Notes under the pieces: generated by a model
The model's database searches: none
The model's input: the letters and a program-made list of their open reading frames with translations, nothing else
Told to the model about the DNA's origin: nothing
Position numbers and translations under genes: made by a program
In this document: positions 1 to 64,000 of the stretch, piece after piece
How positions within the stretch are numbered: position 1 is the first letter of the stretch
Layout: every line of letters starts with the position of its first letter
Sequence record: NC_048054.1
Direction: 5' to 3' (one strand)
DNA length: 64,000 bases

Positions 1-1
1 T

Positions 2-907
2 GGTGCGTGGAAAGTAGATGACGCTCCGTTCCCGATCGAACTGAACGCTGGTGGCCATGCGTATATCGGTAGCGCCGAGCACCGTCAGTTCACCTTCATG
101 TACGACACGACTGCTGATGGTATGGCGGTGCTGCGCCCTGAGTGGAACACACTCAACCAGCTTGCTCAATACCCAGAGCAGAAAGGCCAGTACGCAGGTC
201 TGCGCGTACCGCCTGTGAAAGAACTGAAAGCGAACGTGCCTGACGCGTTTGATGAAGCAAGCCAGCTCGTTCGTAACCTGCTCGGTAACGCTGACTTCAA
301 GAGCGTACAATTGCCTCTGGCCGTTGCTGGCGATACCACGTTTGCTGCGAACGTACTGACTACCGATATGATTGGTGATCAGGACGATGTTCACACGTTC
401 TCTCTGTGGGCACGTCACCTGCTGTCTATCGGTATCTATGCTTACGCAGACGAAAGCGGCCTGCATATTCCAGGTCTGAACTACCACGAGCTGGAAGCGG
501 CTGTAGCGCAAGACGAACTCGGTGCGTTTGCTGGTATCAGCTTCGAGGCCACCAGCCGTCAACGTCAGACTCAGATGCTGACTGTGATCGCTGATGTGTT
601 CCCTGAACTGACCCGCTATGTGCTGGACTATCAGTTGCAGACTGGTCAGGATAAAATCTATCTGGCGCCAGAGCAGGACTTCGCACAGGCTCTCGACCTG
701 ATTCTGCATAAGCAGATTGAAGGCTACGATGACCAGTACGATCTGCTGATGCAGCAACTGGCGTACATCGACGACTGGTACAACTTCGATAACTCTATCG
801 TTCCTGTTCCGTTCACGCTGAAAGCTCTGGTCAATCCTGTGGAGTTCTGGGATGTGAACGTCGAAGAAACGTCTGTTGTGATCACTAACGGTTTCGTTAG
901 TCACAAC
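2..907 (+). mobile_element. Intein (blocks B, F, G visible) with degenerate LAGLIDADG-like region
   Basis: Block B-like YIGSAEHRQF (His codon 80-82); blocks F/G PVEFWDVNVEETSVVITNGFVSHN followed by Ser+1 (908-910); weak block C/E/H-like segments LLGNAD, FAANVLTTD, WARHLLSIGI. Confidence 0.8.
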
Positions 908-1441
908 TCTGACGTTCGTGTTCGTCTGGCTTCTCGTGCTGTGCCTCAGGGCTGGCCGACAATGAAAGACGCACCAGGTATCGTTGGTGAGAAGTCTGTA
1001 ACTGTTGAAGGTGGTACTGACCGCTATCGTTTCATTGCAGCCAAGACCATCAAGAACAAGATGGGTGGCATCCCGAACCAGCAGACTTGGTTACGTCTGT
1101 GGGAAGCTGACGGCAACGGTGAAGCGCGCGGCTTCGACCCAGTGTTCGATACATGGCATTACCTGAAAACTCTCGGCCTGATCAATGGTACTCGTAAGAG
1201 CTTCAAGATCAAAGCGCCGTGCCCGCTTGCATCTGATGTTAAGATGGATTGGGATGACTTCCGTACTCTTATCAACGGCAGCAAAGAACAAGTTGTCGGT
1301 GTGTGTAAGAAACTGAAAGTCAAACCTGCTGGCCTGCGTCTGTGGTGCTTCAAGTTCGTGCAGTCTGCAAAAGGCAACGAGATGTTGAAGAACGCTATCA
1401 GTAAGTCTGCGAAGACTTCTGATGACGATGACGACGAGTAA
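2..1441 (+). CDS. recA: RecA/UvsX-like recombinase, 3' part, interrupted by an intein (5'-truncated by the window edge)
   Basis: Frame is open from base 2, upstream of the track's ATG at 98. After the intein end (HN, 902-907) the C-extein SDVRVRL...KTIKNKMGG...GFDPVFDTWHYLKTLGLINGTRKSFKI aligns by eye with RecA ASVRLD...KVVKNK...[25 protein letters not shown] and ends in an acidic tail (DDDDDE). Walker motifs lie outside the window. Confidence 0.65.
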   Translation, partial: GAWKVDDAPFPIELNAGGHAYIGSAEHRQFTFMYDTTADGMAVLRPEWNTLNQLAQYPEQKGQYAGLRVPPVKELKANVPDAFDEASQLVRNLLGNADFKSVQLPLAVAGDTTFAANVLTTDMIGDQDDVHTFSLWARHLLSIGIYAYADESGLHIPGLNYHELEAAVAQDELGAFAGISFEATSRQRQTQMLTVIADVFPELTRYVLDYQLQTGQDKIYLAPEQDFAQALDLILHKQIEGYDDQYDLLMQQLAYIDDWYNFDNSIVPVPFTLKALVNPVEFWDVNVEETSVVITNGFVSHNSDVRVRLASRAVPQGWPTMKDAPGIVGEKSVTVEGGTDRYRFIAAKTIKNKMGGIPNQQTWLRLWEADGNGEARGFDPVFDTWHYLKTLGLINGTRKSFKIKAPCPLASDVKMDWDDFRTLINGSKEQVVGVCKKLKVKPAGLRLWCFKFVQSAKGNEMLKNAISKSAKTSDDDDDE

Positions 1442-1448
1442 TAAACGC

Positions 1449-1479
1449 GGGAGGGCTTCGGCTCTCCCTTCTTTTGTTT
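1449..1479 (+). terminator. Rho-independent terminator
   Basis: GGGAGGGC-TTCG-GCTCTCCC stem-loop followed by a T-rich tract, just after the recA stop. Confidence 0.85.
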
Positions 1480-1490
1480 AAGGAGAACAA

Positions 1491-1910
1491 ATGCGTACTC
1501 AAATCTTTACCGCAGATATCGTTAATCTCGAAACGGTGGCGATTGACGAAGAAGGTGTTGAAACCCGCACACCGACAATCGTGCCCAACGTCGAAGGTGA
1601 AATGACTGTTGGCGTTAACGAACTGATTGGTCTGTCGAACGGACTGACTGAGCCTACTGACTCTGATTGCCGTCTTATCATTGTCGTGTCGCCTGATGCA
1701 GAAGGTGCTTTCCGCGCTGAAAGCATGGTCAACTACTTCGACCCAATCGAGCGCGTAGCCGATATCGAAGCAGGTAACATCGGCACTTCATTGGGTATGC
1801 AGGTTGTTCGTGGCCTGCAGGGCGATCATCCTTATGTTGCTGTTGTCGAAGTGCGCGACGCAGACACCGTAGAGATCGTTCGCTACAATGCGTCTGTAGT
1901 AAAGCTGTAA
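1491..1910 (+). CDS. hypothetical protein (139 aa)
   Basis: ORF with AAGGAG RBS; no motif recognised. Confidence 0.8.
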   Translation: MRTQIFTADIVNLETVAIDEEGVETRTPTIVPNVEGEMTVGVNELIGLSNGLTEPTDSDCRLIIVVSPDAEGAFRAESMVNYFDPIERVADIEAGNIGTSLGMQVVRGLQGDHPYVAVVEVRDADTVEIVRYNASVVKL

Positions 1911-1917
1911 ACCAATA

Positions 1918-1941
1918 GTGGGAGTCATACTCCCACATTTT
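1918..1941 (+). terminator. Rho-independent terminator
   Basis: GTGGGAGT-CAT-ACTCCCAC then ATTTT. Confidence 0.75.
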
Positions 1942-1948
1942 CTCGCTT

Positions 1949-1999
1949 GATAGGCAATGCGCCACAAGCAAACAACCTAACTCGATAGGCAATGCGCCA
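1949..1999 (+). repeat. 16-bp perfect direct repeat, 35-bp period
   Basis: GATAGGCAATGCGCCA at 1949-1964 and 1984-1999. Confidence 0.9.
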
Positions 2000-2009
2000 G
2001 GAGTAATTT

Positions 2010-2711
2010 ATGAAAAAGATTCAAACTAACATCTTACCAACCGAAGCTCTGCATGGTCTTATTCACGGCTACGCGCGTCAGGCTAAACAACCAGACGCTG
2101 CAAGCAAGACGTTGTTCTACATTGACGTCACTGAGCGTGGTGCTAACGATGCACTGTACTCCATCCTTCGCCGTGATATTCCTTCAAACATCGTCGGTAC
2201 TGCGTATGATTCTATTGTTAGTTTCCGTGGCCATACAGCGCCGCCACAACTTCCTATCGTACTGTCCGAAAGTTTATTCCACATAAGTTTAGAGAGACTC
2301 GCCAGTTCGCTGGCAGGCATCTTTGATGCGCTCGGTCGTACAGTACATACTAACGACACTCAAATCACTATCTACGGCGAACCAGCAATCGAGAAACTTC
2401 TGGCGATTGTTCGAGACACTCAGTTTAAGAACTTCTTGGAAGTGTGCAATCCTGAGCTTGCCTGCGGTGATTTCGATCTACAGTCCAACATCACTGTGGA
2501 CAACTTTGTGTCTATGGCAATCGACCCTGATTTTGAAAAGCGTATTCCAGAGAGCCCTGGTACCACATACGCGTTTGGCCGAGACTTCATGTTCATGCAC
2601 TATGAAGACCTGCACAAAGTCATTCAACTGTTGCGCAAATATAAAAAGAATTGTACGCTGCATCCAGACTTAATGCGCTACTACTTCATGAACGTAATCT
2701 GTAAATATTGA
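2010..2711 (+). CDS. hypothetical protein, probable paralogue of 3859..4626
   Basis: AGGAG RBS; C-terminal KYKKNCTLHPDLMRYYFMNVI resembles KFKKNHRIIFHEDFRRLFFEEYI of the 3859 ORF. Confidence 0.8.
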   Translation: MKKIQTNILPTEALHGLIHGYARQAKQPDAASKTLFYIDVTERGANDALYSILRRDIPSNIVGTAYDSIVSFRGHTAPPQLPIVLSESLFHISLERLASSLAGIFDALGRTVHTNDTQITIYGEPAIEKLLAIVRDTQFKNFLEVCNPELACGDFDLQSNITVDNFVSMAIDPDFEKRIPESPGTTYAFGRDFMFMHYEDLHKVIQLLRKYKKNCTLHPDLMRYYFMNVICKY

Positions 2712-2759
2712 TCACCAACCGAACACAAATGCTGTGTGTAGTCTAGCCCGATTTGGGCA

Positions 2760-2792
2760 GGGGAGAGCCGGATGGCCTCCCCATTTTTTTTT
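2760..2792 (+). terminator. Rho-independent terminator
   Basis: GGGGAG(A)GCC-GGAT-GGCCTCCCC then A plus nine T. Confidence 0.8.
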
Positions 2793-2815
2793 GTCTACGC
2801 CAGCAGGAGAATCGC

Positions 2816-3814
2816 ATGTCTAAATCAAAATCAACGCCACAGACCTTCCTCGATCTATTCCTAAAGGACGTTAGAAAGTTTTTGCCTATGTTCGACAAAG
2901 GCTTAGATGCACACTTCTTAAAGTGCAAGGGAAAGCCAGGTACTTCTGGTGTCTCATTACATCAATACCTGAAGTGGTTAAGTCCTATCGCTAAACCGCC
3001 AGAGAATGCAAGCAAACTCTCTATAGTTATCTCTGGCTACCTGCATTACTTCTGGCAGTTGTCTAAACCTAACTTCGTGTTTGAGCCTGTGCTCATGAAT
3101 CACATGGCAGACTCAGATCTGCCTGAGAAAATACCTGCCGAAATTCTGCAACGCTTACCGTACTGGTGTCAGTGGATAACATTGCCTATACATCTGGCGA
3201 GCGCTGCACAGACGATGCAGTTAGACTTTGATGGTGCGTTTGTTGGTTACACCGAAATCGACAGGCGGCCTGCGCTGATTCTTGTCGCGCCCTTTGTTGC
3301 CTCTGACGAAAGCATCAAGACAAACGGCTTCACACCTTCGGTGACGTCATATGTTTACCTTGACGAGCCTGTTGACCACCTATCATTCATGAAGAATAGT
3401 CATTTGCTGAATGTCAGTGACCGAATGCCTGACAGATTCTTTCAGGAGTTGATGTTCAGCGTATACCACTACGTGACCAAGATTGTTAATTGTGTCATGT
3501 ATATCTGCTCGCAGCAACAAGCACTGTATCAAGAAGGTCATTCTCAGCCTAAGCCGCAGCGTTTAGGTAAGAGCTATCGCATCACGCCACCGAAAGATGA
3601 TCGCATTATCACGGTCGGCGCCGAGATGACCAAGATTCTCAAAGACTTCGAAGCAGAAGTCGAAGCGTGTACTCGCGCTTTCAATGGGCGTAAGCCGCAT
3701 ATACGGAAAGCGCATTACCACCACTTCTGGACAGGACCGAAAGTAGGAGTTCGTGTTCTTGTCTGTAAGTGGTTGCCACCAAGTATTGTTCGCGGCACTA
3801 TCGTAGAACAATAA
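2816..3814 (+). CDS. AcrVA2/FinQ-family protein
   Basis: Start revised to ATG 2816 (AGGAGA RBS). Motifs DLPEKIPAEILQRLPYWCQWI, NCVMYICSQ and RKPHIRKAHYHHFWTG...CKWLPPSIV match the remembered AcrVA2 motifs LPDDTPTSIFLNLPDWCVYV, YLLWLCVAE and RPHIRRGHWHGYW...RWQPAVFV. Confidence 0.7.
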   Translation: MSKSKSTPQTFLDLFLKDVRKFLPMFDKGLDAHFLKCKGKPGTSGVSLHQYLKWLSPIAKPPENASKLSIVISGYLHYFWQLSKPNFVFEPVLMNHMADSDLPEKIPAEILQRLPYWCQWITLPIHLASAAQTMQLDFDGAFVGYTEIDRRPALILVAPFVASDESIKTNGFTPSVTSYVYLDEPVDHLSFMKNSHLLNVSDRMPDRFFQELMFSVYHYVTKIVNCVMYICSQQQALYQEGHSQPKPQRLGKSYRITPPKDDRIITVGAEMTKILKDFEAEVEACTRAFNGRKPHIRKAHYHHFWTGPKVGVRVLVCKWLPPSIVRGTIVEQ

Positions 3815-3858
3815 CTTTATCTCAACTCCATGTATGGGCGTTATGCCCGGAGGCTATT

Positions 3859-4626
3859 ATGAAATCTCGTGTACAACATGCGTATATCCCTGATATGGGA
3901 TCGTTTGACCCTTACGTCCGCTCTCTGTGCCATATGGCGCGAGCACTGGAAAACAATGGCCTGAACTATGGCAAGTCAAAGCCTGTCGTAATCATCGGCA
4001 CTTCGAAACGCGTAGTTGAAGCCTACGTTAAGCAGTTGCTCAACACAAACAATCTACCGAACACCCTTATTTGCTTTGGCGTAGACGAGCCGCCTGTCAG
4101 CCATCGTGATTATACTTACGCTGGTGCCCATGTTGTGCTGATGCACGACCTGACGTATGTTTGCAGCGACACAATGAACAAGGTTGCCACACGCGTTCTC
4201 GAAATCATCGACAGCCTCAAACAGAAAGAAGGTGACACTGACCTCAAAAACAGTGAGCTGTCTTTGGTGTACTCGAACCCGCATTTGTGGTCTGCTATTC
4301 TTGACTACGGCGCCGCTTCTTTTATGAACATGGCTGGACGCAACATTGAATACCGAAGCGGTTTGGTTTCATCTATCGGCCTCGACGCGTTAATGAAGTG
4401 CGAAAGCAACCAAGAGTACCATGAGCTTCGTGCCGAAACTATTACGATCGGCCTGGAGTTCTTCTGTGTGCGTACGGACTACCTACTGTCTAAGGTACAT
4501 AACTTGCTGTGGTCGCTCGCGTGTGATGACTGCAAGTTCAAAAAGAATCATCGCATCATCTTCCATGAAGACTTCCGTCGCCTATTCTTTGAAGAATACA
4601 TCCTCAGGGACTTCAAGGGCTTTTAA
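3859..4626 (+). CDS. hypothetical protein, probable paralogue of 2010..2711
   Basis: Start revised to ATG 3859 (GGAGG RBS); C-terminal similarity to the 2010 ORF. Confidence 0.8.
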   Translation: MKSRVQHAYIPDMGSFDPYVRSLCHMARALENNGLNYGKSKPVVIIGTSKRVVEAYVKQLLNTNNLPNTLICFGVDEPPVSHRDYTYAGAHVVLMHDLTYVCSDTMNKVATRVLEIIDSLKQKEGDTDLKNSELSLVYSNPHLWSAILDYGAASFMNMAGRNIEYRSGLVSSIGLDALMKCESNQEYHELRAETITIGLEFFCVRTDYLLSKVHNLLWSLACDDCKFKKNHRIIFHEDFRRLFFEEYILRDFKGF

Positions 4627-4700
4627 GAATATTCTTAGCCTGCTCTCTAATTTCTATATGTTGGCAAGTAGTGCTGACGTAGAGTTATTGGAGAAATAAC

Positions 4701-4961
4701 ATGTGCGGTCGTAGCCTTATCAGGTTGAAGTACAACGCACGGTCCTCGAACTGGTGCAATAATAAAGTAAACGCTTGTAGTAAGCGGAAGGCGACCAACG
4801 TACAATGCGAAGATTTTCTGGCAGCAACGAAAAACTGCCGCAGTGTGCAAGAGTCGTCCAGTGTTGTTTCTTTCTTTGATGGTCAAGAGCTGGTTGGTCA
4901 GGCTGTATGGCATGAGATAGAAGGCGACAATACACTTCAATTCCGGTTGCTACTTGCTTAA
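4701..4961 (+). CDS. hypothetical Cys-containing protein (86 aa)
   Basis: GGAGA RBS; ends just before a terminator. Confidence 0.6.
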   Translation: MCGRSLIRLKYNARSSNWCNNKVNACSKRKATNVQCEDFLAATKNCRSVQESSSVVSFFDGQELVGQAVWHEIEGDNTLQFRLLLA

Positions 4962-4965
4962 CGAT

Positions 4966-5003
4966 AAAAGGGCTTTCAGATATTCTCTGATGGCCCTTTT
5001 CTT
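4966..5003. terminator. Rho-independent terminator, possibly bidirectional
   Basis: AAAAGGGC...GCCCTTTT inverted repeat with A-tract and T-tract flanks. Confidence 0.75.
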
Positions 5004-5059
5004 ATTCTAACGCTAATTTTGACCTGTCAATACACACAAACCGAACTCGGGGTACTCAC

Positions 5060-6598
5060 ATGTCTTTGATTAAAATCGAAGGCGTTGCATCCACATCTGC
5101 TCCAACCAAAGCGCAGAAAGATGCCGCCGTATATCTGTTTGGCTCTAAGGGTCATTCAATTGTCGCAGTGCTCGACAAATTCAGTCGCGCCAAAGAACTG
5201 CGTACTGCTCACCTTGACGGTCTGCTCAAGCTGATGAAAGAAGGCGAAGATGATGATATCATCAAATTCGGCGCATCTGCTTTGGGCAAGAAAACCATCC
5301 AGAACGCCAAAGCGTTTGCTGTTGCGAAAACTCTGGCTGCCTCTATCAAGGCGCTGAAACTGATTCGCGTTCCGATGAAGTGGATCGATGGTCACTCCGA
5401 TGTGGCTGCTGCTCGCGCACAGGAAACCAAAGAGATTCGCGCACGTCGTACTGCGGGCAACAAACCTGAGAAGCCGATCAAGCTCGACAACCCAGGCGCA
5501 CCTGAATCAAGTACGGTAGACAGCAAAGGCACAAAAGAACCTTCCGCTAAAGAAGCGAAAGCATTCGCTGAAAGCCTGACTAAATCTCTGGGTATGGACT
5601 TCAAGGTAGTTCGCGGTGACGCTATGGCGGAAGATCCGCTGCGCTACGAAGCAACAAATCCCGATGACCTGTCGGCCGTAGCCAGTTTTAGTATTACGCC
5701 TCCGTTCGACGGCCTCCCAGCAGATATGAAATCTAGCGACAAACCTAAGTGGCGAATCGCAATGACGTATCGTGACGGCAAAGTTCGTATTGCAGTTCTC
5801 GGCACTACGTTCAATGCTGCGGCCGCCAAACGTGTCATCACTAAAGAGAATCAGGCGCGTGTTAAGGGTGCAACTAAAACCACGAAAGGCAAAACACCGG
5901 CACAGCTTGCTTCGCTTGTTGAGACTAAGACTGCTGCATCCCTGAGCAAGTTAGGTACCATTGATAAAAATGCCTTCCTCTCAGGTTTTGCTGAAACAGT
6001 AGGCAAGAAGCTGGGCAAAGGATATGTCGTTGGTGTAAGTGGCACTGGTCTTATTTTGCGTCTTGATGACGGCAATCGCGGTCCTCGTGTTTGGTTGAAT
6101 CTGACCGATGGTGGCTGGACCTTTACTTCTGTTGAAGGTGGTGCAGGTGACAAACAGGAAGAGTCTTTTGGCAGTAAATTCAAGATCGCTGATCTTGTCA
6201 AACGCACCAAAGCATGGCTCAAGTCTCCGAAGTTGAAGGCCGCAGCTCCTGCCAAAGAAGCATACACACCGTCAGGCAAATCTGATGTGACGCTGGTGGA
6301 TGAACTGGCAGAAGTGACTGCACGTAAGATCGCTGCGAAGCCATTACAAGCGCGTGAGGAATATTTCAATGCGCTGCGTAATACTCTGCATTCTAACCTG
6401 CGTAACTCTGTGGTCAACACAACGTCCGACGGTGTTACCGTTGCGCTTGGCAGCAAGCTGTATACGATCCGCCTGTCAGATAACGCGTGGACTATTCAGA
6501 CCGGCGCTACTGGCAAGCAGAAGAAAATCGGTGCAACGTTCGATATCGTTGACCTGCTGGGTATGATGGACAAGAGCATTCTGCGTCCTATAGCATAA
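5060..6598 (+). CDS. hypothetical Ala/Lys-rich protein with three similar C-terminal domains; possibly virion-associated
   Basis: Standalone gene between two terminators; three segments end in W-x(n)-G-x-x-F (LGTTFN, FGSKFK, IGATFD). Virion location is a guess. Confidence 0.8.
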   Translation: MSLIKIEGVASTSAPTKAQKDAAVYLFGSKGHSIVAVLDKFSRAKELRTAHLDGLLKLMKEGEDDDIIKFGASALGKKTIQNAKAFAVAKTLAASIKALKLIRVPMKWIDGHSDVAAARAQETKEIRARRTAGNKPEKPIKLDNPGAPESSTVDSKGTKEPSAKEAKAFAESLTKSLGMDFKVVRGDAMAEDPLRYEATNPDDLSAVASFSITPPFDGLPADMKSSDKPKWRIAMTYRDGKVRIAVLGTTFNAAAAKRVITKENQARVKGATKTTKGKTPAQLASLVETKTAASLSKLGTIDKNAFLSGFAETVGKKLGKGYVVGVSGTGLILRLDDGNRGPRVWLNLTDGGWTFTSVEGGAGDKQEESFGSKFKIADLVKRTKAWLKSPKLKAAAPAKEAYTPSGKSDVTLVDELAEVTARKIAAKPLQAREEYFNALRNTLHSNLRNSVVNTTSDGVTVALGSKLYTIRLSDNAWTIQTGATGKQKKIGATFDIVDLLGMMDKSILRPIA

Positions 6599-6600
6599 TC

Positions 6601-6629
6601 AAAAGGGGTGGCTTCGGCTGCCCCTTTTT
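6601..6629 (+). terminator. Rho-independent terminator
   Basis: AAAAGGGGTGGC-TTCG-GCTGCCCCTTTTT. Confidence 0.85.
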
Positions 6630-6657
6630 GCGTCTATATGCCCTCAAATCTGCGAAG

Positions 6658-6713
6658 TCTGCAAATAATAGGCTGAAATAGCTCTTTATACGCATACGCG
6701 CCTATGATACAAT
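6658..6713 (+). promoter_or_regulatory. sigma70-type promoter with conserved upstream element
   Basis: TCTGCAAATAATAGGCTGAAATAGC; 32 nt from AGGCTG to -10 TACAAT (6708-6713) with TG extension. Confidence 0.7.
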
Positions 6714-6751
6714 ATATGCAGACGCTACACGTCGTAGCGCATACAACACTC

Positions 6752-6765
6752 ATGCTAAGGAGCAT
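6752..6765 (+). promoter_or_regulatory. SD-in-loop hairpin
   Basis: ATGC-TAAGGA-GCAT upstream of ATG 6769. Confidence 0.65.
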
Positions 6766-6768
6766 ACA

Positions 6769-7473
6769 ATGAAAGCAGCAGATTTTGACAAAGCATTCAA
6801 CGCGAAAGACGAAGCAACCTTAACCGCATACGCTGACAAGATTGTTGCGGCACTTAACGCTCTCGGTCGCTATGACCTGAAACTTAAAATCATCTTCGGC
6901 ACCGACCCGTACGGCGAGTGTCCTGATTTTGTGAACGACCCTAATGGTCTGCGCGTTATTCAGAATGGCGAAGAAATTTTTGATATCTACACGCCGACTG
7001 AAAAACAGGTTGAAGGCGATTCGTCAGATGTTTTCGTCTACGCTTCGATCACTGGCGTTGAGGCCGCGAAGTGGGGCAAAGATGTTTCAGACAATGACAT
7101 TGCCGAACTTGCCGCTGACCTGAACGAAGAAATCGAACGTGTCGGCCGCGTGTTCGATGAATCTGATCGTCAGATGCTGCAAAAACTCGCCGACACTTTG
7201 AACGCTCGCATGGATCGTACAGATGCGCGGGTGATCGTAACGAACGGCGCCGAAGACGATCTGATTCTTATGGTTGTCGGCTATGATGTAGAAGAAGATG
7301 AAGTCAGTGACGAATACGGCTTCTTCTTATCGCTGCCGTATACTGATGTAGAAGGTACCGACGAGAAATACAGTCTGCACTACGCTGGCTACCCTGGCGT
7401 GAACGACCACTCATACAGCTCTGCTGACCTCGACGAGATCTCAGAAGAAATCGAATCCCTCGACCTGATGTAA
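6769..7473 (+). CDS. acidic hypothetical protein (234 aa)
   Basis: First gene after the 6658 promoter; D/E-rich throughout. Confidence 0.85.
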   Translation: MKAADFDKAFNAKDEATLTAYADKIVAALNALGRYDLKLKIIFGTDPYGECPDFVNDPNGLRVIQNGEEIFDIYTPTEKQVEGDSSDVFVYASITGVEAAKWGKDVSDNDIAELAADLNEEIERVGRVFDESDRQMLQKLADTLNARMDRTDARVIVTNGAEDDLILMVVGYDVEEDEVSDEYGFFLSLPYTDVEGTDEKYSLHYAGYPGVNDHSYSSADLDEISEEIESLDLM

Positions 7474-7480
7474 TCTACAC

Positions 7481-7529
7481 AAAACTGGTCAAAAGCGCCA
7501 TAGCAATGTGGCGCTCATTATCGTATGAT
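7481..7529 (+). promoter_or_regulatory. sigma70-type promoter with conserved upstream element
   Basis: AAAACTGGTCAAAA; 32 nt to -10-like TATGAT (7524-7529); inverted repeat GCGCCA/TGGCGC in the spacer. Confidence 0.55.
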
Positions 7530-7577
7530 GTAATCTCTAGCGCAATGACGCGCTCAACACTGAAAGAGGCAATAACA

Positions 7578-7817
7578 ATGGCTGAGAAACAAGTAGTTCT
7601 TGATCTGATCGCAGACGTGGCATCACCTACAGAAGTTATCTTTGAAGATGGTCAATCGTCTAATGAGTGGCTGGCGCCATACGATCTGCGTCTGACCGTG
7701 TCGCAGAACGAAGGGCCGAACGGCTACCCCGAAGTGAACATCATCGGCGATGAAGACAATCTGAAACGCTTCTTGTCTGAACAAGACCTTGAAGGTTCGG
7801 TCGAAGAAGTGAAGTAA
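7578..7817 (+). CDS. small acidic hypothetical protein (79 aa)
   Basis: Start revised to ATG 7578 (GAGG RBS). Confidence 0.8.
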   Translation: MAEKQVVLDLIADVASPTEVIFEDGQSSNEWLAPYDLRLTVSQNEGPNGYPEVNIIGDEDNLKRFLSEQDLEGSVEEVK

Positions 7818-7826
7818 AGTTGTTTG

Positions 7827-7853
7827 AGCGGGGCTTCGGCCTCGCTTCTTTTT
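7827..7853 (+). terminator. Rho-independent terminator
   Basis: AGCGGGGC-TTCG-GCCTCGCT then TCTTTTT. Confidence 0.85.
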
Positions 7854-7873
7854 ATTCTGCCTGAGATAAAACG

Positions 7874-8377
7874 ATGAAAACATCATACCTGATTATTCGC
7901 CTCAACGCCAAAGATATGTATGACCGTGAATTTTTAATGCGCGGCTTTAACGCAAAACGCATTGAGAAAGTTATCGGCGTTATCGCTATTGTAGGTGAAG
8001 GCCTGCTGACCGATGATTCTAAGATGTACCACCTGTCGCGTGTCGATATCAACCTGCTTGAGTCAGATACTCAACAAAGCTGGGCGCGTTTTAACTGGTC
8101 ATGTATTGACGACAACCTCATTGATTCTGGTATGCGCCGTTTGCCGACTGAGTTGCGCGATAGAATTACGGCGATGCGCACTAATCGCATTTATTGCGAA
8201 GTCGATACGGCTATACCAGAAGCGTTTCGTGATTGCCATACTAAGTTTGTGTATAAGTCACGCCCCGCACGTCTGTCGGTCAGTGACGAGAAAACAGGTA
8301 CGCTCGACGAGTTCACTGTAGAAGAAATCGTAGCTAACCTGAAGACGCGCATTAAAGGCGTCACCATCGCTTTCTAA
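7874..8377 (+). CDS. hypothetical protein
   Basis: 167-aa ORF; no motif recognised. Confidence 0.8.
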   Translation: MKTSYLIIRLNAKDMYDREFLMRGFNAKRIEKVIGVIAIVGEGLLTDDSKMYHLSRVDINLLESDTQQSWARFNWSCIDDNLIDSGMRRLPTELRDRITAMRTNRIYCEVDTAIPEAFRDCHTKFVYKSRPARLSVSDEKTGTLDEFTVEEIVANLKTRIKGVTIAF

Positions 8378-8439
8378 TCATCGTTTGACTGTGGCGTTAC
8401 GGCGCCACTTACTTCACAATCTAATCGAGAGAACATGCC

Positions 8440-9054
8440 ATGAATCTTATCAAAACTTTCTTCGCCAAACGCTCTTACGCTTCTCTGGCTGCTGGTAACT
8501 TCTCAATTGACGCCAAGCATGTACAGGAGCTGGTCGAATGTGAGTGCATGATCGTACACGTTGACACTGGCCATCGTAATGCGTTCGCGTTAAAGAACAT
8601 CTCTATCACACCTATCGACGAGCACAACGTTCGCATTACGTTCGATCCGCTGACCGACGCACACGCAATGCCTGTGACTGTCATGCCGAAAGATTTGAAA
8701 GGCAGCATTGATGTGTACGACATGTACGTAGAAGACCTGAAAGACGTACCGCGTTTCAACGTATCAAGTGACGCGTCAGGCAACAACCCAAACATTCTGT
8801 CGCTTGACCTTGAGAGTCGCCAGCGTTTCGTTCAATACTTCGGTGGTATGTGTACGCTGACTGACCTGTGCCTGACGCTGCACGACAAAGGCATTCACGT
8901 TGTCGATATTCACCATAACGTGAAGCAGCACGATCACGGCGTTGGCGTTTTCACTCAGCGCTACCGCACGGCATTCGAACTGAACAAAGACAACGGCATC
9001 AAACGCCACAACGATGACTTCCCTGTTCTGGCGCGCATGACCGTATTAATGTAA
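8440..9054 (+). CDS. hypothetical protein
   Basis: 204-aa ORF; no motif recognised. Confidence 0.8.
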   Translation: MNLIKTFFAKRSYASLAAGNFSIDAKHVQELVECECMIVHVDTGHRNAFALKNISITPIDEHNVRITFDPLTDAHAMPVTVMPKDLKGSIDVYDMYVEDLKDVPRFNVSSDASGNNPNILSLDLESRQRFVQYFGGMCTLTDLCLTLHDKGIHVVDIHHNVKQHDHGVGVFTQRYRTAFELNKDNGIKRHNDDFPVLARMTVLM

Positions 9055-9063
9055 ACACACATT

Positions 9064-9086
9064 GCCTCGCATTGAGCGGGGCTTTT
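9064..9086 (+). terminator. Rho-independent terminator
   Basis: GCCTCGC-ATTGA-GCGGGGC then TTTT. Confidence 0.65.
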
Positions 9087-9102
9087 CTATTTGGAGAATG
9101 CT

Positions 9103-9363
9103 ATGATTTACGAACGCGAAGAACTCGAAGACATGCCTCTCGATGTGCTTTATCATCTGGCGAGCGCCAAAGGTCTTCTGGACGATCTGGACGATGATGA
9201 CGATGCGCCTGATCGTGAAGTGCTGGTGGGCATGATTCTGGACGCCCAGAATGAAGACGAACAGGCAGAGCAAGATGCTGCCGACAAACAACGCGCCGAA
9301 GATGATCGCGACCCACGTATCAATCGTCGTGATGGTCAAGACGGCTCGGACGACTACTGCTAA
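9103..9363 (+). CDS. small acidic protein with Rho-N/HeH-like helical module
   Basis: Start revised to ATG 9103 (GGAG RBS); LEDMPLDVLYHLASAKGLL...DREVLVGMILDAQ follows the Rho N-terminal pattern L-x-x-M-x-L-x-x-L-x-x-L-A...R-x-x-L-V-x-x-I-L. Confidence 0.6.
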   Translation: MIYEREELEDMPLDVLYHLASAKGLLDDLDDDDDAPDREVLVGMILDAQNEDEQAEQDAADKQRAEDDRDPRINRRDGQDGSDDYC

Positions 9364-9367
9364 CACA

Positions 9368-9395
9368 AGGGCTGCCATTGCTGGTGGCCCTTTTT
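9368..9395 (+). terminator. Rho-independent terminator
   Basis: AAGGGCTGCCA...TGGTGGCCC followed by TTTTT. Confidence 0.75.
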
Positions 9396-9441
9396 CATTT
9401 CTGTAAATATCTCGTACACAAACAACAATGCGAGATATACA

Positions 9442-9810
9442 ATGCGCCGCTTCGTTATCGTCTTCAACGTCAGTCAGGCAGAGCTTGATGACCGCCGCTT
9501 CTTTCAGTCTAAGTTCAATATCGTTTCGTCACTGCGCCGCGCTCGCTGCGTCTTCCTCGTCGTTCGTGAAACCAAACAGGTGCTGTGTGTTTCAGAACTG
9601 ACCTATCAACCGAGCGTCGAGCCTGGCATTCGTCAGGTAGACTTCGATGCGCCGCGTGACGTAACAGCATACGTGCTGCCTTTCGCAGAACTCACCACAG
9701 CGATGATCAATAACTCGCAAGACCCGAGCATTCGTTACTTCGGCCGCAGCCTTGATATGGATATGGACCAGGCCAAACGCTTTCACACTCAACTGGAGAT
9801 TGTCCCATGA
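9442..9810 (+). CDS. hypothetical protein
   Basis: 122-aa ORF downstream of a TCTGTAAATA motif (9400). Confidence 0.75.
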   Translation: MRRFVIVFNVSQAELDDRRFFQSKFNIVSSLRRARCVFLVVRETKQVLCVSELTYQPSVEPGIRQVDFDAPRDVTAYVLPFAELTTAMINNSQDPSIRYFGRSLDMDMDQAKRFHTQLEIVP

Positions 9811-10052
9811 GTCAGACACTAGGCGCCTCGCTTGGCGCTCGCTTCGCTGTTACTTCTCAGGCCAACATTGAGAAGCGTAAGAAGCGCGATCCCAAAAACA
9901 GAACGCTGAGTTGTGCCGCTACCTCAGCGCAGCATGATGCTGTTGGTATACTGGCGAATAAACTCAACGTGTCTCGCTCTCGTGCAGTAGAGATCGCAGT
10001 TGAAGAACTGTTGGCTAAGCATGGCGTTAAGGTGCAGACCGACAATGAGTGA
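9807..10052 (+). CDS. ribbon-helix-helix (CopG-like) DNA-binding protein
   Basis: RTLSCAATSAQHDAVGILANKLNVSRSRAVEIAVEELL fits RHH beta-strand, helix A, S-R-S turn and helix B. Confidence 0.65.
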   Translation: MSQTLGASLGARFAVTSQANIEKRKKRDPKNRTLSCAATSAQHDAVGILANKLNVSRSRAVEIAVEELLAKHGVKVQTDNE

Positions 10053-10407
10053 CACGCACATCTACTGCAAGCTGTATGGCGTCCAGCACCGCTTAAAGAT
10101 CACGGCGTTCAACTTCATGAAGCAGCCGAACATGATCACGGTTGATTCGTCTGACGTGCTCAAGATGCTGCCGCTGATTAATGTCGGTGCAGCATACGAT
10201 ACGTACACGCCGTACAACGTACTCAAAGCTGGACGTGCTGACTTCAAAATCAAATTGATCGAGCGCACTGATGCGAACGTCTGGCGCTATGAGTTCGAAG
10301 ACTATCGTGGTCAACGCTTCGAAACGTACCTGATACGGAGACACTATGAAACGCCTCGGGATTGTAACGGTGTTGTCATTAAAGGACAAACAACCCAAAT
10401 CATGTGA
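10045..10407 (+). CDS. hypothetical protein
   Basis: Start revised to ATG 10045, overlapping the upstream stop. Confidence 0.75.
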   Translation: MSDTHIYCKLYGVQHRLKITAFNFMKQPNMITVDSSDVLKMLPLINVGAAYDTYTPYNVLKAGRADFKIKLIERTDANVWRYEFEDYRGQRFETYLIRRHYETPRDCNGVVIKGQTTQIM

Positions 10408-10981
10408 CCTCGATATCACGCCTGTATCGAAAGACGAAGAATGGGGCTCGCTGAGTCCCTTTCATTTAGGTCCGTGCAGAACGCCAGATGGCGTCATGTT
10501 TCACAACATGGAAAACTTGTGGCAGTACAGCAAGGTCTATGAAGAACATCTCGTCAATTCGAACGATCTATTTCACGGCGAGATTGCTGCCGACTGGTGG
10601 GCGTGGCATTTGAAAGGCAGTATGACAAAACAGGCGCATCGCTATCCTATGGGAAAAGGCCAAAAGGCTCTGTTCTCTAAATGGGGCGACTTGCGCCTTT
10701 CTTACGTTGCCGCACGAAAACAGATCTATGTGCCTGAGTACGCAAAGCTGGTGGTGCAGCAAAAGATGTTCAAACGTTTACTCAAGGAGTATAAGAAAGG
10801 CGCTCACATAGTTTTGCGCGACTATGACACCTACGATATCCAGAAGGCATATCCAGACGCACGTAGTCCCTGGATATCTGCCATTCAAAACAACAATGCT
10901 AAATTCGGACATGCGTTCGTTATTGCATTGGCCTTGCTCTTCCACGAACGACCACTATGGTACAACCAATGGGTGATATGA
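10346..10981 (+). CDS. NADAR-superfamily-like protein (putative ADP-ribose processing)
   Basis: GGAG RBS; LSPF...HNMENLWQYSKVY resembles the NADAR E-x-x-[YFW]-Q-x-x-K motif; also ARKQIYVPEY and GHA near the C-terminus. Confidence 0.5.
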   Translation: MKRLGIVTVLSLKDKQPKSCDLDITPVSKDEEWGSLSPFHLGPCRTPDGVMFHNMENLWQYSKVYEEHLVNSNDLFHGEIAADWWAWHLKGSMTKQAHRYPMGKGQKALFSKWGDLRLSYVAARKQIYVPEYAKLVVQQKMFKRLLKEYKKGAHIVLRDYDTYDIQKAYPDARSPWISAIQNNNAKFGHAFVIALALLFHERPLWYNQWVI

Positions 10982-11286
10982 AATACGAAGCCTGCATTGA
11001 TCTGTTCGAGCGTCAAGGTAACATGAACCTGCCTGTGCTTCCTAAATGCGAGCTACAGGCGACTCTATTTGATCGGTACACGAAGACGCGAATACCTGTT
11101 CGCTTCAACGCCACAAACGTGATCAAAGTTAAAGGCGTTACTTGTGGTAGTTTGCAGATCTTTGATAGCGTTAACCTTATTATCTGGTCATCGTTCGATA
11201 TTGGTCGCTTTACTTTATATATCGAACGGGTACGCAAAACAGACGAGCGCACAGAAGCCCTACAATCAGATGAACTCTGCAAATAA
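10978..11286 (+). CDS. hypothetical protein
   Basis: Start revised to ATG 10978 (ATGA overlap). Confidence 0.7.
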   Translation: MKYEACIDLFERQGNMNLPVLPKCELQATLFDRYTKTRIPVRFNATNVIKVKGVTCGSLQIFDSVNLIIWSSFDIGRFTLYIERVRKTDERTEALQSDELCK

Positions 11287-11331
11287 CTGGTCAAAATAGC
11301 CATTCTTTTTAGTACCAGTCTATGATATAAT
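11276..11331 (+). promoter_or_regulatory. sigma70-type promoter with conserved upstream element
   Basis: TCTGCAAATAACTGGTCAAAATAGC; 32 nt to perfect TG-a-TATAAT (11326-11331). Confidence 0.8.
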
Positions 11332-11361
11332 AAAAGCGAGCGCTATTGCTCAAAACAACAC

Positions 11362-11375
11362 AAGCTGAGGAGCTT
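11362..11375 (+). promoter_or_regulatory. SD-in-loop hairpin
   Basis: AAGC-TGAGGA-GCTT upstream of ATG 11379. Confidence 0.65.
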
Positions 11376-11378
11376 AAC

Positions 11379-11696
11379 ATGTCATCTTCTACTACTCTGA
11401 CTTTCATCTTCCCAGAACTGACCTCTCTGGAAGTTTCTATCGGTAACGGCGTTGTCCCCCACTATCTGGGAATTGCCGAGAACATGGACAAGACGTTTAG
11501 CGATGTTAAGGCGCTGCGTTTGATGCAAGACTCGAACGTCGTAGGCGTTATGAGCCGCTTCGATCAGTCATTGCTTAATATGCTGATCGCTCGCCACGAA
11601 ACGCACGAACATATTCGTTGTCGTGACGCCATTGAGAACGGCACCGAGCATTTCCCATCTACCTGTCTCTACCTGAAGGTAGCGCACCACCGCTAA
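11379..11696 (+). CDS. hypothetical protein
   Basis: Start revised to ATG 11379. Confidence 0.8.
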   Translation: MSSSTTLTFIFPELTSLEVSIGNGVVPHYLGIAENMDKTFSDVKALRLMQDSNVVGVMSRFDQSLLNMLIARHETHEHIRCRDAIENGTEHFPSTCLYLKVAHHR

Positions 11697-11741
11697 GATT
11701 TGTGAAGGGCCTTCGACGAGGGTCCTTTGAAAATCAAACCA

Positions 11742-11757
11742 TGTTCTGAGGAGAACA
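11742..11757 (+). promoter_or_regulatory. SD-in-loop hairpin
   Basis: TGTTC-TGAGGA-GAACA upstream of ATG 11761. Confidence 0.7.
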
Positions 11758-11760
11758 ACA

Positions 11761-12114
11761 ATGCCAGCAACTGAATTGCCTATCGACGCTCGCGCTTTTG
11801 ATGACCTGAGCAATAGCAACTTCCTGCAGGTCTGCAATGCAATCTCTTTCTGTGTGTCTCGTGGTGACCTTGAGTTTCGTCATCATATCAAAGGCCGTCA
11901 CATTGACGTTGCATACCGAGCTGGTGGCCATAACACTTTCGGTATTAGCACCATCCGCATCCTGATGCCGTCAGAAGTTCTGCGTGAAGATATCGTAGAA
12001 GACTTCGAAATCATTCACGGCGATGCAGTCATTCAGATTGAACGCCAGAAAGATTCGTTCTCGACGTTGCAGCGTATCGCTGGCGCAGTCGAAGCGTGTA
12101 TGCCTAAAAAGTGA
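11761..12114 (+). CDS. hypothetical protein
   Basis: 117-aa ORF with strong RBS. Confidence 0.8.
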   Translation: MPATELPIDARAFDDLSNSNFLQVCNAISFCVSRGDLEFRHHIKGRHIDVAYRAGGHNTFGISTIRILMPSEVLREDIVEDFEIIHGDAVIQIERQKDSFSTLQRIAGAVEACMPKK

Positions 12115-12161
12115 TTGTTGCTCGCAGGTTCTTACGAGAGCCTGCTGTCAACATAACCCCA

Positions 12162-12177
12162 TAAGCTGAGGAGCTTA
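12162..12177 (+). promoter_or_regulatory. SD-in-loop hairpin
   Basis: TAAGC-TGAGGA-GCTTA upstream of ATG 12180. Confidence 0.7.
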
Positions 12178-12179
12178 AC

Positions 12180-12584
12180 ATGAAACAATATCCACAACGT
12201 GGTCAAGTATACACGCTGAAAGAAATCGAGAACGACCTCGAACTGCGTGACAGCCCGTTCCTGCGTTTCGTCCCGCAGAAAGTGCGTTACATCGGGATGC
12301 CTGCCGGTGTGCAGGTTATCCAGCAATCTCATATTGCTAACCTGTCTGAACTCGAAGGCTGGGCAGACACTAAGTGGTCCTTCGTTCGTGAGACCGACGA
12401 GTGGATTCCACTTTTCCGCGCTGTGGACGATGCTGAGATCGAAGCGCTGTGTGTCATTGAGCCTGACGTGTCCGAGTTCCGCTCTGACAACACGTTGTTC
12501 GTTTACCCTAAAGGTACTGAGTGCAAACAGTATGACGGGTATGACGAAGAAATTCACGGTGAACTGCTGGAACGTGACGAATAG
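12180..12584 (+). CDS. hypothetical protein
   Basis: 134-aa ORF with strong RBS. Confidence 0.8.
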   Translation: MKQYPQRGQVYTLKEIENDLELRDSPFLRFVPQKVRYIGMPAGVQVIQQSHIANLSELEGWADTKWSFVRETDEWIPLFRAVDDAEIEALCVIEPDVSEFRSDNTLFVYPKGTECKQYDGYDEEIHGELLERDE

Positions 12585-12591
12585 TAAACAA

Positions 12592-12622
12592 GGGATGCCC
12601 GCATTGGTGGGTGTCCCATTTT
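12592..12622 (+). terminator. Rho-independent terminator
   Basis: GGGATGCCC...GGGTGTCCC then ATTTT. Confidence 0.75.
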
Positions 12623-12641
12623 GCATTCAAGGACTAATCCT

Positions 12642-13094
12642 ATGGAAATGTTTGATCGCTCAAACGTGATTAAAGCAATCATGCGTAACCTGAAAGATGC
12701 GCGGAGAATAGAAGACATACGCACGTTCGACGACAAGGTATACTTCAAAGTTAACGGCGTAGGCTACTTTGTCACTGGTAACTATCCTAATCTGAAAGTT
12801 GTATCTCGCGGTCAGTATGACCAAGAGATGATGAACCAACTCAACTATGTTTATAGGCGCAAGAAGGGTGTAGAAGAAGATACGCCAATGCGCATAGCAC
12901 GTACCACTCGCAATCTTACGCTTACGCAGATAGCAAAAGAGCTTGGTATGGACCCAGGCAATCTGAGTCGAATCGAACGAGGTATGCAGATACCTTCTAT
13001 GGAACTGGCGGAACGTATCGCCGCGTATTTCGATAACACAATAACAGCAATTCAAATTTGTCATCCGACTTATAAGGGGAATCCAAATGCTTGA
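12642..13094 (+). CDS. XRE/Cro-CI helix-turn-helix protein with an N-terminal domain shared with the next gene
   Basis: C-terminal MRIARTTRNLTLTQIAKELGMDPGNLSRIERGMQIPSMELAERIAAYF is a typical XRE HTH. Start uncertain (12642 or 12648). Confidence 0.8.
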   Translation: MEMFDRSNVIKAIMRNLKDARRIEDIRTFDDKVYFKVNGVGYFVTGNYPNLKVVSRGQYDQEMMNQLNYVYRRKKGVEEDTPMRIARTTRNLTLTQIAKELGMDPGNLSRIERGMQIPSMELAERIAAYFDNTITAIQICHPTYKGNPNA

Positions 13095-13626
13095 CCAAAT
13101 CACTCACATCGTCCAAGTGATGATGACCAGCCTGAAAGACGTTCGTGAAGTAGAGCAGGTTAACTTCATTGGCAATCAGGCAGTACGCTTCCGTGTCAAA
13201 GGCAAAGTCTTTGACGTGCGTGGCCACTACCCACTGTTTTCTGTTCATGAAATTGAAGGCGCTTGCATGTCTGGTTCGAAAGCTGCCTATGAAATCGAAC
13301 GCCAGATGAATGGAGGCCCGATTGAAAGCCAGGACAGCGAAGACTTCGCGCATGACTCGCACGAAGAAGCTGTGAACGACCTGCTGTGCAATCACGTTGA
13401 TAGTATGTGTGAAGAACGTGTACGCGCATACAATGAAGAATGCGGCGGTCCTGATTTAGACCCAATCAATGCGCAACGCGTTTGGTTGAAAGCGCACTTC
13501 ATTCATATCAGCGCGGAAATTCCAAGCATGTTGGAAACCGTAATGTTTATGGAAGGCAAAGAGCGTTACGAGCAACTGCGTAAAGCAATCAAAGAGATTT
13601 ACTCACCTAAACCAAAAGTAGCCTAA
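13087..13626 (+). CDS. hypothetical protein; N-terminal domain paralogous to 12642 ORF
   Basis: LKDVREVEQV...FRVKGKVFDVRGHYP versus LKDARRIEDI...FKVNGVGYFVTGNYP. Confidence 0.8.
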   Translation: MLDQITHIVQVMMTSLKDVREVEQVNFIGNQAVRFRVKGKVFDVRGHYPLFSVHEIEGACMSGSKAAYEIERQMNGGPIESQDSEDFAHDSHEEAVNDLLCNHVDSMCEERVRAYNEECGGPDLDPINAQRVWLKAHFIHISAEIPSMLETVMFMEGKERYEQLRKAIKEIYSPKPKVA

Positions 13627-13638
13627 GAGGAAATAGAA

Positions 13639-14079
13639 ATGAGCGAAATAGATATTCTGATCCGTGAGTTCGAACGGGCGTATCTCAAGTCACTGTCGTC
13701 GCCTTGGGGAAACGTTGCGTATCACGTTCACGACCTTCACCCTGAGATGAAGAACTTCCGAGTGTACTTGCGTTTTCGCACCCAGTTCCAGTGTCTCTGG
13801 AATCGCCCTGTGTTAGTGCTGTCAACTATCGACGTGACTAACCCAGGCCAAGGCGAGTTCTCGAAGTTACTCGCACGTACCAAAGAGATGTGTCGGCAAC
13901 GTGACTGGATTCTCCAGATCGAAAACGTTATAACGCCGAAGTTCAGAAAGTTTCTACAGCGTGGTGGATTCAAGCCGTTTGGTATTGACGCCGAAGTACC
14001 GTTCGGCAGTCTCTACTGGTTCCACGACGAAACAATCCCAACGCAGTGTGCAATGTACCGACAGGAGCGTTCACTATGA
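13639..14079 (+). CDS. putative GNAT-fold acetyltransferase
   Basis: VLVLSTIDVTNPGQGEFSKLL (motif A-like) followed by LQIENV and KFLQRGGF (motif B-like). Confidence 0.5.
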   Translation: MSEIDILIREFERAYLKSLSSPWGNVAYHVHDLHPEMKNFRVYLRFRTQFQCLWNRPVLVLSTIDVTNPGQGEFSKLLARTKEMCRQRDWILQIENVITPKFRKFLQRGGFKPFGIDAEVPFGSLYWFHDETIPTQCAMYRQERSL

Positions 14080-14519
14080 ATATCTGGTGGCCTTCAATCG
14101 CTATCGGCTTGTTGCCGCTCGCTACATGCTACGCCGTGTTCCCGTGGTTTCGTGCTGCCGTGAATCGCCGTCTGACATTCAAAGCGTTTGACTATGACGC
14201 GCTTGATGACATTCTCTCTGGCAATATGCCTGAGCGTTTGCGCATTAAATGTTTGCAGGCGAGCTACAGTTCGAACGATGGCGATCACACGCACGTGGAC
14301 ATTTATCCGTATAAAGAGAACACGGCCGTGATTCGCATTGCGATGGATGATGACTTCCCCATCGCCAGAATGTTTCGTGATGTATTGATCAATAACATCA
14401 CCGCACTGTGCCTGAAAGGTCGCAAGCTGCCTCTGATTACGATCAATCAATCGACGTACCAAGTGCTGGGATATCAGCACGACAACTACTATCTCCATAT
14501 TTACGTGGAGCATAAATAA
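14076..14519 (+). CDS. membrane-anchored hypothetical protein
   Basis: Start revised to ATG 14076 (AGGAG RBS); hydrophobic N-terminus IWWPSIAIGLLPLATCYAVFPWF. Confidence 0.75.
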   Translation: MNIWWPSIAIGLLPLATCYAVFPWFRAAVNRRLTFKAFDYDALDDILSGNMPERLRIKCLQASYSSNDGDHTHVDIYPYKENTAVIRIAMDDDFPIARMFRDVLINNITALCLKGRKLPLITINQSTYQVLGYQHDNYYLHIYVEHK

Positions 14520-14528
14520 GGGACTATC

Positions 14529-14828
14529 ATGGTCACCCAACAACAACTCAAAGAGTTTTCTGCATTGCCCTCTTTAGACAGGAAAGTGTTTCTGCGTAGT
14601 ATGCAAGTAGAGATGTTGGGTGCTCTCCCTGAGGTCGAAGCGATTGTGCGCGAGATGTTGTGTCGCGCCATCGTGGTAGACGTATCCCAAGCGGAGATGG
14701 CACTCCTTGCAGCACGTCAAATGTGTGAGAACAAGGACGTAAAGAAAGCCATTGACGATTTACTTTTATTCGCGGCTCGTATTCATGATGCCGCTGACGA
14801 TACCTTATTTCTTGGAGATATAGCATGA
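14529..14828 (+). CDS. hypothetical protein
   Basis: 99-aa ORF within the operon. Confidence 0.75.
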   Translation: MVTQQQLKEFSALPSLDRKVFLRSMQVEMLGALPEVEAIVREMLCRAIVVDVSQAEMALLAARQMCENKDVKKAIDDLLLFAARIHDAADDTLFLGDIA

Positions 14829-15880
14829 ACACAATTTCTGGTTCCGTAATTGATGAAGATGTTCTGGACTGGCTTGATAACTTTAGCTCGCACGACCAGC
14901 GTAAGATTGCTGACACGATCAACGCGATTGCTTATGCGCACCGTACCGAGCTGTCTATTCCAAACATGCTGCATGACGAAGACATTGCTGCACTGTCTCA
15001 TGCCGACCTGTTCACCATTCTGTCGCTCGCTGCGCCGAATGCGAAGTACGACCTCACGTTGTCTAACGTGCAACTGCTTGGTCTGGCTATGAGCGCCCTG
15101 GGCGTCATCGACTACAACCTGCCTGAGTTGAACAGCCCTATCATGATCAAACGTACCTTTGCCGACGAGCGCCGCAAAAATATGCTCGGTGGAGATAGCT
15201 CTCGTGGTGATGTGATTAAAGCACTCAATCAGTGGATATGCGGTATGCGCGATATCGACCTGACTCACGCAGGCACTGATTATGCGCCTGATATCCCAGG
15301 CATGTATTTGTGTCTCGACGAGCATGAACAGATTCGCTATGGCCGTCTGTTCCGTAACAGCAGCGATGGTTGGACATTCTGTGAATCGCACGAGAATAAT
15401 GGCGCTACTGTTTGGTATGATCGTCAGACAACGCACCTCAAGGAAGATGACCTGCCGATGACTTTGCTTAGTCATTGGGTGCTGGTGGCTGAGTGGTATA
15501 GCCCGAACGAACGTGCTGCACAAAAAGCAATCCCGATCGGTATCGTAAGCGACACACATCGTATCTTTATGTTTCTGCGTAGTCTCAGCCCGCATGTGAA
15601 AGCAGAGCTGGTAGCTCACTTCAAAGGTGTGCTTGACCATAAAGAGCCAACGTCTGTTGACGGTATTGGTCGCCTGACTGAACACGACTGGCGAACGGCA
15701 GCAATCGCAGTTGCCGATGACGCTAAAATGCCTGAGGGTGTTAAGAGCTGGTCAGAAGTAAACGCGTGGGTGTGCTTCGTTGCTGTTGCAGAAGCGCTTG
15801 GCTTTAACTTTGAAACTCGTCAGTTTGACCCGCAGTTTGACTATCAGGCAAATGACGATGCACTGGAAGAAGATGAATGA
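14825..15880 (+). CDS. hypothetical protein
   Basis: 351-aa ORF, ATGA-coupled. Confidence 0.8.
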   Translation: MNTISGSVIDEDVLDWLDNFSSHDQRKIADTINAIAYAHRTELSIPNMLHDEDIAALSHADLFTILSLAAPNAKYDLTLSNVQLLGLAMSALGVIDYNLPELNSPIMIKRTFADERRKNMLGGDSSRGDVIKALNQWICGMRDIDLTHAGTDYAPDIPGMYLCLDEHEQIRYGRLFRNSSDGWTFCESHENNGATVWYDRQTTHLKEDDLPMTLLSHWVLVAEWYSPNERAAQKAIPIGIVSDTHRIFMFLRSLSPHVKAELVAHFKGVLDHKEPTSVDGIGRLTEHDWRTAAIAVADDAKMPEGVKSWSEVNAWVCFVAVAEALGFNFETRQFDPQFDYQANDDALEEDE

Positions 15881-16086
15881 ATAGAAAGATGATTGCCTGG
15901 GCAGCTTTGGTGATCTTCTGCGTGGTGGGCGTGGTAGCTTCCACTGTCGCACTCAATCACTACAACTTCCTGTTGAGCACGTTGCTCACAATCGTATTTG
16001 GCGTTGGCCTCGTTATCTGCGTGAAGTGCTTAGACGCGGCCACATGGGATTACTGCGTTAAGAAAGGAAAAGAAAAGAATGGCTAA
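15877..16086 (+). CDS. small two-TM membrane protein
   Basis: Two hydrophobic stretches and a basic C-terminus. Confidence 0.7.
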   Translation: MNRKMIAWAALVIFCVVGVVASTVALNHYNFLLSTLLTIVFGVGLVICVKCLDAATWDYCVKKGKEKNG

Positions 16087-16612
16087 ATCACTTGGCGTTT
16101 ACCTGACGTATATCTTGCGTCATAAGCCACAAGATATCGGCATCGCAATGGACACTCAGGGTTGGGTGTCTGTGCATGAGCTGCTTGAGAAAGCGCGTTA
16201 TGTAAAACCAGTCACTCTGGAAACACTGACCGCCGAAGTGGAGTCAGACAACAAAGGTCGATTCGAGTTCAACAAAAACAAAACGCGCATACGTTGTGTT
16301 CAGGGTCACTCGGTTGAGCATGTGCTTTTGAACATGCAGGAGTGGACAGACTGGTCGCCGTTGTATCATGGTACGGCAGAAAAGAACATCTCGTCTATTC
16401 AGCATGACGGCATTCTAAAACGCAAACGCAAGCACGTCCATCTGAGCAACGATCTCGAAACTGCTCGACGTGTTGGTCAACGTCATGGCGTACCTGTTGT
16501 GTTCCAGATTGATACACTGTCCATGATTACTCACGGCTATAAGTTTTACCGTGCGGAGAACGGAGTCATCCTGACCGAGTACGTTCCTTCCCGCTACATC
16601 CGACTGGTGTAG
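16079..16612 (+). CDS. kptA: RNA 2'-phosphotransferase (Tpt1/KptA family)
   Basis: YILRH, GWVSV, DNKGRF, IRCVQGHS, LYHGT, RKHVHLS, VVFQID and FYRAENGVILT: all hallmark Tpt1 motifs are present. Confidence 0.95.
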   Translation: MAKSLGVYLTYILRHKPQDIGIAMDTQGWVSVHELLEKARYVKPVTLETLTAEVESDNKGRFEFNKNKTRIRCVQGHSVEHVLLNMQEWTDWSPLYHGTAEKNISSIQHDGILKRKRKHVHLSNDLETARRVGQRHGVPVVFQIDTLSMITHGYKFYRAENGVILTEYVPSRYIRLV

Positions 16613-16614
16613 TT

Positions 16615-17028
16615 ATGGAGAAGACGTACATGACACACTGGGGATCGCGCTATGTGAGATCTCCCACAGGCAAGTGGTACTCGGTTCATGGGCGTGAGGG
16701 TGCATGGGTAACGAATCGCTACGGCACCTCATTCTATCGTAGCGGCTCCGAAGTATGGCGAGACATATCTCCTGCCTCTTGTAGGAATCTGGAGCGTGAG
16801 TTACTCAAACGAACTCGCAGTGACTTCAAGGATAGTAAGAACAAGTACAATCAGTGGGGCAAGGTAGTGCTGACGATTGCTCGTCAGTCAGAAGAAGAAA
16901 AGAATCCCCACACGTCAGAGCTTGCTGAGATGCTCGAAGCGCTTAGACAGACTTTCTACGGACAGAAGGTACAGCAACTAAGCACAATTCTGGACGAAAT
17001 AGGTCTTACAAGCAGATATCGTTCGTGA
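16615..17028 (+). CDS. hypothetical protein
   Basis: 137-aa ORF. Confidence 0.7.
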   Translation: MEKTYMTHWGSRYVRSPTGKWYSVHGREGAWVTNRYGTSFYRSGSEVWRDISPASCRNLERELLKRTRSDFKDSKNKYNQWGKVVLTIARQSEEEKNPHTSELAEMLEALRQTFYGQKVQQLSTILDEIGLTSRYRS

Positions 17029-17077
17029 TATAATAGAGATGAACGCTAGACACTCGTTTAGCTACTTACATGAGGAT

Positions 17078-18571
17078 ATGTATATGAAAAAGATTAAACA
17101 CGCTTTCCGTCTGACTGACCTGGTTAATATCGAAAAAGTCGATACCGTTGATTATTCCCAATTACACCACGGTAAACGTGCTATCATTGTTGGTCGTGAG
17201 TCTGACTGCCAGATGTATGACCTGCATATCGAAGGTGTTGGCGTCCACCACATGCAGTACCCAGAAGAATGTCTGTCGCTTATTAAGCGCAATCAGGGTG
17301 AGATGCTCGACAAGTGGGAAGCTGGTAAGTACGGCAAGAAGAAAAAGGTTGAACGCAAGATTCCTGACGTGCTGCGTAACTTCACTGCTATCCTGCCTGT
17401 GACCTGCAACGCCGATTGTTCATTCTGTCCTGAGAAAGAGATGGAGAACAAAGCGTCGCAGAAAGAGTGGCTGGACAAACTGATCGCTGCGATTAAGACT
17501 CACGGTCATCGCGTTGATCACGTATCTATCTCTGGTGGCGAACCTACACTGCGTATGAAGTACCTGTTCGAAACGATCGACCAGATTCAGACCAAAGCAC
17601 ATATGTATAAAGTTGGTCTGACGTCGAATGGTCAGTTCCTTGAGAAACCTAATCAGTTGCTGACATTCCTTGACCTGAACACCAACGAGATGTTGGAAAG
17701 CAAACTGTCGCATCTGAATATCAGTATGCACTCGTTCGACCGTGAGAAAGCAAACAAGATCATGGGCGTTAATTATACGTGGACTCTCGAAGACTTAGCC
17801 CGCTTCCGTCGTCAGTTAGGCCGCAAGCTGAGTTTCCACATCAACTTCGTTATCAACGAACAAAACATTGATAACATCGAGTGGGAGTTCCGTCAAGCCA
17901 ACGAGTTCATGAAAGAGAACCAGTGGATTGACGTTGTGTTCCGTGTTGACTACAACAACAAGAAGCTGAACAAAGAACTGCGTAAGTACGGTCTGGCGGT
18001 ACAGGCTGCGCGTGAAGCAAAACGACCACGCGATAAGAGCATCAAGTACACGCCTCCGAAAGTTAAAGAGCCTGCGCTGATCAGGCTGTTTAACTCGATC
18101 TTCGACGGTAGCTTCTACGATGACTTGACCGAAGAGACTATGCCTGGCATTGGTGATACGTTCACAACTGCATGTCCGTCCTGCTTCACTCACCGAAGCA
18201 CTGACTTGGGTAATAGCTTCGCCTACCTGAAAGCGTCTTCATACGAACCGAACGAAGACGAAGAAGAATACACCGAGATGGTGTTCCACATGGACGGCGG
18301 CCTGTACTTCGACTGGTCACGCAAAGAGCCTGTACCTGAAATGAAGGCGAAGACTAAAAAGTCGAAGCGCTTCGACTTCGAACAAAAGGCAGAGCATGAT
18401 GAACCTAATGGTGCTGCGCTTAAACTTGAACACGGTAAGAAAGCCAAACCTGTTCGCGTTAAGAAAGTCAAGAAGACTGAACCACAAGGCTACCCAGATA
18501 GCTGCAACTATCCTTCTCCGTGCAGTTACTCGCGTGGTTCGTCTTGCAGTTTCGGCAGCGGCATGTGCTAA
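17078..18571 (+). CDS. radical SAM enzyme with N-terminal extension and Cys/Ser-rich C-terminal tail
   Basis: CNADCSFC (CxxxCxxC), ISGGEPT, LTSNG, LNISMHS. Start 17078 or 17084 (GAGGA RBS). Confidence 0.9.
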   Translation: MYMKKIKHAFRLTDLVNIEKVDTVDYSQLHHGKRAIIVGRESDCQMYDLHIEGVGVHHMQYPEECLSLIKRNQGEMLDKWEAGKYGKKKKVERKIPDVLRNFTAILPVTCNADCSFCPEKEMENKASQKEWLDKLIAAIKTHGHRVDHVSISGGEPTLRMKYLFETIDQIQTKAHMYKVGLTSNGQFLEKPNQLLTFLDLNTNEMLESKLSHLNISMHSFDREKANKIMGVNYTWTLEDLARFRRQLGRKLSFHINFVINEQNIDNIEWEFRQANEFMKENQWIDVVFRVDYNNKKLNKELRKYGLAVQAAREAKRPRDKSIKYTPPKVKEPALIRLFNSIFDGSFYDDLTEETMPGIGDTFTTACPSCFTHRSTDLGNSFAYLKASSYEPNEDEEEYTEMVFHMDGGLYFDWSRKEPVPEMKAKTKKSKRFDFEQKAEHDEPNGAALKLEHGKKAKPVRVKKVKKTEPQGYPDSCNYPSPCSYSRGSSCSFGSGMC

Positions 18572-18585
18572 TAAGGAAAACTAAA

Positions 18586-19203
18586 ATGGCTACTCAAAAA
18601 GAAGTAAACGATTTTCTGATCGAGTTCGAAAAGAACTATGGTCTCTCTATCCCTATCACGGACGAAGACGAGTTTGGCCTTAACGTCCTTGAGCAAACCA
18701 ATCGTGGCTCCTTCATCGCCTATCTCGATGAAGATGTGTTTGACATGTACGACCAGGAAGGTGAGTTTGACGAAGACGAGGATGACGATGTTATCGACGG
18801 CGAGGATGAAGAAGCCGTGCTTGATCGCATTGATGCGCAGCTTGATCGCTCGCACGTCTTCCGCGTCCTGTACCTGGCGCTGAAAGACTGGCAAGGCACT
18901 ATCAAAGAACTTGAGATGGTGATGTTCGACGTTATGGAAGAGATGGATATTCTCGAAGAACACCCAGAGGTTATCACGGAGCCTTTGGCCACCATCGTCG
19001 TTTCACAAGATGACCTGAAAGCTCTGGCAGACATTGTGCGTGAATACACAGGGCCAGAAACGCATCGTCTGTACGGCATGTTGACTGTGCGTAAGTTGCA
19101 ACGTCTTGCTGCCGGCCGACCGTTCCCTGAGAAGTTTGCTCGACTCACTATTACGAGTAGTGCGTTTGAACTTACCGAAGCGCTGACCGAGCTTGGAGAA
19201 TAA
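18586..19203 (+). CDS. acidic hypothetical protein
   Basis: Start revised to ATG 18586 (AAGGA RBS); D/E tract. Confidence 0.8.
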   Translation: MATQKEVNDFLIEFEKNYGLSIPITDEDEFGLNVLEQTNRGSFIAYLDEDVFDMYDQEGEFDEDEDDDVIDGEDEEAVLDRIDAQLDRSHVFRVLYLALKDWQGTIKELEMVMFDVMEEMDILEEHPEVITEPLATIVVSQDDLKALADIVREYTGPETHRLYGMLTVRKLQRLAAGRPFPEKFARLTITSSAFELTEALTELGE

Positions 19204-19204
19204 C

Positions 19205-19561
19205 ATGCGTTGTAACTATTACTATGACAGCCCGTTTTTCTATGGGCTTATCGTGTGGCGTAGACGCCTTGCTGTTGTTGGCGCAATGCTGATTGCTATT
19301 CTGATTATGCACGGTCGCTCCGCGCCTGCTGTCGAAGACATGTGGTTCTGGACTGGCATCATCTTTGGCATCGTTGGTGGTGTGTGCTATATTCGTATGT
19401 GGTCCTATGAGTGCTACCTGCTTGCTGCAATGGGTCCGCTAGATAACAGTACCGTTATCGGTTCGTTGAACTTCGATAAGATCGAACGACGCCACGCTGT
19501 CTGGTACGAAAAGAAGTTCGGTCGCAAGCCACCTAAAACTAACACATGGAGTATCGACTAA
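19205..19561 (+). CDS. two-TM membrane protein
   Basis: Start revised to ATG 19205; two hydrophobic helices. Confidence 0.7.
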   Translation: MRCNYYYDSPFFYGLIVWRRRLAVVGAMLIAILIMHGRSAPAVEDMWFWTGIIFGIVGGVCYIRMWSYECYLLAAMGPLDNSTVIGSLNFDKIERRHAVWYEKKFGRKPPKTNTWSID

Positions 19562-20040
19562 TGCCACGCATGTTCACTGAGACTCACCGCAATAAGCATT
19601 TCCGTGATCGCAACCATCCTGAGTATCACGGTGATGTGTGCGAGCGCATTCATCTTGAAGGTATGGAAACGCTGAAAGATCTGAAATACTATCAGGCTGC
19701 AATTGCGTTGAAGCGCCGTAGCTCCCCGCATCGTGTGCGTCGTACTGTTGAATCCCAAACATGGGATCAACTGTGTCAGTCCAGAGGAGAACGACACGAT
19801 ATCTCCTATCTGCGCTCTATGGTCAAAGCAACGGCCGCGCGTATGAAGGCAATTCGTGTCGCATACACCGAAGAGCATTCAAAGCGGCACAATCAACCAC
19901 TGCGTTTTGAAGTGAAAGACGCAGATGGTAATCGCGTTGATTTGTTCGTGACATACGATGCTGCCAACCACTGTAAACTACGCTCAGGGCTTGGTGCCAC
20001 ACTCAATCGCTACGAGGAAAAAGAAATAAAATGGCTGTAG
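19561..20040 (+). CDS. hypothetical basic protein
   Basis: TAATG overlap with GGAG RBS favours 19561 over 19546. Confidence 0.75.
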   Translation: MPRMFTETHRNKHFRDRNHPEYHGDVCERIHLEGMETLKDLKYYQAAIALKRRSSPHRVRRTVESQTWDQLCQSRGERHDISYLRSMVKATAARMKAIRVAYTEEHSKRHNQPLRFEVKDADGNRVDLFVTYDAANHCKLRSGLGATLNRYEEKEIKWL

Positions 20041-20294
20041 GTTTTGTCAAAGACGATGGTGTGAACGATACCATCGAAACAAACGTGCTGAACGAGATTG
20101 ACCGCGCTCGTTCAGAACTTCAAGGCGTAGGCTCCGACTACTGCATCAACCCTGATTGTGGTGAAAAGATTCCTGTGATGCGCAAACTCGCCATGCCGAA
20201 TGCGCGTTACTGCATTAACTGTCAAGCAGCGCACGACGGCACTGCTAACGTCGGCTACAATCGCCGTGGTTCAAAAGATTCCCAGCTGAGGTAA
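20031..20294 (+). CDS. ybiI: DksA/TraR-family C4 zinc-finger protein, YbiI-like
   Basis: CINPDCGEKIP..RK.AMPNARYCINCQ; the C-terminus GYNRRGSKDSQLR matches E. coli YbiI as I remember it, and the N-terminal GFVKDDGVND parallels GWANDDAVNE. Confidence 0.85.
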   Translation: MAVGFVKDDGVNDTIETNVLNEIDRARSELQGVGSDYCINPDCGEKIPVMRKLAMPNARYCINCQAAHDGTANVGYNRRGSKDSQLR

Positions 20295-20296
20295 TT

Positions 20297-20725
20297 ATGG
20301 AAACTAAAGTAACGCAGACTGCTACTGAATGGCGCGTTAAGGTAACGCAGAAAGATCAGCCAAGCAACACGTTCACTGATGTGTATCGCTCCGAAGAGGA
20401 GTATCAAAAGTGGATGGACTTGCATAAGAACGAATACACCGTAGAAGTGAACGTTGTTCAAACGCTGACTATCGAAGTGAAGAAAGGCACCTACCCTGAC
20501 GTTCAGCCTGTAATTGATCCGAACGTGACGTATTCACTTGAAGCGTTCGTTAAGACCGCCAATGACTGGGTGGTTATTCGCAGTGGTATCGCAACACCAG
20601 AAGAAGTTACTGGTCTGGTTGACCGTCTTAACCTCAAGTACAACAAGCCAGAGTCTGCTACTCATTTCCGTGTTGTGCGTGTTGTGCGTAGCGAAGTAGA
20701 AGAATTGTGGGGAGAGATGTGGTGA
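20297..20725 (+). CDS. hypothetical protein
   Basis: 142-aa ORF, GAGG RBS. Confidence 0.8.
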   Translation: METKVTQTATEWRVKVTQKDQPSNTFTDVYRSEEEYQKWMDLHKNEYTVEVNVVQTLTIEVKKGTYPDVQPVIDPNVTYSLEAFVKTANDWVVIRSGIATPEEVTGLVDRLNLKYNKPESATHFRVVRVVRSEVEELWGEMW

Positions 20726-20907
20726 ACGAAGAAGAACATAAACAGTTCCTCGAACGCTTAGGTAAGCGTAGCGAAGAACTTGCTGAACCATACTCACGCT
20801 GTGAAGACTGCCGTACACCTCTCAAAGAAGGTGAAGTGTATGGCGAGTGGGATGACCTGTGTGAGAACTGCTGTGCTGACCGCGAAGACGAAGGGGAGCC
20901 GACATAA
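20722..20907 (+). CDS. small C4 zinc-finger protein
   Basis: CEDC...LCENCC; GTGA overlap with GGAG RBS. Confidence 0.65.
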   Translation: MNEEEHKQFLERLGKRSEELAEPYSRCEDCRTPLKEGEVYGEWDDLCENCCADREDEGEPT

Positions 20908-21224
20908 TGCTACGTAAACTTTGGATAGCTATGGGATTCATATTCCCTACTGTTGCTGATGCTATGCGTAAACGTCAGGCATGTACGCGCATTGGCTACA
21001 CCAGTTACTGCGTTATGAACCGCGCAGGATTTGCTGAGGCATTCACGCATCACTTGCATGAGTATCGAAACGCCAGCGACTCTCTGGCTGTGCTTAACAA
21101 AAACAAGCATGAGGCTGTAACGGCAAAAGCACAGCGTATGGAATATCCGTGTGTTGTCGTCTTTGTGGAAGATGACTTCTCAACGATTGCAATTGATGCG
21201 CCTACCATGGAGCGCCACGTATGA
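20907..21224 (+). CDS. hypothetical protein
   Basis: 105-aa ORF, TAATG overlap. Confidence 0.7.
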   Translation: MLRKLWIAMGFIFPTVADAMRKRQACTRIGYTSYCVMNRAGFAEAFTHHLHEYRNASDSLAVLNKNKHEAVTAKAQRMEYPCVVVFVEDDFSTIAIDAPTMERHV

Positions 21225-21418
21225 CTCATGGAAAACTGACAGAGGCGGAACTTGCAAGCCTACGCTTCAAACTTAAAGTGCGTGAGGAGCAACGCCCTCT
21301 ACCTGATACACACGCGATGCCTGACCCTAAGTTCGACACGCATCGTATCGACCCGCGCACCGACATGATCGTTGGCGATATCAAACACCACTTTCCACCA
21401 AAAGGTAAAGCGCAATGA
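21221..21418 (+). CDS. hypothetical protein
   Basis: 65-aa ORF, ATGA overlap. Confidence 0.65.
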   Translation: MTHGKLTEAELASLRFKLKVREEQRPLPDTHAMPDPKFDTHRIDPRTDMIVGDIKHHFPPKGKAQ

Positions 21419-21768
21419 AACTGACAAAACTGCCGCGTTACTTATGGCTTACTGGTAAGCAGGTGCAATACTTCTTTAAGTTGCTTAAGGCGAATCGTGA
21501 CCTAGCGAATATGGAGCATGAAGCAGATGTGCTCAAAGCGCTGCATGATCTCACCGAGCGTGATATGAAGAATGGCACTAACATTTGCATAGAGGTGCTT
21601 TCATTCTTTCAGGAGTTGAAGCGCCCGCGTGGTGTAAAACACAATCTACCCTACTTGTGGCCGAAGCGTGATCTAATTCGTCTGCTCAACAAGAACGGCG
21701 TTGCAGTAGGTCCCGTGCCGAATTACTTTGTAGCACTCCATCAACTTGTAGACAAAGGGTTTAAGTGA
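21415..21768 (+). CDS. hypothetical protein
   Basis: 117-aa ORF, ATGA overlap. Confidence 0.7.
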   Translation: MKLTKLPRYLWLTGKQVQYFFKLLKANRDLANMEHEADVLKALHDLTERDMKNGTNICIEVLSFFQELKRPRGVKHNLPYLWPKRDLIRLLNKNGVAVGPVPNYFVALHQLVDKGFK

Positions 21769-22487
21769 TGAACCACCATGAACATTTGGACGCAATCAAA
21801 CAAATCACTGTTGACCAAATTCAAGCGTTCTCTGGCATCGCCCAAGTGATGCACGAACGGGCTCGCATTCAACCTGAATTATTTACCGAAGTGTGGCAGC
21901 GTACTGTGTGCGACCAGCTTGGTCTGAACTATGACTACTGGCTCTACTATAACGAGCTGTCCAACTTCATGGAGCTCGGCATGGTACCATACATGCCTGT
22001 GTTGCAAATCGCAGTGACTGCTTTTGTCGGCGCTGATGTGCGCGAGACAGTAGATCGCTTTTCTCGATACGATAAAGAGTTGGTTGTGTCTGCCTATGAA
22101 GTAGGCAACGAGTGGGTGCTCGACAATCATCGTCTGATTTGTACGTGTCGTGCTATCGACTCTCTGATAAGCCTCTACGCTACGCACATGCTGGAGATTG
22201 ACGAGCAAGAGGTGAATCGTTGCATCGCGTACCCAACAATGCCGAACATGCCGCATCAATTTGTTGAGATGTACAAGCTGATTGATGAAGCACGTATGGT
22301 TGTTGATGGCAAATGGCGCTCACCTCTGCGTTATTTCCATTCCAGAGAGCGGGATTATCTTTGGAACTATCCGCCTAATATGTCAGACTTCCAGAACGTC
22401 ATCATTAAGACTGACTCTGGTACAGTCTATCTTACTGGCGCACCTAAGCGTGGCGACACTAACGCAAACCATTTACGTTCAGTCTAA
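21765..22487 (+). CDS. hypothetical protein
   Basis: 240-aa ORF. Confidence 0.8.
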   Translation: MMNHHEHLDAIKQITVDQIQAFSGIAQVMHERARIQPELFTEVWQRTVCDQLGLNYDYWLYYNELSNFMELGMVPYMPVLQIAVTAFVGADVRETVDRFSRYDKELVVSAYEVGNEWVLDNHRLICTCRAIDSLISLYATHMLEIDEQEVNRCIAYPTMPNMPHQFVEMYKLIDEARMVVDGKWRSPLRYFHSRERDYLWNYPPNMSDFQNVIIKTDSGTVYLTGAPKRGDTNANHLRSV

Positions 22488-22496
22488 GAGGCAACT

Positions 22497-23126
22497 ATGA
22501 ATACGACAATTCAATTTCTCATGGATGAGAACGAGATAGAAGATGCACTCACCTCGTATCACACTGACCCTACCGATGAAAACAAACGTCGTGTGATTGA
22601 AACGATTTTGAGTGAAGCGAAAAACGCACCCAAACCAAACGTAGCACCTGAGCCACACAGAATTATATTCGTGCCGTCTTTGTCTACACTCAGAAGCGAA
22701 CCTGCTCTCAAGCCATTCGCTACTTTCAGCGGAGAGTTTGATAAGACCCTTATGGCCACTGCTAAATTGGCCAAGCGTGTTGTAGACAGAATACACGAAG
22801 CAGGTAGTTCTGCCGTGTATGTTCGATTCGATCCAGAAGAATGGTACTCGTACCGTATTCCTATTCTCTGGGGATTCTATGATTTGGCATTAGAATCCAA
22901 AACGCTGGACGGCATTGATTCGTCCATGCGTGACCTTATGCGTAAGGTTGGTAATCTACCTTTGGACGAAGATGTTGAAGTCTTCTACAAAATGATTAAT
23001 CGTTATGTGATTGAGGGTGAGCACGAAGGTTGTCTGCGCTCCATCACTCAAATGGTGGACACTCAGTTCACGCGCAACCTGCCTCAAACCAAAACTGAAA
23101 TTGAAGAAGAGGGTGAAGAAGAATGA
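22497..23126 (+). CDS. hypothetical protein
   Basis: 209-aa ORF, GAGG RBS. Confidence 0.8.
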   Translation: MNTTIQFLMDENEIEDALTSYHTDPTDENKRRVIETILSEAKNAPKPNVAPEPHRIIFVPSLSTLRSEPALKPFATFSGEFDKTLMATAKLAKRVVDRIHEAGSSAVYVRFDPEEWYSYRIPILWGFYDLALESKTLDGIDSSMRDLMRKVGNLPLDEDVEVFYKMINRYVIEGEHEGCLRSITQMVDTQFTRNLPQTKTEIEEEGEEE

Positions 23127-23494
23127 TCAGACAAATGCCATTGCAGCTTTTAAGCAAAGATCCAGATGTAACAGCACAATCGACCGCAGCGCGTCTCGGC
23201 CTCACTAACTATACGATAATCGTTCGTGGTGATTGGCAACTGATTTGCGGCAATGGTGCAGATCGTAAACCTCGCATCGCACTTATCGGTCCTTATAAAA
23301 TCAATCCTGATTTGACCGGTGTGCATATTCTGACTCATGCTGGCTTCTCTGATATTGACGCACTGCTGGCTCTCGGTCTGCATCGCAATGACTTCCGCAG
23401 TATGCAGAAAGAACACCGTGCCCGCGTCAAAGCTGTAAAAGAACAGAAACGCATGGGCAACACTACCGCACTCGACGATATCAAGGGGAAGTAA
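23123..23494 (+). CDS. hypothetical protein
   Basis: 123-aa ORF, ATGA overlap. Confidence 0.75.
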   Translation: MIRQMPLQLLSKDPDVTAQSTAARLGLTNYTIIVRGDWQLICGNGADRKPRIALIGPYKINPDLTGVHILTHAGFSDIDALLALGLHRNDFRSMQKEHRARVKAVKEQKRMGNTTALDDIKGK

Positions 23495-23495
23495 G

Positions 23496-24254
23496 ATGAA
23501 ACAGTTATTCGTAGGCAGCCATCCAAACACCGTTCGCTTTTCTGATCTCGACAGCCGTGACCGCATCTGTGAGATTCGCGCGATGATCGCCGACGCGTAT
23601 CGCATGTTGCGTGATTCAATTGGCGAGCAAGCCAAGAACGAAACGAATACCTTCCACGGTCCGTGGCTTGTGTTTCGTAATCTCATGAACGATCACCCTG
23701 CCGCTTGTCTGGAAGAGTTCCGCCATGCGTCTATCTACTTCGATGCAGATACAGAAGGCAAGGTAACTGAGATTGCTGACCTGATTGAACAGCACATCGA
23801 ACTTTCGCGTGAAGCCCTGAGCCTGAAAGGTGTGCACCAACATCAAGCTGACGCGATGATCAGTGTTCAACCTGATACGGCTACGCGTGAAGTAACGTTG
23901 CGTGTTGGTCTCGGCAAAACGCGCAGCAATAACCCGCATCTCATTTTGGCTGATAGCGTTCGTCACTACATCGATCTGGCTTCCACTGCTGCATCGACGT
24001 TCGAGTTCTGCGTCCTGCTGACCAAGAAACTGGACTCTGACGCTCACGATAACTACGGCGAGATGACGCACGACGAGATGGTAGATTGCGTACATGACCT
24101 GATTCTCGGCTCGTCCAAGAGCGTGAAGTGCATCCGTGAGCTGATCATGAGCAGTATTAACGAATTGTCTATGCCGTATTCTCAATTCGTTTCTGGTCCT
24201 AAGTTCGATGACGAACAGGCGGCTGACGATGAAAACTTTGCGTTGCGTGGCTAA
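23496..24254 (+). CDS. hypothetical protein
   Basis: 252-aa ORF. Confidence 0.8.
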   Translation: MKQLFVGSHPNTVRFSDLDSRDRICEIRAMIADAYRMLRDSIGEQAKNETNTFHGPWLVFRNLMNDHPAACLEEFRHASIYFDADTEGKVTEIADLIEQHIELSREALSLKGVHQHQADAMISVQPDTATREVTLRVGLGKTRSNNPHLILADSVRHYIDLASTAASTFEFCVLLTKKLDSDAHDNYGEMTHDEMVDCVHDLILGSSKSVKCIRELIMSSINELSMPYSQFVSGPKFDDEQAADDENFALRG

Positions 24255-24432
24255 ACGTTATTGGCGCGAGGCGATGATACTGATTGTGTTGGTTGTCATC
24301 GCTTTCGCTTTACCTTACTTCGAAGTACGCAACCCTACGCTGACTATGCTGGTGGCTGTTATCGTGGCTGTGTACTTCCTCGCTACTTGGGCATGTAAGC
24401 CTAGTTACGGAAAAGACAATGAGAAAGAATGA
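24247..24432 (+). CDS. small two-TM membrane protein
   Basis: Two hydrophobic helices; start uncertain (GTG 24247 or ATG of MILIV). Confidence 0.6.
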   Translation: MAKRYWREAMILIVLVVIAFALPYFEVRNPTLTMLVAVIVAVYFLATWACKPSYGKDNEKE

Positions 24433-24970
24433 AATCGTACTGAGCGCCGAAGAGATTGCAGACGGCATTGAGAAGATCAATCACGCACTGCTGCAAGTTG
24501 GTCTGCGTTGTAACGAAGGTGATGTTGGTTACGAAACTGTGTACACCGATGATCGTGGTGAAACGCAGGGCGGCTGGTACGCCGAGTTCGATAAGAAGTC
24601 CCGCGACAAACTGCGTGAATCAAAGAAAGTGTCATGGCGTAACTGCGGCATGATTAGCGGCGACACGCTTGATAGCATTCTGCGTACTGCGGCCAGTCTG
24701 AAATTCCGTAACTACGGCAAAGAGCCTAGTCCTACTCAGATTAAGAAGGTGGTGCACATGATGACCAAAGAAGGTGCAACTCAGAGAGCGCTTGAGATCT
24801 ACAACTCAGCTCGGCCTTTGTCTGACGATGACCTCAAGCTGTGTATCGAACACTTCCGCACTCTGGAAAACTTAATCAAAGTTGACCCGATGTTGAAGCT
24901 GGCGCAGCCTTATGTTGTAAACAACCTGTATCAACTCGAAAACTATTTGCAAGCACGTAAGAGCAAGTAA
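24419..24970 (+). CDS. hypothetical protein
   Basis: 183-aa ORF ending before a terminator. Confidence 0.8.
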   Translation: MRKNEIVLSAEEIADGIEKINHALLQVGLRCNEGDVGYETVYTDDRGETQGGWYAEFDKKSRDKLRESKKVSWRNCGMISGDTLDSILRTAASLKFRNYGKEPSPTQIKKVVHMMTKEGATQRALEIYNSARPLSDDDLKLCIEHFRTLENLIKVDPMLKLAQPYVVNNLYQLENYLQARKSK

Positions 24971-24976
24971 CAATCA

Positions 24977-25002
24977 TGGGAGGCCCTTAACGGGGTTTCC
25001 CA
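24977..25002 (+). terminator. putative terminator hairpin
   Basis: TGGGAGGCCC-TTAAC-GGGGTTTCCCA; weak U-tract. Confidence 0.55.
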
Positions 25003-25028
25003 TTAGTCATTTCTGGAGCAAATTTCGC

Positions 25029-26009
25029 ATGAGATTCGGATTCGCCTGTAAGCTGCTTGACGCAAACGACAAACAACCATACACCAACAAGAGCCTTAGC
25101 TATAAACACTTCTCGGCGCTGTCTGCACCTGACCAGCACGATAAACTTATTGCTGTTGTCACGCACAATCTGACTTCGCTACTTAACATGATCAAACACG
25201 TTGGTCGTCTGCGTACCGATCTGCGTATGTTCCGAATCACAAGTGAGTTACTTCCTTTGTACACTCACCCAAAAGTGTTCCACATGTACATGCGCCATGA
25301 CGTCGCAGCCCTAACCGAAAAGATGTTAGCACTCTGTGGTGCGGCGGCTCGTCGTCTTGACGTTCGCCTCTCTTTTCACCCAGGTCAATTCACTGTGCTC
25401 GCGTCTGATCGTCCTGACGTTGTGGAAAATTCAATTCGTGAACTTGAGTACCATGCGTATTGTGCCTACCACATGGGATACGGTCGACGCTTTCAGGACT
25501 TCAAGATCAACATTCACCTCAGTGGTAGACTTGGTGCAAAAGGCTTTCGTGCATCACATTCGAAACTTTCTGACCACTGCCGTAAGATGTTAACCGTAGA
25601 GAACGACGAGATCACTTCCAGTCTCGAAGATTGTTTAGAGCTGGCAGACATATGCCCGATCGTCCTCGACATTCATCATCACTGGGTTATGACAAACGAA
25701 TACATACAGCCGACCGATGATCGTGTTAAGCGTGTCATTGACTCTTGGCGAGGTGTTCGCCCAACTGCTCACTACTCTGTGTCTAAGCCAGAGTTCGTGC
25801 CGTCTCGTGGTCTGCCTGATCAGAATAAGCTGACCGCTAATCGTATGCAGCTACGCGCACACTCTGATTACTACCACAACGACGACGTAAACGACTGGGC
25901 CCTCAGCTTCACTGATTTTGACCTGATGTGCGAGTCAAAAGCGAAGAATAGAGCGCGAGTCAAATTGGCGTGTTTTAACGTCAACTCTGCAAATAAATGG
26001 ACAAAATGA
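25029..26009 (+). CDS. uvsE: UV damage endonuclease (UvsE/UVDE)
   Basis: RFGFACK, FRITSELLP, RLSFHPGQF, ELEYH, INIH, LTVENDE, VLDIHHH, HSDY, DLMCESKAK. Confidence 0.95.
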   Translation: MRFGFACKLLDANDKQPYTNKSLSYKHFSALSAPDQHDKLIAVVTHNLTSLLNMIKHVGRLRTDLRMFRITSELLPLYTHPKVFHMYMRHDVAALTEKMLALCGAAARRLDVRLSFHPGQFTVLASDRPDVVENSIRELEYHAYCAYHMGYGRRFQDFKINIHLSGRLGAKGFRASHSKLSDHCRKMLTVENDEITSSLEDCLELADICPIVLDIHHHWVMTNEYIQPTDDRVKRVIDSWRGVRPTAHYSVSKPEFVPSRGLPDQNKLTANRMQLRAHSDYYHNDDVNDWALSFTDFDLMCESKAKNRARVKLACFNVNSANKWTK

Positions 26010-26042
26010 GGCTTGTTTGCGATATTCGACCTGTGATACACT
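25986..26042 (+). promoter_or_regulatory. sigma70-type promoter with conserved upstream element
   Basis: TCTGCAAATAAATGGACAAAATGAGG; TTGTTT -35-like; 33 nt to TG-a-TACACT (26037-26042). Confidence 0.7.
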
Positions 26043-26097
26043 GTTTATGAGCACTTTCGCTCGTTTTTCTCATATAACTAGACAGAGGAAATAAGAC

Positions 26098-26400
26098 ATG
26101 TTCACAACAACTACTCTCGCAACCAAAGCACCTGTTGTTCAGTCCGCCAACCATTCATTCGGTATTACAGGTATCACACCTACCAACCGTATCTCCTGCA
26201 TTTGGCCTGGCGCTCTGGAAGTTCCTGCGAATATTAAACGTTGGTGCCGTGTTAACGAAATCACCAACGACCTTGATGCTTACATGCGTGTTCGCTTTAA
26301 AGGTCGCCGCGCAGATATTCTGAACCTGGTGACTAAACACCTCGCTCCGAATAATCCTGAACTGGCGGTTCGTATTCTCGCAACTATTACTGAGGCGTAA
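26098..26400 (+). CDS. hypothetical protein
   Basis: 100-aa ORF, GAGGA RBS, first gene after the promoter. Confidence 0.8.
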   Translation: MFTTTTLATKAPVVQSANHSFGITGITPTNRISCIWPGALEVPANIKRWCRVNEITNDLDAYMRVRFKGRRADILNLVTKHLAPNNPELAVRILATITEA

Positions 26401-26401
26401 A

Positions 26402-26665
26402 ATGAAAGTCCAATGTTTGGAAGCCGTATACGGTACTACGAATACCAATACTCCGTTTGTGGAGAAACGTGGCTTCCGTCCTGTCGAATCAAAATATCTC
26501 GATGGTACGGAGGTTAGATTACAACGGTTATCACACGATATACATGAACGTGTGATTGTGGGTTATGACCGCTTTGGTCGTGCTGTGTATGGAACACAAG
26601 TACCACAATCGACGTTCGAAGTGCGTGACAGCAAGGAAAGCGAACCGAATAAAACGGCGCCCTAG
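26402..26665 (+). CDS. hypothetical protein
   Basis: 87-aa ORF, GAGG RBS. Confidence 0.7.
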   Translation: MKVQCLEAVYGTTNTNTPFVEKRGFRPVESKYLDGTEVRLQRLSHDIHERVIVGYDRFGRAVYGTQVPQSTFEVRDSKESEPNKTAP

Positions 26666-26738
26666 CAAGCTCACAACCAGAAGCCATAGAATAACCAACA
26701 ATAAATTCATGTGCTGACCTATCGTGGGGTGTCTTAAA

Positions 26739-27116
26739 ATGATCGTCATTTGTAACAGTTCAAAACAGTTTTGTGCTGATCGTCTGGCACACGGGGATGC
26801 TTTTGTTTTTGGTAAAACTCGCATGTTGTTACGTGCGGACTTTATCGTCCTGACCGACAAAAACAATTGCTTCTATGTAGTACGCAAATCTGATGTTGTT
26901 TGGGCTCCCGAGCTTACGGGTGCGACGCATGTGATTAAGATCCGGGCGTTCGCCCAGATTAAGCCATTTGAACTCAACGCAGCATGTCCACAGTTCAATA
27001 GTCGCGTATTCGGAACAATCGCTTTCCGCAATCCGCACTTCGAACACAGACTGAATAGTCTGAAATATGTCGAGACAAACTTCGGAGGTTTACATGGCAC
27101 GGTATCATGTGTTTAG
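26739..27116 (+). CDS. hypothetical protein
   Basis: ATG 26739 preferred; start uncertain. Confidence 0.55.
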   Translation: MIVICNSSKQFCADRLAHGDAFVFGKTRMLLRADFIVLTDKNNCFYVVRKSDVVWAPELTGATHVIKIRAFAQIKPFELNAACPQFNSRVFGTIAFRNPHFEHRLNSLKYVETNFGGLHGTVSCV

Positions 27117-27345
27117 CGCGACCCATAGATATTACGGCGAAGCATACGAAGGTACGTGGCTGAAAGAGATTACACTCAACGGCCATCAAGTTACCTCAGC
27201 CGAGTTTAAAGACTTCGAGAGCGCAAAGGAATGCGCGGACAAGCTGCATGAGGTTTGCGATATAGGGTGGATCGTATACAACGCCTTCTCTGAAAGAGCG
27301 ATGTACGATACCCGCACAGAGCAAGGCGAGTCTGTAAATACATAG
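27094..27345 (+). CDS. hypothetical protein
   Basis: Start revised to ATG 27094 (GGAGG RBS). Confidence 0.75.
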   Translation: MARYHVFSATHRYYGEAYEGTWLKEITLNGHQVTSAEFKDFESAKECADKLHEVCDIGWIVYNAFSERAMYDTRTEQGESVNT

Positions 27346-27419
27346 CAGCCTCGCCTGCACCTATTCTTAATGTGGCGCTTACGGGCAACACACAAATTCA
27401 CTATCTAATGAGGTTCAGA

Positions 27420-27932
27420 ATGAAATTCACTTCCATCGCTATCGCACTGGTTATGGCCGCTTCTTCCGCTAACGCTGCAAACTACAAAGCTCCTGCTCCA
27501 GCTGCGGGCATGGAGTCTTCTGGTATGTCTATCTCTGACAAGCTGGACGACTCCTGCCAAACCAAGCTGGCTCAGGCCATTGACCTGCGTGGTGCCGTTG
27601 TTGACTTTGCCGTGTCGCGTGACGCTATCGACACTGTGCCGCTCTGGCCTCTGGTCTGTGCGCCGACTGTTGAAACCAAATCAATCAACGTTGAGCGTAC
27701 AGGCGCTGACCTGACGATCACCTACACCAACAACGATGTGAAGATGCCAAAACTTACTTTGGTGTTGCAGCGCGTTAAGTCTGAGAATGACGATGATGCA
27801 CCTGCGTATCAGATCGTTCAGGTCGGAGATATGAATGCGATGGGCTACGAAGAACAGTCCGCCGTTAAAGATTGGCTGCTTGATTGCTATGCTGCCACTA
27901 TTCAAGATGACATGGTGGCGGTGCTGAACTAA
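27420..27932 (+). CDS. secreted/periplasmic protein with Sec signal peptide
   Basis: Start revised to ATG 27420; MKFTSIAIALVMAASSANA-A has the n/h/c regions and an A-x-A site; two Cys in the mature part. Confidence 0.75.
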   Translation: MKFTSIAIALVMAASSANAANYKAPAPAAGMESSGMSISDKLDDSCQTKLAQAIDLRGAVVDFAVSRDAIDTVPLWPLVCAPTVETKSINVERTGADLTITYTNNDVKMPKLTLVLQRVKSENDDDAPAYQIVQVGDMNAMGYEEQSAVKDWLLDCYAATIQDDMVAVLN

Positions 27933-28219
27933 TGAAAGGAAAGAAGTTAGACGTATTCCTGCAACAACGCACGGCGATAAACAAGGTAGCTTCCAGTCCG
28001 CAAGACTGGCAGACCTATAAAGAAATGCTGTTGAACATACGGCTCGCCGTTGCTGTTGAACCACGACCCGATGCTGCGGTACGGCACTTAGCTCGTACTT
28101 GGCACGCGGAAAAGAAATATGCGCTCCCTGTCTGTCAGGCTACGCTTCTTAAACTCATGACGTTGAAGAAAGCGAACCAAACGCTTGAAGAAATGATCGC
28201 GCTCTACATTGGACCTTGA
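27932..28219 (+). CDS. hypothetical protein
   Basis: 95-aa ORF, TAATG overlap. Confidence 0.75.
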   Translation: MKGKKLDVFLQQRTAINKVASSPQDWQTYKEMLLNIRLAVAVEPRPDAAVRHLARTWHAEKKYALPVCQATLLKLMTLKKANQTLEEMIALYIGP

Positions 28220-28234
28220 GGAAGGACAGAAACA

Positions 28235-29407
28235 ATGAACGATATCGCCAGTATTGCCCGCAGCATTTTCGAACGTGGTACTATCGAGCAACGTGATGCG
28301 TTACGCGCAGTTGCGAATACCGTACTCGTGCCTTCCATGCGACTCTCCTATGAAGTCGCCGAACCTACGGTTGAAGAAACGTATCGCCTCCTTGAAGGCA
28401 TCGCGTTCACAGGCGACGGCAAGATGATGCTGCCTGGTGACGAGATCTATGCGCTCGATTCTCTTTTGAACAAAGAGTGGAAGAAGACTTTCTTCGAAGC
28501 TGTTGCGAACATGACGCTTACCATGTATTGCACAGACCCGCATACCGCAGGCAAAGGCTTCTGGCCTAAGAGCAACAATGATTGTTGCGAGTTTATTACG
28601 CGGGCCTTTATCTGGATGCTCACTCAGCACGGTCTGACCAATATTCTGGTGCGTGATACGAGCGTCGTAAGTCATACGCGTCTGCCGCAGTTTATCATTG
28701 CGTTGCAGACAGAAGGTAAAGATGATGGCTATGCGCGTCATTTCAGTTTGTATGATCCGTATTCTGATTCAGGCAATATCACTGTTTCTAACTTGTGGTC
28801 TGAGGAATACAAAGCTGCCAGAGTGAGTGAGACTCTTGCAGGCCGTCCGCCTGAATACGATGCGGTTCGCCATATGAATTTCGATGATCTTGCAGATCTG
28901 TGTGAGCGACTGGAACTCATTGCAGTGAAGTCTGACTCGAATTGCGATTGTGACGACGATGACTGCGAATGCGACGAGCTGGTAACTCGCCATGACCTCG
29001 ACCGCGACCCAGATGATCTGCGTGAAATCTTCTACGCCAAGTATGGCGACCCTGACGACGAAGGCGTTGTCGATGAAGAAGACTGGATCACAGGCGCTTC
29101 ACTCATGGAAGTTGAAATCAATCTGCCGATTGTCACTCTGCACAAGCCCGTGCCTAAAACGAATATGCCAAGATCTGGGCATATGAAAATGAAAAAGCCG
29201 ATGGCGAAATCGACTAACAAGAGTCGCGTCGTTTTGAACCACGACCAGCAGATTTGGCATGAGCTGGATGAAAAGCAAGAGTTCGGTGATCGCCGTTTTG
29301 CTATTACTCTCGTATCACGTCATACGTGCGGCATCAATCGCCCTGTCGCAACGAACAACGAAGCGCTGGCTATCGCATACGCCCTGTTAGCGTTAGACAG
29401 CAAATAA
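28235..29407 (+). CDS. hypothetical protein with a Cys/acidic insert and a helical module
   Basis: 390 aa; MNFDDLADLCERLEL...CDCDDDDCECDE...DPDDLREIF. Confidence 0.8.
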   Translation: MNDIASIARSIFERGTIEQRDALRAVANTVLVPSMRLSYEVAEPTVEETYRLLEGIAFTGDGKMMLPGDEIYALDSLLNKEWKKTFFEAVANMTLTMYCTDPHTAGKGFWPKSNNDCCEFITRAFIWMLTQHGLTNILVRDTSVVSHTRLPQFIIALQTEGKDDGYARHFSLYDPYSDSGNITVSNLWSEEYKAARVSETLAGRPPEYDAVRHMNFDDLADLCERLELIAVKSDSNCDCDDDDCECDELVTRHDLDRDPDDLREIFYAKYGDPDDEGVVDEEDWITGASLMEVEINLPIVTLHKPVPKTNMPRSGHMKMKKPMAKSTNKSRVVLNHDQQIWHELDEKQEFGDRRFAITLVSRHTCGINRPVATNNEALAIAYALLALDSK

Positions 29408-29452
29408 CTGGTCAAACTAGCGCTTCAATTCGAGGCGCTTTTCTGCTATAAT
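29400..29452 (+). promoter_or_regulatory. sigma70-type promoter with conserved upstream element
   Basis: GCAAATAACTGGTCAAACTAGC; 32 nt to TG-c-TATAAT (29447-29452); inverted repeat AGCGC/GCGCT in the spacer. Confidence 0.75.
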
Positions 29453-29519
29453 CATAGCTAGAGCAATATCGCTCTCAACGTCATTTTTAACCATACGTTT
29501 ATAACGGGAATTGTCATTT

Positions 29520-29822
29520 ATGTCACGCACTATTTCACGCAAGAAAGCAGTTAACCTCATGTCCACCACTTACAACGCGAAACACCCTGAGTACCTGCCG
29601 CGCCTGTTGGCCGAAGATATGGACTCGACTCACCTGTTTGAGTTTCGTGAAATGGTAATCGCCAAGATCCAATCTGGCGAAGACCCAACTAAAGTGGTCG
29701 ATGATATGATCGATACTGCAATCCGCGTCACTCAGGTTCGTCGTCGCACCAGCAATGATTATAATCCTAAGATCGCTGACGTGCTGACTGATGAAATGCG
29801 TGAGATGCTCCGTAACCTTTAA
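29520..29822 (+). CDS. hypothetical protein
   Basis: ATG 29520 chosen; start uncertain. Confidence 0.7.
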   Translation: MSRTISRKKAVNLMSTTYNAKHPEYLPRLLAEDMDSTHLFEFREMVIAKIQSGEDPTKVVDDMIDTAIRVTQVRRRTSNDYNPKIADVLTDEMREMLRNL

Positions 29823-29830
29823 GGATTAAA

Positions 29831-30385
29831 ATGAAAAGCTACGGTTACTTCTTCATTCTGAATCACATCGCTATGGCCGTAGATGCACCCGACAAGGACG
29901 TCGGGTTTAAAGCTCTGGTTGAACTGGATATGCTCAATCGCGCATCTATCTTTACGCGCCCTGACGCCGAGCCTCGCGCTGCAAAACTTGTACGCGATTT
30001 AACTCAGGCTATCTATCCACCTGCATCCGATATCCATCCGACTGTTGCGCAGCGTATGATGTTGGTGAAAGCGCTGCACGACGAAGAACTCGAATCTATC
30101 GTCGGCGGTATTCGATTCTTCGTGCCGTTTGCGTACACGAAAGAACAACTGACCGAGCAGTTCGGTTTCTTTGATAGTGGTGAGGCTCTTAACGTGCCCT
30201 ACTATCTGCGACACATGCTCATGGACGATCAAGCCGTCTTCCTTGACGGTAAGCTGACCAGCTTCGCGCATTCGTGTGCATATGGAGAAGTGACGCAGAC
30301 AGCCAGAACCTACGGTCTGCTTCCTGCTCAGGCTTATGGCAAGAACGATATCCCTGAGCAATTCAAACATCTGCCTCTGTTTTAG
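29831..30385 (+). CDS. hypothetical protein
   Basis: 184-aa ORF, AAGGA RBS. Confidence 0.8.
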   Translation: MKSYGYFFILNHIAMAVDAPDKDVGFKALVELDMLNRASIFTRPDAEPRAAKLVRDLTQAIYPPASDIHPTVAQRMMLVKALHDEELESIVGGIRFFVPFAYTKEQLTEQFGFFDSGEALNVPYYLRHMLMDDQAVFLDGKLTSFAHSCAYGEVTQTARTYGLLPAQAYGKNDIPEQFKHLPLF

Positions 30386-30397
30386 GAGACAACGCTC

Positions 30398-30856
30398 ATG
30401 GGAGTTGTTAAAGGCATAACCGCTACCACGTTCCCTTCTCGGGGACGTGACGAGGGCCAGAAGATTGCTCTCAAGACTCGCTGGGGAATTTATCCAGCGG
30501 TCATTGTGCGACAAGATAACGACCAGCCGTACAATGAGATATGGAAGATCGATGCAAAGAATCTTCCTCGTCGTTATTTCACCGAGAACGACGACCTGTT
30601 CGTGTCACGTCACTACATTGAGAACTACGCAAAGCATTCACCTATCTGTCCGAAGGGTGAGCATGAAGACCAGTTCGTTGATGTTGTGTTTGACTACGAC
30701 ACACAAAATAAATGCGAAGGCGTCGTTGTGACGCATCGTGATCTGCTTTTGGTAATTCTGATTACCACAGGCCCACATTCAGGTCGCTACGTTACTGGCA
30801 AAGAATGTCAGTATGCACCACGACCTCGCTCCACCAAAGAACTTATCGACAACTAA
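30398..30856 (+). CDS. hypothetical phage protein with a tandemly duplicated beta-rich domain
   Basis: FPSRGRDEGQKI...AVIVRQD...RHYI and CPKGEHEDQFV...GVVV...GRYVTGKECQY look like two copies of one domain. Confidence 0.75.
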   Translation: MGVVKGITATTFPSRGRDEGQKIALKTRWGIYPAVIVRQDNDQPYNEIWKIDAKNLPRRYFTENDDLFVSRHYIENYAKHSPICPKGEHEDQFVDVVFDYDTQNKCEGVVVTHRDLLLVILITTGPHSGRYVTGKECQYAPRPRSTKELIDN

Positions 30857-30866
30857 GGATATAAGA

Positions 30867-31436
30867 ATGCAATTCAAAGTAATGCCAGACCTCGAACGTT
30901 TCCCTGACTTCATTATGCCTAAACGTGCTACTGCACATTCGGCTGGGTTTGACCTGTTTGCACAGGAAGATATGATCATCACCGAGCAAACAACTTTGTT
31001 TGAGTTGGGCTTTAAAGCAGCCGTACCTCGCGACTTTACTGGCGCTAACGATCAGGTTCCGAAAGAGTATGTAGGGATCATCTTCCCACGAAGTGGCCTG
31101 GGTGCTAAGTTCAACTGTCAATTGTCAAACACGCTCGGTGTTATTGATTGTGACTACCGTGGACAATGGATGGCCGCTATGCACCTAGGCGGTAAAGGCA
31201 CTAAGAGTGGTGCGCTCGAAAAAGTACGCGCACTTCTTCAACGTGTTGCACCTTCTGTTGCCGCTCTGGTCACGGGGCCTGATACGCAACTCGCGCTTCA
31301 CATCAAGCGTGGCGAAGCATTTGCACAAGTGCTGTTCTTCGAAGTACCTCTGATGGACATTGCGCAAGTCACCGAGCTGGACGACACTGAACGCGGTGAG
31401 GGTGGTTTCGGTTCCACCACACCTGCTCGTGGATAA
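30867..31436 (+). CDS. dut: trimeric dUTPase with insertion
   Basis: Motifs I AGFDL, II RSGLG, III GVIDCDYRG, IV GEAFAQ, V RGEGGFGST. Start revised to ATG 30867. Confidence 0.95.
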   Translation: MQFKVMPDLERFPDFIMPKRATAHSAGFDLFAQEDMIITEQTTLFELGFKAAVPRDFTGANDQVPKEYVGIIFPRSGLGAKFNCQLSNTLGVIDCDYRGQWMAAMHLGGKGTKSGALEKVRALLQRVAPSVAALVTGPDTQLALHIKRGEAFAQVLFFEVPLMDIAQVTELDDTERGEGGFGSTTPARG

Positions 31437-31446
31437 TCTGCTGATA

Positions 31447-31644
31447 GTGATTATCGCCTACTATATTGTGGGCGTTATCATATTCATTCGCGATCTATGC
31501 GAAGTCGCAGAAGACACGGTGCTCCGCAAACAGTTCAATGCGGAACTCGAACAGATCTCTAACACAGGTCTTGCGATTGAACTTATCCGTGTTGTGCTAT
31601 TCGTTGTGTTTATCCACATTCCTTGCTGGATATTCCGCGTATAG
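31447..31644 (+). CDS. small membrane protein
   Basis: Two hydrophobic segments; start uncertain. Confidence 0.5.
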   Translation: MIIAYYIVGVIIFIRDLCEVAEDTVLRKQFNAELEQISNTGLAIELIRVVLFVVFIHIPCWIFRV

Positions 31645-31702
31645 TGACGCTACTCACACGAGGAGCCTTACGTGGGTTCCTCATTATCGTAATATAAACA
31701 CT

Positions 31703-32017
31703 ATGGCAAAGAAAACTTATCTGCTACCTCGTGAGCGCCCAAGCCCGTTGCCTAATCTACGAGCCTATCTCGCGTTTCTCGCCCGGAAGCCTAATGCTAA
31801 TCGCGCAGTATTAGAATCGTATTGCAAAGCAAGTCTGGCACAAATGGCGCGCGGCCGTTTCTTTGTAGGTAAGCTCTTTGGCTACAAGGTGTATACGAAA
31901 TCGAACAAGCTCGCATACACGGTTGTGTGGATTGACCCATACAACTACGATTGTCTTGTTCTAAACCATCAAAGGAGAGAAGTAGAGTTTAAAAACCTTT
32001 ATGGCCTGCTTTTATAG
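31703..32017 (+). CDS. hypothetical basic protein
   Basis: ATG 31703 chosen; the track's upstream extension overlaps the previous gene. Confidence 0.6.
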   Translation: MAKKTYLLPRERPSPLPNLRAYLAFLARKPNANRAVLESYCKASLAQMARGRFFVGKLFGYKVYTKSNKLAYTVVWIDPYNYDCLVLNHQRREVEFKNLYGLLL

Positions 32018-32054
32018 TTAGGTCCTAGCGCCTTCACACTAGGGGAATCTTCCG

Positions 32055-32732
32055 ATGATAACTGTTCTTAACAATCGTACCGACGAGGTAATTAAACGCC
32101 TGAACGTAGCAGTATGGGTATGTGTCGCAATCATGTTTGCTGTCTTCATCGCAATCGTGAGTAACGCAAACGCCAGTATGTCTACAGGCCCTGACAACGC
32201 CATTGATCTTTCATCTTCCGTGTCACTCGATCCCTCCAATCGTGTGGCAACCAAATACAAGGAGATAGAAAAGGCAGTAGCCGCAAAAGAAGAACGAAGG
32301 CCCAAACGTTATGTAACGAGAGAGCGCCTCCGACAACTCTATGCGCACTTGCCGCATCCGTCTGACTTAGGCAAGCAGATTGATTTGGCCGCAGAGAAGT
32401 ACAACGTAGATGCAAAATTGCTTCTATCGATCTGCGTGTCCGAGTCGCATCTTCGTGCAAAGGTCAGGAACAAGTCCGGAGCTACAGGCCTGTGTCAAAT
32501 CATGCCTAAAATGCACGGACGTTCTGTACGGGAACTCATGGACTACCGAATCAATGTTGATCAGGCAGCCCAGATTGTTGCGTTACTAAACAAGCAGTGT
32601 AGAGGCAGACGCGCCTGCGTCATCCAAAGTTACAACACTGGTTGGGGAGCATATTTGAGAGGGGTACGTGCCCCACAATATTTAGCGAAAGTACAGACTG
32701 AGTATCGCCGCAAGCATACTCCATCTTCCTAA
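32055..32732 (+). CDS. soluble lytic transglycosylase (SLT family) with N-terminal TM helix
   Basis: AAEKYNVDAKLLLSICVSES (catalytic Glu), SGATGLCQIMP, NVDQAAQIV, SYNTG; TM segment VAVWVCVAIMFAVFIAIVSNANA. Confidence 0.9.
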   Translation: MITVLNNRTDEVIKRLNVAVWVCVAIMFAVFIAIVSNANASMSTGPDNAIDLSSSVSLDPSNRVATKYKEIEKAVAAKEERRPKRYVTRERLRQLYAHLPHPSDLGKQIDLAAEKYNVDAKLLLSICVSESHLRAKVRNKSGATGLCQIMPKMHGRSVRELMDYRINVDQAAQIVALLNKQCRGRRACVIQSYNTGWGAYLRGVRAPQYLAKVQTEYRRKHTPSS

Positions 32733-32747
32733 TAAGAGGACATAATA

Positions 32748-33434
32748 ATGAACATCAATATCACCACGCTGTACAAAATGCAATTCCAGTTACTGAAACC
32801 TCTGTCACCTCGTCAGGAGTATGCGCTTGTTGTGCTGCTCTGCGACAACGTGCAGGACGGTGATGTGGCTGCACTGGCACAAGTAATCGTTCGTGACTAT
32901 CCGCACGTTGCGCGTCTGTATGATGCGTTCGCTGCTGCCAACCAATACGAAAACGCTGTGCCGTTTATCGTGCCTGTGTTGAACTCCGAAGAAGTCACCG
33001 AAGAGATCTTCTGCATTCGTAATCACGCTCTGGTTGTTGCACCTGGCCTGCGCGATTCTCTGTATCAGGCTCTGACTCGCGTTGTAATGATGCGTGAAAC
33101 TCCTGATGAATTGCTGATGCGTGAAGGCGCTGAATTGATTCTGGTCCATGACGCTCTGCCGTTCTTACTTGGCCAGTTCGTTGACAGTATGCTCGACGCG
33201 TACAACTGTGGTGTGCTGCCTATGGTTATTCGTCCTACGAAAGACCAGCAGGCTATGCGTGATGATCGCCTGTTGTCGTTTGAGATGTTGCGCGACAACA
33301 ATATGTTCTCTGGGAGTCTGGACTTCACTAAAGCTCTACAGCCGAGCGAGAAAGCAAAAGCAATTGCTGCCCAGCTTATCTCTCGTCTGCGTGGTGTCAA
33401 GCCTGCACACGGCTTCGATGCAGTAGCACAATAA
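32748..33434 (+). CDS. hypothetical protein
   Basis: 228-aa ORF, GAGGA RBS. Confidence 0.8.
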   Translation: MNINITTLYKMQFQLLKPLSPRQEYALVVLLCDNVQDGDVAALAQVIVRDYPHVARLYDAFAAANQYENAVPFIVPVLNSEEVTEEIFCIRNHALVVAPGLRDSLYQALTRVVMMRETPDELLMREGAELILVHDALPFLLGQFVDSMLDAYNCGVLPMVIRPTKDQQAMRDDRLLSFEMLRDNNMFSGSLDFTKALQPSEKAKAIAAQLISRLRGVKPAHGFDAVAQ

Positions 33435-33441
33435 AACACAA

Positions 33442-33470
33442 CGGGAGACCTTAACTGGTTTCCCGTTTTT
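33442..33470 (+). terminator. Rho-independent terminator
   Basis: CGGGAGACC-TTAACT-GGTTTCCCG then TTTTT. Confidence 0.8.
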
Positions 33471-33502
33471 CATTTCTGCGCAAATTTTTTGAGACTACGA
33501 CA

Positions 33503-34444
33503 ATGACTAAAATGGCTGCTCTGCCTTTCGCTGATTCTGCCCAGCGTAACCGCTATTTCGCTGAGAGCATTCGCGCTCTTAAACTTAACTCTGTTTGGGA
33601 CTATGTTGTGTCAAACAATAACCCAAACTGGAAAGGCGATCCGTTGCTGCGCCATATGCACTATCACTCCACTGAGCACATGAAGCAGGTCACAGCTCTG
33701 GCTCTTTGGTTGTTGTACAGAGAATCGCAGCATACGTGGCAGTATGATGCAGGCGCATTGCCTTTGGCCGTTGCCTGCATGTTTCACGACATGGACCATT
33801 CACTCGGACGCCTCAATGATGAAGCTAATATTCGTCAGGCGCAGGATGCTTTTAGGAAGTATCTGACAGTGTGCGATGACGACCGCATCAAAGACCACGC
33901 GGAAATCATTCTCGACTTGATAGACATTACGCGGTTCCCTTACATGAAGAACCGTCAGCCGAAAAATCTGATCGAACGTTGCATTCGTGACGCCGATATT
34001 CTATATGGCATGCAGGACGATGCTCTGGATATCGTGATGTTCTCGCTGCGCCGAGAAGTGAATCGCAATGTAAATGAAAACGTTTACTTCCAGGCAGACG
34101 TGTGGGCACAAGGCCGCGTTGACTTCCTTCGCAGTGTTGAAATCTACTGCCCTACTGCTGATGCAATTATGGAGTGGCTGCTGTCAGAGGACAACGACCA
34201 CAATCATCAAGATCGAATCGACGACTGGATGGCACACGAAGTTAGTTTCCGTGATACGTTTGCACAGAAACTCGAAGTCAATGACGTGCTGTTCATCGAC
34301 ACTGAGGAAGACAGTACGCCTAAGCGCCGACTGATCAAACAGATTGAAGACATTGGTGAAGGCTTCAACGTCGTATTCGACGGTGATGAAGGTGTCTATC
34401 TGCGCAATGGTGAGGGTTGTGTGATCGTCGAAAGACGCAAATAA
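33503..34444 (+). CDS. HD-domain phosphohydrolase with C-terminal beta-rich domain
   Basis: YHSTEH...CMFHDMDH...IRDADI gives the H..HD..D metal-binding pattern. Confidence 0.8.
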   Translation: MTKMAALPFADSAQRNRYFAESIRALKLNSVWDYVVSNNNPNWKGDPLLRHMHYHSTEHMKQVTALALWLLYRESQHTWQYDAGALPLAVACMFHDMDHSLGRLNDEANIRQAQDAFRKYLTVCDDDRIKDHAEIILDLIDITRFPYMKNRQPKNLIERCIRDADILYGMQDDALDIVMFSLRREVNRNVNENVYFQADVWAQGRVDFLRSVEIYCPTADAIMEWLLSEDNDHNHQDRIDDWMAHEVSFRDTFAQKLEVNDVLFIDTEEDSTPKRRLIKQIEDIGEGFNVVFDGDEGVYLRNGEGCVIVERRK

Positions 34445-34489
34445 TAGGCTGAAATAGCCATACTGTCTAAAGTGCACCTGTGATAAAAT
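34438..34489 (+). promoter_or_regulatory. sigma70-type promoter with conserved upstream element
   Basis: CAAATAATAGGCTGAAATAGC (same variant as 6658); 32 nt to TG-a-TAAAAT (34484-34489). Confidence 0.7.
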
Positions 34490-34521
34490 ACGCGTAGACG
34501 CACTAACAAAGAGAAAACGAT

Positions 34522-35226
34522 ATGAAGCCGCTAAAACGAATCCCTCTGAGTTCGGACACAAACCTGTTTGCTATTAACGCCATAGTGCATATGACCGCAT
34601 TCCTATATCTGGACGTTACTGTGCATTCCGAACACTTCGGAGACAAAGAGATAATGTTACCAGTGCGTGTTAATCACAATGTGTCGCCGCACGAACGTCT
34701 GGCTGGTGTACAATATGCCGCGTATATACCTGTGCTGGCGTGTCATCCAACCTCGGACACAGAGTTTTATACAGAGCTTGGTTATACGGAAGTGAATGTC
34801 AAACACTTCACCATGGACTGCGCCAAATGTAGCCATTGGGCATATATAGGACTTTTGCCTGACGTGGCTGAGTCTGATATTAGAGATAAGCGTTACGTTG
34901 CTCCTCTGCGTGTGCATACAGTCCCGCATGAAAGAGGTATGCCTGAGGTATACAGACGTAACATCGTTCACGGCGCAGCGATACGCACTGACTACTTGCG
35001 TACTTCGGCTTTGGATAGTATTGATGACGAAACCTGGGAACAGCTACGGGCACGTCCAGATCACGGCACGTCGTGGTCGCAGTTCCTGGATTCTATCACT
35101 AATGGCCGATTGACTCCTAAGGACAATCTGTCCGAGTGTCTCGAAGACATTGACCAAGAGTTCATGCCTGAGCGTGTAGTTAAACGCCTGCGTCTGGCTC
35201 AAGCTGAAAGACGCATGAGAGGTTAA
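34522..35226 (+). CDS. hypothetical protein
   Basis: 234-aa ORF, first gene after the promoter; contains a CAKC motif. Confidence 0.75.
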   Translation: MKPLKRIPLSSDTNLFAINAIVHMTAFLYLDVTVHSEHFGDKEIMLPVRVNHNVSPHERLAGVQYAAYIPVLACHPTSDTEFYTELGYTEVNVKHFTMDCAKCSHWAYIGLLPDVAESDIRDKRYVAPLRVHTVPHERGMPEVYRRNIVHGAAIRTDYLRTSALDSIDDETWEQLRARPDHGTSWSQFLDSITNGRLTPKDNLSECLEDIDQEFMPERVVKRLRLAQAERRMRG

Positions 35227-35231
35227 TCATT

Positions 35232-35459
35232 ATGCACGATATATACAAGGTGAGTGCTGTCCTGTTCTACCTGCTTGGCGCTATGGCTTTCCTTGCACAT
35301 ATCGTTGGCTTCGTGAAGAACTGGATGAAGATAAAAGAGATGCGGCAGAAAGCACAGGCGAAGATTGCCAAAGTGAAAACGCCGCACGAACTGATTAGAC
35401 GCCGTTTGCGTAAAGCAGAAGAACGCGCACGGCATCGACCACGTAAACTGAGAGATTGA
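35232..35459 (+). CDS. small membrane protein with a basic C-terminus
   Basis: N-terminal TM segment followed by a K/R-rich tail. Confidence 0.7.
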   Translation: MHDIYKVSAVLFYLLGAMAFLAHIVGFVKNWMKIKEMRQKAQAKIAKVKTPHELIRRRLRKAEERARHRPRKLRD

Positions 35460-35461
35460 TT

Positions 35462-35770
35462 ATGGCTGAGATAACTATCGAACCTAAATTGACAAACAAA
35501 GTACGCAAGGCTCTTGAGACTTGCTGGAATGAAACAACCAATAGAAACGAAGGCCCGATAGCATTCTCGTTTCTCGCCTCATCTTTTGCCAAAGATGGTA
35601 AGCGCCTGTTCGAAGGTGAGTTGCGCCTGATCAATGCGATTCTGCGCGAAGCCATAAACATCAACCTGTATGGCTGGTACGTAGCAACTGTCCATAACAG
35701 TAAAAAGGGTGACATGCTGATATTCCAGCCTGTTGCTGACCTCGAAGATATCGTTGAACTGGAGCTCTAA
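35462..35770 (+). CDS. hypothetical protein
   Basis: ATG 35462. Confidence 0.75.
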   Translation: MAEITIEPKLTNKVRKALETCWNETTNRNEGPIAFSFLASSFAKDGKRLFEGELRLINAILREAININLYGWYVATVHNSKKGDMLIFQPVADLEDIVELEL

Positions 35771-36345
35771 TGGAACAGATTGATATGTTTGATACTCAGG
35801 GTGCGCATGAAATCTCCGAGTACACCGAACTTGATTCAGATCGTTTGCATCCATCTGTGGTTACGCGCAATGACCGTCGCGTGATTGCTGCGTTCGGCCA
35901 GCCTGTACTTAGTGATGAATATCTTGCTAAGTACCCAAGTATGCGTCCCGGTAAATTGAAGTTTCGCAAGAAGCTGGTTGTGATTCATGAGTTCGTGCTC
36001 GTCACGCACGATAAACTGAAAGCCAGTTTATTGAAAAAGCAGGGCGACGTGCGCCGTATGAGTAACGCCGATCCGCAGTACCTGATCAATGTGTACAACC
36101 ACACAGAGAAGGTAGCGCTGTTCCTGCGAGACTTTGAAGACTTCATGAGTCACTTCATGAATGCCCTTCACCTGTTTACCGTGGCAACTGTGTATGATGG
36201 CAGACTGCTGGTGTTTGCAGAGAACGGCGATCCGCTTGTTACCTCAGAAGAAACGCTGGCGATGCTCACCGAGATTGAGCACTTCATCAACAAAAGCAAA
36301 GTGTATCGCGTATACTCACAACACGCCATCTACCGTACAATCTAA
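35770..36345 (+). CDS. hypothetical protein
   Basis: 191-aa ORF, TAATG overlap. Confidence 0.8.
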   Translation: MEQIDMFDTQGAHEISEYTELDSDRLHPSVVTRNDRRVIAAFGQPVLSDEYLAKYPSMRPGKLKFRKKLVVIHEFVLVTHDKLKASLLKKQGDVRRMSNADPQYLINVYNHTEKVALFLRDFEDFMSHFMNALHLFTVATVYDGRLLVFAENGDPLVTSEETLAMLTEIEHFINKSKVYRVYSQHAIYRTI

Positions 36346-36397
36346 TCTAATCTATCAATCACTGCGGCGCTTACGGGTGTCGCATAGGAGAAACATT

Positions 36398-37999
36398 ATG
36401 TCATTCGATATGCGTCAAAACGTACTCATGGTTCGCTCTCTGATTCACGGCCAACCGTTCTACAATTTCTATAACGCCGAAGGTCTGGACTTCACCCTGC
36501 CTGGTTATCAACTCAAAGAGATCTATGATCGTCACTTCGAAGGTCGTATGTCAGGCGTCACCACTTACTGGGGATTCTCGAACAAGTCGAACTGTGAGTC
36601 TTTCGAGTTTGCAGAGAACGGTGATCTGTTGTGGCATGTTTCTCTGAATGCGACCTGTCATACGCTGCTTCCTCTTGAGATGGTTATAGGCCACGAAGGA
36701 TTTAACGTTATCAACGGTTTTGAGATCAGCGATCATAAACGTACCGTGATGAAGATTCACCAGAAAGCTGTTGGTCGCACTGTAGAGAACCTGACGTGGT
36801 TCCGCGACCTGTCTGAAAACCATATGCGCGAACTGCTGTGTTCACTTGGTCACGGCCCGCTGCGCATCGCAAAAGCAGACCGCGAAGAACTGATTAAGAT
36901 TCATCGTGACTGGCAGCGTAAGCATGACGAAGAATTTAAATACACGCACAATGCTTGCGGTATTGACCCTGACGATAAACTGCCTGCTGACCTGTATGAC
37001 GATCACGGCAAGTGGTTGCGTCAACGTCACATGGCGAAAGGCAAAACGCTTGAGATGATGGCCAGCGAGCTTGCTAATCTCGTTCGCATCTTCGATTTGT
37101 ACATCGGTGATGACGACTTCGATCATATGAATCCTGATTGGGATGAAGGTCTGCTTCGTGTTGCACAGGCTTATATCTACGGACCGAACGCCAAAGAGCG
37201 TTTCGATGCAGTGAAGTATGATCCGCAGTTCATTGTCAATGGCATCTATGCGCTGGCGAAAGACATGAACTGGATTCATGTTAACGAAGAATCTCAGGAC
37301 TATCAAGAGTCGCTGCTTCGTCGCCTGATGCAGGAATTGAAAAACGAAGTTGAGCGCCCTGACGGTGTGTTCGTTGTTGAAGACGGTCGGGTTCTGCTTA
37401 AGGCTGTGTCTGCTACTGCCGATACTGACGTGGTGGATGAGGTAGAAGAAGATGAAGACGCCGCCGCGGGAGAGGAAGCCGCAGAAGTGCGCACCTTCCT
37501 TGAAGGTTTAAGCGATAGCAAGTTGCGCCACTACGCGAAGTTGTTCAAGTTAGCGAGCAAAATAAAGCTCCTGAAAATGGATCATGCAGCGCTGGTTGAC
37601 CTGTGCGCTGATTACTGCGGGTCTAACTGGCCAGAAGATCTGGAAGAAGACGAAGCTGAGGCCGAGCCTGAGAAAGAACGCGAGCCTCGTAAATTCCCTG
37701 CAACTAGATCGGCCGATACGTATGACTATGTACGTATTCGTAAAGTTCTCGTTTGGCTGAAATTGCTTACTGGTAGTATGTCAAGCCGTGACGCAGACTG
37801 CTCCCGTGAAGATGTGGAGCTGAACCGCAAGAAAGCTGTAAGCGTTTTACGCAATGCAGTCAAAGACGGAAAACTGGACACACTGAAAGAGATTCATCTT
37901 AAATCTCTCGCATACGCTCTGACAAAGATGAAAGATGGTGATCGCTATCCGCGTGATACAGATTACCTGAAAGAGCTAATTAAACACGCACTGCGTTAA
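36398..37999 (+). CDS. hypothetical protein with HeH-like modules and acidic linkers
   Basis: Start revised to ATG 36398 (AGGAG RBS); LSENHMRELLCSLG...READ and LSDSKLRHYAKLFKLASKIKLLKMDHAALVDLC. Confidence 0.8.
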   Translation: MSFDMRQNVLMVRSLIHGQPFYNFYNAEGLDFTLPGYQLKEIYDRHFEGRMSGVTTYWGFSNKSNCESFEFAENGDLLWHVSLNATCHTLLPLEMVIGHEGFNVINGFEISDHKRTVMKIHQKAVGRTVENLTWFRDLSENHMRELLCSLGHGPLRIAKADREELIKIHRDWQRKHDEEFKYTHNACGIDPDDKLPADLYDDHGKWLRQRHMAKGKTLEMMASELANLVRIFDLYIGDDDFDHMNPDWDEGLLRVAQAYIYGPNAKERFDAVKYDPQFIVNGIYALAKDMNWIHVNEESQDYQESLLRRLMQELKNEVERPDGVFVVEDGRVLLKAVSATADTDVVDEVEEDEDAAAGEEAAEVRTFLEGLSDSKLRHYAKLFKLASKIKLLKMDHAALVDLCADYCGSNWPEDLEEDEAEAEPEKEREPRKFPATRSADTYDYVRIRKVLVWLKLLTGSMSSRDADCSREDVELNRKKAVSVLRNAVKDGKLDTLKEIHLKSLAYALTKMKDGDRYPRDTDYLKELIKHALR

Positions 38000-38034
38000 T
38001 TGTCCAACCATACCTAACATTGTAGGGAACAAAA

Positions 38035-38469
38035 ATGAAATTCGAACAAAACATTCTGGTAGTAAATCGTATTCAACTGGCTATGAACGACGAGCTGGTC
38101 AAGAAGCTGACTGATGCTGCGCGTGATGATCGTGGCGCCTCGGCTATGACACTGGGTTATGCGACTGCAATCGTCATGGCCAAACTCCAGCACAAGATCA
38201 CCTTTGCGTTGGCTGAGGAGAATCCTGAGGCCTGTGTTCGTGCTGAACTGCTCTGGACCGATCATGGCTCAGTCACCACAAGTGCGCTATTCCTCATAGC
38301 GTCCGCAGCCGACGAAGAAGTATTAAACCACGTCGAAGACCATGACTACCTGAACCATCTGCACACAATCAAACGTGTTGCAGAGGCGAACGGGTTTAAG
38401 CTCCATGTCTTCCCTGTGGCTGCTAACTTCCCGTTCAAGCGTACTGAAATCCCGGCTGATATGCAGTGA
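38035..38469 (+). CDS. hypothetical protein
   Basis: 144-aa ORF. Confidence 0.75.
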   Translation: MKFEQNILVVNRIQLAMNDELVKKLTDAARDDRGASAMTLGYATAIVMAKLQHKITFALAEENPEACVRAELLWTDHGSVTTSALFLIASAADEEVLNHVEDHDYLNHLHTIKRVAEANGFKLHVFPVAANFPFKRTEIPADMQ

Positions 38470-38477
38470 GGTGATCT

Positions 38478-38777
38478 ATGGCTGATAAACTGACGTTGGT
38501 ACCGAATGTCGCTATCGTCCTAAAGATGAACGAGCGCCGTTCCTTCTTGGGGCCGAAAGAAGATGGGTTTGTCTATCTGGCGAGCAAGGAAGCGCTCGAT
38601 AAATTCGAGGCGCATATCCTGCGTTACCGCAGCCGCGAAGAATACTCCGAGATAGACGAGCGTGAATTACGCGCTCTGACAGACGACGGTGTTCGGGCTT
38701 TGAGTCATGCAGTCAAAGAAGACCCAGAACGCCCATGGCTGTGGACAAAGACAGACTTCCGCAAGAAGCTCTGGTAA
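38478..38777 (+). CDS. hypothetical protein
   Basis: 99-aa ORF, GAGGTG RBS. Confidence 0.8.
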   Translation: MADKLTLVPNVAIVLKMNERRSFLGPKEDGFVYLASKEALDKFEAHILRYRSREEYSEIDERELRALTDDGVRALSHAVKEDPERPWLWTKTDFRKKLW

Positions 38778-38781
38778 GCAT

Positions 38782-38830
38782 AAAACTGGACAAAACAGCG
38801 GTAGTATCTGAAAGCGTCCTATGATACAAT
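38782..38830 (+). promoter_or_regulatory. sigma70-type promoter with conserved upstream element
   Basis: AAAACTGGACAAAACAGC; 32 nt to TG-a-TACAAT (38825-38830). Confidence 0.75.
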
Positions 38831-38864
38831 AGAAGCGTAGCTTGTGCTGCGCTTTTATAACATA

Positions 38865-38878
38865 TGTCTGAGGAGACA
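38865..38878 (+). promoter_or_regulatory. SD-in-loop hairpin
   Basis: TGTC-TGAGGA-GACA upstream of ATG 38884. Confidence 0.65.
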
Positions 38879-38883
38879 ACGAA

Positions 38884-39348
38884 ATGATGAACGAAACTCA
38901 AGCAACCCCATCTGATATCGAATTGCAGGACCGCATGATGGACGCCGCTGTCCAGAAAGTTATTGAACTGACCCCAGAGTGGATTGACGTGGCAGCCGCA
39001 GGCCTTCGCCTGTACCTGACCGTGTGTGACCAGCTCGGTGGCCCAATTCCTGAAATGCGTTTTGTACACAACAACCGTCCGTGCAAACTTCAATTCACTT
39101 TGAACGAAGTCGCCGAAGGTTCTGAGTTTGTTGCGAACGATATCGATCACGAAAAGCAGATGGAAATCTGTGAAGCGATTCTCGCTACAGCCGAAGCGAA
39201 CGAAAATGGTCACTCGCTGATGGACCTTGCGATTTGTTCTGGCCGCCTGTTTATGATCGGCTACGATGGTCTTGCTGGCACGGTTAGCAAAGTTTGCTTC
39301 CGCTTCGCCAAAAAGAACTACGTTATGAATCTGGTTGAGGCTAAATAA
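38884..39348 (+). CDS. hypothetical protein
   Basis: 154-aa ORF, first gene after the promoter. Confidence 0.8.
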   Translation: MMNETQATPSDIELQDRMMDAAVQKVIELTPEWIDVAAAGLRLYLTVCDQLGGPIPEMRFVHNNRPCKLQFTLNEVAEGSEFVANDIDHEKQMEICEAILATAEANENGHSLMDLAICSGRLFMIGYDGLAGTVSKVCFRFAKKNYVMNLVEAK

Positions 39349-39349
39349 C

Positions 39350-40045
39350 ATGAAACTCTCACCGTTTATGTTGAAACGCAGTAAGCTGGCTCCAGACGTG
39401 TTTGCGCTTGTTCGTGAAAACGAAGTGCTTGCCTCATTCAAACCCAGAAAGTTTCTGGAAGCTCTCCAGACTGTTGTAAAAGAGAACGGTCTGAAAGAAG
39501 TTGATGTTGTGTGGCGTGACGGCTCTCGCACTGTAGAGCATTTAGTTGTCGGACATATCCGTGAGCTAGTATCAACCGACACTATCATGAACCGATACAA
39601 CATGTGTCTGATGCTTCGCTCGCAGGGCATTGCGGCCAGTCTTGCTGTGCCTGTCGATATTCGCACGATGTATGATGGACACGGTCCGATGATCAGTGAG
39701 ATTCACATTGACCCTGAAATCGCTGACAAGCTGGCTGTAGCACTCGCACCAAAACATCCCCTGTACGAGGATGCGCATAACGGGTATGAGGATGAGGATG
39801 ACGCCATCGACGACGAGGACGACTTTAACGACGATGAATGTATCGACGACGAAGAAGACTTCGACATGGAAGATACTAACCCTGAAATCGAGCGTATGAT
39901 GATTTGCAGTTGGGGCTATCGTGCCGAAGACTGGGCAATCACCCTGAACGAAGATCAGGTTCAGGAAGTACATAGCCTTGAAGTTGGCGTTGACCCTGAC
40001 ATTGAACTGCCACTCGCACCTGATGCGAAGGACAAATACTTCTAA
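39350..40045 (+). CDS. hypothetical protein with acidic tract
   Basis: Start revised to ATG 39350. Confidence 0.8.
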   Translation: MKLSPFMLKRSKLAPDVFALVRENEVLASFKPRKFLEALQTVVKENGLKEVDVVWRDGSRTVEHLVVGHIRELVSTDTIMNRYNMCLMLRSQGIAASLAVPVDIRTMYDGHGPMISEIHIDPEIADKLAVALAPKHPLYEDAHNGYEDEDDAIDDEDDFNDDECIDDEEDFDMEDTNPEIERMMICSWGYRAEDWAITLNEDQVQEVHSLEVGVDPDIELPLAPDAKDKYF

Positions 40046-40236
40046 TGAAAACCACTAACGAAATGATCAAAGAGTTGCGACAACGCGGCGAGCTTGTTAT
40101 TGAAGAACGCCAGAAAGACGCAGTGCCAGACTTAACGTTCACGCTTGATTGTCTGTGCCTCACATACAAGAAGCGGGAAGTGGAAACAACCAAGCGCGGC
40201 CGCGTTATCACAATCAAGTTGACGAACATGCACTAA
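40045..40236 (+). CDS. hypothetical protein
   Basis: 63-aa ORF, TAATG overlap. Confidence 0.65.
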   Translation: MKTTNEMIKELRQRGELVIEERQKDAVPDLTFTLDCLCLTYKKREVETTKRGRVITIKLTNMH

Positions 40237-40251
40237 CAATCAGTTTGGCTC

Positions 40252-40340
40252 GCCCGTCCAGAAATGCTCACCCCCAATGAGGCGCCCTTCGCAGAGGCGT
40301 GACGACGCGGGTCCTTTTTGAAGCGTACTGAGTAGTGCGC
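40252..40340 (+). ncRNA. candidate structured RNA element (three-way junction)
   Basis: GCCCGTC/GAC(GC)GGGT encloses hairpins CTCA/TGAG and CGCCCT/AG(A)GGCG, followed by CCTTTTT and a further hairpin GCGTAC/GTGCGC. Confidence 0.35.
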
Positions 40341-40361
40341 TGCATAAAGTACCTAAAACCA

Positions 40362-40375
40362 AACAGGAGGCTGTT
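40362..40375 (+). promoter_or_regulatory. SD-in-loop hairpin (tetraloop variant)
   Basis: AACAG-GAGG-CTGTT upstream of ATG 40377. Confidence 0.6.
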
Positions 40376-40376
40376 A

Positions 40377-40859
40377 ATGAAGTTCAACGAAGCAAGTAAA
40401 GACGCACAGGTCATTCTCATGGGTGGCGCACTTGCAGGTGTGATTGAAGTCTTCGGACGCGACGAAGAAGACGAAGGCAAAAAGCTGATCGAAACGGCAT
40501 TGCACCAGATAGGTCTGACGTTCGACGAGTTCCGTGTGCTGATGACCGATATGGTGCCTGAGGTCGAAGCAGAAGTTGAAGCGATTCTCGGCGAGCATAA
40601 AGCTGTACGTGCTGCTGACCCTGACGATGACTTTGAAGATCCAGAAGATCTTGGTGTCTGCGTCGAATGCGATCATCCTGTCGAGGATTGTGTGTGCGAG
40701 CACGATGATGAAGACCTCGACACTGCGGAAGAACGTCCAGGCAATCTCAACGACGACGGCCGCACCGACGAAAACGGTTGGCAGAACCTCGACGAGGGTG
40801 AAGATGAAGTTTGCTTCGCCTGCCACAAAGAGCACTGCGAATGTAATCGTGTGGGGTAA
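40377..40859 (+). CDS. acidic protein with two CxxC...CxC motifs
   Basis: Start revised to ATG 40377; CVECDHPVEDCVC and CFACHKEHCEC. Confidence 0.8.
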   Translation: MKFNEASKDAQVILMGGALAGVIEVFGRDEEDEGKKLIETALHQIGLTFDEFRVLMTDMVPEVEAEVEAILGEHKAVRAADPDDDFEDPEDLGVCVECDHPVEDCVCEHDDEDLDTAEERPGNLNDDGRTDENGWQNLDEGEDEVCFACHKEHCECNRVG

Positions 40860-40863
40860 TCAA

Positions 40864-41079
40864 ATGAGCCGACGTCCTACACAAGATGAAGTGAACGGCC
40901 AGATAGCTGCCGCCGAAGAACAGCGCTACAATGAGCGTGAAGCGCGTTATGCTGATATGTCAGATGACGATCTACGCGATGCTCTGTTGGAGCAGGGTCT
41001 CGTTTTTGTCGAAGGCGACGACGTAGACGACTACAGCCGACAAGACTGTATCAGACTGCTTATGGCGAGCGGCTACTGA
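40864..41079 (+). CDS. small acidic protein with HeH-like module
   Basis: Start revised to ATG 40864; MSDDDLRDALLEQGL...YSRQDCIRLL. Confidence 0.7.
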   Translation: MSRRPTQDEVNGQIAAAEEQRYNEREARYADMSDDDLRDALLEQGLVFVEGDDVDDYSRQDCIRLLMASGY

Positions 41080-41082
41080 GCA

Positions 41083-41132
41083 TAAATCTGGACAAAATGA
41101 GGATTGTCTCAAAACAGCGTCCGTGATACAAT
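41083..41132 (+). promoter_or_regulatory. sigma70-type promoter with conserved upstream element
   Basis: TAAATCTGGACAAAATGAGG; TTGTCT-17 nt-TACAAT (41127-41132); 32 nt from TGGACA. Confidence 0.8.
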
Positions 41133-41138
41133 ATAGAG

Positions 41139-41310
41139 ACAGCGAGACATGTTCTCTCTGTGATGTGCCTATAACGTTTTGACCGTGTGTTTATCTTTTC
41201 CCGGGCACACGGTCCTTTTAAAGCCGCTTCCTGTGAGGCTGTTTTAAAAAGGGTTCGATACCCTTTGAGCGCGTCGGGCTTTACGCGGTTTCCGCCTGCC
41301 GTGCTCTCAT
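41139..41310 (+). ncRNA. candidate structured non-coding RNA or long 5' leader
   Basis: About 195 non-coding nt after a strong promoter with five consecutive hairpins, including a 12-bp stem (41181-41192/41203-41214) and a T-arm-like AAGGG-TTCGATA-CCCTT (41249-41265). Confidence 0.45.
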
Positions 41311-41333
41311 GCTAAACCGCAAAGGAAATAGAT

Positions 41334-42065
41334 ATGCCTACTACTTCACGCCCTAAGACAGAAGACAAATTCTCCCGCGCTCGCGCCGCTAAGAACTCGC
41401 CAAAGCGCGTTAAAGGCAAAAAGCAGTCTGATCGTCCAGAGAATCTGAGCGAGAAGAAACGACCAACACCACGCGGGCCATCTTCCGCTAAACCTCGTCA
41501 ACTGCCTCCGGGATATGGCTTCAAGTCTAAGGCTACAGGTGAACGTGCGCCTGACCCGTCACGCAAAGAGTTCGCTGCCAAAAATAAAGTGCGCGATGAA
41601 GAACGCGTGTTCAATTTGGTTCACGCAATTCTTTCTGCGTGGAAAGCAGATGTGGGGAACGCCGAGCACACGGCAGCCTCAGCTGGCATCATCAAAGTGT
41701 CACGTCGTAAGATTGAAGGCGCCTTGCGTGACCTCAAGAATACGCGCTTCACTAAGATCCCGACGCTCATTAATGACGTCCTCGTGTATAACGAAGTCTG
41801 CAATGAGTTCGGTCAGTGGGTGTACGTCGAGCATGATTCTCCTGATTGGATTTTCGTTCGACTGCCTGAAAACAGTACGCAAGTGATTCGTGCTGATATC
41901 AGTTCCGACCGTAGTGGCGAAACGTCTGCTGCCGTGACGACTTCTGTTGAGGTACTGCTGGATAATACTTACCTCGAAGACGATGAAGAGGAGATTCCTG
42001 AGAACGTCGAATATGACGACGAAGATGAATCTGACGCCAACGAAGAAGAGGATGAGGAAGAATAA
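41334..42065 (+). CDS. hypothetical protein with basic N-terminus and acidic C-terminus
   Basis: K/R/P-rich first 80 aa; D/E tail. Confidence 0.85.
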   Translation: MPTTSRPKTEDKFSRARAAKNSPKRVKGKKQSDRPENLSEKKRPTPRGPSSAKPRQLPPGYGFKSKATGERAPDPSRKEFAAKNKVRDEERVFNLVHAILSAWKADVGNAEHTAASAGIIKVSRRKIEGALRDLKNTRFTKIPTLINDVLVYNEVCNEFGQWVYVEHDSPDWIFVRLPENSTQVIRADISSDRSGETSAAVTTSVEVLLDNTYLEDDEEEIPENVEYDDEDESDANEEEDEEE

Positions 42066-42514
42066 TGACCACTTCTATTCGATCAGCCTCAGAAACAGCC
42101 GCAATGATCATTGAAAACGTTTCTCTGTATTCGCAAGAGAAGGCGCATGAGCACACGCTGCCGCGTTTTAAAATGTCAGATACGGCGATACGTCGAATCT
42201 CTGGACATGTTCGCTTCCTGCCTGAAAGCTATATCGAGCAACTCACCTTCGAGTTGCGGCAACTTGATTGGCTGATGGCTAGATATGACTCTGGCATGTT
42301 TATCTTCATGGGGTATGCAGTTGCAAAGAACTGGACGACACTGACGGCAAAACGAGTAGTGCCGAACGACGACCTCACTCTTGAGTACGATACTTGGACG
42401 CTGCCTGAGTTACAGGGTTTCGCCCAACGTAACGACTTTTTGCAGCCTGGTGAAGAAGGTTTCCATAACAGAGATGCACTGATTCGCGCCATCATTAAGG
42501 GCGAGACTCACTGA
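42065..42514 (+). CDS. hypothetical protein with C-terminal Rho-N/HeH-like module
   Basis: YDTWTLPELQGFAQRNDF...NRDALIRAII. Confidence 0.75.
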   Translation: MTTSIRSASETAAMIIENVSLYSQEKAHEHTLPRFKMSDTAIRRISGHVRFLPESYIEQLTFELRQLDWLMARYDSGMFIFMGYAVAKNWTTLTAKRVVPNDDLTLEYDTWTLPELQGFAQRNDFLQPGEEGFHNRDALIRAIIKGETH

Positions 42515-42531
42515 CTCTGAGGAGTAATCGA

Positions 42532-42684
42532 ATGAAACGACCTACTAAGCGTGTTGAAGTAGAAGACCCAGACATTGCTAAGATGCGCAAGCGCCTGGTG
42601 TCTGCGAAAATCATCAAGCCAGAAGCTGCTGCAAAGCTGTCTAGCAATGATGTAGTGAAGCTGTTCACGTATTACAGCGCATAA
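42532..42684 (+). CDS. 50-aa protein consisting of a single helical module (missing from the ORF track)
   Basis: GAGGAG RBS; MKRPTKRVEVEDPDIAKMRKRLVSAKIIKPEAAAKLSSNDVVKLFTYYSA, then a 10-bp hairpin. Confidence 0.75.
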   Translation: MKRPTKRVEVEDPDIAKMRKRLVSAKIIKPEAAAKLSSNDVVKLFTYYSA

Positions 42685-42693
42685 GCAATAACG

Positions 42694-42723
42694 AGCAGGG
42701 CAGTGAAATATAGCTGCCCTGCT
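42694..42723 (+). other. strong hairpin without U-tract
   Basis: AGCAGGGCAG / CTGCCCTGCT perfect 10-bp stem. Confidence 0.7.
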
Positions 42724-42740
42724 ATCTGCGAAGTATGCAG

Positions 42741-42790
42741 AAAACTGGACAAAATCGTGGTTGTTATCTGACGGCCACCTATGCTATAAT
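42741..42790 (+). promoter_or_regulatory. sigma70-type promoter with conserved upstream element
   Basis: AAAACTGGACAAAAT; TTGTTA-18 nt-TATAAT (42785-42790) with TG extension; 33 nt from TGGACA. Confidence 0.8.
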
Positions 42791-42827
42791 AGATTCAGAC
42801 GCAATAGTGCGTCACACACAAAAACAC

Positions 42828-42841
42828 ATACTGAGGAGTAT
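42828..42841 (+). promoter_or_regulatory. SD-in-loop hairpin
   Basis: ATAC-TGAGGA-GTAT upstream of ATG 42847. Confidence 0.65.
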
Positions 42842-42846
42842 TAATC

Positions 42847-44478
42847 ATGGCACGTATCGAAACTAGCACTAACCTGGTTGGCAAAACTATCGTCCTGCTG
42901 AACGGCACCAAATCTAAAATCGAAGATGCAATCGCGTCTGGTTATAAAGTGAAGGGCCTGACCAAGCGTATCGCCACCCGCTGCATCATCAAAGAAGGCT
43001 CTCACTTCCGCGAAATCGAGCGCATGAACATGAGCCAGCTGGAAGATACAGGCGAAGGTTATGTTAAGCTGAAAGATGCGAAAGCGTCTGGCAAGAAAAC
43101 TGCCAAGAAAGAAACAGCCGCGCCGAAAGCGTCTGGTAAGAAAGCTGGCACCAAGAAAACTTCTGGCAAGAAAGATGCCAAGCCGTCGAAAGACAAAGAG
43201 CCGAAAGTTCGCCGTAAATCTTCCGAAGAGCAATCCGAAGATTACCAGAATCTGGCACACGCTATCATCAAAGGCGGCAAAGCCAAGCCTGCTGTTGAGA
43301 TCGAAGCTGTAGACGAAGCGCTGACCGATAGCGTAGCGAAACGCCTCGCCGACTACGTGCTTAACTCAGACGTTGCGCGTGTTTGTGCTGACAACAAAAC
43401 GCCGATCGCTAACGCACTGGACGTTACTTACGGTGCCGAGTATGCGCCTGAAGGCAACGTGCTCCAGATTACTCTGAACCTGCAATATGCGGCGCCTGTT
43501 AAAACTGTTGCTGCTGCGCCTGAGCTGGACGAAGCTGTTGCGAAACGTGCTGCCAAGCTCGCTGCTAAGAAAATTGGCAAAGTGTTGGCGAAAGCAATCA
43601 AAGCTGCGTTCGACCTCGAAGATGCGAACGACCTGCTGCCAGGCACCGTGCTGACTAACGACGGTACTGAGTTCGTGTTCGTCGGTGAGTCTGCGAAACA
43701 TGCAGGCAAAGCGCTGATGTATAGCGCCGATACTGACGGCTTCAAATCATTCGGTGCCGACAAACTGGCCGACTTCGAAATCGTCGCTGATGAAAGCGAA
43801 GAAGAGGAAGACGAAGATGAAATTGAAGACGAAGATGAAATCGAGGAGGAAGAAGAAGAGGAAGAATCCTCCGAAGACGAAGAAGACGGTGAAGAAGACG
43901 ATGGCGAAGAAGAAGACGGCGAATCGCAAGATGCCGAATACGAGTTCGTCGCAGTCGATGCCGATCAACTTGAACTGGTTAATAAGAAAGTAACCGCTAA
44001 GTATCACGCCGCTCTGGCTGAACGCTTCGGTGTTGATGAAGAGGCGCTGGCCCCTGGCCTGATGCTGACTGATGGCGAAACTACTTTCGCTTACCTCGGC
44101 TGCGATAGCAAAGGTGGTCTGCTGGTTATCGACCTGTCTGACGATGCAGACGAAGATGATAACGTGCTGGTGTATAGCAAAGCCGATATCAAAACTCTGA
44201 CCGACTTTAGCCCTGTGATCGATAGCGGTGAAGCTGACGATTCAGAAGAAGAAGACGGTGAGGAAGAAGACGGCGAAGAAGAAGACTTCGAAGAAGATGG
44301 CGAAGAGGAAGATGACGAAGAAGAGGAAGACGACTTCGAGTTCAACGACCTGCCGTCCGAAGATCTGGAAGACCTGTCTGATGACGAACTGCGTGACCGC
44401 GTAGTTGAAGCCGGCCTGACCACTGTGCGCAAAGCTGAAAACATGACTGCTGCACAACTGCGCAAGCTGCTGAAATAA
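42847..44478 (+). CDS. modular acidic protein (shared N-domain, Lys-rich linker, two repeated beta domains, D/E tracts, C-terminal HeH-like module)
   Basis: Repeats LLPGTVLTNDGTEFVFVG and LAPGLMLTDGETTFAYLG; C-terminal LSDDELRDRVVEAGLTTVRKAENMTAAQLRKLL. Confidence 0.9.
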   Translation: MARIETSTNLVGKTIVLLNGTKSKIEDAIASGYKVKGLTKRIATRCIIKEGSHFREIERMNMSQLEDTGEGYVKLKDAKASGKKTAKKETAAPKASGKKAGTKKTSGKKDAKPSKDKEPKVRRKSSEEQSEDYQNLAHAIIKGGKAKPAVEIEAVDEALTDSVAKRLADYVLNSDVARVCADNKTPIANALDVTYGAEYAPEGNVLQITLNLQYAAPVKTVAAAPELDEAVAKRAAKLAAKKIGKVLAKAIKAAFDLEDANDLLPGTVLTNDGTEFVFVGESAKHAGKALMYSADTDGFKSFGADKLADFEIVADESEEEEDEDEIEDEDEIEEEEEEEESSEDEEDGEEDDGEEEDGESQDAEYEFVAVDADQLELVNKKVTAKYHAALAERFGVDEEALAPGLMLTDGETTFAYLGCDSKGGLLVIDLSDDADEDDNVLVYSKADIKTLTDFSPVIDSGEADDSEEEDGEEEDGEEEDFEEDGEEEDDEEEEDDFEFNDLPSEDLEDLSDDELRDRVVEAGLTTVRKAENMTAAQLRKLLK

Positions 44479-44548
44479 GATCGACCTGTAATACGAAAAC
44501 TTGAAGTAAGATGCGGTTCAGACAGAGCCGCATCTCTGACAACTAAGC

Positions 44549-44562
44549 TGATTGAGGAATCA
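44549..44562 (+). promoter_or_regulatory. SD-in-loop hairpin (tetraloop variant)
   Basis: TGATT-GAGG-AATCA upstream of ATG 44567. Confidence 0.6.
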
Positions 44563-44566
44563 CACT

Positions 44567-45799
44567 ATGTCAAACGCAAATGCAAACCTGTTGAATGCCC
44601 GTGTACGTCGTCTGGATGGCACCACCACTTTCATCAACAAAGTAAACGCTAACGGTTATAGCACCGACGCGAAAGGTCCGCAGATTCCGGTGAAGCGTAT
44701 CGTGCTTGCTGGTAAAACTCTGAAAGAGATCGAACAGCCGTATGCGAAAGCCGAGCACGTTCTGATTGACGGCATCACCGTTAAGCTGAACAAGCGCCAG
44801 CAGAAAGATCTGCGCAACGACGAAATCGACGTTGACACTATCAAGCCTGACTTCGGCAATCTGGTCTACATCGACCCTGAGACAGGCAAGCCTGCTGTGA
44901 AAACTGCGAAAGTGAAAGGCGGCGTGAAAGCTACCCGCGAACGTAACAAAGACAAGCGCACCAAGAAAGAGCGTAAAGCAGAAGTCGCCGCATCGAAAGA
45001 CGAAATCGACGTACTGCCGTCTGATAAAGTTGATCGTAAAACTGAACTGGCTGGCATCATCGACGCAACCATCGCCGACGCGAATACGAAAGACCGTCGC
45101 AAGATGTTGAGCGAAGCGTTTGACATGGACTGGAAAGATGTGAAGAAACACGGCGGTGCTGGTGTTATCAAACACATGGGCCGCAAAGCTGCACAGACCG
45201 CAGTGAATCGCCTGAACGCCAGCGTAACGCAAGACACGTTCATCAAGCAGATGCCTGTCGCGTTGAAACGTCTGATTCAAGACGGCGCCCTGACGTTGAA
45301 TCGTTCGCAGATTGAGCGCGTACTTAGTGCGCTTGACCTCGACGTGAAATTCTACGATGTTGCCATTCAAACTCTGATGGGCAACCTCAAGCTGACTCTC
45401 GATAAGTCCATCGAGAACCCGAAAGTGAAATCAAAGAAGGCAAAGCATAAACTCGCCGTGCCTACTTACGCGTCTGAAAAGGAAATCAGCAAACGCATCC
45501 GCAAGATGACAATCAAGCTGATTAAGCCGAGCAAGAAAGATATGCCCGCGCTGAAAGAGCACTCGAAAGCATCGAAAGCGGTTATCGCTAAAAAGCTGGG
45601 TATCAAATCTTCTGACGTGAAGCGCGGCCTGATCGTGTACAAGCCGAACGGCGTTGAGTTGATGTTCCTGACTTGCGATATGACGGGTCCTGTCTTCATC
45701 GACAAAGACGGTGCCGAGAGTGTGATGGCCCATGCTAATGTGGACAGCACTTTCAATCTGACCCTGGGCAAAACTTCTGAACTGGACGCCAGCGTATGA
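44567..45799 (+). CDS. Lys-rich paralogue of 42847 ORF
   Basis: Start revised to ATG 44567; N-domain NLLNARVRRLDGT...GY...IPVKRIVLAGKTLKEIE versus NLVGKTIVLLNGT...GY...IATRCIIKEGSHFREIE. Confidence 0.9.
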   Translation: MSNANANLLNARVRRLDGTTTFINKVNANGYSTDAKGPQIPVKRIVLAGKTLKEIEQPYAKAEHVLIDGITVKLNKRQQKDLRNDEIDVDTIKPDFGNLVYIDPETGKPAVKTAKVKGGVKATRERNKDKRTKKERKAEVAASKDEIDVLPSDKVDRKTELAGIIDATIADANTKDRRKMLSEAFDMDWKDVKKHGGAGVIKHMGRKAAQTAVNRLNASVTQDTFIKQMPVALKRLIQDGALTLNRSQIERVLSALDLDVKFYDVAIQTLMGNLKLTLDKSIENPKVKSKKAKHKLAVPTYASEKEISKRIRKMTIKLIKPSKKDMPALKEHSKASKAVIAKKLGIKSSDVKRGLIVYKPNGVELMFLTCDMTGPVFIDKDGAESVMAHANVDSTFNLTLGKTSELDASV

Positions 45800-46176
45800 C
45801 AAACAACGAAATCGTTTTGTCTGGTGTGTTTGCGCAAATCTATTCGCGGCTGACAACGGCCGCGATACTGAAAACCTACGTGTATTACTCTGACCTGTCG
45901 CCTGCTGTGTTCGGTCTCCAGCTCAATGTGAGCACTGCACAATACCACGCGCTGTGGGAATTTGTTGTAAAGACCATGCGACTTGATATAGCTAACGGCC
46001 GCCCACCGTTAGCTGCGCTCTACGTATCACGGGCAAACGACGAGAAGGCTCCTGCGAAGAAGTTCTTCTCTGAATACTACAAGCTCACTGGGAAGCGCCT
46101 GACACTTGATGAATGGCAAGCACTCGTTGAACATGTGTGGAAATCATATGAGCCAGATCTTCGGGAGCCATCATGA
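45796..46176 (+). CDS. hypothetical protein
   Basis: 126-aa ORF, ATGA overlap. Confidence 0.75.
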   Translation: MTNNEIVLSGVFAQIYSRLTTAAILKTYVYYSDLSPAVFGLQLNVSTAQYHALWEFVVKTMRLDIANGRPPLAALYVSRANDEKAPAKKFFSEYYKLTGKRLTLDEWQALVEHVWKSYEPDLREPS

Positions 46177-46634
46177 AAAAGTCGAAAGTTGTAATTAGTC
46201 GTGGCGGCTACAGGCCGTCTTCACCAGAAGAAGCTCAGAAGCTGGTAGCTGAGTTTATTCTGGGTACTATCGGTGTTAACCCTACTGTTATCAGCCAGCA
46301 AATGTTGTTGAACATTGCGAACTACAATTACCTGACGTCTATCGCTGACACAGGTAAGGCTAATCAAGCGAACCAGAGCGCATTGCATAAAACTGTAAAA
46401 GAACTTAATGCGTTCTGTAGATTGCACAAGATTCCACTGGGATTACTAATTATGCCGCATACGTCGGACAGTGATTATGCTGGTGACGAGGTTGTAGCGA
46501 TTCCTTGGGAGCATGTGCGCACAAACGCATTGAGCCAGTCTGCCATCGAATCTCTGTTTGAAGTAGTTGTAGCCGATGGTTATCCGCAGTTTGTGACTGA
46601 TGCGAAAACAGTAGAGGGATACAATGTTTTATGA
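46173..46634 (+). CDS. hypothetical protein
   Basis: 153-aa ORF, ATGA overlap. Confidence 0.75.
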   Translation: MKKSKVVISRGGYRPSSPEEAQKLVAEFILGTIGVNPTVISQQMLLNIANYNYLTSIADTGKANQANQSALHKTVKELNAFCRLHKIPLGLLIMPHTSDSDYAGDEVVAIPWEHVRTNALSQSAIESLFEVVVADGYPQFVTDAKTVEGYNVL

Positions 46635-47904
46635 CCACGTATTCAACCACGACCAGAGACAGTTGCTCTTGTCGGTGGCTGAATCTAAATATCTGGTGCG
46701 GCTCGACTGCCCCGACTATTTGAAAAAGTCGAAACATGCAATTGAAGTTCGGCACACAGTAACCAACCGCGGCGAACAGCGTCGTAGCGGTACAATCACA
46801 ACTGCATTCGTACCTCGCATTCATTCCGCAACCGTTCAGCGGCTTGTTCGTGAGGTGCGTGATACCCAGAGCAAAAGCGCATCGTCCAGTCTGGCCGCGC
46901 TATTTGAGCTGGGGCTTGGTGTACCGAAGCAACATGACATTGCGGTGTACCTTAAAGACTACTGCCAGGAAAACGATAAGAAGGGTGTGGGTATCAAGTA
47001 TATCCGCAAACTGATTAACGAATACCACCGCAAGCATCGTCATAGCTTCGCGGGAAGTCGCTGGTTGATGCCTGCCGCATATACGGCGAACATGCTCAAC
47101 ATGCAGTCTTTCATTCATCTGAAAGAAGACGGCTATGCGAACAAGGTTAAAGTGCCTGACGGTATTCCTGTCGTGTTCATCTACCAGAACACGAATCATG
47201 AGCAAGCCACATTTACTTTGTGTGACGCATTCACGATAAGCCCGCTTGGTTATCCAATGCCGTTCGCACAGATAGCGTTACGACCTGAGTTCAAAGCTGC
47301 ACCGAAAGAGTTCAAGTCGAAAGCGTTGCGTGGTAAGAGCATGTATGCAATGGTCATGGGCATGGTTTACTGGACAGAAGGCGATTCTGTTTCTAACTTC
47401 CGTGAACTGCAAGATATCGACGACGACCCGTACCTGACGCTGCTGTCAAATGACAAGTACGCTGATCGCCGTAGCCCTGAATATCAGGCGCTGCTGGATG
47501 AACGTGTTGCGTTGAACGAGCAAGCACCGAAGTGGAACGCAGTGATTGCCAAGTACGGTAACACGACTCGAACGCTCAAGCCAGAGCAAGCCGAGAAACT
47601 CCAGAAAGCTAACGACTTCTTCCAGAGGCGTAAAGAGTTCATGGATGCTTTCGACAAGTTCGAGAAGAAAGAGAACCACCACGCCGCGAAGAAGTTCGCT
47701 GCTGCCCGTGCTCTGTTTGCTGCCGTAGATTGTGGTACTATCATGGACCGCAGTACGTACATGTCGGTATCGTCTGGTCTTGACGATGTGAATAAAATTC
47801 TCACTCGGTGGGGATTCACTACAGTCAACACTGTTAATAGTAGTTTGAAGAAGTCTATCCTTACTTACGACCGCAAAGGCGCAAGTCGCGTCTGGTCGCT
47901 GTAG
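46624..47904 (+). CDS. hypothetical basic protein
   Basis: 426-aa ORF, GAGGG RBS. Confidence 0.8.
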   Translation: MFYDHVFNHDQRQLLLSVAESKYLVRLDCPDYLKKSKHAIEVRHTVTNRGEQRRSGTITTAFVPRIHSATVQRLVREVRDTQSKSASSSLAALFELGLGVPKQHDIAVYLKDYCQENDKKGVGIKYIRKLINEYHRKHRHSFAGSRWLMPAAYTANMLNMQSFIHLKEDGYANKVKVPDGIPVVFIYQNTNHEQATFTLCDAFTISPLGYPMPFAQIALRPEFKAAPKEFKSKALRGKSMYAMVMGMVYWTEGDSVSNFRELQDIDDDPYLTLLSNDKYADRRSPEYQALLDERVALNEQAPKWNAVIAKYGNTTRTLKPEQAEKLQKANDFFQRRKEFMDAFDKFEKKENHHAAKKFAAARALFAAVDCGTIMDRSTYMSVSSGLDDVNKILTRWGFTTVNTVNSSLKKSILTYDRKGASRVWSL

Positions 47905-47910
47905 ACAACC

Positions 47911-47926
47911 TTATCTGAGGAGATAA
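47911..47926 (+). promoter_or_regulatory. SD-in-loop hairpin
   Basis: TTATC-TGAGGA-GATAA upstream of ATG 47932. Confidence 0.7.
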
Positions 47927-47931
47927 CACAA

Positions 47932-50900
47932 ATGTCTAATAATAACCTGGGCGCTGCTGCAACATTCGGCACTGAGACTCAACGCCAGATTGCTGACGAA
48001 CAACGTCGTGCTAATTCGTCTGAGTCCGGCCACATCAACAAATGTACCATCGTCGTTCTGACTTCGCTTAACGCACACGGCCGCTTCTCTTACATGAGCG
48101 CCAGCGAGCAACTGCATGAACGTCCGATCGAAGGCAAAGTGATGGATCGTCTGCCGAGCCTGATCGAACGCGCATCGGGTCCTTCGACCGACCAAAACAG
48201 CGCGTACTACATTCTGCATCCGAACAATGGTGTGCCTACTCGTATTGACGAGCGCATCAAAGTGGGTGAAGGTGATGCAGTCATCGTTTCGTATACTGTA
48301 AATAAAGCAGTGTCAGAGATGCACGGTAGTCTGTCGCTTGCTCTGTTCAGTGCTGGCGAAACAGATCTCGCAGACCTCGCAGCCGAGTTTGGTGTTCACT
48401 CAATCTCGATTGTCGAAGAAAGCAAAGCTGGTCCGTACATTCGCGCACTGGCTACGCAGGTGGAAAATCTGCAAACTGTAAATATCACGAGCATTGATGA
48501 AACTGACGGCGCTTTCGATAAAGCAGTAATCGACTACAGCGCGTTGCCGGCCAATCCTGTTACTGTGCTGTCCGGCGCTGTGCGTACTTTCATCATGCAA
48601 ACCATTAGCGGCGAGATCGTTGCTGCAATTCCAAATAACGGAGAACTGAACGTGAAACAACCTACCAACGCAACGCCTGTTAACCTGAACGAAGACTTCG
48701 ACGCAGAAGACGAAGTTGTTGATCAGCAGGAAGACGGCGAAGAAGAAGTTGCGGCCGGCACGGATCTGTTTGGCTACAAAGCGGAAACGCTGTCTGTTGA
48801 ACAAATGTCCGAAGCGCTTGAAGCTATCGGCTATACCCTGGACGCGATGAACGAAGACGGCATCCGTGAATCGTTCGAAACTGAACAGGCCATCTGGCTT
48901 GAAAAAGGCGAAAGCGCCGAAGACGACGAAGAAGAAGTTGACGGCGAAGCTGATGATGACGCCGAAGACGAAGAAGAAGCGGACGAAGAAGTAGAAGAAG
49001 ACTTCGACGCTGTTCAATTCCTCGCTTCTGTGCTGGTGGCCGAAGAGCTGGACCGCGCCGGTCTGAAAGTTCTGGTTCGCACTCAGGATATCACGGTGAT
49101 GAAGAAAGACACCGTTGAAACTCTGACTGCGAAGTTGCTGGAAGTTGTTGAAGGTGCGACTGAGCAGGAGATGATTGAACTGCTGAACACCTTCGTCGGC
49201 GCTCTGCAAGAGCACGAAATCGCCTGCCCTAACATGCTGGCCGCTCTGTCTTCTGATGAAGAAGACGAAGAAGATCTGGACGAAGAAGAATCCGATGAAG
49301 AAGAATCGGAAGACGACGAGTCCGAAGACGGCGAAGAAGAAGACGAAGATGAAGTGCAGCACCAGATTGACGCTGTTACCGATCCTCTCGACTACTTCCA
49401 GTTTGCTGGTGGTATGCTGACTGCCGAACAACGCGCCGCTGCTGTTACTGCTATGGGCGAAGACGCATCAACGATGACCATCGTTCAGGTAATGAAAGCG
49501 TTCACCCGCATTCAGGGTCAGGCCAACGAAGAAGTTGAAGCCGAAGAAGTTGAAACCTCTAACGCCGAGCAAGTTGTTGAACTGCTGCGCCAGTACGACG
49601 ACGCTACCATTCAGCACGTAGCTGAAAGCCTGGGCATTCTGGTCGATGAATGCGAAACCGCTGACGAAATGATCGAAGCGATCATTAACGGCGGTAGCGA
49701 AGATGACTTCGCTGCTGTTGAAGAAATCGCAACCAACTACGGTGTTGACCTGTCAGAGATTGCTGATGAAGACGGTCTGTCGTTTGTTGACGCGCTGCTG
49801 GCAGTGCTGCCTGAGTTCCTGGCTGATGACGAATCTGCTGATCAGGAAGACGAAGGCGAAAGCGAAAGCGACGAAGATGAAGAAGCCGACTTCGTGGAAG
49901 AAGAAGACGAAGAAGAAGACAGCGCCGAGCAGTCTGCTGAGTCTGAAACTAACGATCATCTGAAATTCGTTAAAGACGTTGACACTACCAACTCTGTCGG
50001 CCCGATGCTGTCTGTCGATATGGACCAGACGCTGATCATCAACTTCACTCTGACTGACGGCAACACCTACGGTCCGATTGAAAGCGAACTGTCCGACGTG
50101 AACGGCTTCAACTATCGCTACCCGTTCAATCTGGGTAAACCGGGTAAAGCGCCTGGTTCAATGCACCTGCCAGCCCAGTCTATTCTGGATATTCTGGAGC
50201 GCGTTGGTACTACTCGCTTCCTCGCTAACCCGAAAACGTTTGACATTGAAACGTGGGCAGAAAGTCTGGAGCAGACTATCAAGCAGGACCTCGATGCTAA
50301 CCTGTACGCTGGCCGCATCGAAGACGGCATGGACCCTACCGAAGCGGGTCTGATTGTTGGTGACTTCATCGACGAAGAAGAAATGGCTCAGGCTGCTGAG
50401 ATGGGCTATCTCGACGAAGACGGTCTGGACGAAATGCAGGGTGATCATCTGCCGCTGGCTAGCCTGTACAGTGCTAAGTCTCGCGTTCGTCCTGTTCAGG
50501 TTGACACCGCACACGTTGCGCTGCACACCACTGTGATGAACGTAGCTGTCCCAGGCTTCTGGGGTGACTCCGAAGTTTCGCGTCTGGTGCAGGCCGCTGT
50601 TAACCGCGTTATCTCTCTGGCTGAAACAGTCGAAGGTATCAAAGTGTACGCTGGCTTCACTATGGAGTCCGCTGCTCTGCTGAACAACGACCGCCTGTTC
50701 GAAGCGCTGACCGCACTGCGCGCCATGGAAAACGTACAGTCCTACTCTGCTGCTGACGCTGCAAACTTCGACGATGCCGAAGACGTGATCGAAGTAGCAA
50801 GTGCGCTGGACTCTCGTGACCTGCCTCTGGCTGTGCTGTCTGGTGGTCTGGCCGCTGCAACGTTCGACAACGGCGGTGACCTGACCGTGCTGGTGCTGTG

Positions 50901-50955
50901 TTCTCCTGAGGACGAAGACGACGAGTCCGCAGAAGACGAAGGCGACGACGAGTAA
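47932..50955 (+). CDS. large acidic modular protein (1007 aa)
   Basis: Globular-looking N- and C-terminal regions separated by several short helical modules and D/E linkers. Confidence 0.9.
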   Translation: MSNNNLGAAATFGTETQRQIADEQRRANSSESGHINKCTIVVLTSLNAHGRFSYMSASEQLHERPIEGKVMDRLPSLIERASGPSTDQNSAYYILHPNNGVPTRIDERIKVGEGDAVIVSYTVNKAVSEMHGSLSLALFSAGETDLADLAAEFGVHSISIVEESKAGPYIRALATQVENLQTVNITSIDETDGAFDKAVIDYSALPANPVTVLSGAVRTFIMQTISGEIVAAIPNNGELNVKQPTNATPVNLNEDFDAEDEVVDQQEDGEEEVAAGTDLFGYKAETLSVEQMSEALEAIGYTLDAMNEDGIRESFETEQAIWLEKGESAEDDEEEVDGEADDDAEDEEEADEEVEEDFDAVQFLASVLVAEELDRAGLKVLVRTQDITVMKKDTVETLTAKLLEVVEGATEQEMIELLNTFVGALQEHEIACPNMLAALSSDEEDEEDLDEEESDEEESEDDESEDGEEEDEDEVQHQIDAVTDPLDYFQFAGGMLTAEQRAAAVTAMGEDASTMTIVQVMKAFTRIQGQANEEVEAEEVETSNAEQVVELLRQYDDATIQHVAESLGILVDECETADEMIEAIINGGSEDDFAAVEEIATNYGVDLSEIADEDGLSFVDALLAVLPEFLADDESADQEDEGESESDEDEEADFVEEEDEEEDSAEQSAESETNDHLKFVKDVDTTNSVGPMLSVDMDQTLIINFTLTDGNTYGPIESELSDVNGFNYRYPFNLGKPGKAPGSMHLPAQSILDILERVGTTRFLANPKTFDIETWAESLEQTIKQDLDANLYAGRIEDGMDPTEAGLIVGDFIDEEEMAQAAEMGYLDEDGLDEMQGDHLPLASLYSAKSRVRPVQVDTAHVALHTTVMNVAVPGFWGDSEVSRLVQAAVNRVISLAETVEGIKVYAGFTMESAALLNNDRLFEALTALRAMENVQSYSAADAANFDDAEDVIEVASALDSRDLPLAVLSGGLAAATFDNGGDLTVLVLCSPEDEDDESAEDEGDDE

Positions 50956-50968
50956 TATCGTCTGATTG

Positions 50969-50995
50969 AGCGGCTCGAAAGGGCCGCTTACTTTT
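50969..50995 (+). terminator. Rho-independent terminator
   Basis: AGCGGCTC-GAAA-GGGCCGCT then TACTTTT. Confidence 0.8.
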
Positions 50996-51012
50996 CTCGG
51001 GGATCTGTAAAC

Positions 51013-51843
51013 ATGACACAAGAAGTAGATCACGAAGCTAACATCATTCAGATGCTTAGTAGCCGTGACGATAAAATCCGTGAACTGACCAACGAGCTTG
51101 AAGAAGCTGTTGGTGATAAGAAAGATGTGGAGAACGTCTTAGAGGACACAGTGCGCGGCAATACTGTGCTGCGTGTCGCACTCAGACGTAAAGTACGTCA
51201 ACACGCCGTTGAAATCTCACTGCGCGATGAACGCATTCGTGAAATCACTGGATTCTGCAACGAGCAGACCGAAGAAGTTCGCACACTGAAAGCTGAACTC
51301 GAATCTGTAAAGAGTAAACAGAAGCAAGCGAATCCTCTGCCGTTTGCCCTGCATATGATAATGTGTGCTGGTATTAGCCACTACCATAATGTCGTACAGC
51401 AACTCGCACACGGATCTGTAAACCGTGAAACGAACAAAGTGGCCAGAGCGCTTGCTGATTTGAACCGCACCGACGTGGTAGTCAAACAGCCTTCACTGTA
51501 TCGCTCTGTCGCAATGTATTGTTCTGCTGTTGGTGCCGACGCTCCTGCAAGCGCTGCTCTACTTGCCGAACTCAATAACTACATTCGAGCGAACATCGAC
51601 CTGTTCCTCAAAGATACCCAGTACGAACAGTCACGTAAAATGTTACACTGGGTGTGGGAGGCGAAGAACAACTCTGCTCATATGGGCTTCGCCGCACGTA
51701 ACATCTGTCAGGCCTTCGACTGGTTGCCTATCGCATTTGAGAGCGATGCTATTGACCATCTCGAAGATGACGATGATTACGAAGAATTGTTCTGTGAAAC
51801 ACTTCTGAAAATTTGTACGCATCTGATTCGTGATAGCTTTTAA
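51013..51843 (+). CDS. hypothetical protein with N-terminal coiled coil
   Basis: Heptad-rich first 105 aa; TCTGTAAACA directly upstream. Confidence 0.8.
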   Translation: MTQEVDHEANIIQMLSSRDDKIRELTNELEEAVGDKKDVENVLEDTVRGNTVLRVALRRKVRQHAVEISLRDERIREITGFCNEQTEEVRTLKAELESVKSKQKQANPLPFALHMIMCAGISHYHNVVQQLAHGSVNRETNKVARALADLNRTDVVVKQPSLYRSVAMYCSAVGADAPASAALLAELNNYIRANIDLFLKDTQYEQSRKMLHWVWEAKNNSAHMGFAARNICQAFDWLPIAFESDAIDHLEDDDDYEELFCETLLKICTHLIRDSF

Positions 51844-51943
51844 TAATCTGTAAAAGTTACCTGCAATCGAAACTGTAAACACTAATTGAAGTTCGAACCG
51901 AGCAACAAGCTCACACTTTATAAAATCCCGGAGCATTAAACAA

Positions 51944-52489
51944 ATGGCTAAAGTAACTAAAGGCACTTCACTGGCACCTACCCTGGCATCTCGCATCGCT
52001 AAAAAATCTGGTTCCATTAGCACCTCTAAAGTGAAGCCTGCTGAACTGCCGCACGACATTCTGATCGAAACAGTTCAGGCTGTTGAGCTGATTGGTTTCA
52101 TTACCGACCGCACCGATAACAGCGTGACCATTCGTCATAAAAAAGGCCACGGCTCTTCTGCGCAGATCATCTCAACCTTCGGTCCGAACCAAATCCTGTC
52201 TATCCTGGGCGATGCTGGCCAGCACGGTAGCGTTACTGCTCTGGTTAACGCGCCGGTTCGTGAGTACAAAGGCTTCACCGTCAAATACGTCGGCGCCATG
52301 ATTCACGCAACCTCTGTTGAAACTGGCGAAGTGATTCACATCAACACCGCACTGCCTGGCTTCAACGTTCGTCCTACTGTAAACGAAAACGCGGCCGCTA
52401 AGAAGTATGGCACCGCTGCTCCAACCAAAGCTAAGAAAGGCGATAAATCTGACAAGCCTGCGAAGCTGGTAAAGAAAGTAAAAAAGTAA
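51944..52489 (+). CDS. hypothetical beta-rich protein with Lys-rich termini
   Basis: GGAG RBS; basic N- and C-terminal tails; preceded by CTGTAAA motifs. Confidence 0.85.
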   Translation: MAKVTKGTSLAPTLASRIAKKSGSISTSKVKPAELPHDILIETVQAVELIGFITDRTDNSVTIRHKKGHGSSAQIISTFGPNQILSILGDAGQHGSVTALVNAPVREYKGFTVKYVGAMIHATSVETGEVIHINTALPGFNVRPTVNENAAAKKYGTAAPTKAKKGDKSDKPAKLVKKVKK

Positions 52490-52638
52490 TAAAGTCTGAC
52501 GAAGACTTTTAACTGACTTTCTGAAATCTGTAAACATTAAGTATGCAGCGAGATAAAATGTTCTCGCTGCCTGTCTCTCGAAATCTGTAAATCTTAATTG
52601 AAGCAACGTCGCTTCTAATCAAACAGGAAAAACAAATC

Positions 52639-53460
52639 ATGGCTAAAGCTGCTAAAGCAACCGTTAACACCGCATCTCTGGTTCTGGCTAAAATGCTGGG
52701 TGTTGTAGTAGAGAACGCGACTGACAAAGAAATCGCTGCGCTGCTCACCTCTGCCGGCCTGACCGTGTCTGGTGGCAAAGTTGTTAAAGCTGACAAAGGC
52801 GGTAAAGCTGCTAAAGGCAAAAAGTCTAAGGCACCAACCGTTGCTGAAATCGTCGCTGCTGTGAAAGACGAAGAAGAACTGGATATCTCCGGCGTCGATG
52901 AAGACACTCTGCGCGAAGCAGTTGTCAAAGCCAAACTGTCTACCGCCAAGAAAGCTAAAGCGCTGGACGAAGACGAACTGCGCGAACTGCTGAACGATAA
53001 CCTGGGCGGCGAGTCCGAAGAGGACGAAGACGAAGACGAAGAAGAGGACGACGAAGACGAGGACGAAGACGACTCGGACGACGAAGATGAAGACGGCGAC
53101 GACGACGAAGACGAAGACGACGAAGACTCTGATGATGAAGAAGAGGACGACGAAGACGGCGACGACGACGACGACGAAGACGAAGACGACGAGGACGAAG
53201 AAGAGGACGACGAAGACGAAGATGAAGACGAGGACGAAGATGATGAACTCGACCTCGATTCACTCGACGAAGACGAACTCCGCGCCCTGGTAATCGAACA
53301 CAAGCTGGCCACCGCCAAAAAGGCGAAGAAAATGGACGAAGATGAACTGCGCGAACTCTGCGAAAGTCACTTCGGTGGTGAAGACGACGAAGACGACGAA
53401 GACGAAGATGAAGACGACGAAGACTTCGACGATGAAGACGAAGACGAAGACGACGAATAA
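52639..53460 (+). CDS. hyperacidic low-complexity protein with two HeH-like modules
   Basis: AGGA RBS; basic N-terminus; two copies of DED(T/E)LR...KL(S/A)TAKKAK..DEDELREL flanking an ~80-residue near-pure D/E tract. Confidence 0.9.
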   Translation: MAKAAKATVNTASLVLAKMLGVVVENATDKEIAALLTSAGLTVSGGKVVKADKGGKAAKGKKSKAPTVAEIVAAVKDEEELDISGVDEDTLREAVVKAKLSTAKKAKALDEDELRELLNDNLGGESEEDEDEDEEEDDEDEDEDDSDDEDEDGDDDEDEDDEDSDDEEEDDEDGDDDDDEDEDDEDEEEDDEDEDEDEDEDDELDLDSLDEDELRALVIEHKLATAKKAKKMDEDELRELCESHFGGEDDEDDEDEDEDDEDFDDEDEDEDDE

Positions 53461-53678
53461 TATCTTCTGACCGGCGCGCCCCTCTAGTTCTCTGTGAATG
53501 AGCGAGGGGCAAATATTCGAGTTAAAATGATTCGAATATTTTTGTAAAAAGTTTCAAAATTCCTTGCAGACGTATGTTGAATATAATAATGTACGTCTAC
53601 AGGGAAACAAACCTGAACAAATTTATCTTTCATCCAGCGGTGAAAACGCCGCATCAAAAACAAAGTAAGGAATATCGT

Positions 53679-54215
53679 ATGTCTAAGAAAGCAATCAGCG
53701 GCCTGAACAAAGAAATCCGTGCCCTGGACAAATCTGAAAAAAATCTGGTTAAAACTGCTGCCAGCCTGACCAAAGAAGCCGAAGCGATCGCACAGCGCCG
53801 CGCCGGTCTGACCGCTCAGGTTGAAGCTCTGTCTGCTGACGGCGCTGCTCCTGCTAAAGCGACCAAAGCTGCTAAACCAGCGAAAGCTGAGAAAGCCGCT
53901 AAGCCTGCTAAAGCAGAAAAAGCTGGTAAGAAAGCGAAAGCTGAGAAAGCCGAAAAGCCTGCTAAGGCCGAGAAAGCTGGTAAGAAAGCTAAAGCAGAAA
54001 AACCTGCTAAAGCTGAGAAAGCCGCTAAACCTGCTAAAGCAGACAAAAAAGCAAAAGCTGAAAAGCCGGCCAAAGCTGATAAAAAAGCTAAAGCCGAAAA
54101 ATCTGCTAAGCCTGCGAAAGCAGACAAAGCTGCCAAGAAAGTGAAAGGCGATAAAAAAGCCAAAGGCGGCAAGCAGAAAAAACAAGAAGAAGATTTCGAC
54201 TTCGAAATGGAATAA
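53679..54215 (+). CDS. histone H1-like (AlgP/Hc2-type) Lys/Ala/Pro-repeat protein
   Basis: Start revised to ATG 53679 (AAGGA RBS); N-terminal coiled coil, eight PAKA(E/D/T)K repeats plus KKAKAEK repeats, acidic EEDFDFEME end; no TM segment. Confidence 0.8.
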   Translation: MSKKAISGLNKEIRALDKSEKNLVKTAASLTKEAEAIAQRRAGLTAQVEALSADGAAPAKATKAAKPAKAEKAAKPAKAEKAGKKAKAEKAEKPAKAEKAGKKAKAEKPAKAEKAAKPAKADKKAKAEKPAKADKKAKAEKSAKPAKADKAAKKVKGDKKAKGGKQKKQEEDFDFEME

Positions 54216-54248
54216 GCAAGTAATCGCACACTAGCGGTCACTTGATCG

Positions 54249-54280
54249 AAAGGGCAGCGCTGACGAGCGTTTGCCCTTTT
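54249..54280 (+). terminator. Rho-independent terminator
   Basis: AAAGGGCA-GCGC...GCGT-TTGCCCTTTT. Confidence 0.8.
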
Positions 54281-54312
54281 GTCTTATCTACACGAATTTT
54301 CGAGGTAATGCC

Positions 54313-54813
54313 ATGTCTGCCGAACATCTGCTTAACGACGACCTGCCCGACGACACTAAGCCGTCAAAACAAGCTCCAGAAAAACCTTCCTACTACGACC
54401 TGATGACGCTACGCCTTGAAGCTGGCGTCCGCCTTGCTCGTTCCCTCAAAACTCTGTGTGACGCTAACGTCCTACCTACGTCTGGTGGTGGCTCGACGCT
54501 TCTTGCTGCTGCTCTCGATGTAGCTGAACGCCACTTCGCTGATATCTGCATGGGACTTGTGCCAGTTCGTGACGGCACTGACGTATGCACAATCAAAATG
54601 CGTGAAGACCTTCCTGCGTGTGTCGAAGCCTTTCGTATTGTTGTTATGGAACATGCGCAACGTGAAGCCCTTGAGCGTGAGTGCCGCAACATGATCGCTG
54701 ACGGTAACGGCTTCAAACTTCTCACTCAGCCTCAAGTGCTGCACATCGAAAACAAACACGTCTGTGACGAAAACTGCGATCACAGAAAAGATGATTACCA
54801 GTGGAAATGCTAA
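54313..54813 (+). CDS. hypothetical protein
   Basis: Start revised to ATG 54313 (GAGGT RBS); C-terminal HVCDENCDH. Confidence 0.8.
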   Translation: MSAEHLLNDDLPDDTKPSKQAPEKPSYYDLMTLRLEAGVRLARSLKTLCDANVLPTSGGGSTLLAAALDVAERHFADICMGLVPVRDGTDVCTIKMREDLPACVEAFRIVVMEHAQREALERECRNMIADGNGFKLLTQPQVLHIENKHVCDENCDHRKDDYQWKC

Positions 54814-54837
54814 TACTAACCTGATAGGATTGAGACA

Positions 54838-55578
54838 ATGGGCCAGAAACTGTCTGAACAAATCAACCGCTATTTTAATCTCATGGAAAAAATCCGTGAG
54901 CAAATGTACCGCGTCCTGCCAGTCAGTGATCGCTATCTGTGTGTCGTAAGTTTCAGCACACAACTCCAGGCACTCCAGTGTGTACTGGTGAGTAAGGCCT
55001 CGTTAATGGAAGCAAAGCTGATCGAAGGGCTAACGGGTCAAGAGCTGGTGACGTATGGCCAGTACCTGCGAACTGCCGAAGAGTGGGTTGCTAACGGTAT
55101 GCAGGACGATTATCCGTTCACTCAGGACAAAGACGTGTATGCCGAGTACCGCAGCCTGACGCGCGATGACTCTCAGCCTGTACCTGAAATGGACGACGAA
55201 GAAGACCTCGACGAACAAGAGCTGGATAACCTGCGCACCTCAATTCTCTGCTCAGACAAAGCCACCCTGATGCAGATGTATGCAGATGAAAATCTCGGCA
55301 CAAAAGCCAAAGCCGCTGACATGGATGCGGAGCAATTGCAGGAAGCTCTGTGTGAACACTACGGTCTTAACCCTGATGTTCCTGTCAGACTGGTCGATGT
55401 TGTTGGCGAAATGGTTAAGCGCATTGAAAGCCTTCCGAATCATGCTGCCCTCAAAGAAGTTGATCTCCTGACTAAGGAAGAACTGCTTAGTCTCGCAGAC
55501 GCGTGGGACATTGAAAAGACAGCGCATGAGCACACTATGCGCTCTCTTGTTAAGGGCTATCTGCTGCGCCGTACCTAA
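54838..55578 (+). CDS. hypothetical protein with C-terminal HeH-like modules
   Basis: SDKATLMQMYADENLGTKAKAADMDAEQLQEALCEHYG and LTKEELLSLADAWDI. Confidence 0.8.
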   Translation: MGQKLSEQINRYFNLMEKIREQMYRVLPVSDRYLCVVSFSTQLQALQCVLVSKASLMEAKLIEGLTGQELVTYGQYLRTAEEWVANGMQDDYPFTQDKDVYAEYRSLTRDDSQPVPEMDDEEDLDEQELDNLRTSILCSDKATLMQMYADENLGTKAKAADMDAEQLQEALCEHYGLNPDVPVRLVDVVGEMVKRIESLPNHAALKEVDLLTKEELLSLADAWDIEKTAHEHTMRSLVKGYLLRRT

Positions 55579-55585
55579 TTCAAAC

Positions 55586-55641
55586 TCTGCAAATAACTGG
55601 ACAGATTGCGGGTATATAAGAATAGTCTTATGTGATATAAT
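55586..55641 (+). promoter_or_regulatory. sigma70-type promoter with conserved upstream element (topoisomerase operon)
   Basis: TCTGCAAATAACTGGACAGA; 32 nt to TG-a-TATAAT (55636-55641). Confidence 0.8.
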
Positions 55642-55715
55642 AGCGTCAGACAAGCAGTGTCTGAAATTGCTAATATCGAGTAGTCCACACGATACTCACT
55701 CAGGAGAATACGAAA

Positions 55716-57746
55716 ATGGCCAAAGCGCCTAAAGCTGCCAAAGTTAAAAAGAAAACGGGAGATGGGTCCGAACAAGAAGGATTCATGATTGCCGAAGGCC
55801 TTGATGGTATTCGTCTAAATCCCGGGATGTACATGGGGGAACGCGGTGCCGATATGGCTTACCGTGCGGTTAAAGAGCCAGTTGATAACGACTATGATGA
55901 ATACATCGCAGGCCGAAACAAACTTATCGAAGTGGTCATCGACTACGATAACGACCTGAACGTTGTTGCCGATATGGCGAAAGGTATTCCGACCGACTTC
56001 AAGAAACTGAAAGACGGTTCGAAAGAAACGATCATGACCGCAGCGTTTAGCCGAGCACACGCTGGTGGTAAGTTCGACGATAAAGCATATAAGACCTCTG
56101 CTGGTACTCACGGCGTAGGCGTTGCAGCACTGAACGCAATTTCAAGTCGCCTGCGTGTATGGTCAATGTACAAAGGCGGTTGTGCGTATCAGATGTGGGA
56201 GTGCGGTGTCGCCAAGTCAGGCAAAGACCCGAAACAGGTTAAAGCAGTAGACAAAGATGTTATGAGCCTACTGCGTGAAAAGAAACACAGCAAGTACGGT
56301 ACGATTGTCGCATGGACTCTCGACCAGACTGTTGTGTCTGCTGACGTACAGCGCGGTAAGAAGCTGCCGAAGAACTATCGTCACGCTGCGCCAGACCCAG
56401 CACAGCTTGGTTCATGGTTGCGTAATATGTCTATGCTCAACCCAGGTCTTGAAGTCCGCCTGACGTTGATCAAGAAAGGCAAGCGCAAAGAGTTCACCTT
56501 CCTCAACAAGAAAGACTTGGCACACGTTGTTAAGACGATGGTTGAAGAACGCGAGCTTGGCTCAGTTGGTAAGCCGTTCATCTTCAAGAACGACAACATC
56601 ACCGCTGCGCTGACATGGACCGACCATGCAGACACAGACAACTTCCTGTCTTTCGTTAACACCAGCCCGACAATTGACGGCGGCTGGCACGTTGTTGGTT
56701 TCCGTGATGCGTTGTTCGAAGCAATTAAGCCTTTCATGAAAGAGCCGAAAGGTAAGAGCAAGAAGAAGCAGGGCTTCAAACAAGAAGACTTGCTTATCGG
56801 CCTGACTGGCATGTTCGACTGGCGTATGCACGGTGCTCAGTACACCTCGCAGGTTAAAGACAAGCTGGCGAGCCGTGTCGAAAAAGAAGTGTACGAAATG
56901 CTGAAAGATGCTTTCGTGAAATACTTCAAAGAGAATAAGAAGGTCGCAACCACGATCATCAAACGCGCCGAAGCGATGAACAAAGGCCGTGAAGAATTGT
57001 CGGCTGTCGTGAAGTCGATGGCAGACACGAAGAAAAAGCTGAAAGGTAACGCACTGCCTGCTGACCTCGTAGTCGCCAACAAATGTAAGCCGCATGAGCG
57101 TGAGCTTGTCGTGGTGGAAGGGGACTCTGCTGGTGGTACTGCGAAAGATGCGCGTAACCCTGACTATCAGGAAGTTATGAAAGCTGGCGGTAAGCCGCTT
57201 AACGGTCTGAAAGCGTCACTGGCTGATGTGCTCAAGCACAAAGAAGTGCAGGGCATGTTGGTATCTATCGGTGCTGACCTGAAATCGTTAGACCCGAAAG
57301 CAGAAGCGCCTCAACTCAGCACGAAGAATCTGCGTATCGGCAACATCCTGTTCCTTGCAGATGCTGACCCTGATGGCTTCCACATCAACGTGCTGTTCCT
57401 GGGTGTTATCTATCGTCTGCTGCCTGACCTGATGAAAGAAGGGCGTGTGTGGATTGTAGACGCTCCGCTGTACAACGTCATTCACAACGGCAAGCACTAC
57501 GGTGGCATGACCTTTGAAGAATGCCGCAAGAAAGCACCTGCTGCCGTGAAAGACAAAGATATCATTCGCGCAAAAGGTTGGGGTGAAGTTGAGCCTGACA
57601 TTCTTGAAGCGATTGCATTCAATCCGAAGACGCGCCGACTCATTCGTGTTAACCCGTTTGAGAACGCTGAACAAGAGCGTTTCTTCCGCGGCGTTGTAGC
57701 AGAAGATGCAGTGCACCGTCGTCGTTTACTTGGTCTGGAGAGCTAA
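55716..57746 (+). CDS. gyrB: type IIA topoisomerase ATPase/TOPRIM subunit (GyrB/ParE-like)
   Basis: GHKL motifs [29 protein letters not shown]; [30 protein letters not shown]. Confidence 0.95.
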
Positions 57747-57747
57747 C

Positions 57748-59394
57748 ATGGCAGTTAAGCCGAAGAAAGTTAAAGTCGTGAAGAAAGCGACTGCGGTAGC
57801 GAAGCCCGCTAAGGTGAAAGTCAAATCGAAAGCTGTTGCTGTCGATGACATGCCGAAGAAAAAGAAGAAAAGCGAAGTATCGGTTGCAGGCGCTATCACT
57901 TCCCTCTATCCGATGCTTGGTCAGGACGAGGCCAACATTCGTGATGAAGGTCTTGCTGACTATACGCGCCGCGCTCTTGGTGTGTATGGCTCTTACGTTG
58001 TTGAAGACCGAGCTATCGCTGACTATCGTGATGGCCTCAAGCCAGTTCACAGGGCGCTACTCTGGTCCATGTGTGACTTGAGCTTGCGTCCAAGTTCTGC
58101 GTTCAAGAAAGCGGCTCGTACTGTTGGTGACACAATCGGTAAGTATCACCCACACGGTGACCAAGCGTGTTACGGTGCGATGGTGACGATTGCAAACACA
58201 GTGCCTCCTGCTGTAGCTGGTCAAGGTAACTGGGGCCGTCCTGATGACCCAGCCGCAGCAATGCGTTACACAGAAGCGCGTATGTCGAAGTTCACCGGTG
58301 CGTTCCTGCTCGACCCTGACTATCTCGAAGTTGTGCCACGCGTACCGAACTTCTCAAACGATCTTGAGATACCGCTGTATCTGCCTGCGCTTATGCCGTA
58401 CATGTTGTTCAACGGCTCAGTACCTGCACCAGCATATGGTGTTAAGTGCGGTAACCCGTCGTTCAGCTTTACGTCTGTCAGTAAGGTCGTGTGTGAGATG
58501 CTGAACGGCAAAGAGTACACAGCGAAGAAGCTGGCCGATGCTCTTGAGATTCGTCATGAGTTCGGTTGTCTGGATGTGTCGTCTGATGAAGACCACTTCC
58601 AGCTTATCTCTACAGGCAAAGGCAAAGTGACGTATGAGCCAGTGATGAAGATTGACGAGAAATCGAAAATCATCACCGTTCAGACGTATGTGCCTGGTGG
58701 CATGGCGAACACTGCTGGTATCACGAAGAAGCTGGAGAAGATTGCAGAGTGGCAAGGTGTTGTCTCTGCTGCTAACGCCTCTGGTAAGAAGAACAAGAAC
58801 GCGGGCCCGTATGGTGCGGCGTTTGAGATCAAAGTTCGTGGCTCAGAAGACACGCTGTATGAAATCGCAAGCAAGGTGCAGAAGGAAATCACCGCAGCGA
58901 TCAACTACACGTTGGGTGTAACCATTCGTCGTGCTGACGCCAGTAACAAGTTCAAGTACCTGAACTACCTCGAATACTTCAAAGCGTGGATTGCGTACCG
59001 CATCAAGCTGGAAGTTCGTATGCTGGAGAACAAGCTGGCGAAAGCGGAGCGAGCGTTGCACATTCAGCAAGTCTATCTGTGGGCAGTGGACAACATGGAC
59101 AAACTGCTTAAGGTGCTGCCGAAAGTTCTGGTTGCATCTGACCCTGACGCAACGCTTGCGAAGCTGTGCAAGATTCCTGTTGATGATGCGAAAATCATCC
59201 TCGACCGTCAGGTGCGTAAACTGGCTAAACTGGAACGTGCTGGTCTGCTGGCCAAGATTAAAGAAATCAAGGCCGAGATTGCTGAATACAAAGGCGGTCT
59301 GAAAGAACCAGGCAAATACGCTGCGGCAAGCACTGCTGTAAAAGTTAAGGCGTATCTCAAGTCTCCAGACGATAAGCTGCCTGTAAGTCTTTGA
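57748..59394 (+). CDS. gyrA: type IIA topoisomerase breakage-reunion subunit (GyrA/ParC-like), no C-terminal pinwheel
   Basis: Start revised to ATG 57748; [35 protein letters not shown] (catalytic Tyr); 548 aa including a Lys-rich N-terminal extension. Confidence 0.95.
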
Positions 59395-59422
59395 GAAATC
59401 TGTAAATACAACTAAGCATATT

Positions 59423-59468
59423 CCTGGACGAAACGTGGTTGTATCAGAATAGTCTTATATGATATAAT
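59423..59468 (+). promoter_or_regulatory. sigma70-type promoter with conserved upstream element
   Basis: CCTGGACGAAA; 32 nt to TG-a-TATAAT (59463-59468). Confidence 0.75.
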
Positions 59469-59475
59469 GGTACTG

Positions 59476-59710
59476 TTGAGTAGAGCTGTCTATCGGGAAA
59501 TAGACAGCCTGCTCCTAACTCAAACTGGAGGAAATAGCTGCACAGCGAAATCACACTCAGGCATTAAAAATAAACCGAGCTTAAAAAGCCGAACCGCCTG
59601 ACCTCGGACATATAAACTGAGGCAGAGCAATACTATAATCGACCCAAGTAATGCTAATATGATATCGTATCGGCATTCGAAGTGTCGCTAGGACTGGCAA
59701 CAATGGTCCT
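59476..59710 (+). ncRNA. candidate structured non-coding RNA or long 5' leader
   Basis: About 265 nt without a substantial ORF after a promoter; hairpins GCTGTCTAT/ATAGACAGC nested in TTGAGT/ACTCAA, TCAGGC/GCCTGA, CCTCGG/CTGAGG, CGGCATT/AGTGTCG, AGGAC/GTCCT. Confidence 0.4.
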
Positions 59711-59740
59711 CAACTCTTAATGAAGTTTGGAAATCCATAG

Positions 59741-61015
59741 ATGAAAAATCAGGTAAGCAACCTTAAAGCTGGTTTAGAGAAGGTTAATGGAACATTGGCC
59801 TCCCTCCGTTCAGGCACCAATTTGAAACGCCAGCACGTTGTTGATTCATTATGTCAGCCGGCCTCCGTACTGGCAGACCTGATCAAGGCATTAAAGAGTA
59901 ATACTTATAAGTCGTACCCCGATGTACTGCAATTGCGTGATTCTGTACGCGCAACCTGCACCACCTGCCTAAGCCTGTCAGAACAAGTGGCCGCTAAACG
60001 CATCAAGCCACGCGAACTGATGGAAAAGCTCGGTGAGATTGTGAAGTCGTTTGAAGCCGACGTGTCGTTGGCGAAGTCTTGTCTAGGTTATCTGCCTGAA
60101 TCGCGCAAAGTCGTAACGCTCGACGATGTGAAGATGAACGCAGACGGTAGCACCGATCTGGATTCATTCCAGAAAGTTGCGGAAGAGATCTACGAACAGG
60201 AATCGAATGACAAAGCTGTACGCCGTGAGCAACGCGAAGATGCTGCGACTGCTAAAACAAGTCGTGTGCTCAAGCGCCTCAAGGACACGTACGGACACAA
60301 AGTCCCGAGAACGTTCAAGAACGCTATTCAGATAGTCCAACTTCCTGTGATGGCTCGATTCGGTACACTCGCCATGAGTCCTGAGTCGTTATCGCGCATG
60401 GGTTTCAAAATCGAAACTGCTGGTCTGCACTCAACCCCAAGTTCAGACTTAGGTATCATCTTTGAAAACCAGCTCCTGCTTTTCTTTCGCATGTCCGACG
60501 CGAAAGGTATGGCAGAAGAAGCCGCGAAAGATCACAAGATGCTCGATGGAACCCTCGTAGAACGCAAACGTCTCCAGAAAGAACGCAACGCAGAACGCCG
60601 TGACCTCAAGAAGCTCAATCAGCTTTTGGAGCAGGCGAAGTCGCTGAAAGCTCGTCGTGCCCTCCGTGAACAAATCACAGAGACACAAGAGAACATCGAC
60701 GAGATCACTGCGAAGCTGGACTCTATGGAAACAAAAGTCCGTGCGAGTAACTCCAAAGAGCGCGTGTATCGCCAGATGAAGACCTCAAACGATCACGCGA
60801 TGTTAGACTACCTTAACCCTATTGTCGATATGCTCAATGAAAAAAGCAGTTCCACGCTCGGTCTGTTCACCACCATGCCGTTACGCGGCGTGATGAAGGA
60901 CAGCGATGTGCATTGTGCTTGGCTTATGGAGAAATCAGCTATCAACTTGTTGCTGCGCCATACGGGCGGCGACGTGAAGTTGCAGAACTGGTTCCTGCCG
61001 TGGACAAATGGCTAA
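59741..61015 (+). CDS. hypothetical coiled-coil-rich protein
   Basis: 424-aa ORF with heptad-rich segments. Confidence 0.85.
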   Translation: MKNQVSNLKAGLEKVNGTLASLRSGTNLKRQHVVDSLCQPASVLADLIKALKSNTYKSYPDVLQLRDSVRATCTTCLSLSEQVAAKRIKPRELMEKLGEIVKSFEADVSLAKSCLGYLPESRKVVTLDDVKMNADGSTDLDSFQKVAEEIYEQESNDKAVRREQREDAATAKTSRVLKRLKDTYGHKVPRTFKNAIQIVQLPVMARFGTLAMSPESLSRMGFKIETAGLHSTPSSDLGIIFENQLLLFFRMSDAKGMAEEAAKDHKMLDGTLVERKRLQKERNAERRDLKKLNQLLEQAKSLKARRALREQITETQENIDEITAKLDSMETKVRASNSKERVYRQMKTSNDHAMLDYLNPIVDMLNEKSSSTLGLFTTMPLRGVMKDSDVHCAWLMEKSAINLLLRHTGGDVKLQNWFLPWTNG

Positions 61016-61550
61016 CAACGATAACCGACTACCGGCGGTGACGAAAGGTGATTTATCGCAGTGTATCATCTGCATGAAGTTCAGTAGATCGATTCACTAT
61101 CACCATACCGTTCCCCGCTCACTGGGAGGCGAGCTTTCGCTTCAAATCCCAATAGACGGTGACTGCCACACAACGCTTCACGCAAAAGCAGAAGCTGTGG
61201 TAGCGAAGTTAGCAGGCAACCGTAAGCAACCTATCGGTACGTTCTGGGATGACCCAGACGCCGAACGTAGAGCACAAACGTGGCTAGACATTCTGGTAGA
61301 TGCTATGCTCAACCCACCGGTACAGCCAGGACAGAAAGAAGTCCTGCTGCCGATGATTAAGGTCGACATGGAAACCAGACATGCGCTAGAACTTCTAAAG
61401 CGCGACACGCCTGGCATTACTAATATGAGCCAAGTGTTGCGGTACTGCATTGAGACAACATTGAAATCAAAGGGGTTAAAAAATGGCGAATCCAAAAGTA
61501 CGCACTCTGGACATCAAGGCACTCGTAAAAAGCGAACTCACTTGTGGTGA
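61008..61550 (+). CDS. HNH-fold domain fused to a C-terminal ribbon-helix-helix
   Basis: CIICM...HYHHTVPRSLGG...QIPIDGDCHTTLH; C-terminal MIKVDMETRHALELLKRDTPGITNMSQVLRYCIETTL. Confidence 0.65.
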   Translation: MANNDNRLPAVTKGDLSQCIICMKFSRSIHYHHTVPRSLGGELSLQIPIDGDCHTTLHAKAEAVVAKLAGNRKQPIGTFWDDPDAERRAQTWLDILVDAMLNPPVQPGQKEVLLPMIKVDMETRHALELLKRDTPGITNMSQVLRYCIETTLKSKGLKNGESKSTHSGHQGTRKKRTHLW

Positions 61551-62355
61551 CTGCCGCGGGCTGACTCGTGATGCCTTGTTACCGACTGCCGAAAAGCCAT
61601 GTGCTACACAAGGTCAGTTAGCAGATTCTAAGATCTGCAAGCACTATCGCTCTGACAGCCAATCGCTGACCGAGCTGATGACCGAGCATGGCGATACGCT
61701 GGTGGCTCTTTTTAACACGTTCCGTAAAATGTCGGACAAAGACCTGCGCGTTGTCGCTGGTATGCTGCTGTCTGAATCTAAAACTCGTCGTCATGGCGTG
61801 AAGATGGGACAAGCTGTATTTGTTCGTTATCGTGGTCGTGAGACACGCAACTACCTGAACAACTTCATGGCAGCGCGTGTGCTGGACGTTGACGATGATT
61901 CGATTCGCCTTATCTCCGAGAAAGGTGATATCGTTCTGACTTACGCCAACAACGGCTTCAATGGTCCGTCCGTATATACGAAGAAGCAATTTGCTAAACT
62001 GCGCACAGAGATGATCAAAGCTGGCAAGCTGATCGACCCTGAGCAGGAGATCAAAACCGCTAAACGTAATCTTCCACAAGAAGACAACGTTAACTTCTCC
62101 GCACCAAGTTCACTCGATGGCTTCGCTATTCCTCTCATGGAGGATGTGACGAAAGGCCGTGGTGGTAAGCGTAAGGGCAAGAAGACCCAGACGCTGGTGG
62201 ACATTGTGTCTATGATCGAGAACGGTCACGACATGGGTGCAGAGCAGGACGAGTCAGGTGTAATGACTCTTGGTGGTAACTCCTACAAGTCTAAAGAGAA
62301 GAAAAAGAAACTCCGTGTCGGTAAGAACGGTGTTGTCGAACTCGGCGACCTGTAA
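61483..62355 (+). CDS. hypothetical protein with N-terminal Cys4 motif
   Basis: TCGDC...KPC...KICKHY; AAGGGG RBS. Confidence 0.8.
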   Translation: MANPKVRTLDIKALVKSELTCGDCRGLTRDALLPTAEKPCATQGQLADSKICKHYRSDSQSLTELMTEHGDTLVALFNTFRKMSDKDLRVVAGMLLSESKTRRHGVKMGQAVFVRYRGRETRNYLNNFMAARVLDVDDDSIRLISEKGDIVLTYANNGFNGPSVYTKKQFAKLRTEMIKAGKLIDPEQEIKTAKRNLPQEDNVNFSAPSSLDGFAIPLMEDVTKGRGGKRKGKKTQTLVDIVSMIENGHDMGAEQDESGVMTLGGNSYKSKEKKKKLRVGKNGVVELGDL

Positions 62356-62409
62356 TTAAGATCTGAGCACAGCATACCTTCAAACTATACGAACAGGATC
62401 TCGGAAAAC

Positions 62410-63549
62410 ATGATCACAGAAGAATTAGGTCTTAATGCTTATCTGGCACAGCGTCTGGGAATTGAGGAATCCTCAGAGGCGTTCCAACGAGTATACGCTG
62501 CAACGATTCGTTATATTGGCAGCGGGTATAAGTCTATCGCGGGTTATCACCGCGACTTGCAAGCAGCCGTTGATTTTAAGCAGTACGAATTTACTGCTCC
62601 TGACTTGCGTATTGAGATATCTTCCATTTGTCGTTTCACGTTGAAGATGCGTTTCTTCGTGCTGGCTGTTTGCCTGCACAAGAACCCGAAAGAAACAGTT
62701 TTGAAATACGCCTCGTATGGCCTGTCGAAGCGCGAAGCCGTGTTAGCATGGAACTTGGTGCTGAAAGACGATGCGAAGCGTACACAGATTCGTCGTTGTG
62801 CGAAAGCGCGAGCGAAATCCAAAGGTGGTCTTGATATCACTATGGTCAGTAGCAATGAATTGCGCTTGCGCCTTGAGCAGTCTGCTAGCCTGTTCGGTGA
62901 GATTCACCGCAGCGCCAAGCGTCTGGTCAGAAAGAAATTGCAGTGGGTGTCAGTAAGCCACAACATTCCTATCGCGGACCTTACCTGCGATATCATGTGT
63001 AAGGTCTTGCTGTCGTATTATCAGTCTCTGCCAAATCGTTTTAGTGAGGGCCACCAGCTTAACTACTTACGTGCGTCACTGACGAACCGCATTAACAACA
63101 TGAACAACTACTACGGCGCTGAGAAGCGCAAGCGTATGAAGAAAGTGGGCGAAGACAAATACGAGATTGTGGTTATGTCTGACAATCAGATGTGGCACAA
63201 TCCAGAAGATGATTCGTCTAACTCTTATGAAGACATGTTGGGTGAGGATGCTCGCGTACACACCGAGCAGATGGAAAACAATCTGACCATCAATCGTCTT
63301 CTGGAAGATTCAGAGGGAACGAAACGCCACAAGCTGTATCAAACGGTACTCGGCCGTGATTGTGCCGAGTTCACCGAATATCTGCGTGAGAACGGAATGC
63401 TTAAACAGACCATGACGTGTGCCACTCAGTGGATAATGTCAAAGCCTACGAAGTTCATACGCAAGACTCTGGCCAAGTGGCTGGAGGTTAGCGTTGATGC
63501 TGTAACAGGCGGTCTTGAAACATTACGTGGATCATTACAGGTAGCATGA
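62410..63549 (+). CDS. putative divergent sigma70-family RNA polymerase sigma factor
   Basis: Region 2-like IADLTCDIMCKVLLSYYQSLP...LNYLRASLTNRINN; region 3-like DDSSNSYEDMLGED; region 4 HTH-like TLAKWLEVSVDAVTGGLETLRGSL. Confidence 0.5.
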   Translation: MITEELGLNAYLAQRLGIEESSEAFQRVYAATIRYIGSGYKSIAGYHRDLQAAVDFKQYEFTAPDLRIEISSICRFTLKMRFFVLAVCLHKNPKETVLKYASYGLSKREAVLAWNLVLKDDAKRTQIRRCAKARAKSKGGLDITMVSSNELRLRLEQSASLFGEIHRSAKRLVRKKLQWVSVSHNIPIADLTCDIMCKVLLSYYQSLPNRFSEGHQLNYLRASLTNRINNMNNYYGAEKRKRMKKVGEDKYEIVVMSDNQMWHNPEDDSSNSYEDMLGEDARVHTEQMENNLTINRLLEDSEGTKRHKLYQTVLGRDCAEFTEYLRENGMLKQTMTCATQWIMSKPTKFIRKTLAKWLEVSVDAVTGGLETLRGSLQVA

Positions 63550-63938
63550 GGGGTCACCATATAGTTATGCAAGCACCAATCATTAACACTGACGTAGAGC
63601 GCTGCGCTCTCGCCCTGTTCACTCGTCCGCAGCTCGACGAGGACTATAAGCGTACCGTGTTGTACCTCGTGTATAAGACTGTAAATCGTAATGGCATGAT
63701 GCAAGTCAATCGTCTGGTGTTTGAACTCAGCCAGAAGTATGGACTGAACAAAGAGGACGTGAAGTCTGCTATCAGTGCGCTCAAAGCGCCTGCGGCATTC
63801 AACTCGCTTTCTGTGTTCGTGCCTCGTGCAGATCTGAAAGCTAACCGTGTATGTCGTGTCAATTCAAATGAAGCGATTGAAAACTGGATTGCAGAAGTAG
63901 AATCGACTCGACCTCATATCACCCGCTTGTTGCAGTAG
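63546..63938 (+). CDS. hypothetical protein (possibly winged-helix-like)
   Basis: ATGA overlap; VNRLVFELSQKYGLNKEDVKSAISAL helix pair. Confidence 0.7.
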   Translation: MRGHHIVMQAPIINTDVERCALALFTRPQLDEDYKRTVLYLVYKTVNRNGMMQVNRLVFELSQKYGLNKEDVKSAISALKAPAAFNSLSVFVPRADLKANRVCRVNSNEAIENWIAEVESTRPHITRLLQ

Positions 63939-63946
63939 GGGCGTAA

Positions 63947-64000
63947 ATGGAAATGTTTTCGCTTGGCCTGGAAGTTCGGGCCATTCGAACTATAACGAAC
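63947..64000 (+). CDS. 5' start of an ORF truncated by the window end
   Basis: AGGGG RBS then ATG GAA ATG TTT (MEMFSLGLEVRAIRTITN), open to the window end. Confidence 0.55.
   Translation, partial: MEMFSLGLEVRAIRTITN

Follow-up and report, generated by a model that had tools for sequence, protein, structure and literature searches.

What reads the ribosome-binding sequences of genes that display them in the loops of small RNA hairpins is the question raised by the final 64 kb (the window; 64,000 nt) of the 262 kb genome of the Dickeya jumbo phage vB_DsoM_AD1 (AD1). The nine primary hairpins listed by the initial annotation are all present at the positions and with the stems described; site K, the weakest and an uncertain member (model score 15.2 bits; absent from some relatives), is a tenth, and ten AD1 genes are taken to carry the Shine-Dalgarno (SD) sequence in such a loop (Table 1). 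The weaker G-U versions reported near 1476 and 30378 do exist, but they occur at background frequency and are poorly conserved. The possible extra member at 17067, with an AGGA loop, is kept in most relatives, and its closing G.U becomes G-C in Alexandra.

Table 1. SD hairpins and associated leader features in the AD1 window (loops in square brackets).
Feature	Sequence	Position	Strand	Start codon, gene	Remark
SD hairpin, site A	ATGCT[AAGG]AGCAT	6752..6765	+	ATG 6769, gp245	closing pair U-A, U.G, C-G across relatives
SD hairpin, site C	AAGCT[GAGG]AGCTT	11362..11375	+	ATG 11379, gp255	
SD hairpin, site D	TGTTCT[GAGG]AGAACA	11742..11757	+	ATG 11761, gp256	
SD hairpin, site E	TAAGCT[GAGG]AGCTTA	12162..12177	+	ATG 12180, gp257	
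SD hairpin, site K	CCTT[GAGG]AAGG	28214..28225	+	ATG 28235, gp289	perfect 4 bp; overlaps gp288 stop codon
SD hairpin, site F	TGTCT[GAGG]AGACA	38865..38878	+	ATG 38884, gp304	
SD hairpin, site G	AACAG[GAGG]CTGTT	40362..40375	+	ATG 40377, gp307	
SD hairpin, site H	ATACT[GAGG]AGTAT	42828..42841	+	ATG 42847, gp312	543 aa
SD hairpin, site I	TGATT[GAGG]AATCA	44549..44562	+	ATG 44567, gp313	410 aa
SD hairpin, site J	TTATCT[GAGG]AGATAA	47911..47926	+	ATG 47932, gp317	1007 aa
Possible extra member	TACATG[AGGA]TATGTA	17067..17082	+	ATG 17084, gp267	other loop register; radical SAM protein
Extended -10 element, site A promoter	TATGATACAAT	6703..6713	+		promoter-type search; consensus scan too
Extended -10 element, upstream of site C	TATGATATAAT	11321..11331	+		promoter-type search
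Extended -10 element, upstream of site F	TATGATACAAT	38820..38830	+		promoter-type search
Extended -10 element, upstream of site H	TATGCTATAAT	42780..42790	+		promoter-type search
Predicted 5'-proximal leader hairpin, transcript A		6724..6738	+		start site inferred from -10 element
Predicted 5'-proximal leader hairpin, transcript C		11338..11351	+		Y3 counterpart: G-C to A-U
Predicted 5'-proximal leader hairpin, transcript F		38833..38854	+		
Predicted 5'-proximal leader hairpin, transcript H		42798..42813	+		
Stable terminator-like hairpin with U-tract, upstream of site D		11704..11728	+		then A/C-rich linker
Stable hairpin upstream of site E		12124..12145	+		then A/C-rich linker
Stable hairpin upstream of site G		40322..40341	+		then A/C-rich linker
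Stable hairpin upstream of site I		44510..44534	+		then A/C-rich linker

The initial annotation had divided the hairpins between a C-TGAGGA/TAAGGA-G loop and a GAGG tetraloop. The T and A that flank GAGG in C-TGAGGA-G also pair (UA 38, GC 6, CG 5 and UG 1 of 52 variants) and covary; thus, the two classes merge into one element, a 5-6 bp stem (7 bp at most) that closes a GAGG or AAGG (RAGG) tetraloop. Among 52 distinct variants from 11 genomes, the A-G-G of the loop, which is the SD core, comprises the sole invariant bases. The C-U that precedes the loop is frequent and conserved because it pairs with the A-G of GAGGAG; with A-G-G explained as the SD and C-U as a pairing partner, every conserved base is accounted for. 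The loop lies 5-13 nt (mostly 8-10 nt) from the AUG, as is normal for an SD, and the hairpin ends 1-9 nt before it. The loop register is nearly always RAGG, including at site G, where the SD is AGGAGG and the loop is thus shifted relative to the anti-SD; this near-fixed register may reflect a constraint that acts on the loop as such.

Such hairpins are far more frequent than flanking sequence would predict. Genome-wide, GAGG ranks first of the 256 tetraloops when perfect stems of 5 bp or longer are counted (8/615 vs. ~0.6 expected), and all eight hairpins are on the + strand inside the window with an ATG 1-5 nt past the hairpin end. The comparison with shuffled flanks proposed by the initial annotation bears this out: 9 of the 102 annotated ribosome sites with GAGG are hairpins (at least 4 Watson-Crick flanking pairs), where 0.57 are expected by flank swapping and 0 of 5000 permutations reach the observed count. 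The hairpins are found at 9/31 GAGG sites in the window vs. 0/71 elsewhere in AD1, structural genes included. Other loop registers, GGAG and AGGA among them, show no excess at annotated AD1 ribosome sites; the AGGA class (5 vs. 2.2 expected, p = 0.07) is not significant, and no such SD hairpin occurs in the 58 kb of the T4 early region that were scanned.

Across 11 genomes from five genera, the SD hairpin is conserved at orthologous sites, with losses at some sites in some relatives, and orthologs are 93% identical in the hairpin block vs. 54% in the upstream linker. Paired cells amount to 84.9% (50.3% when shuffled). The score for covariation reaches 0.843 (0.175 when shuffled), a value reached by 0 of 500 shuffles and compared to at most 0.17 in slid-partner controls. 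The five inner pairs include 233 Watson-Crick, 5 G.U, 0 A.C and 7 other combinations. Orthologous sites display two-sided compensatory changes and paths that lead from U-A through U.G to C-G. A-U is exchanged for U-A at site C in SNUABM_5 (the stem is 6 bp in most relatives) and at site E in Y3, and the outer U-A of site F is A-U in Y3 and C-G in SNUABM_5. Site E also has G.U variants in SNUABM_33 and SNUABM_23, and its hairpin is gone in Alexandra. The stem of site H is lengthened to 6-7 bp in remoter relatives, and the site J hairpin is found too in the metagenomic relative L021. Site G is unchanged across 9 genomes, and site I (model score 14.9 bits) is unchanged in 10 and gone in SNUABM_5; the site I hairpin is absent from the minimum free energy fold of the AD1 leader. 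Covariation, tolerance of G.U and the lack of A.C together support selection on the hairpin as sense-strand RNA, and the selection on RNA structure proposed by the initial annotation from differences between sites is seen at orthologous sites as well. To some extent the sites are paralogs copied from a single cassette, with stems in common among sites B, C, D and E and one stem swap (in SNUABM_17, the neighbouring TAAGCT/AGCTTA stem substitutes for both arms of site D), and are not ten independent inventions.

The leaders share an order of stable hairpin, unstructured A/C-rich and G-poor linker of 10-20 nt, weak SD hairpin and AUG. Among 71 distinct ortholog linkers, A+C is 72% and G is 5% (the corresponding position in other genes has 53% A+C; p = 0.001), and this composition persists while the sequence drifts. 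The remaining leader sequence does not exceed shuffled sequence in structure. As previously noted, four hairpin genes are the first to follow one promoter class: TATGnTAnAAT has five copies in 262 kb, four of which are 58-67 nt upstream of hairpin genes, and transcription start sites were inferred from these -10 elements.

At -1.9 to -5.2 kcal/mol, every SD hairpin is weak, and the duplex of SD with the 16S anti-SD (-6.7 to -10.4 kcal/mol) is stronger in every case. In the thermodynamic ensemble, the median probability that the 4-nt SD core is fully unpaired is 0.97 at hairpin sites vs. 0.025 at the 268 remaining sites of AD1 (p = 3e-7). A 4-nt loop can form no helix with the 16S tail until the stem opens; thus, unpaired in the ensemble does not equate to available, and the hairpin may decrease the initiation rate instead of increasing it.

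The reading favoured from sequence comparison, at a probability of about 0.55, is that the SD hairpins are a cis-acting, self-insulated ribosome-binding module of a conserved initiation leader, with the ribosome itself as reader. The local hairpin would keep the purine-rich SD from capture by other pyrimidine-rich sequence, such as the U/C tracts of adjacent terminators, while the linker would offer the 30S subunit and protein S1 a place to land (a standby site). The 16S 3' end could then pair with U-R-A-G-G-A-G from the loop onward, unzipping the weak stem and liberating the spacer and start codon. The outcome would be strong initiation independent of context, perhaps with the A/U-rich spacer also shielded from RNase E. 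This layout resembles the experimentally defined standby leaders of the MS2 coat gene and tisB +42 mRNA, in which the ribosome-binding site is in a local stem-loop that adjoins an unstructured C/A-rich single strand of near optimal length (PMC5934652, PMC6690012). CA-repeat tails of 16-18 nt ahead of such a stem-loop strongly increase translation (PMC5934652), and the S1-dependent tisB standby site is made up of a single-stranded stretch together with a 5' stem-loop (PMC6690012), the latter predicted at four AD1 sites. By contrast, the structure in these leaders is stable and inhibitory, sequestering the SD and/or AUG, whereas AD1 has a weak stem, an SD core in the loop, an AUG outside the hairpin and a putative standby role. 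T4 likewise has conserved cis-acting hairpins, backed by phage comparison, that set initiation efficiency, enhancing in genes 25 and 38 and inhibitory in e, soc, 49 and I-TevI (PMC3014915). The former, however, lie between SD and AUG and shorten the spacing, the latter bury SD or AUG in a helix, and no T4 case shows the SD in a tetraloop.

The initial annotation had instead proposed a regulon read by an RNA-binding protein or nuclease; a distinct gene class is supported, but nothing requires a dedicated reader. Were the hairpins operators by which a phage repressor or activator switches the early-type gene set together in infection, the protein would recognise the shape of a 5-6 bp stem capped by an RAGG tetraloop. 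Mild hints of this are the limitation of the hairpins to one genome block with one promoter and leader type and an RAGG register that is nearly fixed whatever the SD register. The stem sequence is also strongly conserved site by site, and small ribosome-site hairpins with a fixed loop on a tolerant stem are typical of loop-specific operators such as those of MS2 coat protein and T4 gp43 (PMC3014915). A purely beneficial cis device might be expected more widely, yet none of the 71 GAGG sites elsewhere has one, and class-specific regulation is thus a fair reading. The known operators, however, are single-copy with a known protein, whereas AD1 has at least 10 copies and no known binder. No candidate binding protein emerged, SD function and pairing explain all conserved bases, and the ten downstream genes, like most AD1 genes, have no assigned function and give no independent sign of a regulator. 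Dedicated operators are considered possible, though unlikely. Binding by host RsmA/CsrA, which would tie phage early translation to host physiology, is highly improbable. Dickeya and Erwinia, the hosts of AD1-like phages, possess an Rsm system, Csr classically targets short hairpins that overlie the SD and place GGA at the loop or close to it, and GGA is at the loop/stem junction in 41/52 variants. Against this, the AD1 loop register is off by one, GGA is missing from 5/52 variants (RAGG-GG type; sites A, M and O) and lies in another structural register at site G, and its A is base-paired in the covariation-supported fold. The register is unlike the Csr ANGGA consensus, as the initial annotation had cautioned: ANGGA is contained in just 7/52 variants and 0/52 match the C-ANGGAN-G hexaloop. 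GGA occurs just once in nine of the ten leaders, whereas at least two sites are the norm in high-affinity Csr regulation. AD1 has no detectable homologue of CsrA or of RegB (best E ~0.5 for the latter), and the analogy drawn to both systems is weakened by this and by the variants that lack GGA.

Cleavage might also be at issue, with the hairpins either RegB-like targets, in which a GG/AG cut in the SD silences early messages, or shields of the SD and A/U-rich spacer against such nucleases or RNase E. The hairpin genes look early, the gene class attacked by RegB in T4; GGAG or GGAU occurs in 37/52 variants, and several of the spacers are similar to the A-rich RegB/S1 consensus. With the closing U-A opened, GGA is unpaired in the loop and the fourth G is paired, as in the SELEX RNA cut by RegB without S1 (PMC1702504). 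This hexaloop, however, is 1.4-3.6 kcal/mol less favourable than the tetraloop, and the closing pair covaries. Natural RegB/S1 targets are 11-nt single strands with an A-rich tail, unlike a hairpin, and structure guards natural GGAG sites from cleavage (PMC1702504, PMC3014915), as the shield version would have it. AD1 lacks a RegB gene, site I is GGAA and the GGAG of site G is in another register, which together with the A-type variants without GGA makes a role in cleavage rather improbable. It is scarcely credible that the palindromes act solely as DNA, as repeated intergenic cassettes promoting recombination and gene shuffling without an RNA role. The leaders do recall the T4-type PeSLs (promoter-early stem-loops), which are repeated terminator stem-loop/sigma-70-like promoter/SD/ATG cassettes in variable ORFan regions with signs of exchange among copies (PMC2839356, PMC4122927); gene content of the AD1 ORFan block varies between relatives, and recombination is suggested by the single stem swap at site D of SNUABM_17. 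PeSLs, however, belong to another phage group, and their stem-loop, situated in or close to the promoter, is a terminator and no SD hairpin. Identity between copies is required for recombination, whereas most stems differ mutually; pairing is kept by single-pair compensatory changes, the 5 G.U vs. 0 A.C are strand-specific as expected of RNA only, and the SD invariably makes up the loop, at the correct distance from the AUG.

The SD hairpins mark a distinct gene class and not ribosome sites generally, as supported by their restriction to one genome block and their link to a single leader architecture and a promoter type that is rare. A cis-acting ribosome-binding module would fit early-type genes that belong to a shuffled block and initiate translation alone, behind a promoter or a terminator.

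The window is identical to positions 197,659-261,658 of the genome of Dickeya jumbo phage vB_DsoM_AD1 (AD1; NC_048054.1; 261,658 bp, genus Alexandravirus), and its annotated genes all lie on the + strand and are mostly hypothetical. All 330 annotated starts of AD1 are ATG, GTG or TTG, and the 329 with sufficient upstream sequence form the set of ribosome sites considered here. The element under study is a hairpin that holds the Shine-Dalgarno (SD) core in its loop, with a perfect stem of 5-6 bp closing a GAGG tetraloop (AAGG at site A). The nine primary hairpins of the initial annotation are found in the window sequence at the positions and with the stems proposed. Its loop C-[TGAGGA]-G is correct as sequence, but the separation into hexaloop and tetraloop classes does not hold, as the flanking T and A also pair and leave a single class.

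Positions of the SD hairpins and of other features, with pair changes seen in relatives
Feature	Position (window unless stated)	Strand	Details
Site A	6752	+	loop-closing pair U-A (AD1), U.G (SNUABM_33, SNUABM_17), C-G (SNUABM_1, SNUABM_22, Alexandra)
Site B			not in AD1; A-U to C-G
Site C	11362	+	A-U to U-A in SNUABM_5
Site D	11742	+	SNUABM_17 (L009, its sequence, 15752-15767; ortholog of 11742-11757) carries the neighbouring version in both arms and spacer (TAAGCT/AGCTTA, then ACATG)
Site E	12162	+	A-U to U-A in Y3; G.U in SNUABM_33, SNUABM_23
Site F	38865	+	U-A to A-U in Y3; U-A to C-G in SNUABM_5
Site G	40362	+	
Site H	42828	+	
Site I	44549	+	
Site J	47911	+	before gp317
Site K	28214	+	tenth perfect hairpin; 4-bp stem
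TATGnTAnAAT	6703, 11321, 38820, 42780, 59458	+	
Strong hairpin	59483-59508		next after fifth TATGnTAnAAT
Stretch before gp326	59458-59740		283 nt, no annotated gene; only a 44-aa ORF (59467-59601)
Inverted repeat TCTGCGAAGT(C/A)TGCA(GA)	6649-6663, 42725-42741		between terminator and promoter, sites A and H
(A)TCTGTAAATA	about 41, 88, 54 nt 5' of starts 9442, 27420, 52639		
Stretch without annotated genes	31645-32747		1.1 kb; ORFs of 183 aa (31466-32017) and 225 aa (32055-32732)
gp239 (RecA/UvsX-like)	1-1441		2526 nt in AD1, 3576 nt in SNUABM_17
RNA 2'-phosphotransferase (Tpt1-like) and RNA ligase	16079-16612 and record position 193278 (outside window)		
T4 gene 45 ribosome site	L019 (T4 sequence) 32604-32621	-	AATT[GAAGGA]AATT

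Across the AD1 genome, no other of the 256 tetraloops is closed by a perfect stem of 5 bp or more as often as GAGG, although this tetramer is rare (8 of 615, ~0.6 expected), and all eight of these hairpins are on the + strand, inside the window and immediately 5' of an ATG. The comparison with shuffled flanks proposed in the initial annotation agrees: at least four Watson-Crick flanking pairs occur at 9 of 102 GAGG ribosome sites versus 0.57 when flanks are swapped (0/5000 permutations). Hairpins are present at 9/31 GAGG ribosome sites in the window and at 0/71 elsewhere in AD1, and the loop registers GGAG and AGGA and pentaloops give no excess of hairpins at AD1 ribosome sites. When G.U or one mismatch is permitted, the excess consists of precisely the ten perfect sites. 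A wider family of imperfect hairpins is thus ruled out (four seen, ~5 expected), and the weaker G-U versions that had been suggested near 1476 and 30378 are poorly conserved and belong to the background frequency. That SD hairpins are a common trait of SD-rich phage genes is likewise ruled out, with zero such hairpins in both the 58 kb T4 early region and the remaining 198 kb of AD1. A chance origin is excluded for practical purposes.

A covariance model, also proposed earlier, places the ten sites at the top (14.9-23.6 bits), although these are its own training set, and yields no further sites, with no other match above 14.0 bits in AD1 and the 58 kb of T4. As other AD1 and T4 matches reach up to 14.0 bits, the two weakest members, sites K and I, score barely over background. 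At the ribosome site of T4 gene 45, the SD occupies a hexaloop on a 4-bp A/T stem; this site scores just 12.6 bits (E about 5) and may well be a chance product of an A/T-rich genome. No Rfam family is matched at gathering score on either strand of the 64 kb window.

Ten relatives were compared over syntenic regions of ~50 kb each: seven of Alexandravirus, Y3 (Sasquatchvirus), SNUABM_7 (Snuvirus) and SNUABM_5 (Rivsvirus), with orthologs found via protein similarity regardless of hairpin presence. The orthologous ribosome sites keep the hairpin in nearly all genomes and in one metagenomic relative; it is lost altogether in only a few cases: Alexandra lacks it at site E, SNUABM_5 at site I and several genomes at site K. 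Searching IMG/VR with gp317 brought up no relatives other than close ones, of which one was new. Mean identity across orthologs is 93% in the hairpin block versus 54% in the linker 8-22 nt upstream. Among 52 distinct 18-mers, 84.9% of cells pair versus 50.3% after shuffling, and the covariation score is 0.843 versus 0.175 with 0/500 shuffles as high (shuffle counts are not probabilities; the genomes are related, and sites B-E have stems in common and are in part duplicates of a single cassette). Controls with slid partners do not exceed 0.17. Each of the four innermost pairs forms in 96-100% of variants and the fifth in 87%, with up to four Watson-Crick pair types; the five inner pairs comprise 233 Watson-Crick, 5 G.U, 0 A.C and 7 other combinations. 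The earlier claim of selection on RNA structure is borne out by these pairing-preserving changes and by the covariation score, and the RNA structure of the element is very well supported. A hexaloop with a U-turn (C-U-G-A fits YUNR) is rejected as the main fold because the loop-adjacent U-A covaries (via U.G, to C-G and G-C) and folding as a tetraloop gains 1.4-3.6 kcal/mol in stability.

A common order is predicted at every hairpin: a stable upstream hairpin, an unstructured A/C-rich linker, the SD hairpin and AUG. The linker spans 10-20 nt that are unpaired in the predicted folds, and 1-9 nt separate the stem end from AUG. Among 71 distinct ortholog linkers, composition is 72% A+C and 5% G, whereas the corresponding position in other AD1 genes has 53% A+C (p=0.001). 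The SD hairpin is inside the minimum-energy fold in 9/10 leaders; beyond it, the leaders show no more structure than shuffled sequence does. At -1.9 to -5.2 kcal/mol the hairpins are weak, and the duplexes of the ribosome sites with the generally known 16S 3' tail sequence amount to -6.7 to -10.4 kcal/mol. In the ensemble, the median chance that the 4-nt SD core is fully unpaired is 0.97 at the ten sites versus 0.025 at the other 268 (p=3e-7).

The 262 kb genome contains five copies of the extended -10 element TATGnTAnAAT, all on the + strand and within the window; this element is probably the promoter class to which the initial annotation had assigned four hairpin genes. That assignment is upheld: four copies are found 58-67 nt before hairpin genes. 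The upstream hairpin comes after TATGnTAnAAT at sites A, C, F and H and, given this spacing, would form the transcript 5' end, with start sites predicted from the -10 elements. It is terminator-like at sites D, E, G and I, where no promoter is recognisable. Most copies of TATGnTAnAAT have a CTGGACAAAA-like box ~33 nt upstream, and the inverted repeat near two of them may be an operator or a small hairpin. The stretch that follows the fifth copy may correspond to a long leader, a small RNA or a small gene missed by the annotation. The proposal that the hairpins of sites E, I and J are at the extreme transcript 5' end through a CTGTAAATA-type phage promoter is not supported, as the strict motif is absent upstream of hairpin genes; the promoter-like motif is real but bears no relation to them. 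A further motif, (A)TCTGTAAATA, has 35 copies in the AD1 genome; 25 lie no more than 110 nt before a gene start, typically at 27-48 nt, and the motif precedes replication-type genes and the phage sigma factor gene. None of the genes it precedes has an SD hairpin, and it is a candidate phage-specific (middle or late) promoter. The T4-type late promoter TATAAATA, sought in AD1 as a temporal marker, is essentially absent.

The 1.1 kb stretch without annotated genes probably contains an unannotated gene, since relatives annotate a ~226-aa 'transglycosylase' at the matching position. The unusual length of gp239 suggests that it carries an insertion, for instance an intein or a homing-endonuclease domain. 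The RNA 2'-phosphotransferase and RNA ligase are an RNA-repair pair, and their presence suggests that the phage faces RNA-cleaving defences of its host.

The AD1 leader architecture does match that of experimentally defined ribosome-standby leaders. In those systems, CA-repeat tails of 16-18 nt before an RBS stem-loop strongly increase translation (PMC5934652), and the tisB standby site combines a single-stranded region with a 5' stem-loop and is S1-dependent (PMC6690012). The AD1 ribosome site is similarly located within a local stem-loop, and its A/C-rich linker of 10-20 nt resembles the ~16-18 nt unstructured C/A- or A/U-rich strand of standby leaders. By contrast, the RBS structures of standby leaders are stable and inhibitory and sequester the SD/AUG, whereas the AD1 stem is weak, the SD core looped and the AUG outside the hairpin. 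Standby leaders and the initiation-region hairpins of T4 (PMC3014915) are the nearest RNA-level systems; the nearest described cassette-level system is the PeSL of T4-type phages, in which a terminator, sigma-70 promoter, SD and ATG are repeated in ORFan regions and exchanged through recombination (PMC2839356, PMC4122927). Sites A, C, F and H share this order (repeated intergenic terminator stem-loop, sigma-70-like promoter, SD and ATG), while sites D, E, G and I are partly alike, with stem-loop and SD but no recognisable promoter. A single stem swap, found at site D in SNUABM_17, may reflect exchange between such cassettes; it resembles gene conversion among the repeated leaders and fits the shuffling that PeSLs mediate. 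Gene content also varies among the relatives. A search of openly available literature found no earlier account of an SD-tetraloop hairpin family in phages.

The sole invariant bases among the 52 variants are the A-G-G of the loop, which equal the SD core; thus, the ribosome is the simplest reader of the hairpin. Pairing with the A-G of GAGGAG accounts for the C-U that often precedes the loop. The favoured model, with a probability of roughly 0.55, is a ribosome-binding module that acts in cis, insulates itself and carries its own standby linker. The local hairpin would stop the SD from being trapped by other sequences, and the 30S subunit would dock on the linker and pair with the loop, after which the stem would unzip. 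Three observations count against the cis module: the hairpins are limited to one gene class, the loop is nearly always RAGG even where the SD register differs, and pairing of the tetraloop with the 16S tail requires opening, such that the hairpin may reduce rather than increase the initiation rate. These same points keep alive a phage-encoded reader, which is a serious if unlikely contender. More specifically, and rather doubtfully, the RAGG hairpins could be operators of a novel phage-encoded translational regulator or site-specific ribonuclease that times an early-type regulon in Alexandravirus-like jumbo phages. The ten downstream proteins have no Pfam match, belong only to PHROG families of unknown function and have no informative PDB relative. 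A purely DNA-level role of the cassette is scarcely credible, as the presence of G.U and absence of A.C among the inner pairs indicate selection on the sense RNA and not on DNA.

The analogies drawn in the initial annotation to CsrA/RsmA and RegB hold up poorly as claims of membership in either system. For CsrA/RsmA, the discrepancies are in the GGA core, the loop type and the number of sites per leader. GGA is missing from 5/52 variants (sites A, M and O of relatives) and has a different structural register at site G, and in the covariation-supported fold its A sits in the closing pair. The Csr/Rsm hexaloop C-ANGGAN-G is found in 0/52 variants (ANGGA in 7/52), and 9/10 leaders have a single GGA between -60 and +10, against the two or more of the Csr criterion. 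No CsrA homologue is detectable in AD1, and host RsmA is a most improbable reader. For RegB, GGAG or GGAU is present in 37/52 variants; site I has GGAA, the A-type variants are without the motif and site G has it in another register. In nature, RegB/S1 acts on 11-nt single-stranded targets that carry an A-rich tail (PMC1702504, PMC3014915), and secondary structure shields sites from RegB cleavage (PMC3014915); in AD1, the 3' part of such a site is the paired 3' arm of the hairpin. A SELEX RNA with a looped GGA and a paired fourth G is cut in the absence of S1 (PMC1702504, PMC3014915), and a comparable form at the AD1 hairpins would need opening of the covarying U-A closing pair. Comparison of T4 RegB with AD1 by tblastn and phmmer gives best E values of about 0.5-0.9 and hence no detectable RegB homologue, although such searches may miss a remote or non-homologous nuclease. 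A nuclease-related role of the hairpins is improbable.

Under either reading, the element can be described as an RNA family, since it covaries across five genera and matches no Rfam entry. If the ribosome-binding module in cis is correct, these leaders would be a natural 'plug-in' for translation that works whatever the neighbouring sequence, composed of a 5' hairpin, a C/A-rich standby linker and a self-insulated SD hairpin; as comparative evidence that selection acts on a structured ribosome site they would be among the clearest examples, and they would provide a ready-made part for expression design. If the hairpins are instead operators, they would belong to a new RNA-protein control system, similar in function to T4 RegA/RegB and unrelated in sequence. 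This jumbo phage group is used against fire blight and soft rot. A protein that reads the hairpins would reveal a post-transcriptional regulon in poorly understood jumbo phages, and RNA bait would offer a direct handle on the regulator.

Follow-up and report, generated by a model that had tools for sequence, protein, structure and literature searches.

How do non-nucleus-forming jumbo phages organise their replication and place their dozens of accessory proteins? To our knowledge this is largely unknown. Dickeya jumbo phage vB_DsoM_AD1 (NC_048054.1) is a member of the PaBG/Lu11-like group and not of the nucleus-forming phiKZ-like group. We analysed the last 64 kb of its genome, here called the window (record coordinate − 197,658 = window coordinate). 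A first-pass annotation had described a two-helix module attached to acidic linkers in at least ten ORFs, proposing that it tags otherwise unrelated proteins for one hub. The ORFs it named are real; they are annotated as hypothetical proteins gp249, gp289, gp301, gp308, gp310, gp311, gp312, gp317, gp320 and gp323. The module family lies in an early/replication-side gene block adjoining the topoisomerase II genes, and nearly all genes of the 20-kb block around the carriers are annotated "hypothetical".

The module family on acidic tethers proved real, but its size had been overstated. A previously unnamed two-helix module of ~40 residues, borne on poly-acidic tethers, appears to be present in four to seven otherwise unrelated AD1 proteins; profile searches make four of these firm, where at least ten ORFs had been counted. 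The four firm proteins hold five solid copies, which we term type A:

37487..37627, + strand: gp301 type A module (aa 364–410), a diverged copy; wide profile E = 7e-11
44353..44475, + strand: gp312 C-terminal type A module (aa 503–543); leave-one-out E = 2e-5, wide profile E = 2e-13
52873..53016, + strand: gp320 type A module a (aa 79–126); wide profile E = 1.6e-20
53242..53385, + strand: gp320 type A module b (aa 202–249); wide profile E = 2e-24
55231..55374, + strand: gp323 type A module (aa 132–179); leave-one-out E = 6e-3, wide profile E = 1.8e-16

Leave-one-protein-out HMM searches were run against 495 six-frame ORFs; they also recovered gp320, at E = 1.2e-11 for the full sequence. The wide profile, built from 87 modules of the wider family, matched the five core copies at E = 7e-11 to 2e-24 against E = 5 for the best reversed decoy, and no decoy in the family searches fell under E = 2. 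Independently built PHROG profiles cross-detected gp320, gp312 and gp301, the module being embedded in phrog_33433 (matching gp320 aa 79–120, E = 1e-8) and phrog_30618 (matching gp301 aa 346–427, E = 4e-5). The proposed segments thus do yield a significant HMM family: gp301, gp312, gp320 (twice) and gp323 match a profile built without the tested protein, gp308 and gp311 are borderline, and the gp310 C-terminus, a second gp323 segment (type D, below), gp317, gp249 and gp289 fail to match. Type A has no Pfam or NCBIfam entry, and no significant match was found in Pfam, NCBIfam or the PDB. The module is rare: of 1.84 billion proteins, just 30 representatives carry it. The copies share 36–62% nucleotide identity and look like old paralogues, each conserved separately. 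The gp312 module is C-terminal and conserved in 5/5 orthologues examined, and gp320 module a is conserved in about 50 related phages.

The likeness might instead be a coincidence of composition and amphipathic helices, with neither origin nor function in common. As an account of the five core copies this is refuted by the leave-one-out E-values, the decoy-free iteration, the PHROG cross-hits and the conservation across about 50 phages, and overall we hold it to be highly improbable. It does describe the outer candidates. The loose pattern of the first-pass annotation finds 90 matches in the AD1 proteome versus 80 ± 9 in shuffled proteomes, a chance rate of about one per 1,000 residues, so pattern matching alone proves nothing. 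The segments named in ORFs 9103 (gp249), 28235 (gp289) and 47932 (gp317, several) gained no support as module copies from profile or Pfam searches.

The linkers were correctly described. With 20-aa windows of ≥70% D/E as the definition, a strongly acidic run is present in only 9/336 AD1 proteins, four of them in the module neighbourhood, and every core copy adjoins an acidic run. The mapped acidic segments are:

37418..37486, + strand: acidic stretch ahead of the gp301 module, part of an insertion found only in AD1 and Alexandra (sequence reading)
41976..42062, + strand: gp309 acidic C-terminal linker, an empty slot in AD1 (orthologue comparison; acidic-run scan)
44221..44364, + strand: gp312 poly-acidic tether (aa 459–506), running into the module (acidic-run scan)
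53017..53241, + strand: gp320 poly-acidic spacer between modules a and b, 75 aa, 95% D/E
53386..53457, + strand: gp320 acidic C-terminal tail (acidic-run scan)

Across six phages the gp320 spacer varies in length from 51 to 75 aa while its composition holds steady at 90–98% D/E and the modules are conserved. In gp323 the linker ahead of the module (aa 110–122) is predicted to be disordered (AlphaFold2 pLDDT below 50).

Comparison of orthologues shows tether and module to be mobile. Linker and module are missing from the SNU7 and Y3 orthologues of gp301, and a canonical copy (E = 1e-17) occupies the homologous position in the orthologue of Alexandra. Orthologues of gp323 have type A plus type D, D only, or neither. 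Across 11 genomes the slot at the end of gp309 is either empty or filled by a module of type B or type C. Among orthologues of these three proteins the module, usually with its acidic tether, has been inserted, lost or exchanged. This exchange is in keeping with a common address tag borne by otherwise unrelated proteins, as is the module's occurrence on SSB tails elsewhere (below).

Beyond the core, five further segments were weighed:

36806..36904, + strand: gp301 aa 137–169, the first gp301 candidate of the first-pass annotation, weakly supported (HHalign)
40939..41067, + strand: gp308 candidate (aa 26–68), a probable degenerate copy with a long acidic loop (wide profile)
42386..42511, + strand: gp310 C-terminal type C module (aa 108–149) (orthologue architecture; Ish1 match)
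42550..42675, + strand: gp311 type B module (aa 7–48 of a 50-aa ORF), a probable member and orphaned tail (wide profile, HHalign, BFVD)
55474..55569, + strand: gp323 second candidate, type D (aa 213–244), a possible relative (AlphaFold2 helix-loop-helix)

Two modules apiece had been claimed for ORFs 52639 (gp320), 36398 (gp301) and 54838 (gp323). Both in gp320 are firm; in each of the others one is firm and one is not. The doubtful gp301 segment is the best of 360 windows aligned to type A by HHalign, with a probability of 51–55% over helix 1 only; it is kept in 4/4 gp301 orthologues, and a Pfam search lends it no support. Type D in gp323 is predicted as a helix (213–223), a 7-residue loop and a helix (231–244), and is kept in Alexandra-type orthologues that have no module A; it has no Pfam match, and HHalign aligns it with type A out of register.

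Of the claims for gp308, gp310 and gp311, two are probably right. The gp311 protein matches the wide profile over the full module (E = 0.09–0.27) and outranks every decoy. HHalign places 30 columns of it in register, and the BFVD model of this 50-aa protein can be laid over that of type A at 0.8 Å for 34 residues; we consider it a probable family member. The gp308 match (E = 9e-4 to 0.011) covers helix 1 only and suggests a probable degenerate copy. The C-terminus of gp310 belongs to another sequence type, one that fills the same slot in orthologues, and profile searches give no link from it to type A. In SNU7 and Yoloswag the type C module follows the acidic linker as the tail of the protein orthologous to gp309, and the Yoloswag orthologue of the gp310 N-domain has none. 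Type C matches the full 37-position profile of Pfam Ish1 (PF10281) with 21.5 bits and E = 3e-4 in SNU7, and with E = 0.2 in AD1, under the gathering threshold of 26.6 bits. Only three things tie types C and D to type A: their architecture, a weak match to Ish1 that they share, and a single intermediate repeat protein.

What fold does the module adopt? Its secondary structure is predicted confidently by AlphaFold2 as a helix, a short connector helix and a helix, with core pLDDT above 90. In the model of gp320 module b (pLDDT 84.6) the helices span model residues 10–19, 25–30 and 33–45, and the same three elements are predicted inside full-length gp323 (141–150, 156–160 and 164–174). If an HeH fold is taken as an independent unit of two helices of ~10–14 residues joined by ~7–12 residues, the predicted helices 10–19 and 33–45, with a short helix in their connector, agree with it. 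Rho N-terminal, SAP, LEM and Ish1 domains are grouped as the LEM/SAP "HeH" fold clan. Named structural neighbours in the viral library BFVD are mostly Rho-N-terminal-domain and SAP proteins (TM 0.56–0.70, each E = 0.7–5); eight Rho N-terminal domain proteins stand among the top 50 (TM 0.56–0.70, rmsd 1.3–5.2 Å, E = 0.7–3.6), the four closest at 1.3–2.4 Å. Foldseek against the PDB returned nothing under E = 2.

SAP, LEM and Ish1 are the only recurrent Pfam hints. SAP (PF02037) reaches at best 17.7 bits against a gathering score of 23.9, over a partial profile in 2/36 type A members (E = 0.0015–0.0027), and LEM (PF03020) 17 bits against 24, over helix 1 only in 3/36 (E = 0.0028–0.0046); gp312 is matched by both (E = 0.0027 and 0.0046). 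Ish1 aligns with gp320 module b over its full length below threshold (15–16 bits, E = 0.014–0.026). Rho_N (PF07498) is never listed for the 36 type A members or for B, C and D cut-outs, even at E ≤ 1–10, and the Pfam HeH model never appears for any module copy. The "Rho-N/HeH-like" identity originally assigned is therefore plausible but unproven: the predicted helix-connector-helix and the Rho-N/SAP neighbours favour it, but all Pfam matches lie below gathering and no structural match is significant. Like the domains of this clan, the module has ~35–45 residues, two amphipathic helices with a connector, a conserved hydrophobic pattern and a basic connector residue, and is often attached at a protein terminus through a flexible linker. 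Unlike them, it has a connector about three residues longer with a predicted short helix within, and in most copies strongly acidic helices coupled to poly-D/E tethers.

A clue to function comes from outside the AD1 clade. There, several carriers are phage SSBs, of two unrelated families, with the module in their C-terminal tails, or are separate two-module proteins encoded between SSB and RecA/UvsX. P0023 has an SSB core (BLASTP E = 3e-18 to AD1 gp238; phrog_15004) fused to 4–5 modules, upstream of a RecA_N gene. In P0008, P0025 and P0030 the carrier is an SSB of another family (phrog_378/DUF669), which follows AAA_24. In L049, L077 and L078 the SSB gene is followed by a two-module gp320-like protein, and in L049 then by RecA. 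Fusion and adjacency thus link the module to SSB, in a handful of metagenomic lineages and by PHROG annotations. The AD1 SSB, gp238, has no module; it ends in a low-complexity acidic/basic tail in which poly-D and poly-K/S blocks alternate. No phage of the AD1 clade has a module within 3 kb of SSB, and scans of the AD1 carriers against PHROG, Pfam and NCBIfam gave no SSB family.

Acidic SSB tails pair a disordered acidic tether with a short docking element at its end, and so recruit partners in replication and recombination (PMC5928155, PMC5686142, PMC3936761), including polymerase, helicase and recombination mediators (PMC5686142, PMC5928155, PMC3936761, PMC10359462). The AD1 cassette resembles the tails of E. 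coli SSB (SSB-Ct), T7 gp2.5, T4 gp32 (A-domain) and HK620 SSB in placing a disordered acidic tether before a terminal element. It differs in that classical tips are peptides of 6–10 residues and the AD1 module is, as predicted, a folded 40-residue unit, and in that the cassette decorates non-SSB proteins and AD1's own SSB is without it. Since in other phages the module lies on SSB tails or between SSB and RecA, a mechanism like that of SSB tails is the most likely. In this reading a clade-specific module of Rho-N/SAP (HeH) type (two helices flanking a basic connector that holds a short helix of its own), joined to its carrier nearly always by a disordered poly-acidic tether, behaves as a portable cassette, which has been inserted into, appended to, lost from and exchanged between unrelated proteins of AD1-like jumbo phages (gp301, gp309/gp310/gp311, gp312, gp320, gp323). 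As in the SSB C-terminal tail, the flexible tether would present the small module, which would bind a common partner in the phage replication/recombination machinery and so gather the tagged carriers at the same place. We put this reading, of a portable Rho-N/SAP-type docking tag, at a little under an even chance. Against it stand the module-free SSB of AD1, the absence of modules near SSB throughout the AD1 clade, the handful of lineages behind the SSB link, the lack of any significant database match, the loose ties of types C and D to type A, and a net charge that ranges from −4 to +5 across copies, so that the modules may not all bind the same thing. As to the hub, on which the first-pass annotation was broad, the ssDNA/SSB replication-recombination machinery is a likelier candidate than either a phage nucleus or RNA polymerase; AD1 is PaBG/Lu11-like and not phiKZ-like.

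SAP, HeH and Rho-N domains usually bind nucleic acid, and the T7 gp2.5 tail is an autoinhibitory nucleic-acid mimic. The module may itself then be a small domain contacting DNA or RNA through its basic connector, with the poly-acidic tether as autoinhibitory mimic and the carriers as chromatin-like or nucleoid-associated proteins rather than clients of a protein hub. A K-A pair in the connector is among the best-conserved type A positions, carriers gp309, gp312 and gp320 also have lysine-rich segments, the structural neighbours include Rho_N and SAP proteins, and the module occurs together with ssDNA-binding cores; moreover, a phage SSB acidic tail and DNA compete for the binding surface (PMC5686142, reference 14 therein). 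Both long helices are nevertheless strongly acidic in most type A copies (net charge −2 to −4 in gp320 and gp323), unlike typical basic SAP domains, and no DNA-binding family matched significantly. We think nucleic-acid binding a rather unlikely explanation.

The tag's partner could also be another copy of the tag. Self-associating modules, with alternating poly-acidic and poly-basic blocks, would then form multivalent scaffolds that condense into a replication factory. As many as four or five modules can stand in tandem in a single protein, gp320 consists almost wholly of its two modules with one basic patch and acidic spacers that are 95% D/E, the AD1 SSB tail has its alternating blocks, and the adaptor-type helical domain EAD7 is a weak Pfam match in 12/36 type A members. 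Single-copy carriers are common, however, and the two helical units of the gp323 model are not confidently packed together (pTM 0.41); self-association is quite improbable.

If docking to the replication/recombination machinery is right, types B, C and D might share type A's job. These interchangeable HeH-type tails on poly-acidic tethers could then be a recruitment code of AD1-like jumbo phages, addressing at least half a dozen unrelated proteins to SSB-coated ssDNA or a replication/recombination factory and so transferring the hub logic of SSB tails to client proteins, with gp320 as a free-standing "SSB tail without an SSB" and gp311 as a natural free module; as a whole we judge this extension unlikely. 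The docking reading, if true, would carry the principle of recruitment by SSB tails beyond short acidic tips to a folded module of HeH type, and would give a new subfamily to a fold common to eukaryotic SAP and LEM domains. A small portable tag, common to several hypothetical proteins and, in other phages, to SSB tails, would offer a direct and experimentally tractable handle on jumbo phage replication organisation, and naming its hub would tell where in the cell a whole set of uncharacterised proteins belongs.

The module also resembles small phage proteins annotated as "HeH/LEM domain-containing" or "Rho termination factor N-terminal domain-containing", which are likewise phage-encoded with a terminal HeH-type unit, and several of which are its structural neighbours. 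The AD1 family fails the InterPro/Pfam models that these proteins pass. They are often found in head-gene blocks, as with an 84-aa HeH-type protein adjoining a capsid gene (PMC10221047), whereas the AD1 family is on the early/replication side.

Profile searches support a family of ~40-residue two-helix modules (type A) in Dickeya jumbo phage vB_DsoM_AD1 (AD1), with five firm copies in four proteins: gp301, gp312, gp320 (copies a and b) and gp323. The window matched the final 64 kb of the 261,658-bp AD1 genome, NC_048054.1 (genus Alexandravirus), at 100% identity; subtracting 197,658 from a record coordinate gives the window coordinate. The first-pass annotation had claimed such modules in at least ten ORFs, namely gp249, gp289, gp301, gp308, gp310, gp311, gp312, gp317, gp320 and gp323, each a 'hypothetical protein' in the record. 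Beyond the five firm copies, two more are probable, in gp311 and gp308. The gp310 C-terminus and a second gp323 unit (type D, aa 213–244) are slot-equivalent units whose relation to type A is uncertain, and four of the proposed ORFs or segments found no support.

An HMM of the four clearest copies (gp312 C-terminus, both gp320 copies, gp323) matched those four only, both in the window and among all 1,937 ORFs from six-frame translation of the genome. Circularity was removed by leave-one-protein-out searches, which regained the omitted copies at E = 2e-5 for gp312, 1.2e-11 for gp320 and 6e-3 for gp323. With orthologous regions added from Yersinia phage fHe-Yen9-02 and Erwinia phages Y3, Yoloswag, SNUABM_7 and Alexandra, iterative search converged at 20 domains and zero reversed-sequence decoys; under relaxed inclusion it converged at 23. 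Against a wider-family profile of 87 modules, gp301 aa 364–410 reached E = 7e-11, making it a firm member; gp308 scored 9e-4 to 0.011 over helix 1 only, gp311 scored 0.09–0.27 over its full length, and no decoy did better than E = 5. PHROG profiles, which were built by others, also link the proteins: phrog_30618 (gp320 family) matches gp301 and gp312, and phrog_33433 (gp312 family) matches gp320.

No profile reached gp249, gp289, gp310, gp317 or the second gp323 candidate, and the gp249, gp289 and gp317 segments are not retained as members. Candidates matched by eye carry no weight alone, because the loose motif behind them occurs about once per 1,000 residues; as a regular expression it gave 90 matches in the AD1 proteome vs 80 ± 9 in shuffled proteomes, with enrichment limited to the 20-kb neighbourhood (13 matches, 5.3 ± 2.2 expected). 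The gp317 segments are the best windows inside gp317, yet they fall at about the 99th percentile of controls and are not significant after multiple testing. The AD1 copies are old paralogues. Recent duplication or gene conversion among them was rejected, based on nucleotide identities of 36–62% and third codon positions that, at conserved residues, agree in only about half of cases.

AlphaFold2 models gp320 module b (36-sequence alignment) as a helix, a short connector helix and a helix, with mean pLDDT 84.6 and a core above 90. In the full-length gp323 model, an alpha/beta N-terminal domain (aa 1–108) and a disordered acidic linker (aa 110–122) precede the three-element module (helices 141–150, 156–160 and 164–174) and a second helix-loop-helix (213–223, 231–244). 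The N-terminal domain (window 54838–55164), confidently predicted with three strands and three helices, is conserved in all orthologues examined and gave no significant match to PDB structures.

The Rho-N/HeH-like fold first proposed holds as a likeness. In the viral structure library BFVD the family's own members rank first, and the named matches ranked in the top 50 are dominated by eight 'Rho termination factor N-terminal domain' proteins, alongside one SAP-domain protein, at TM 0.56–0.70 but with individual E-values of only 0.7–5. A 50-residue AD1 protein (gp311 by length) superposes on the module model at 0.8 Å over 34 residues. Foldseek of the module and gp323 models against PDB returned nothing below E = 0.17, a 40-residue unit being below the power of the method; alignments of types A and C, searched as profiles against PDB sequences, gave insignificant matches only. 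Pfam searches with whole proteins and cut-outs (gp317, gp249, gp289, gp301a, the gp320 N-terminus, types B and D) yielded no HeH-clan match, and NCBIfam yielded nothing. None of the members scores above a Pfam or NCBIfam threshold, and the Pfam Rho_N and HeH models are never among the matches. 'HeH/Rho-N-like' is therefore a reasonable term for the module's appearance, but does not establish that it belongs to a named family. The literature searched contained no description of this module, which is a new, unnamed variant of HeH-type appendage. Two BFVD neighbours, A0A384ZXP6 (721 aa; 0.9 Å over 38 residues) and A0A384ZXK6 (276 aa; 3.1 Å over 48 residues), are from Dickeya jumbo phage vB_DsoM_JA29. 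HeH-type appendages may be widespread in this wider phage group.

The proposed association with acidic linkers was confirmed: every core module adjoins an acidic run (D/E content of 70% or more over 20 residues) or a shorter acidic stretch. Runs occur in just 9 of 336 AD1 proteins, four of them (gp309, gp312, gp317, gp320) in this neighbourhood. Across six phages the gp320 inter-module spacer ranges from 51 to 75 residues and is 90–98% D/E throughout, and the modules are conserved. In gp312 (window 42847–44478), a lysine/alanine/proline-rich, histone-H1-like stretch at ~aa 75–125 was noted, as was a ~55-residue domain that occurs twice ahead of the terminal module (~aa 262–305 and ~401–455), with a poly-acidic run after each copy. 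Outside the window, gp137 (NC_048054.1 103284–103706) and gp140 (105682–107676, annotated 'ATPase', run at aa 266–390) have long poly-acidic runs and no module; they lie on either side of the genes for the major head protein and protease, and may be scaffold-like.

Tether and module move together as a cassette. In gp301 they form an insertion that AD1 and Alexandra have and that the SNU7 and Y3 orthologues lack. The gp323 orthologues share the N-terminal domain, with tails that vary by lineage (A and D, D only, or neither). In 11 genomes, gp309 orthologues end in an acidic linker followed by type B (SNUABM_33, SNUABM_22, L037, Alexandra), type C (SNU7, Yoloswag) or nothing, so that sequence-dissimilar types take the same architectural slot. 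The slot is empty in AD1, where the following gene, gp310, carries type C and the free 50-residue ORF gp311 is type B. This region (window 41334–42684) resembles a gene rearrangement, running from gp309 and its terminal linker through an inserted gp310 to gp311, a putative orphan ORF. Because AD1's closest relative, SNUABM_33, keeps the gp311-type tail fused to its single 276-aa gp309, gp311 is probably such a tail, cut off by the gp310 insertion.

At this sequence level the module is rare. All 17 of 17 IMG/VR matches fall in one clade of 259–268-kb phages, and 30 proteins at E ≤ 1e-3 emerged when 1.84 billion representatives were searched exhaustively by HMM. Some have three or four tandem copies; that the module is a self-associating sticker in multivalent scaffold proteins is a reading we hold improbable. 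P0026, a weak match, was rejected as a cross-match, being a triple helix-turn-helix protein with half the module matched.

Several carriers outside the AD1 clade connect the module to single-strand binding protein (SSB). P0023 begins with an SSB core homologous to AD1 SSB gp238 (BLASTP E = 3e-18; phrog_15004 for both), continues with four to five modules on acidic spacers, and is encoded immediately upstream of a RecA-like gene. On the 137-kb phage contig L049, an SSB of that family with no tail is followed by a gp320-like protein with two modules and then by RecA; in L077 and L078 a two-module gene is immediately downstream of SSB. In P0008, P0025 and P0030 the module is on a second SSB family (phrog_378/DUF669); within replication blocks, their genes come after those for a PD-(D/E)XK nuclease and an AAA_24 ATPase. 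The P0004 N-terminal domain had no detectable SSB likeness.

SSBs of bacteria and phages characteristically carry acidic C-terminal tails, which recruit polymerase, helicase and recombination mediators (PMC5686142, PMC5928155, PMC3936761, PMC10359462). Because the cassette has the same layout and is physically fused to SSBs in other phages, we tentatively favor a role as docking tag for the replication and recombination machinery, though at slightly under even chances. The shared address tag of the first-pass annotation survives in part: its strongest support is the portability among gp301, gp309 and gp323 orthologues, joined by the SSB fusions elsewhere, but AD1's own SSB has an alternating poly-acidic/poly-basic tail without the module, and in phages of the AD1 clade the 3 kb on either side of SSB are free of modules. 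It is somewhat unlikely that the module binds nucleic acid directly by way of its conserved basic connector, the tether acting as autoinhibitory mimic. Module net charges of −4 to +5 argue against one simple electrostatic mode. An RNA-polymerase or phage-nucleus hub is unsupported for a docking tag, as AD1 belongs to the PaBG/Lu11-like jumbo group rather than the nucleus-forming phiKZ-like group (PMC7412058), encodes its own sigma factor with T4-like replication and structural genes, and has neither split RNA polymerase nor shell protein annotated. The gp238 gene (NC_048054.1 195242–196516; L006:45243–46514) is ~1.1 kb upstream of the window; in its C-terminal 170 residues pure aspartate/glutamate runs alternate with lysine/serine, giving a block polyampholyte tail of unusual length for an SSB.

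Evidence for kinship of types B, C and D to type A is weak. HHalign placed B in register with A over 30 columns at low probability, ranking 13th among 360 control windows, placed D out of register, and found no relationship of C to A, B or D. The top 'control' windows were the initially proposed first gp301 candidate (aa 137–169), at 51–55% probability. Pfam Ish1 gave full-length sub-threshold matches to both A and C. One metagenomic protein has repeats that start type C-like and then become type A-like:

L045:1119–1976 and L046:319–1176: P0012, four tandem modules with serine-rich rather than acidic linkers

By sequence these repeats look intermediate between types A and C. A 'CGPKKGENRW' motif is repeated before each module.

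Some annotation details of the window were also noted. It has no tRNA. The gp301 frame stays open for 79 codons 5' of the annotated start (36161–36397; ATG at 36161); the annotated start is the first position of the orthologue alignments. Between gp294 and gp295, 1.1 kb (31645–32747) has no annotated CDS in the RefSeq record, and a 225-aa ATG ORF (32055–32732, + strand) fills this gap.

Follow-up and report, generated by a model that had tools for sequence, protein, structure and literature searches.

What does a phage-encoded radical SAM enzyme do with a short C-terminal tail that is rich in Cys and resembles part of a precursor peptide? This question is raised by a gene in the stretch of DNA analysed here (the window; 64,000 nucleotides of sequence record NC_048054.1). 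The window is 100% identical to MH460463, from the Dickeya jumbo phage vB_DsoM_AD1 (Alexandravirus, genome of 261,658 bp), where the gene is called AD1_267 and is annotated as a 'putative radical SAM superfamily protein'. To our knowledge, the radical SAM enzymes of phages are mostly unassigned. The original prediction had the gene starting at 17078 (MYMKK...), an in-frame upstream ATG. The start is likely to be at 17084 instead, since the GenBank entry and all homologues have the start MKKIKH in common, and a GAGGA sequence lies at the appropriate place. The features of the gene, in window coordinates, are as follows.

17084..18571, + strand: AD1_267, radical SAM protein of 495 amino acids plus stop codon (open reading frame, Pfam match and GenBank annotation).
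17072..17076, + strand: Shine-Dalgarno sequence GAGGA, 7 nt 5' of the start codon at 17084 (read from the sequence).
17084..17359, + strand: N-terminal accessory beta domain, residues 1-92 (AF2 prediction of five strands and a helix in residues 1-80, pLDDT of about 74-94).
17366..18073, + strand: radical SAM partial TIM-barrel core, residues ~95-330 (PF04055, invariant columns and fold matches).
17405-17428, + strand: CNADCSFC, the CX3CX2C motif with C108, C112 and C115 (invariant columns).
18074..18322, + strand: family-specific C-terminal subdomain, residues 331-413 (beta-hairpin with invariant CPSC, conserved residues).
18173-18184, + strand: C364-P-S-C367, the invariant CPxC.
18323..18496, + strand: disordered basic linker, residues 414-471 (17 Lys or Arg among 58 residues, pLDDT below 50 from residue 435).
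18497..18568, + strand: Cys-pair tail, residues 472-495, up to the stop codon, with the motifs CNY, CSY and CSF and a terminal Cys (from the sequence).

The assignment of the open reading frame to the radical SAM enzymes proved correct. Residues 121-280 matched the Pfam family Radical_SAM (PF04055) with 51.5 bits (E 1.7e-13), well over the 29.5 required, the protein contains CNADCSFC and, inside the radical SAM core, the SAM-binding motif SGGEP, and the columns of these motifs are invariant in 155 sequences of the family. AD1_267 was the only Radical_SAM match in the 261.7-kb AD1 genome. The original prediction had also described an N-terminal extension of about 90 residues, an extra CPSC, a Lys-rich flexible linker and a Cys-rich tail with four Cys before the stop codon, and each of these elements is present. 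An AF2 model of AD1_267 was built with an alignment of 63 sequences, and showed a mean pLDDT of 82 overall. The N-terminal extension, predicted to form the five-strand beta domain and helix, had no match in Pfam and is confined to the Alexandravirus/Sasquatchvirus-type sub-clade, most homologues starting about 15 residues before CX3CX2C. The C-terminal subdomain was modelled with confidence, with CPSC at the turn of a beta-hairpin and with E388, P389, E398, H402, G405, D410 and W411 downstream of it. This subdomain belongs to no Pfam family and had no match among PDB sequences. The Lys-rich linker follows, and the model is disordered from residue 435 to the C-terminus of the protein, with pLDDT below 50 for residues 435-495.

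The tail reads DSCNYPSPCSYSRGSSCSFGSGMC, followed by the stop codon, and has four Cys in 24 amino acids. These last 24 residues hold 4 of the 11 Cys of AD1_267 (hypergeometric p = 0.001), and at least three Cys-x-aromatic motifs were found there in only 4 of 200,000 shuffles of the protein. A six-frame scan of AD1 revealed no other real open reading frame with a Cys-x-aromatic tail. Judged by composition and shuffling, the tail of AD1_267 is not a chance feature.

Comparison with curated families gave NCBIfam scores far below the respective cut-offs. AD1_267 scored 57.8 bits with HxsC (cut-off 267.9), 48-53 bits with MoaA (231-325), 50 and 22 bits with the viperin models NF038283 and TIGR04278 (180 and 450), 39.5 bits with NrdG2 (131) and about 20 bits with PapB and GggB (340-650). 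On these scores the protein lies outside every curated family tested and clusters with no characterised family, the best matches being HxsC, MoaA and viperin. PHROGs returned only 'radical SAM domain-containing protein', the ESM Atlas only generic radical SAM clusters, and PADLOC a weak match to pVip (48.6 bits). Literature searches found no paper on the family of AD1_267 and no characterised member. The label GTP 3',8-cyclase/MoaA carried by the homologue in phage Y3 is, going by sequence, an over-annotation and should be dropped. As for the His-Xaa-Ser system of HxsC, AD1_267 differs from it in its score below the cut-off, and AD1 is without a second radical SAM gene.

Viperins were the top matches of the AD1_267 core in Foldseek and among PDB sequences. 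An exhaustive VIA-align search with a relative of 342 residues gave MoaA at Z 18.5 (260 residues aligned) and viperin at Z 17.6, followed by GDGT-MAS, SuiB, SkfB, ChlB, anSME and CteB, with the SPASM/twitch enzymes at Z 15-17. Cfr was found among the fold matches at Z 11.3, and RlmN/Cfr ranked well below MoaA, viperin and the SPASM enzymes. These model-based matches place the core in the MoaA/viperin/SPASM-twitch branch of the radical SAM superfamily. MoaA carries an auxiliary cluster in its C-terminal part, with the motif CX2CX13C, and has a functionally important flexible C-terminal tail. As the VIA alignment with MoaA runs through the C-terminal subdomain, CPxC may sit where the auxiliary-cluster motif of MoaA does. 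AD1_267 resembles MoaA as its best structural match, in its C-terminal part that contains CxxC and in its flexible C-terminal tail. However, it is without the third Cys of CX2CX13C and without the C-terminal Gly-Gly, ending instead in ...GSGMC.

The original prediction had kept viperin-like nucleotide chemistry open, and this is compatible with the fold. However, the only conserved basic residues in AD1_267 are R287 and K383, and the conserved residues of the C-terminal part are acidic (E388, E398 and D410), so that binding of a triphosphate fits poorly. AD1_267 further differs from viperin and pVip in having another C-terminal subdomain, in its location in a phage rather than in a defence island, and in being without the conserved triphosphate-binding basic residues. 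AD1_267 also showed no match to the SPASM family PF13186, C364 and C367 being its sole conserved extra core Cys, and no RRE, the leader-peptide-binding domain of RiPP enzymes, was recognisable in it (RiPPs are ribosomally made, post-translationally modified peptides). Thus the parallel drawn in the original prediction with the maturases of ranthipeptides and sactipeptides held for the architecture, but did not extend to the SPASM motif or to an RRE.

A word-based protein search found 67 homologues, down to 27% identity, of which 63 were aligned (27-96%). All eight homologues from cultured phages (Alexandravirus, Sasquatchvirus Y3 and Yersinia phage fHe-Yen9-02) keep a basic linker and then Cys-x-[YF] motifs. 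The linker varies between homologues in both length and sequence, with indels of up to ~100 residues. C364 and C367 are invariant in 63 of 63 aligned homologues. Of the Cys columns in the tail, two show at least 90% conservation in this alignment, and the figure across the family is ~90%. The 63 tails, most of which carry 2 or 4 Cys, contain 144 Cys-x-[YFW] motifs in total. The protein ends in such a motif in 37 of the 63 homologues, and in a Cys in 15. Gly is the commonest middle residue of the motif, followed by Ser, Asn and Arg. The Cys-x-aromatic motif is repeated 2 to 5 times, and spacing is fixed within the motif and variable between copies, resembling in this respect a repeated recognition site.

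The family extends well beyond these sequences. When 1.84 billion representatives, each standing for a group at 50% identity, were searched with a profile, 130 reached E<1e-30 and 537 reached E<1e-10. At least two Cys were present in the last 30 residues of 117 of the 138 further wider-family matches inspected, mostly as Cys-Gly pairs, for example GCGSGGCG or SCGRSSGGC. C364 and C367 recur in every one of 155 sequences of the family, and E388, P389, E398, D410 and W411 in 95-99%. Conservation of the tail in homologues, which the original prediction had proposed as a check, was therefore found in the 63 homologues as well as in the wider family, while the linker diverges.

Some members of the family are only ~270 residues long and end without a tail just after a ...H-x-D-G-x-L-x-x-D-W block. 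The genomic context of tail-less members was read at seven loci. A small basic gene ending in Cys pairs, at most two genes downstream, was present at four of the seven (L012, L015, L016 and L018), and a fifth locus (L048) carries a Cys-rich cluster in a different position. These genes, in the coordinates of their own contigs, are as follows.

L012, 7011-7316: small basic Cys-pair gene, ending ...SGCTRSTRCG.
L015, 3991-4230: small basic Cys-pair gene, ending ...GGCRSGGC...GRCGGGGGRC.
L016, 1418-1645: small basic Cys-pair gene (75 aa), ending ...GCGRTRSCG...SCGGTTRGC.
L018, 2770-3018: small basic Cys-pair gene, ending ...SGCGRNNSSGCGGGC.
L048, 21-674: directly upstream gene (217 aa) with a Cys-Gly-Tyr cluster at its N-terminus.

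At L049 the sole tail-like open reading frame is uncalled, and we counted it as doubtful since spurious frames often end in Cys. At L019 no Cys-pair gene was found within 4.2 kb of the tail-less member. As a control, we examined 141 called genes in ten loci, and only 9 had at least two Cys in the last 15 residues. These were three tailed radical SAM proteins, the four small Cys-pair genes and two genes with unrelated CxxC knuckles. The background is thus ~1.5% per gene, which makes four matches in seven loci very unlikely to have arisen by chance. Since four of the seven tail-less members adjoin small Cys-pair genes, the tail is a detachable module, and its presence on a small neighbouring gene in these relatives speaks more for a reaction partner that can be separated than for a structural ligand fixed in place. 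Very probably, selection keeps the core and the basic Cys-pair module together, fused or adjacent, as a single functional unit.

The distribution of the family is almost entirely viral. Its cultured members all belong to a single group of jumbo phages of Erwinia, Dickeya and Yersinia, and the others derive from metagenomic contigs that look phage-like. Sequences of the AD1-type clade were seen in phages alone, and those of the wider family nearly always in phages and in contigs of uncultured viruses. When 185,579 prokaryote species genomes were scanned with two peptide patterns of the AD1 clade, only generic radical SAM cores emerged, with at most 46% identity over short stretches, though wider-family members may have been missed there because the patterns are specific to the AD1 clade. 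A wider-family query of GenBank phages returned only the same Erwinia phages and one lemur-gut virus.

A Tpt1/KptA gene lies two genes upstream of AD1_267. Tpt1, DksA and other neighbours are common only to related jumbo phages and are absent from every distant locus, so their proximity reflects backbone synteny and does not indicate a functional link. With no partner gene conserved beyond the closely related jumbo phages, the radical SAM protein and its tail are a self-contained unit. At L018, the neighbours of the tail-less member include Thg1, Metallophos and DSPc. The C-terminal subdomain and the split-off peptides gave nothing significant in Pfam, PHROGs, PDB sequences or PADLOC.

What, then, could the module do? 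Our preferred reading, to which we would give a probability of roughly 0.4, is that the Cys-pair tail is the enzyme's own peptide substrate, presented in cis or in trans. A family member would be a unit of two parts, namely a [4Fe-4S]/SAM core with an invariant CPxC beta-hairpin and a flexible basic segment with Cys pairs. In AD1 the substrate segment would be presented in cis, perhaps from one subunit to another, and in tail-less relatives it would be supplied in trans from a small gene. We suggest that the tail threads into the barrel and that its thiolates engage the CPxC site, which probably binds an auxiliary Fe-S cluster, or a metal, with ligand positions left open. The Cys-x-aromatic motif would then be altered by the 5'-deoxyadenosyl radical. 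The product could be, for example, a thioether that links the Cys sulfur to a carbon atom in the aromatic residue two places further along, and other Cys-centred chemistry is equally possible.

Several observations favour a substrate role for the tail. The module is portable, and is found as a C-terminal tail, as a separate small protein or as an N-terminal tag. Its motif is repeated with a fixed inner spacing and includes a conserved aromatic residue that would be needless for metal ligation. The conserved C-terminal subdomain is acidic, which suits a basic peptide better than a triphosphate. By fold the core groups with enzymes that modify peptides or have an auxiliary cluster in their C-terminal part, in the branch holding most of the known peptide-modifying enzymes. 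A Cys-rich, precursor-like segment, the putative substrate, is encoded together with the enzyme, being fused to it in most members and carried by a separate gene in the four of seven tail-less members described above. On the other hand, AF2 leaves the tail unplaced, with pLDDT below 50 in AD1 and 26-39 in the 342-residue relative with a short linker, although disorder in the latter model does not itself speak against docking. In the radical SAM enzymes known to form thioethers, a SPASM or twitch domain is accompanied by an RRE, and neither is recognisable in AD1_267. The preference for even numbers of Cys would be explained by metal ligation or a dithiol no less well than by independent modification sites, and the basic segment could equally bind nucleic acid. 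Further, the gene is accompanied by neither a protease nor an exporter, and a modified peptide would be of no obvious use to a phage.

The original prediction had offered an auxiliary Fe-S or metal site as the alternative to a self-modifying fusion of enzyme and substrate. Between the two, detachability of the tail favours a separable partner, which does not by itself make that partner a substrate. According to the metal-site explanation, the Cys pair of the tail would complete a four-Cys auxiliary Fe-S or metal site with CPxC, or would carry or deliver a cluster, and the enzyme would act on something other than the tail, say a nucleotide, nucleic acid or some molecule of the host. Two invariant core Cys and at least two tail Cys do add up to four ligands, and the tail Cys are paired. 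The predicted position of CPxC on a beta-hairpin is reminiscent of a rubredoxin or zinc-ribbon knuckle, and the C-terminal subdomain falls within the span aligned with MoaA. A structural ligand would, however, seldom be placed after 40 to 170 variable residues of disordered linker, on a coiled-coil protein of its own or at the start of a 217-residue neighbour. Ligation of a metal would also leave unexplained the conserved aromatic residue two positions after each Cys, and the AF2 model does not bring the tail to CPxC. We regard this explanation as unlikely.

A flexible Cys pair could also serve as a redox shuttle. The ribonucleotide reductases of classes I and II have a Cys pair on a flexible C-terminal arm that serves a Cys pair of the core, and the tail of AD1_267 might similarly be a dithiol that re-reduces a core disulfide or a radical intermediate at CPxC after each turnover. 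By analogy, a flexible C-terminal Cys pair together with a core CxxC would reproduce the anatomy of that shuttle. The Cys pairs are conserved, and viperin, whose reaction needs a reducing equivalent, is among the nearest folds. However, a single pair would suffice for such a role, yet 4 to 10 Cys are common, and a shuttle would give no reason for the aromatic residue or for the basic segment. The fold and chemistry of the reductases are unrelated to those of AD1_267, and the tails of its family differ in being repeated, in bearing aromatic residues and in residing sometimes on separate proteins. We know of no precedent for a dedicated disordered peptide acting as a reductant in trans. Overall, a shuttle seems to us quite improbable.

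It is rather doubtful that the enzyme modifies RNA or DNA, with the basic linker binding the nucleic acid and the tail Cys taking part in covalent catalysis of the RlmN/Cfr type (as methyl carrier and resolving Cys) or acting as a sulfur carrier, and we would rate the chances of this as slim. A basic segment always adjoins the Cys module, the gene has Tpt1/KptA for a neighbour in the AD1 clade and Thg1, Metallophos and DSPc at L018, and Cfr was among the fold matches. However, Tpt1 is linked only through the backbone that related jumbo phages have in common and is missing from every more distant locus. Moreover, some linkers are acidic, the RlmN/Cfr matches rank low, and no nucleic-acid-binding domain was detected.

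Finally, many relatives end in ...RCGY and weak matches to the NrdG and PflA models were seen, but a glycyl-radical activase whose tail is an NrdD-like 'RxCGY' radical loop acting as a spare part is highly improbable: Gly is the middle residue in only 53 of the 144 motifs and in none of the three in AD1, the NrdG and PflA scores are far below cut-offs, and a glycyl radical needs a buried site rather than a disordered tail. For AD1 itself this candidate was rejected, as Gly is absent from the motif position and no NrdD was found in the AD1 genome.

A substrate role for the tail invites comparison with known systems. The SPASM/twitch maturases (CteB, PapB, SkfB, SuiB, anSME, and CrpC with CrpA) are likewise radical SAM enzymes that act on adjacently encoded Cys-rich peptides or proteins, and in CteB a Cys of the substrate binds the open site of an auxiliary cluster. 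Unlike these enzymes, members of the AD1_267 family have only CPxC in place of the 7-Cys SPASM motif, usually carry the substrate-like segment as a fusion, and are borne by phages. CrpC and CrpA provide a precedent for thioether formation by a radical SAM enzyme on Cys-rich proteins (PMC13692751). Fused and split forms of enzyme and core peptide are both known among the borosins, in OphMA and in SonM/SonA, respectively (PMC8429565; bioRxiv 10.1101/2021.12.24.474128). The borosins and the AD1_267 family are alike in a C-terminal segment that is, or resembles, a core peptide, and in the existence of natural split versions. The likeness is one of architecture only, however, as the borosin enzymes are SN2 N-methyltransferases rather than radical SAM enzymes and have no sequence relation to AD1_267.

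Taken together, these results set apart a coherent family of phage radical SAM enzymes, of at least 130 representative clusters, whose signature is a CPxC hairpin combined with a detachable Cys-pair module. Possibly, though we hold this more tentatively than the substrate role itself, the family is the first equivalent of the borosins among radical SAM enzymes, a large phage-borne family that would put a new Cys-centred modification, such as a crosslink from Cys to an aromatic residue, on a portable basic Cys-pair tag during infection, the thiolates of the substrate completing a half-built CPxC site. As one protein or a two-gene pair, the gene is tractable for anaerobic biochemistry. Were the tail to act as ligand or shuttle, an auxiliary site would be completed or recycled in a new way. 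If the tail is the substrate, the family would represent a new design of peptide-modifying radical SAM enzyme, without SPASM or RRE and with enzyme and substrate fused, and would probably introduce a new post-translational modification inside infected cells.

In the jumbo phage AD1, the gene for the 495-aa radical SAM protein AD1_267 (window 17084-18571, + strand) has these genes among its neighbors:

Window 16079-16612, + strand: Tpt1/KptA RNA 2'-phosphotransferase (Pfam, 153 bits, E 9e-45)
Window 20031-20294, + strand: DksA/TraR C4 zinc-finger protein (Pfam, 36.8 bits)

The Tpt1/KptA gene lies two genes upstream of the radical SAM gene, and this synteny is kept across related jumbo phages; it is absent from the distant radical SAM loci. 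The DksA/TraR gene, located downstream, is kept throughout the jumbo-phage clade, even at loci without Tpt1.

The interval immediately 5' of the radical SAM gene varies. In several close relatives (2910A, SNUABM_33, SNUABM_1 and phB78), an additional ORF, 106-111 aa long and containing a CCPYCGE motif, separates a small hypothetical gene from the radical SAM gene:

L002:3046-3369, L003:3046-3369, L004:2154-2474 and L005:2139-2474 (loci of radical SAM relatives): extra ORF

Compared to these relatives, AD1 is missing ∼357 bp at window 17029-17083, and two in-frame upstream ATGs (17039 and 17078) remain there, which make the AD1_267 ORF look longer.

The tail region of the homologue in Erwinia phage Alexandra (L007:2501-4096) is enlarged. 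Ahead of its terminal CGY...CGY pair it has a further Cys pair (CSF...CSY) and a lengthy spacer rich in Pro and Lys, so this tail holds a duplicated Cys-pair module. The orthologue in Erwinia phage Y3 (Y3_274, L008:2501-3844) is labeled 'GTP 3',8-cyclase MoaA', an over-annotation as judged by NCBIfam cut-offs and motifs.

We also observed the neighborhoods of tail-less family members. The split Cys-tail peptide of L016 is followed by a tandem series of three small paralogues (L016:1660-2468; 78, 79 and 107 aa), whose N-termini resemble ...I(K/Q)(S/T)KE(Q/E)(I/L)DN.PD.... On the JGI 3300072015 contig, from a T4-like phage, a 74-aa gene lies directly downstream of the tail-less member, and the pair sits within a head-morphogenesis module, flanked by prohead protease and scaffold genes. 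On one metagenomic phage contig (L018:580-3728), a tail-less member and its Cys-tail peptide have RNA-repair-like surroundings: one flank encodes a Metallophos phosphoesterase together with a dual-specificity phosphatase, and the opposite flank encodes a Thg1-like 3'-5' polymerase. The setting is reminiscent of Tpt1 in AD1, although the resemblance may be a coincidence.
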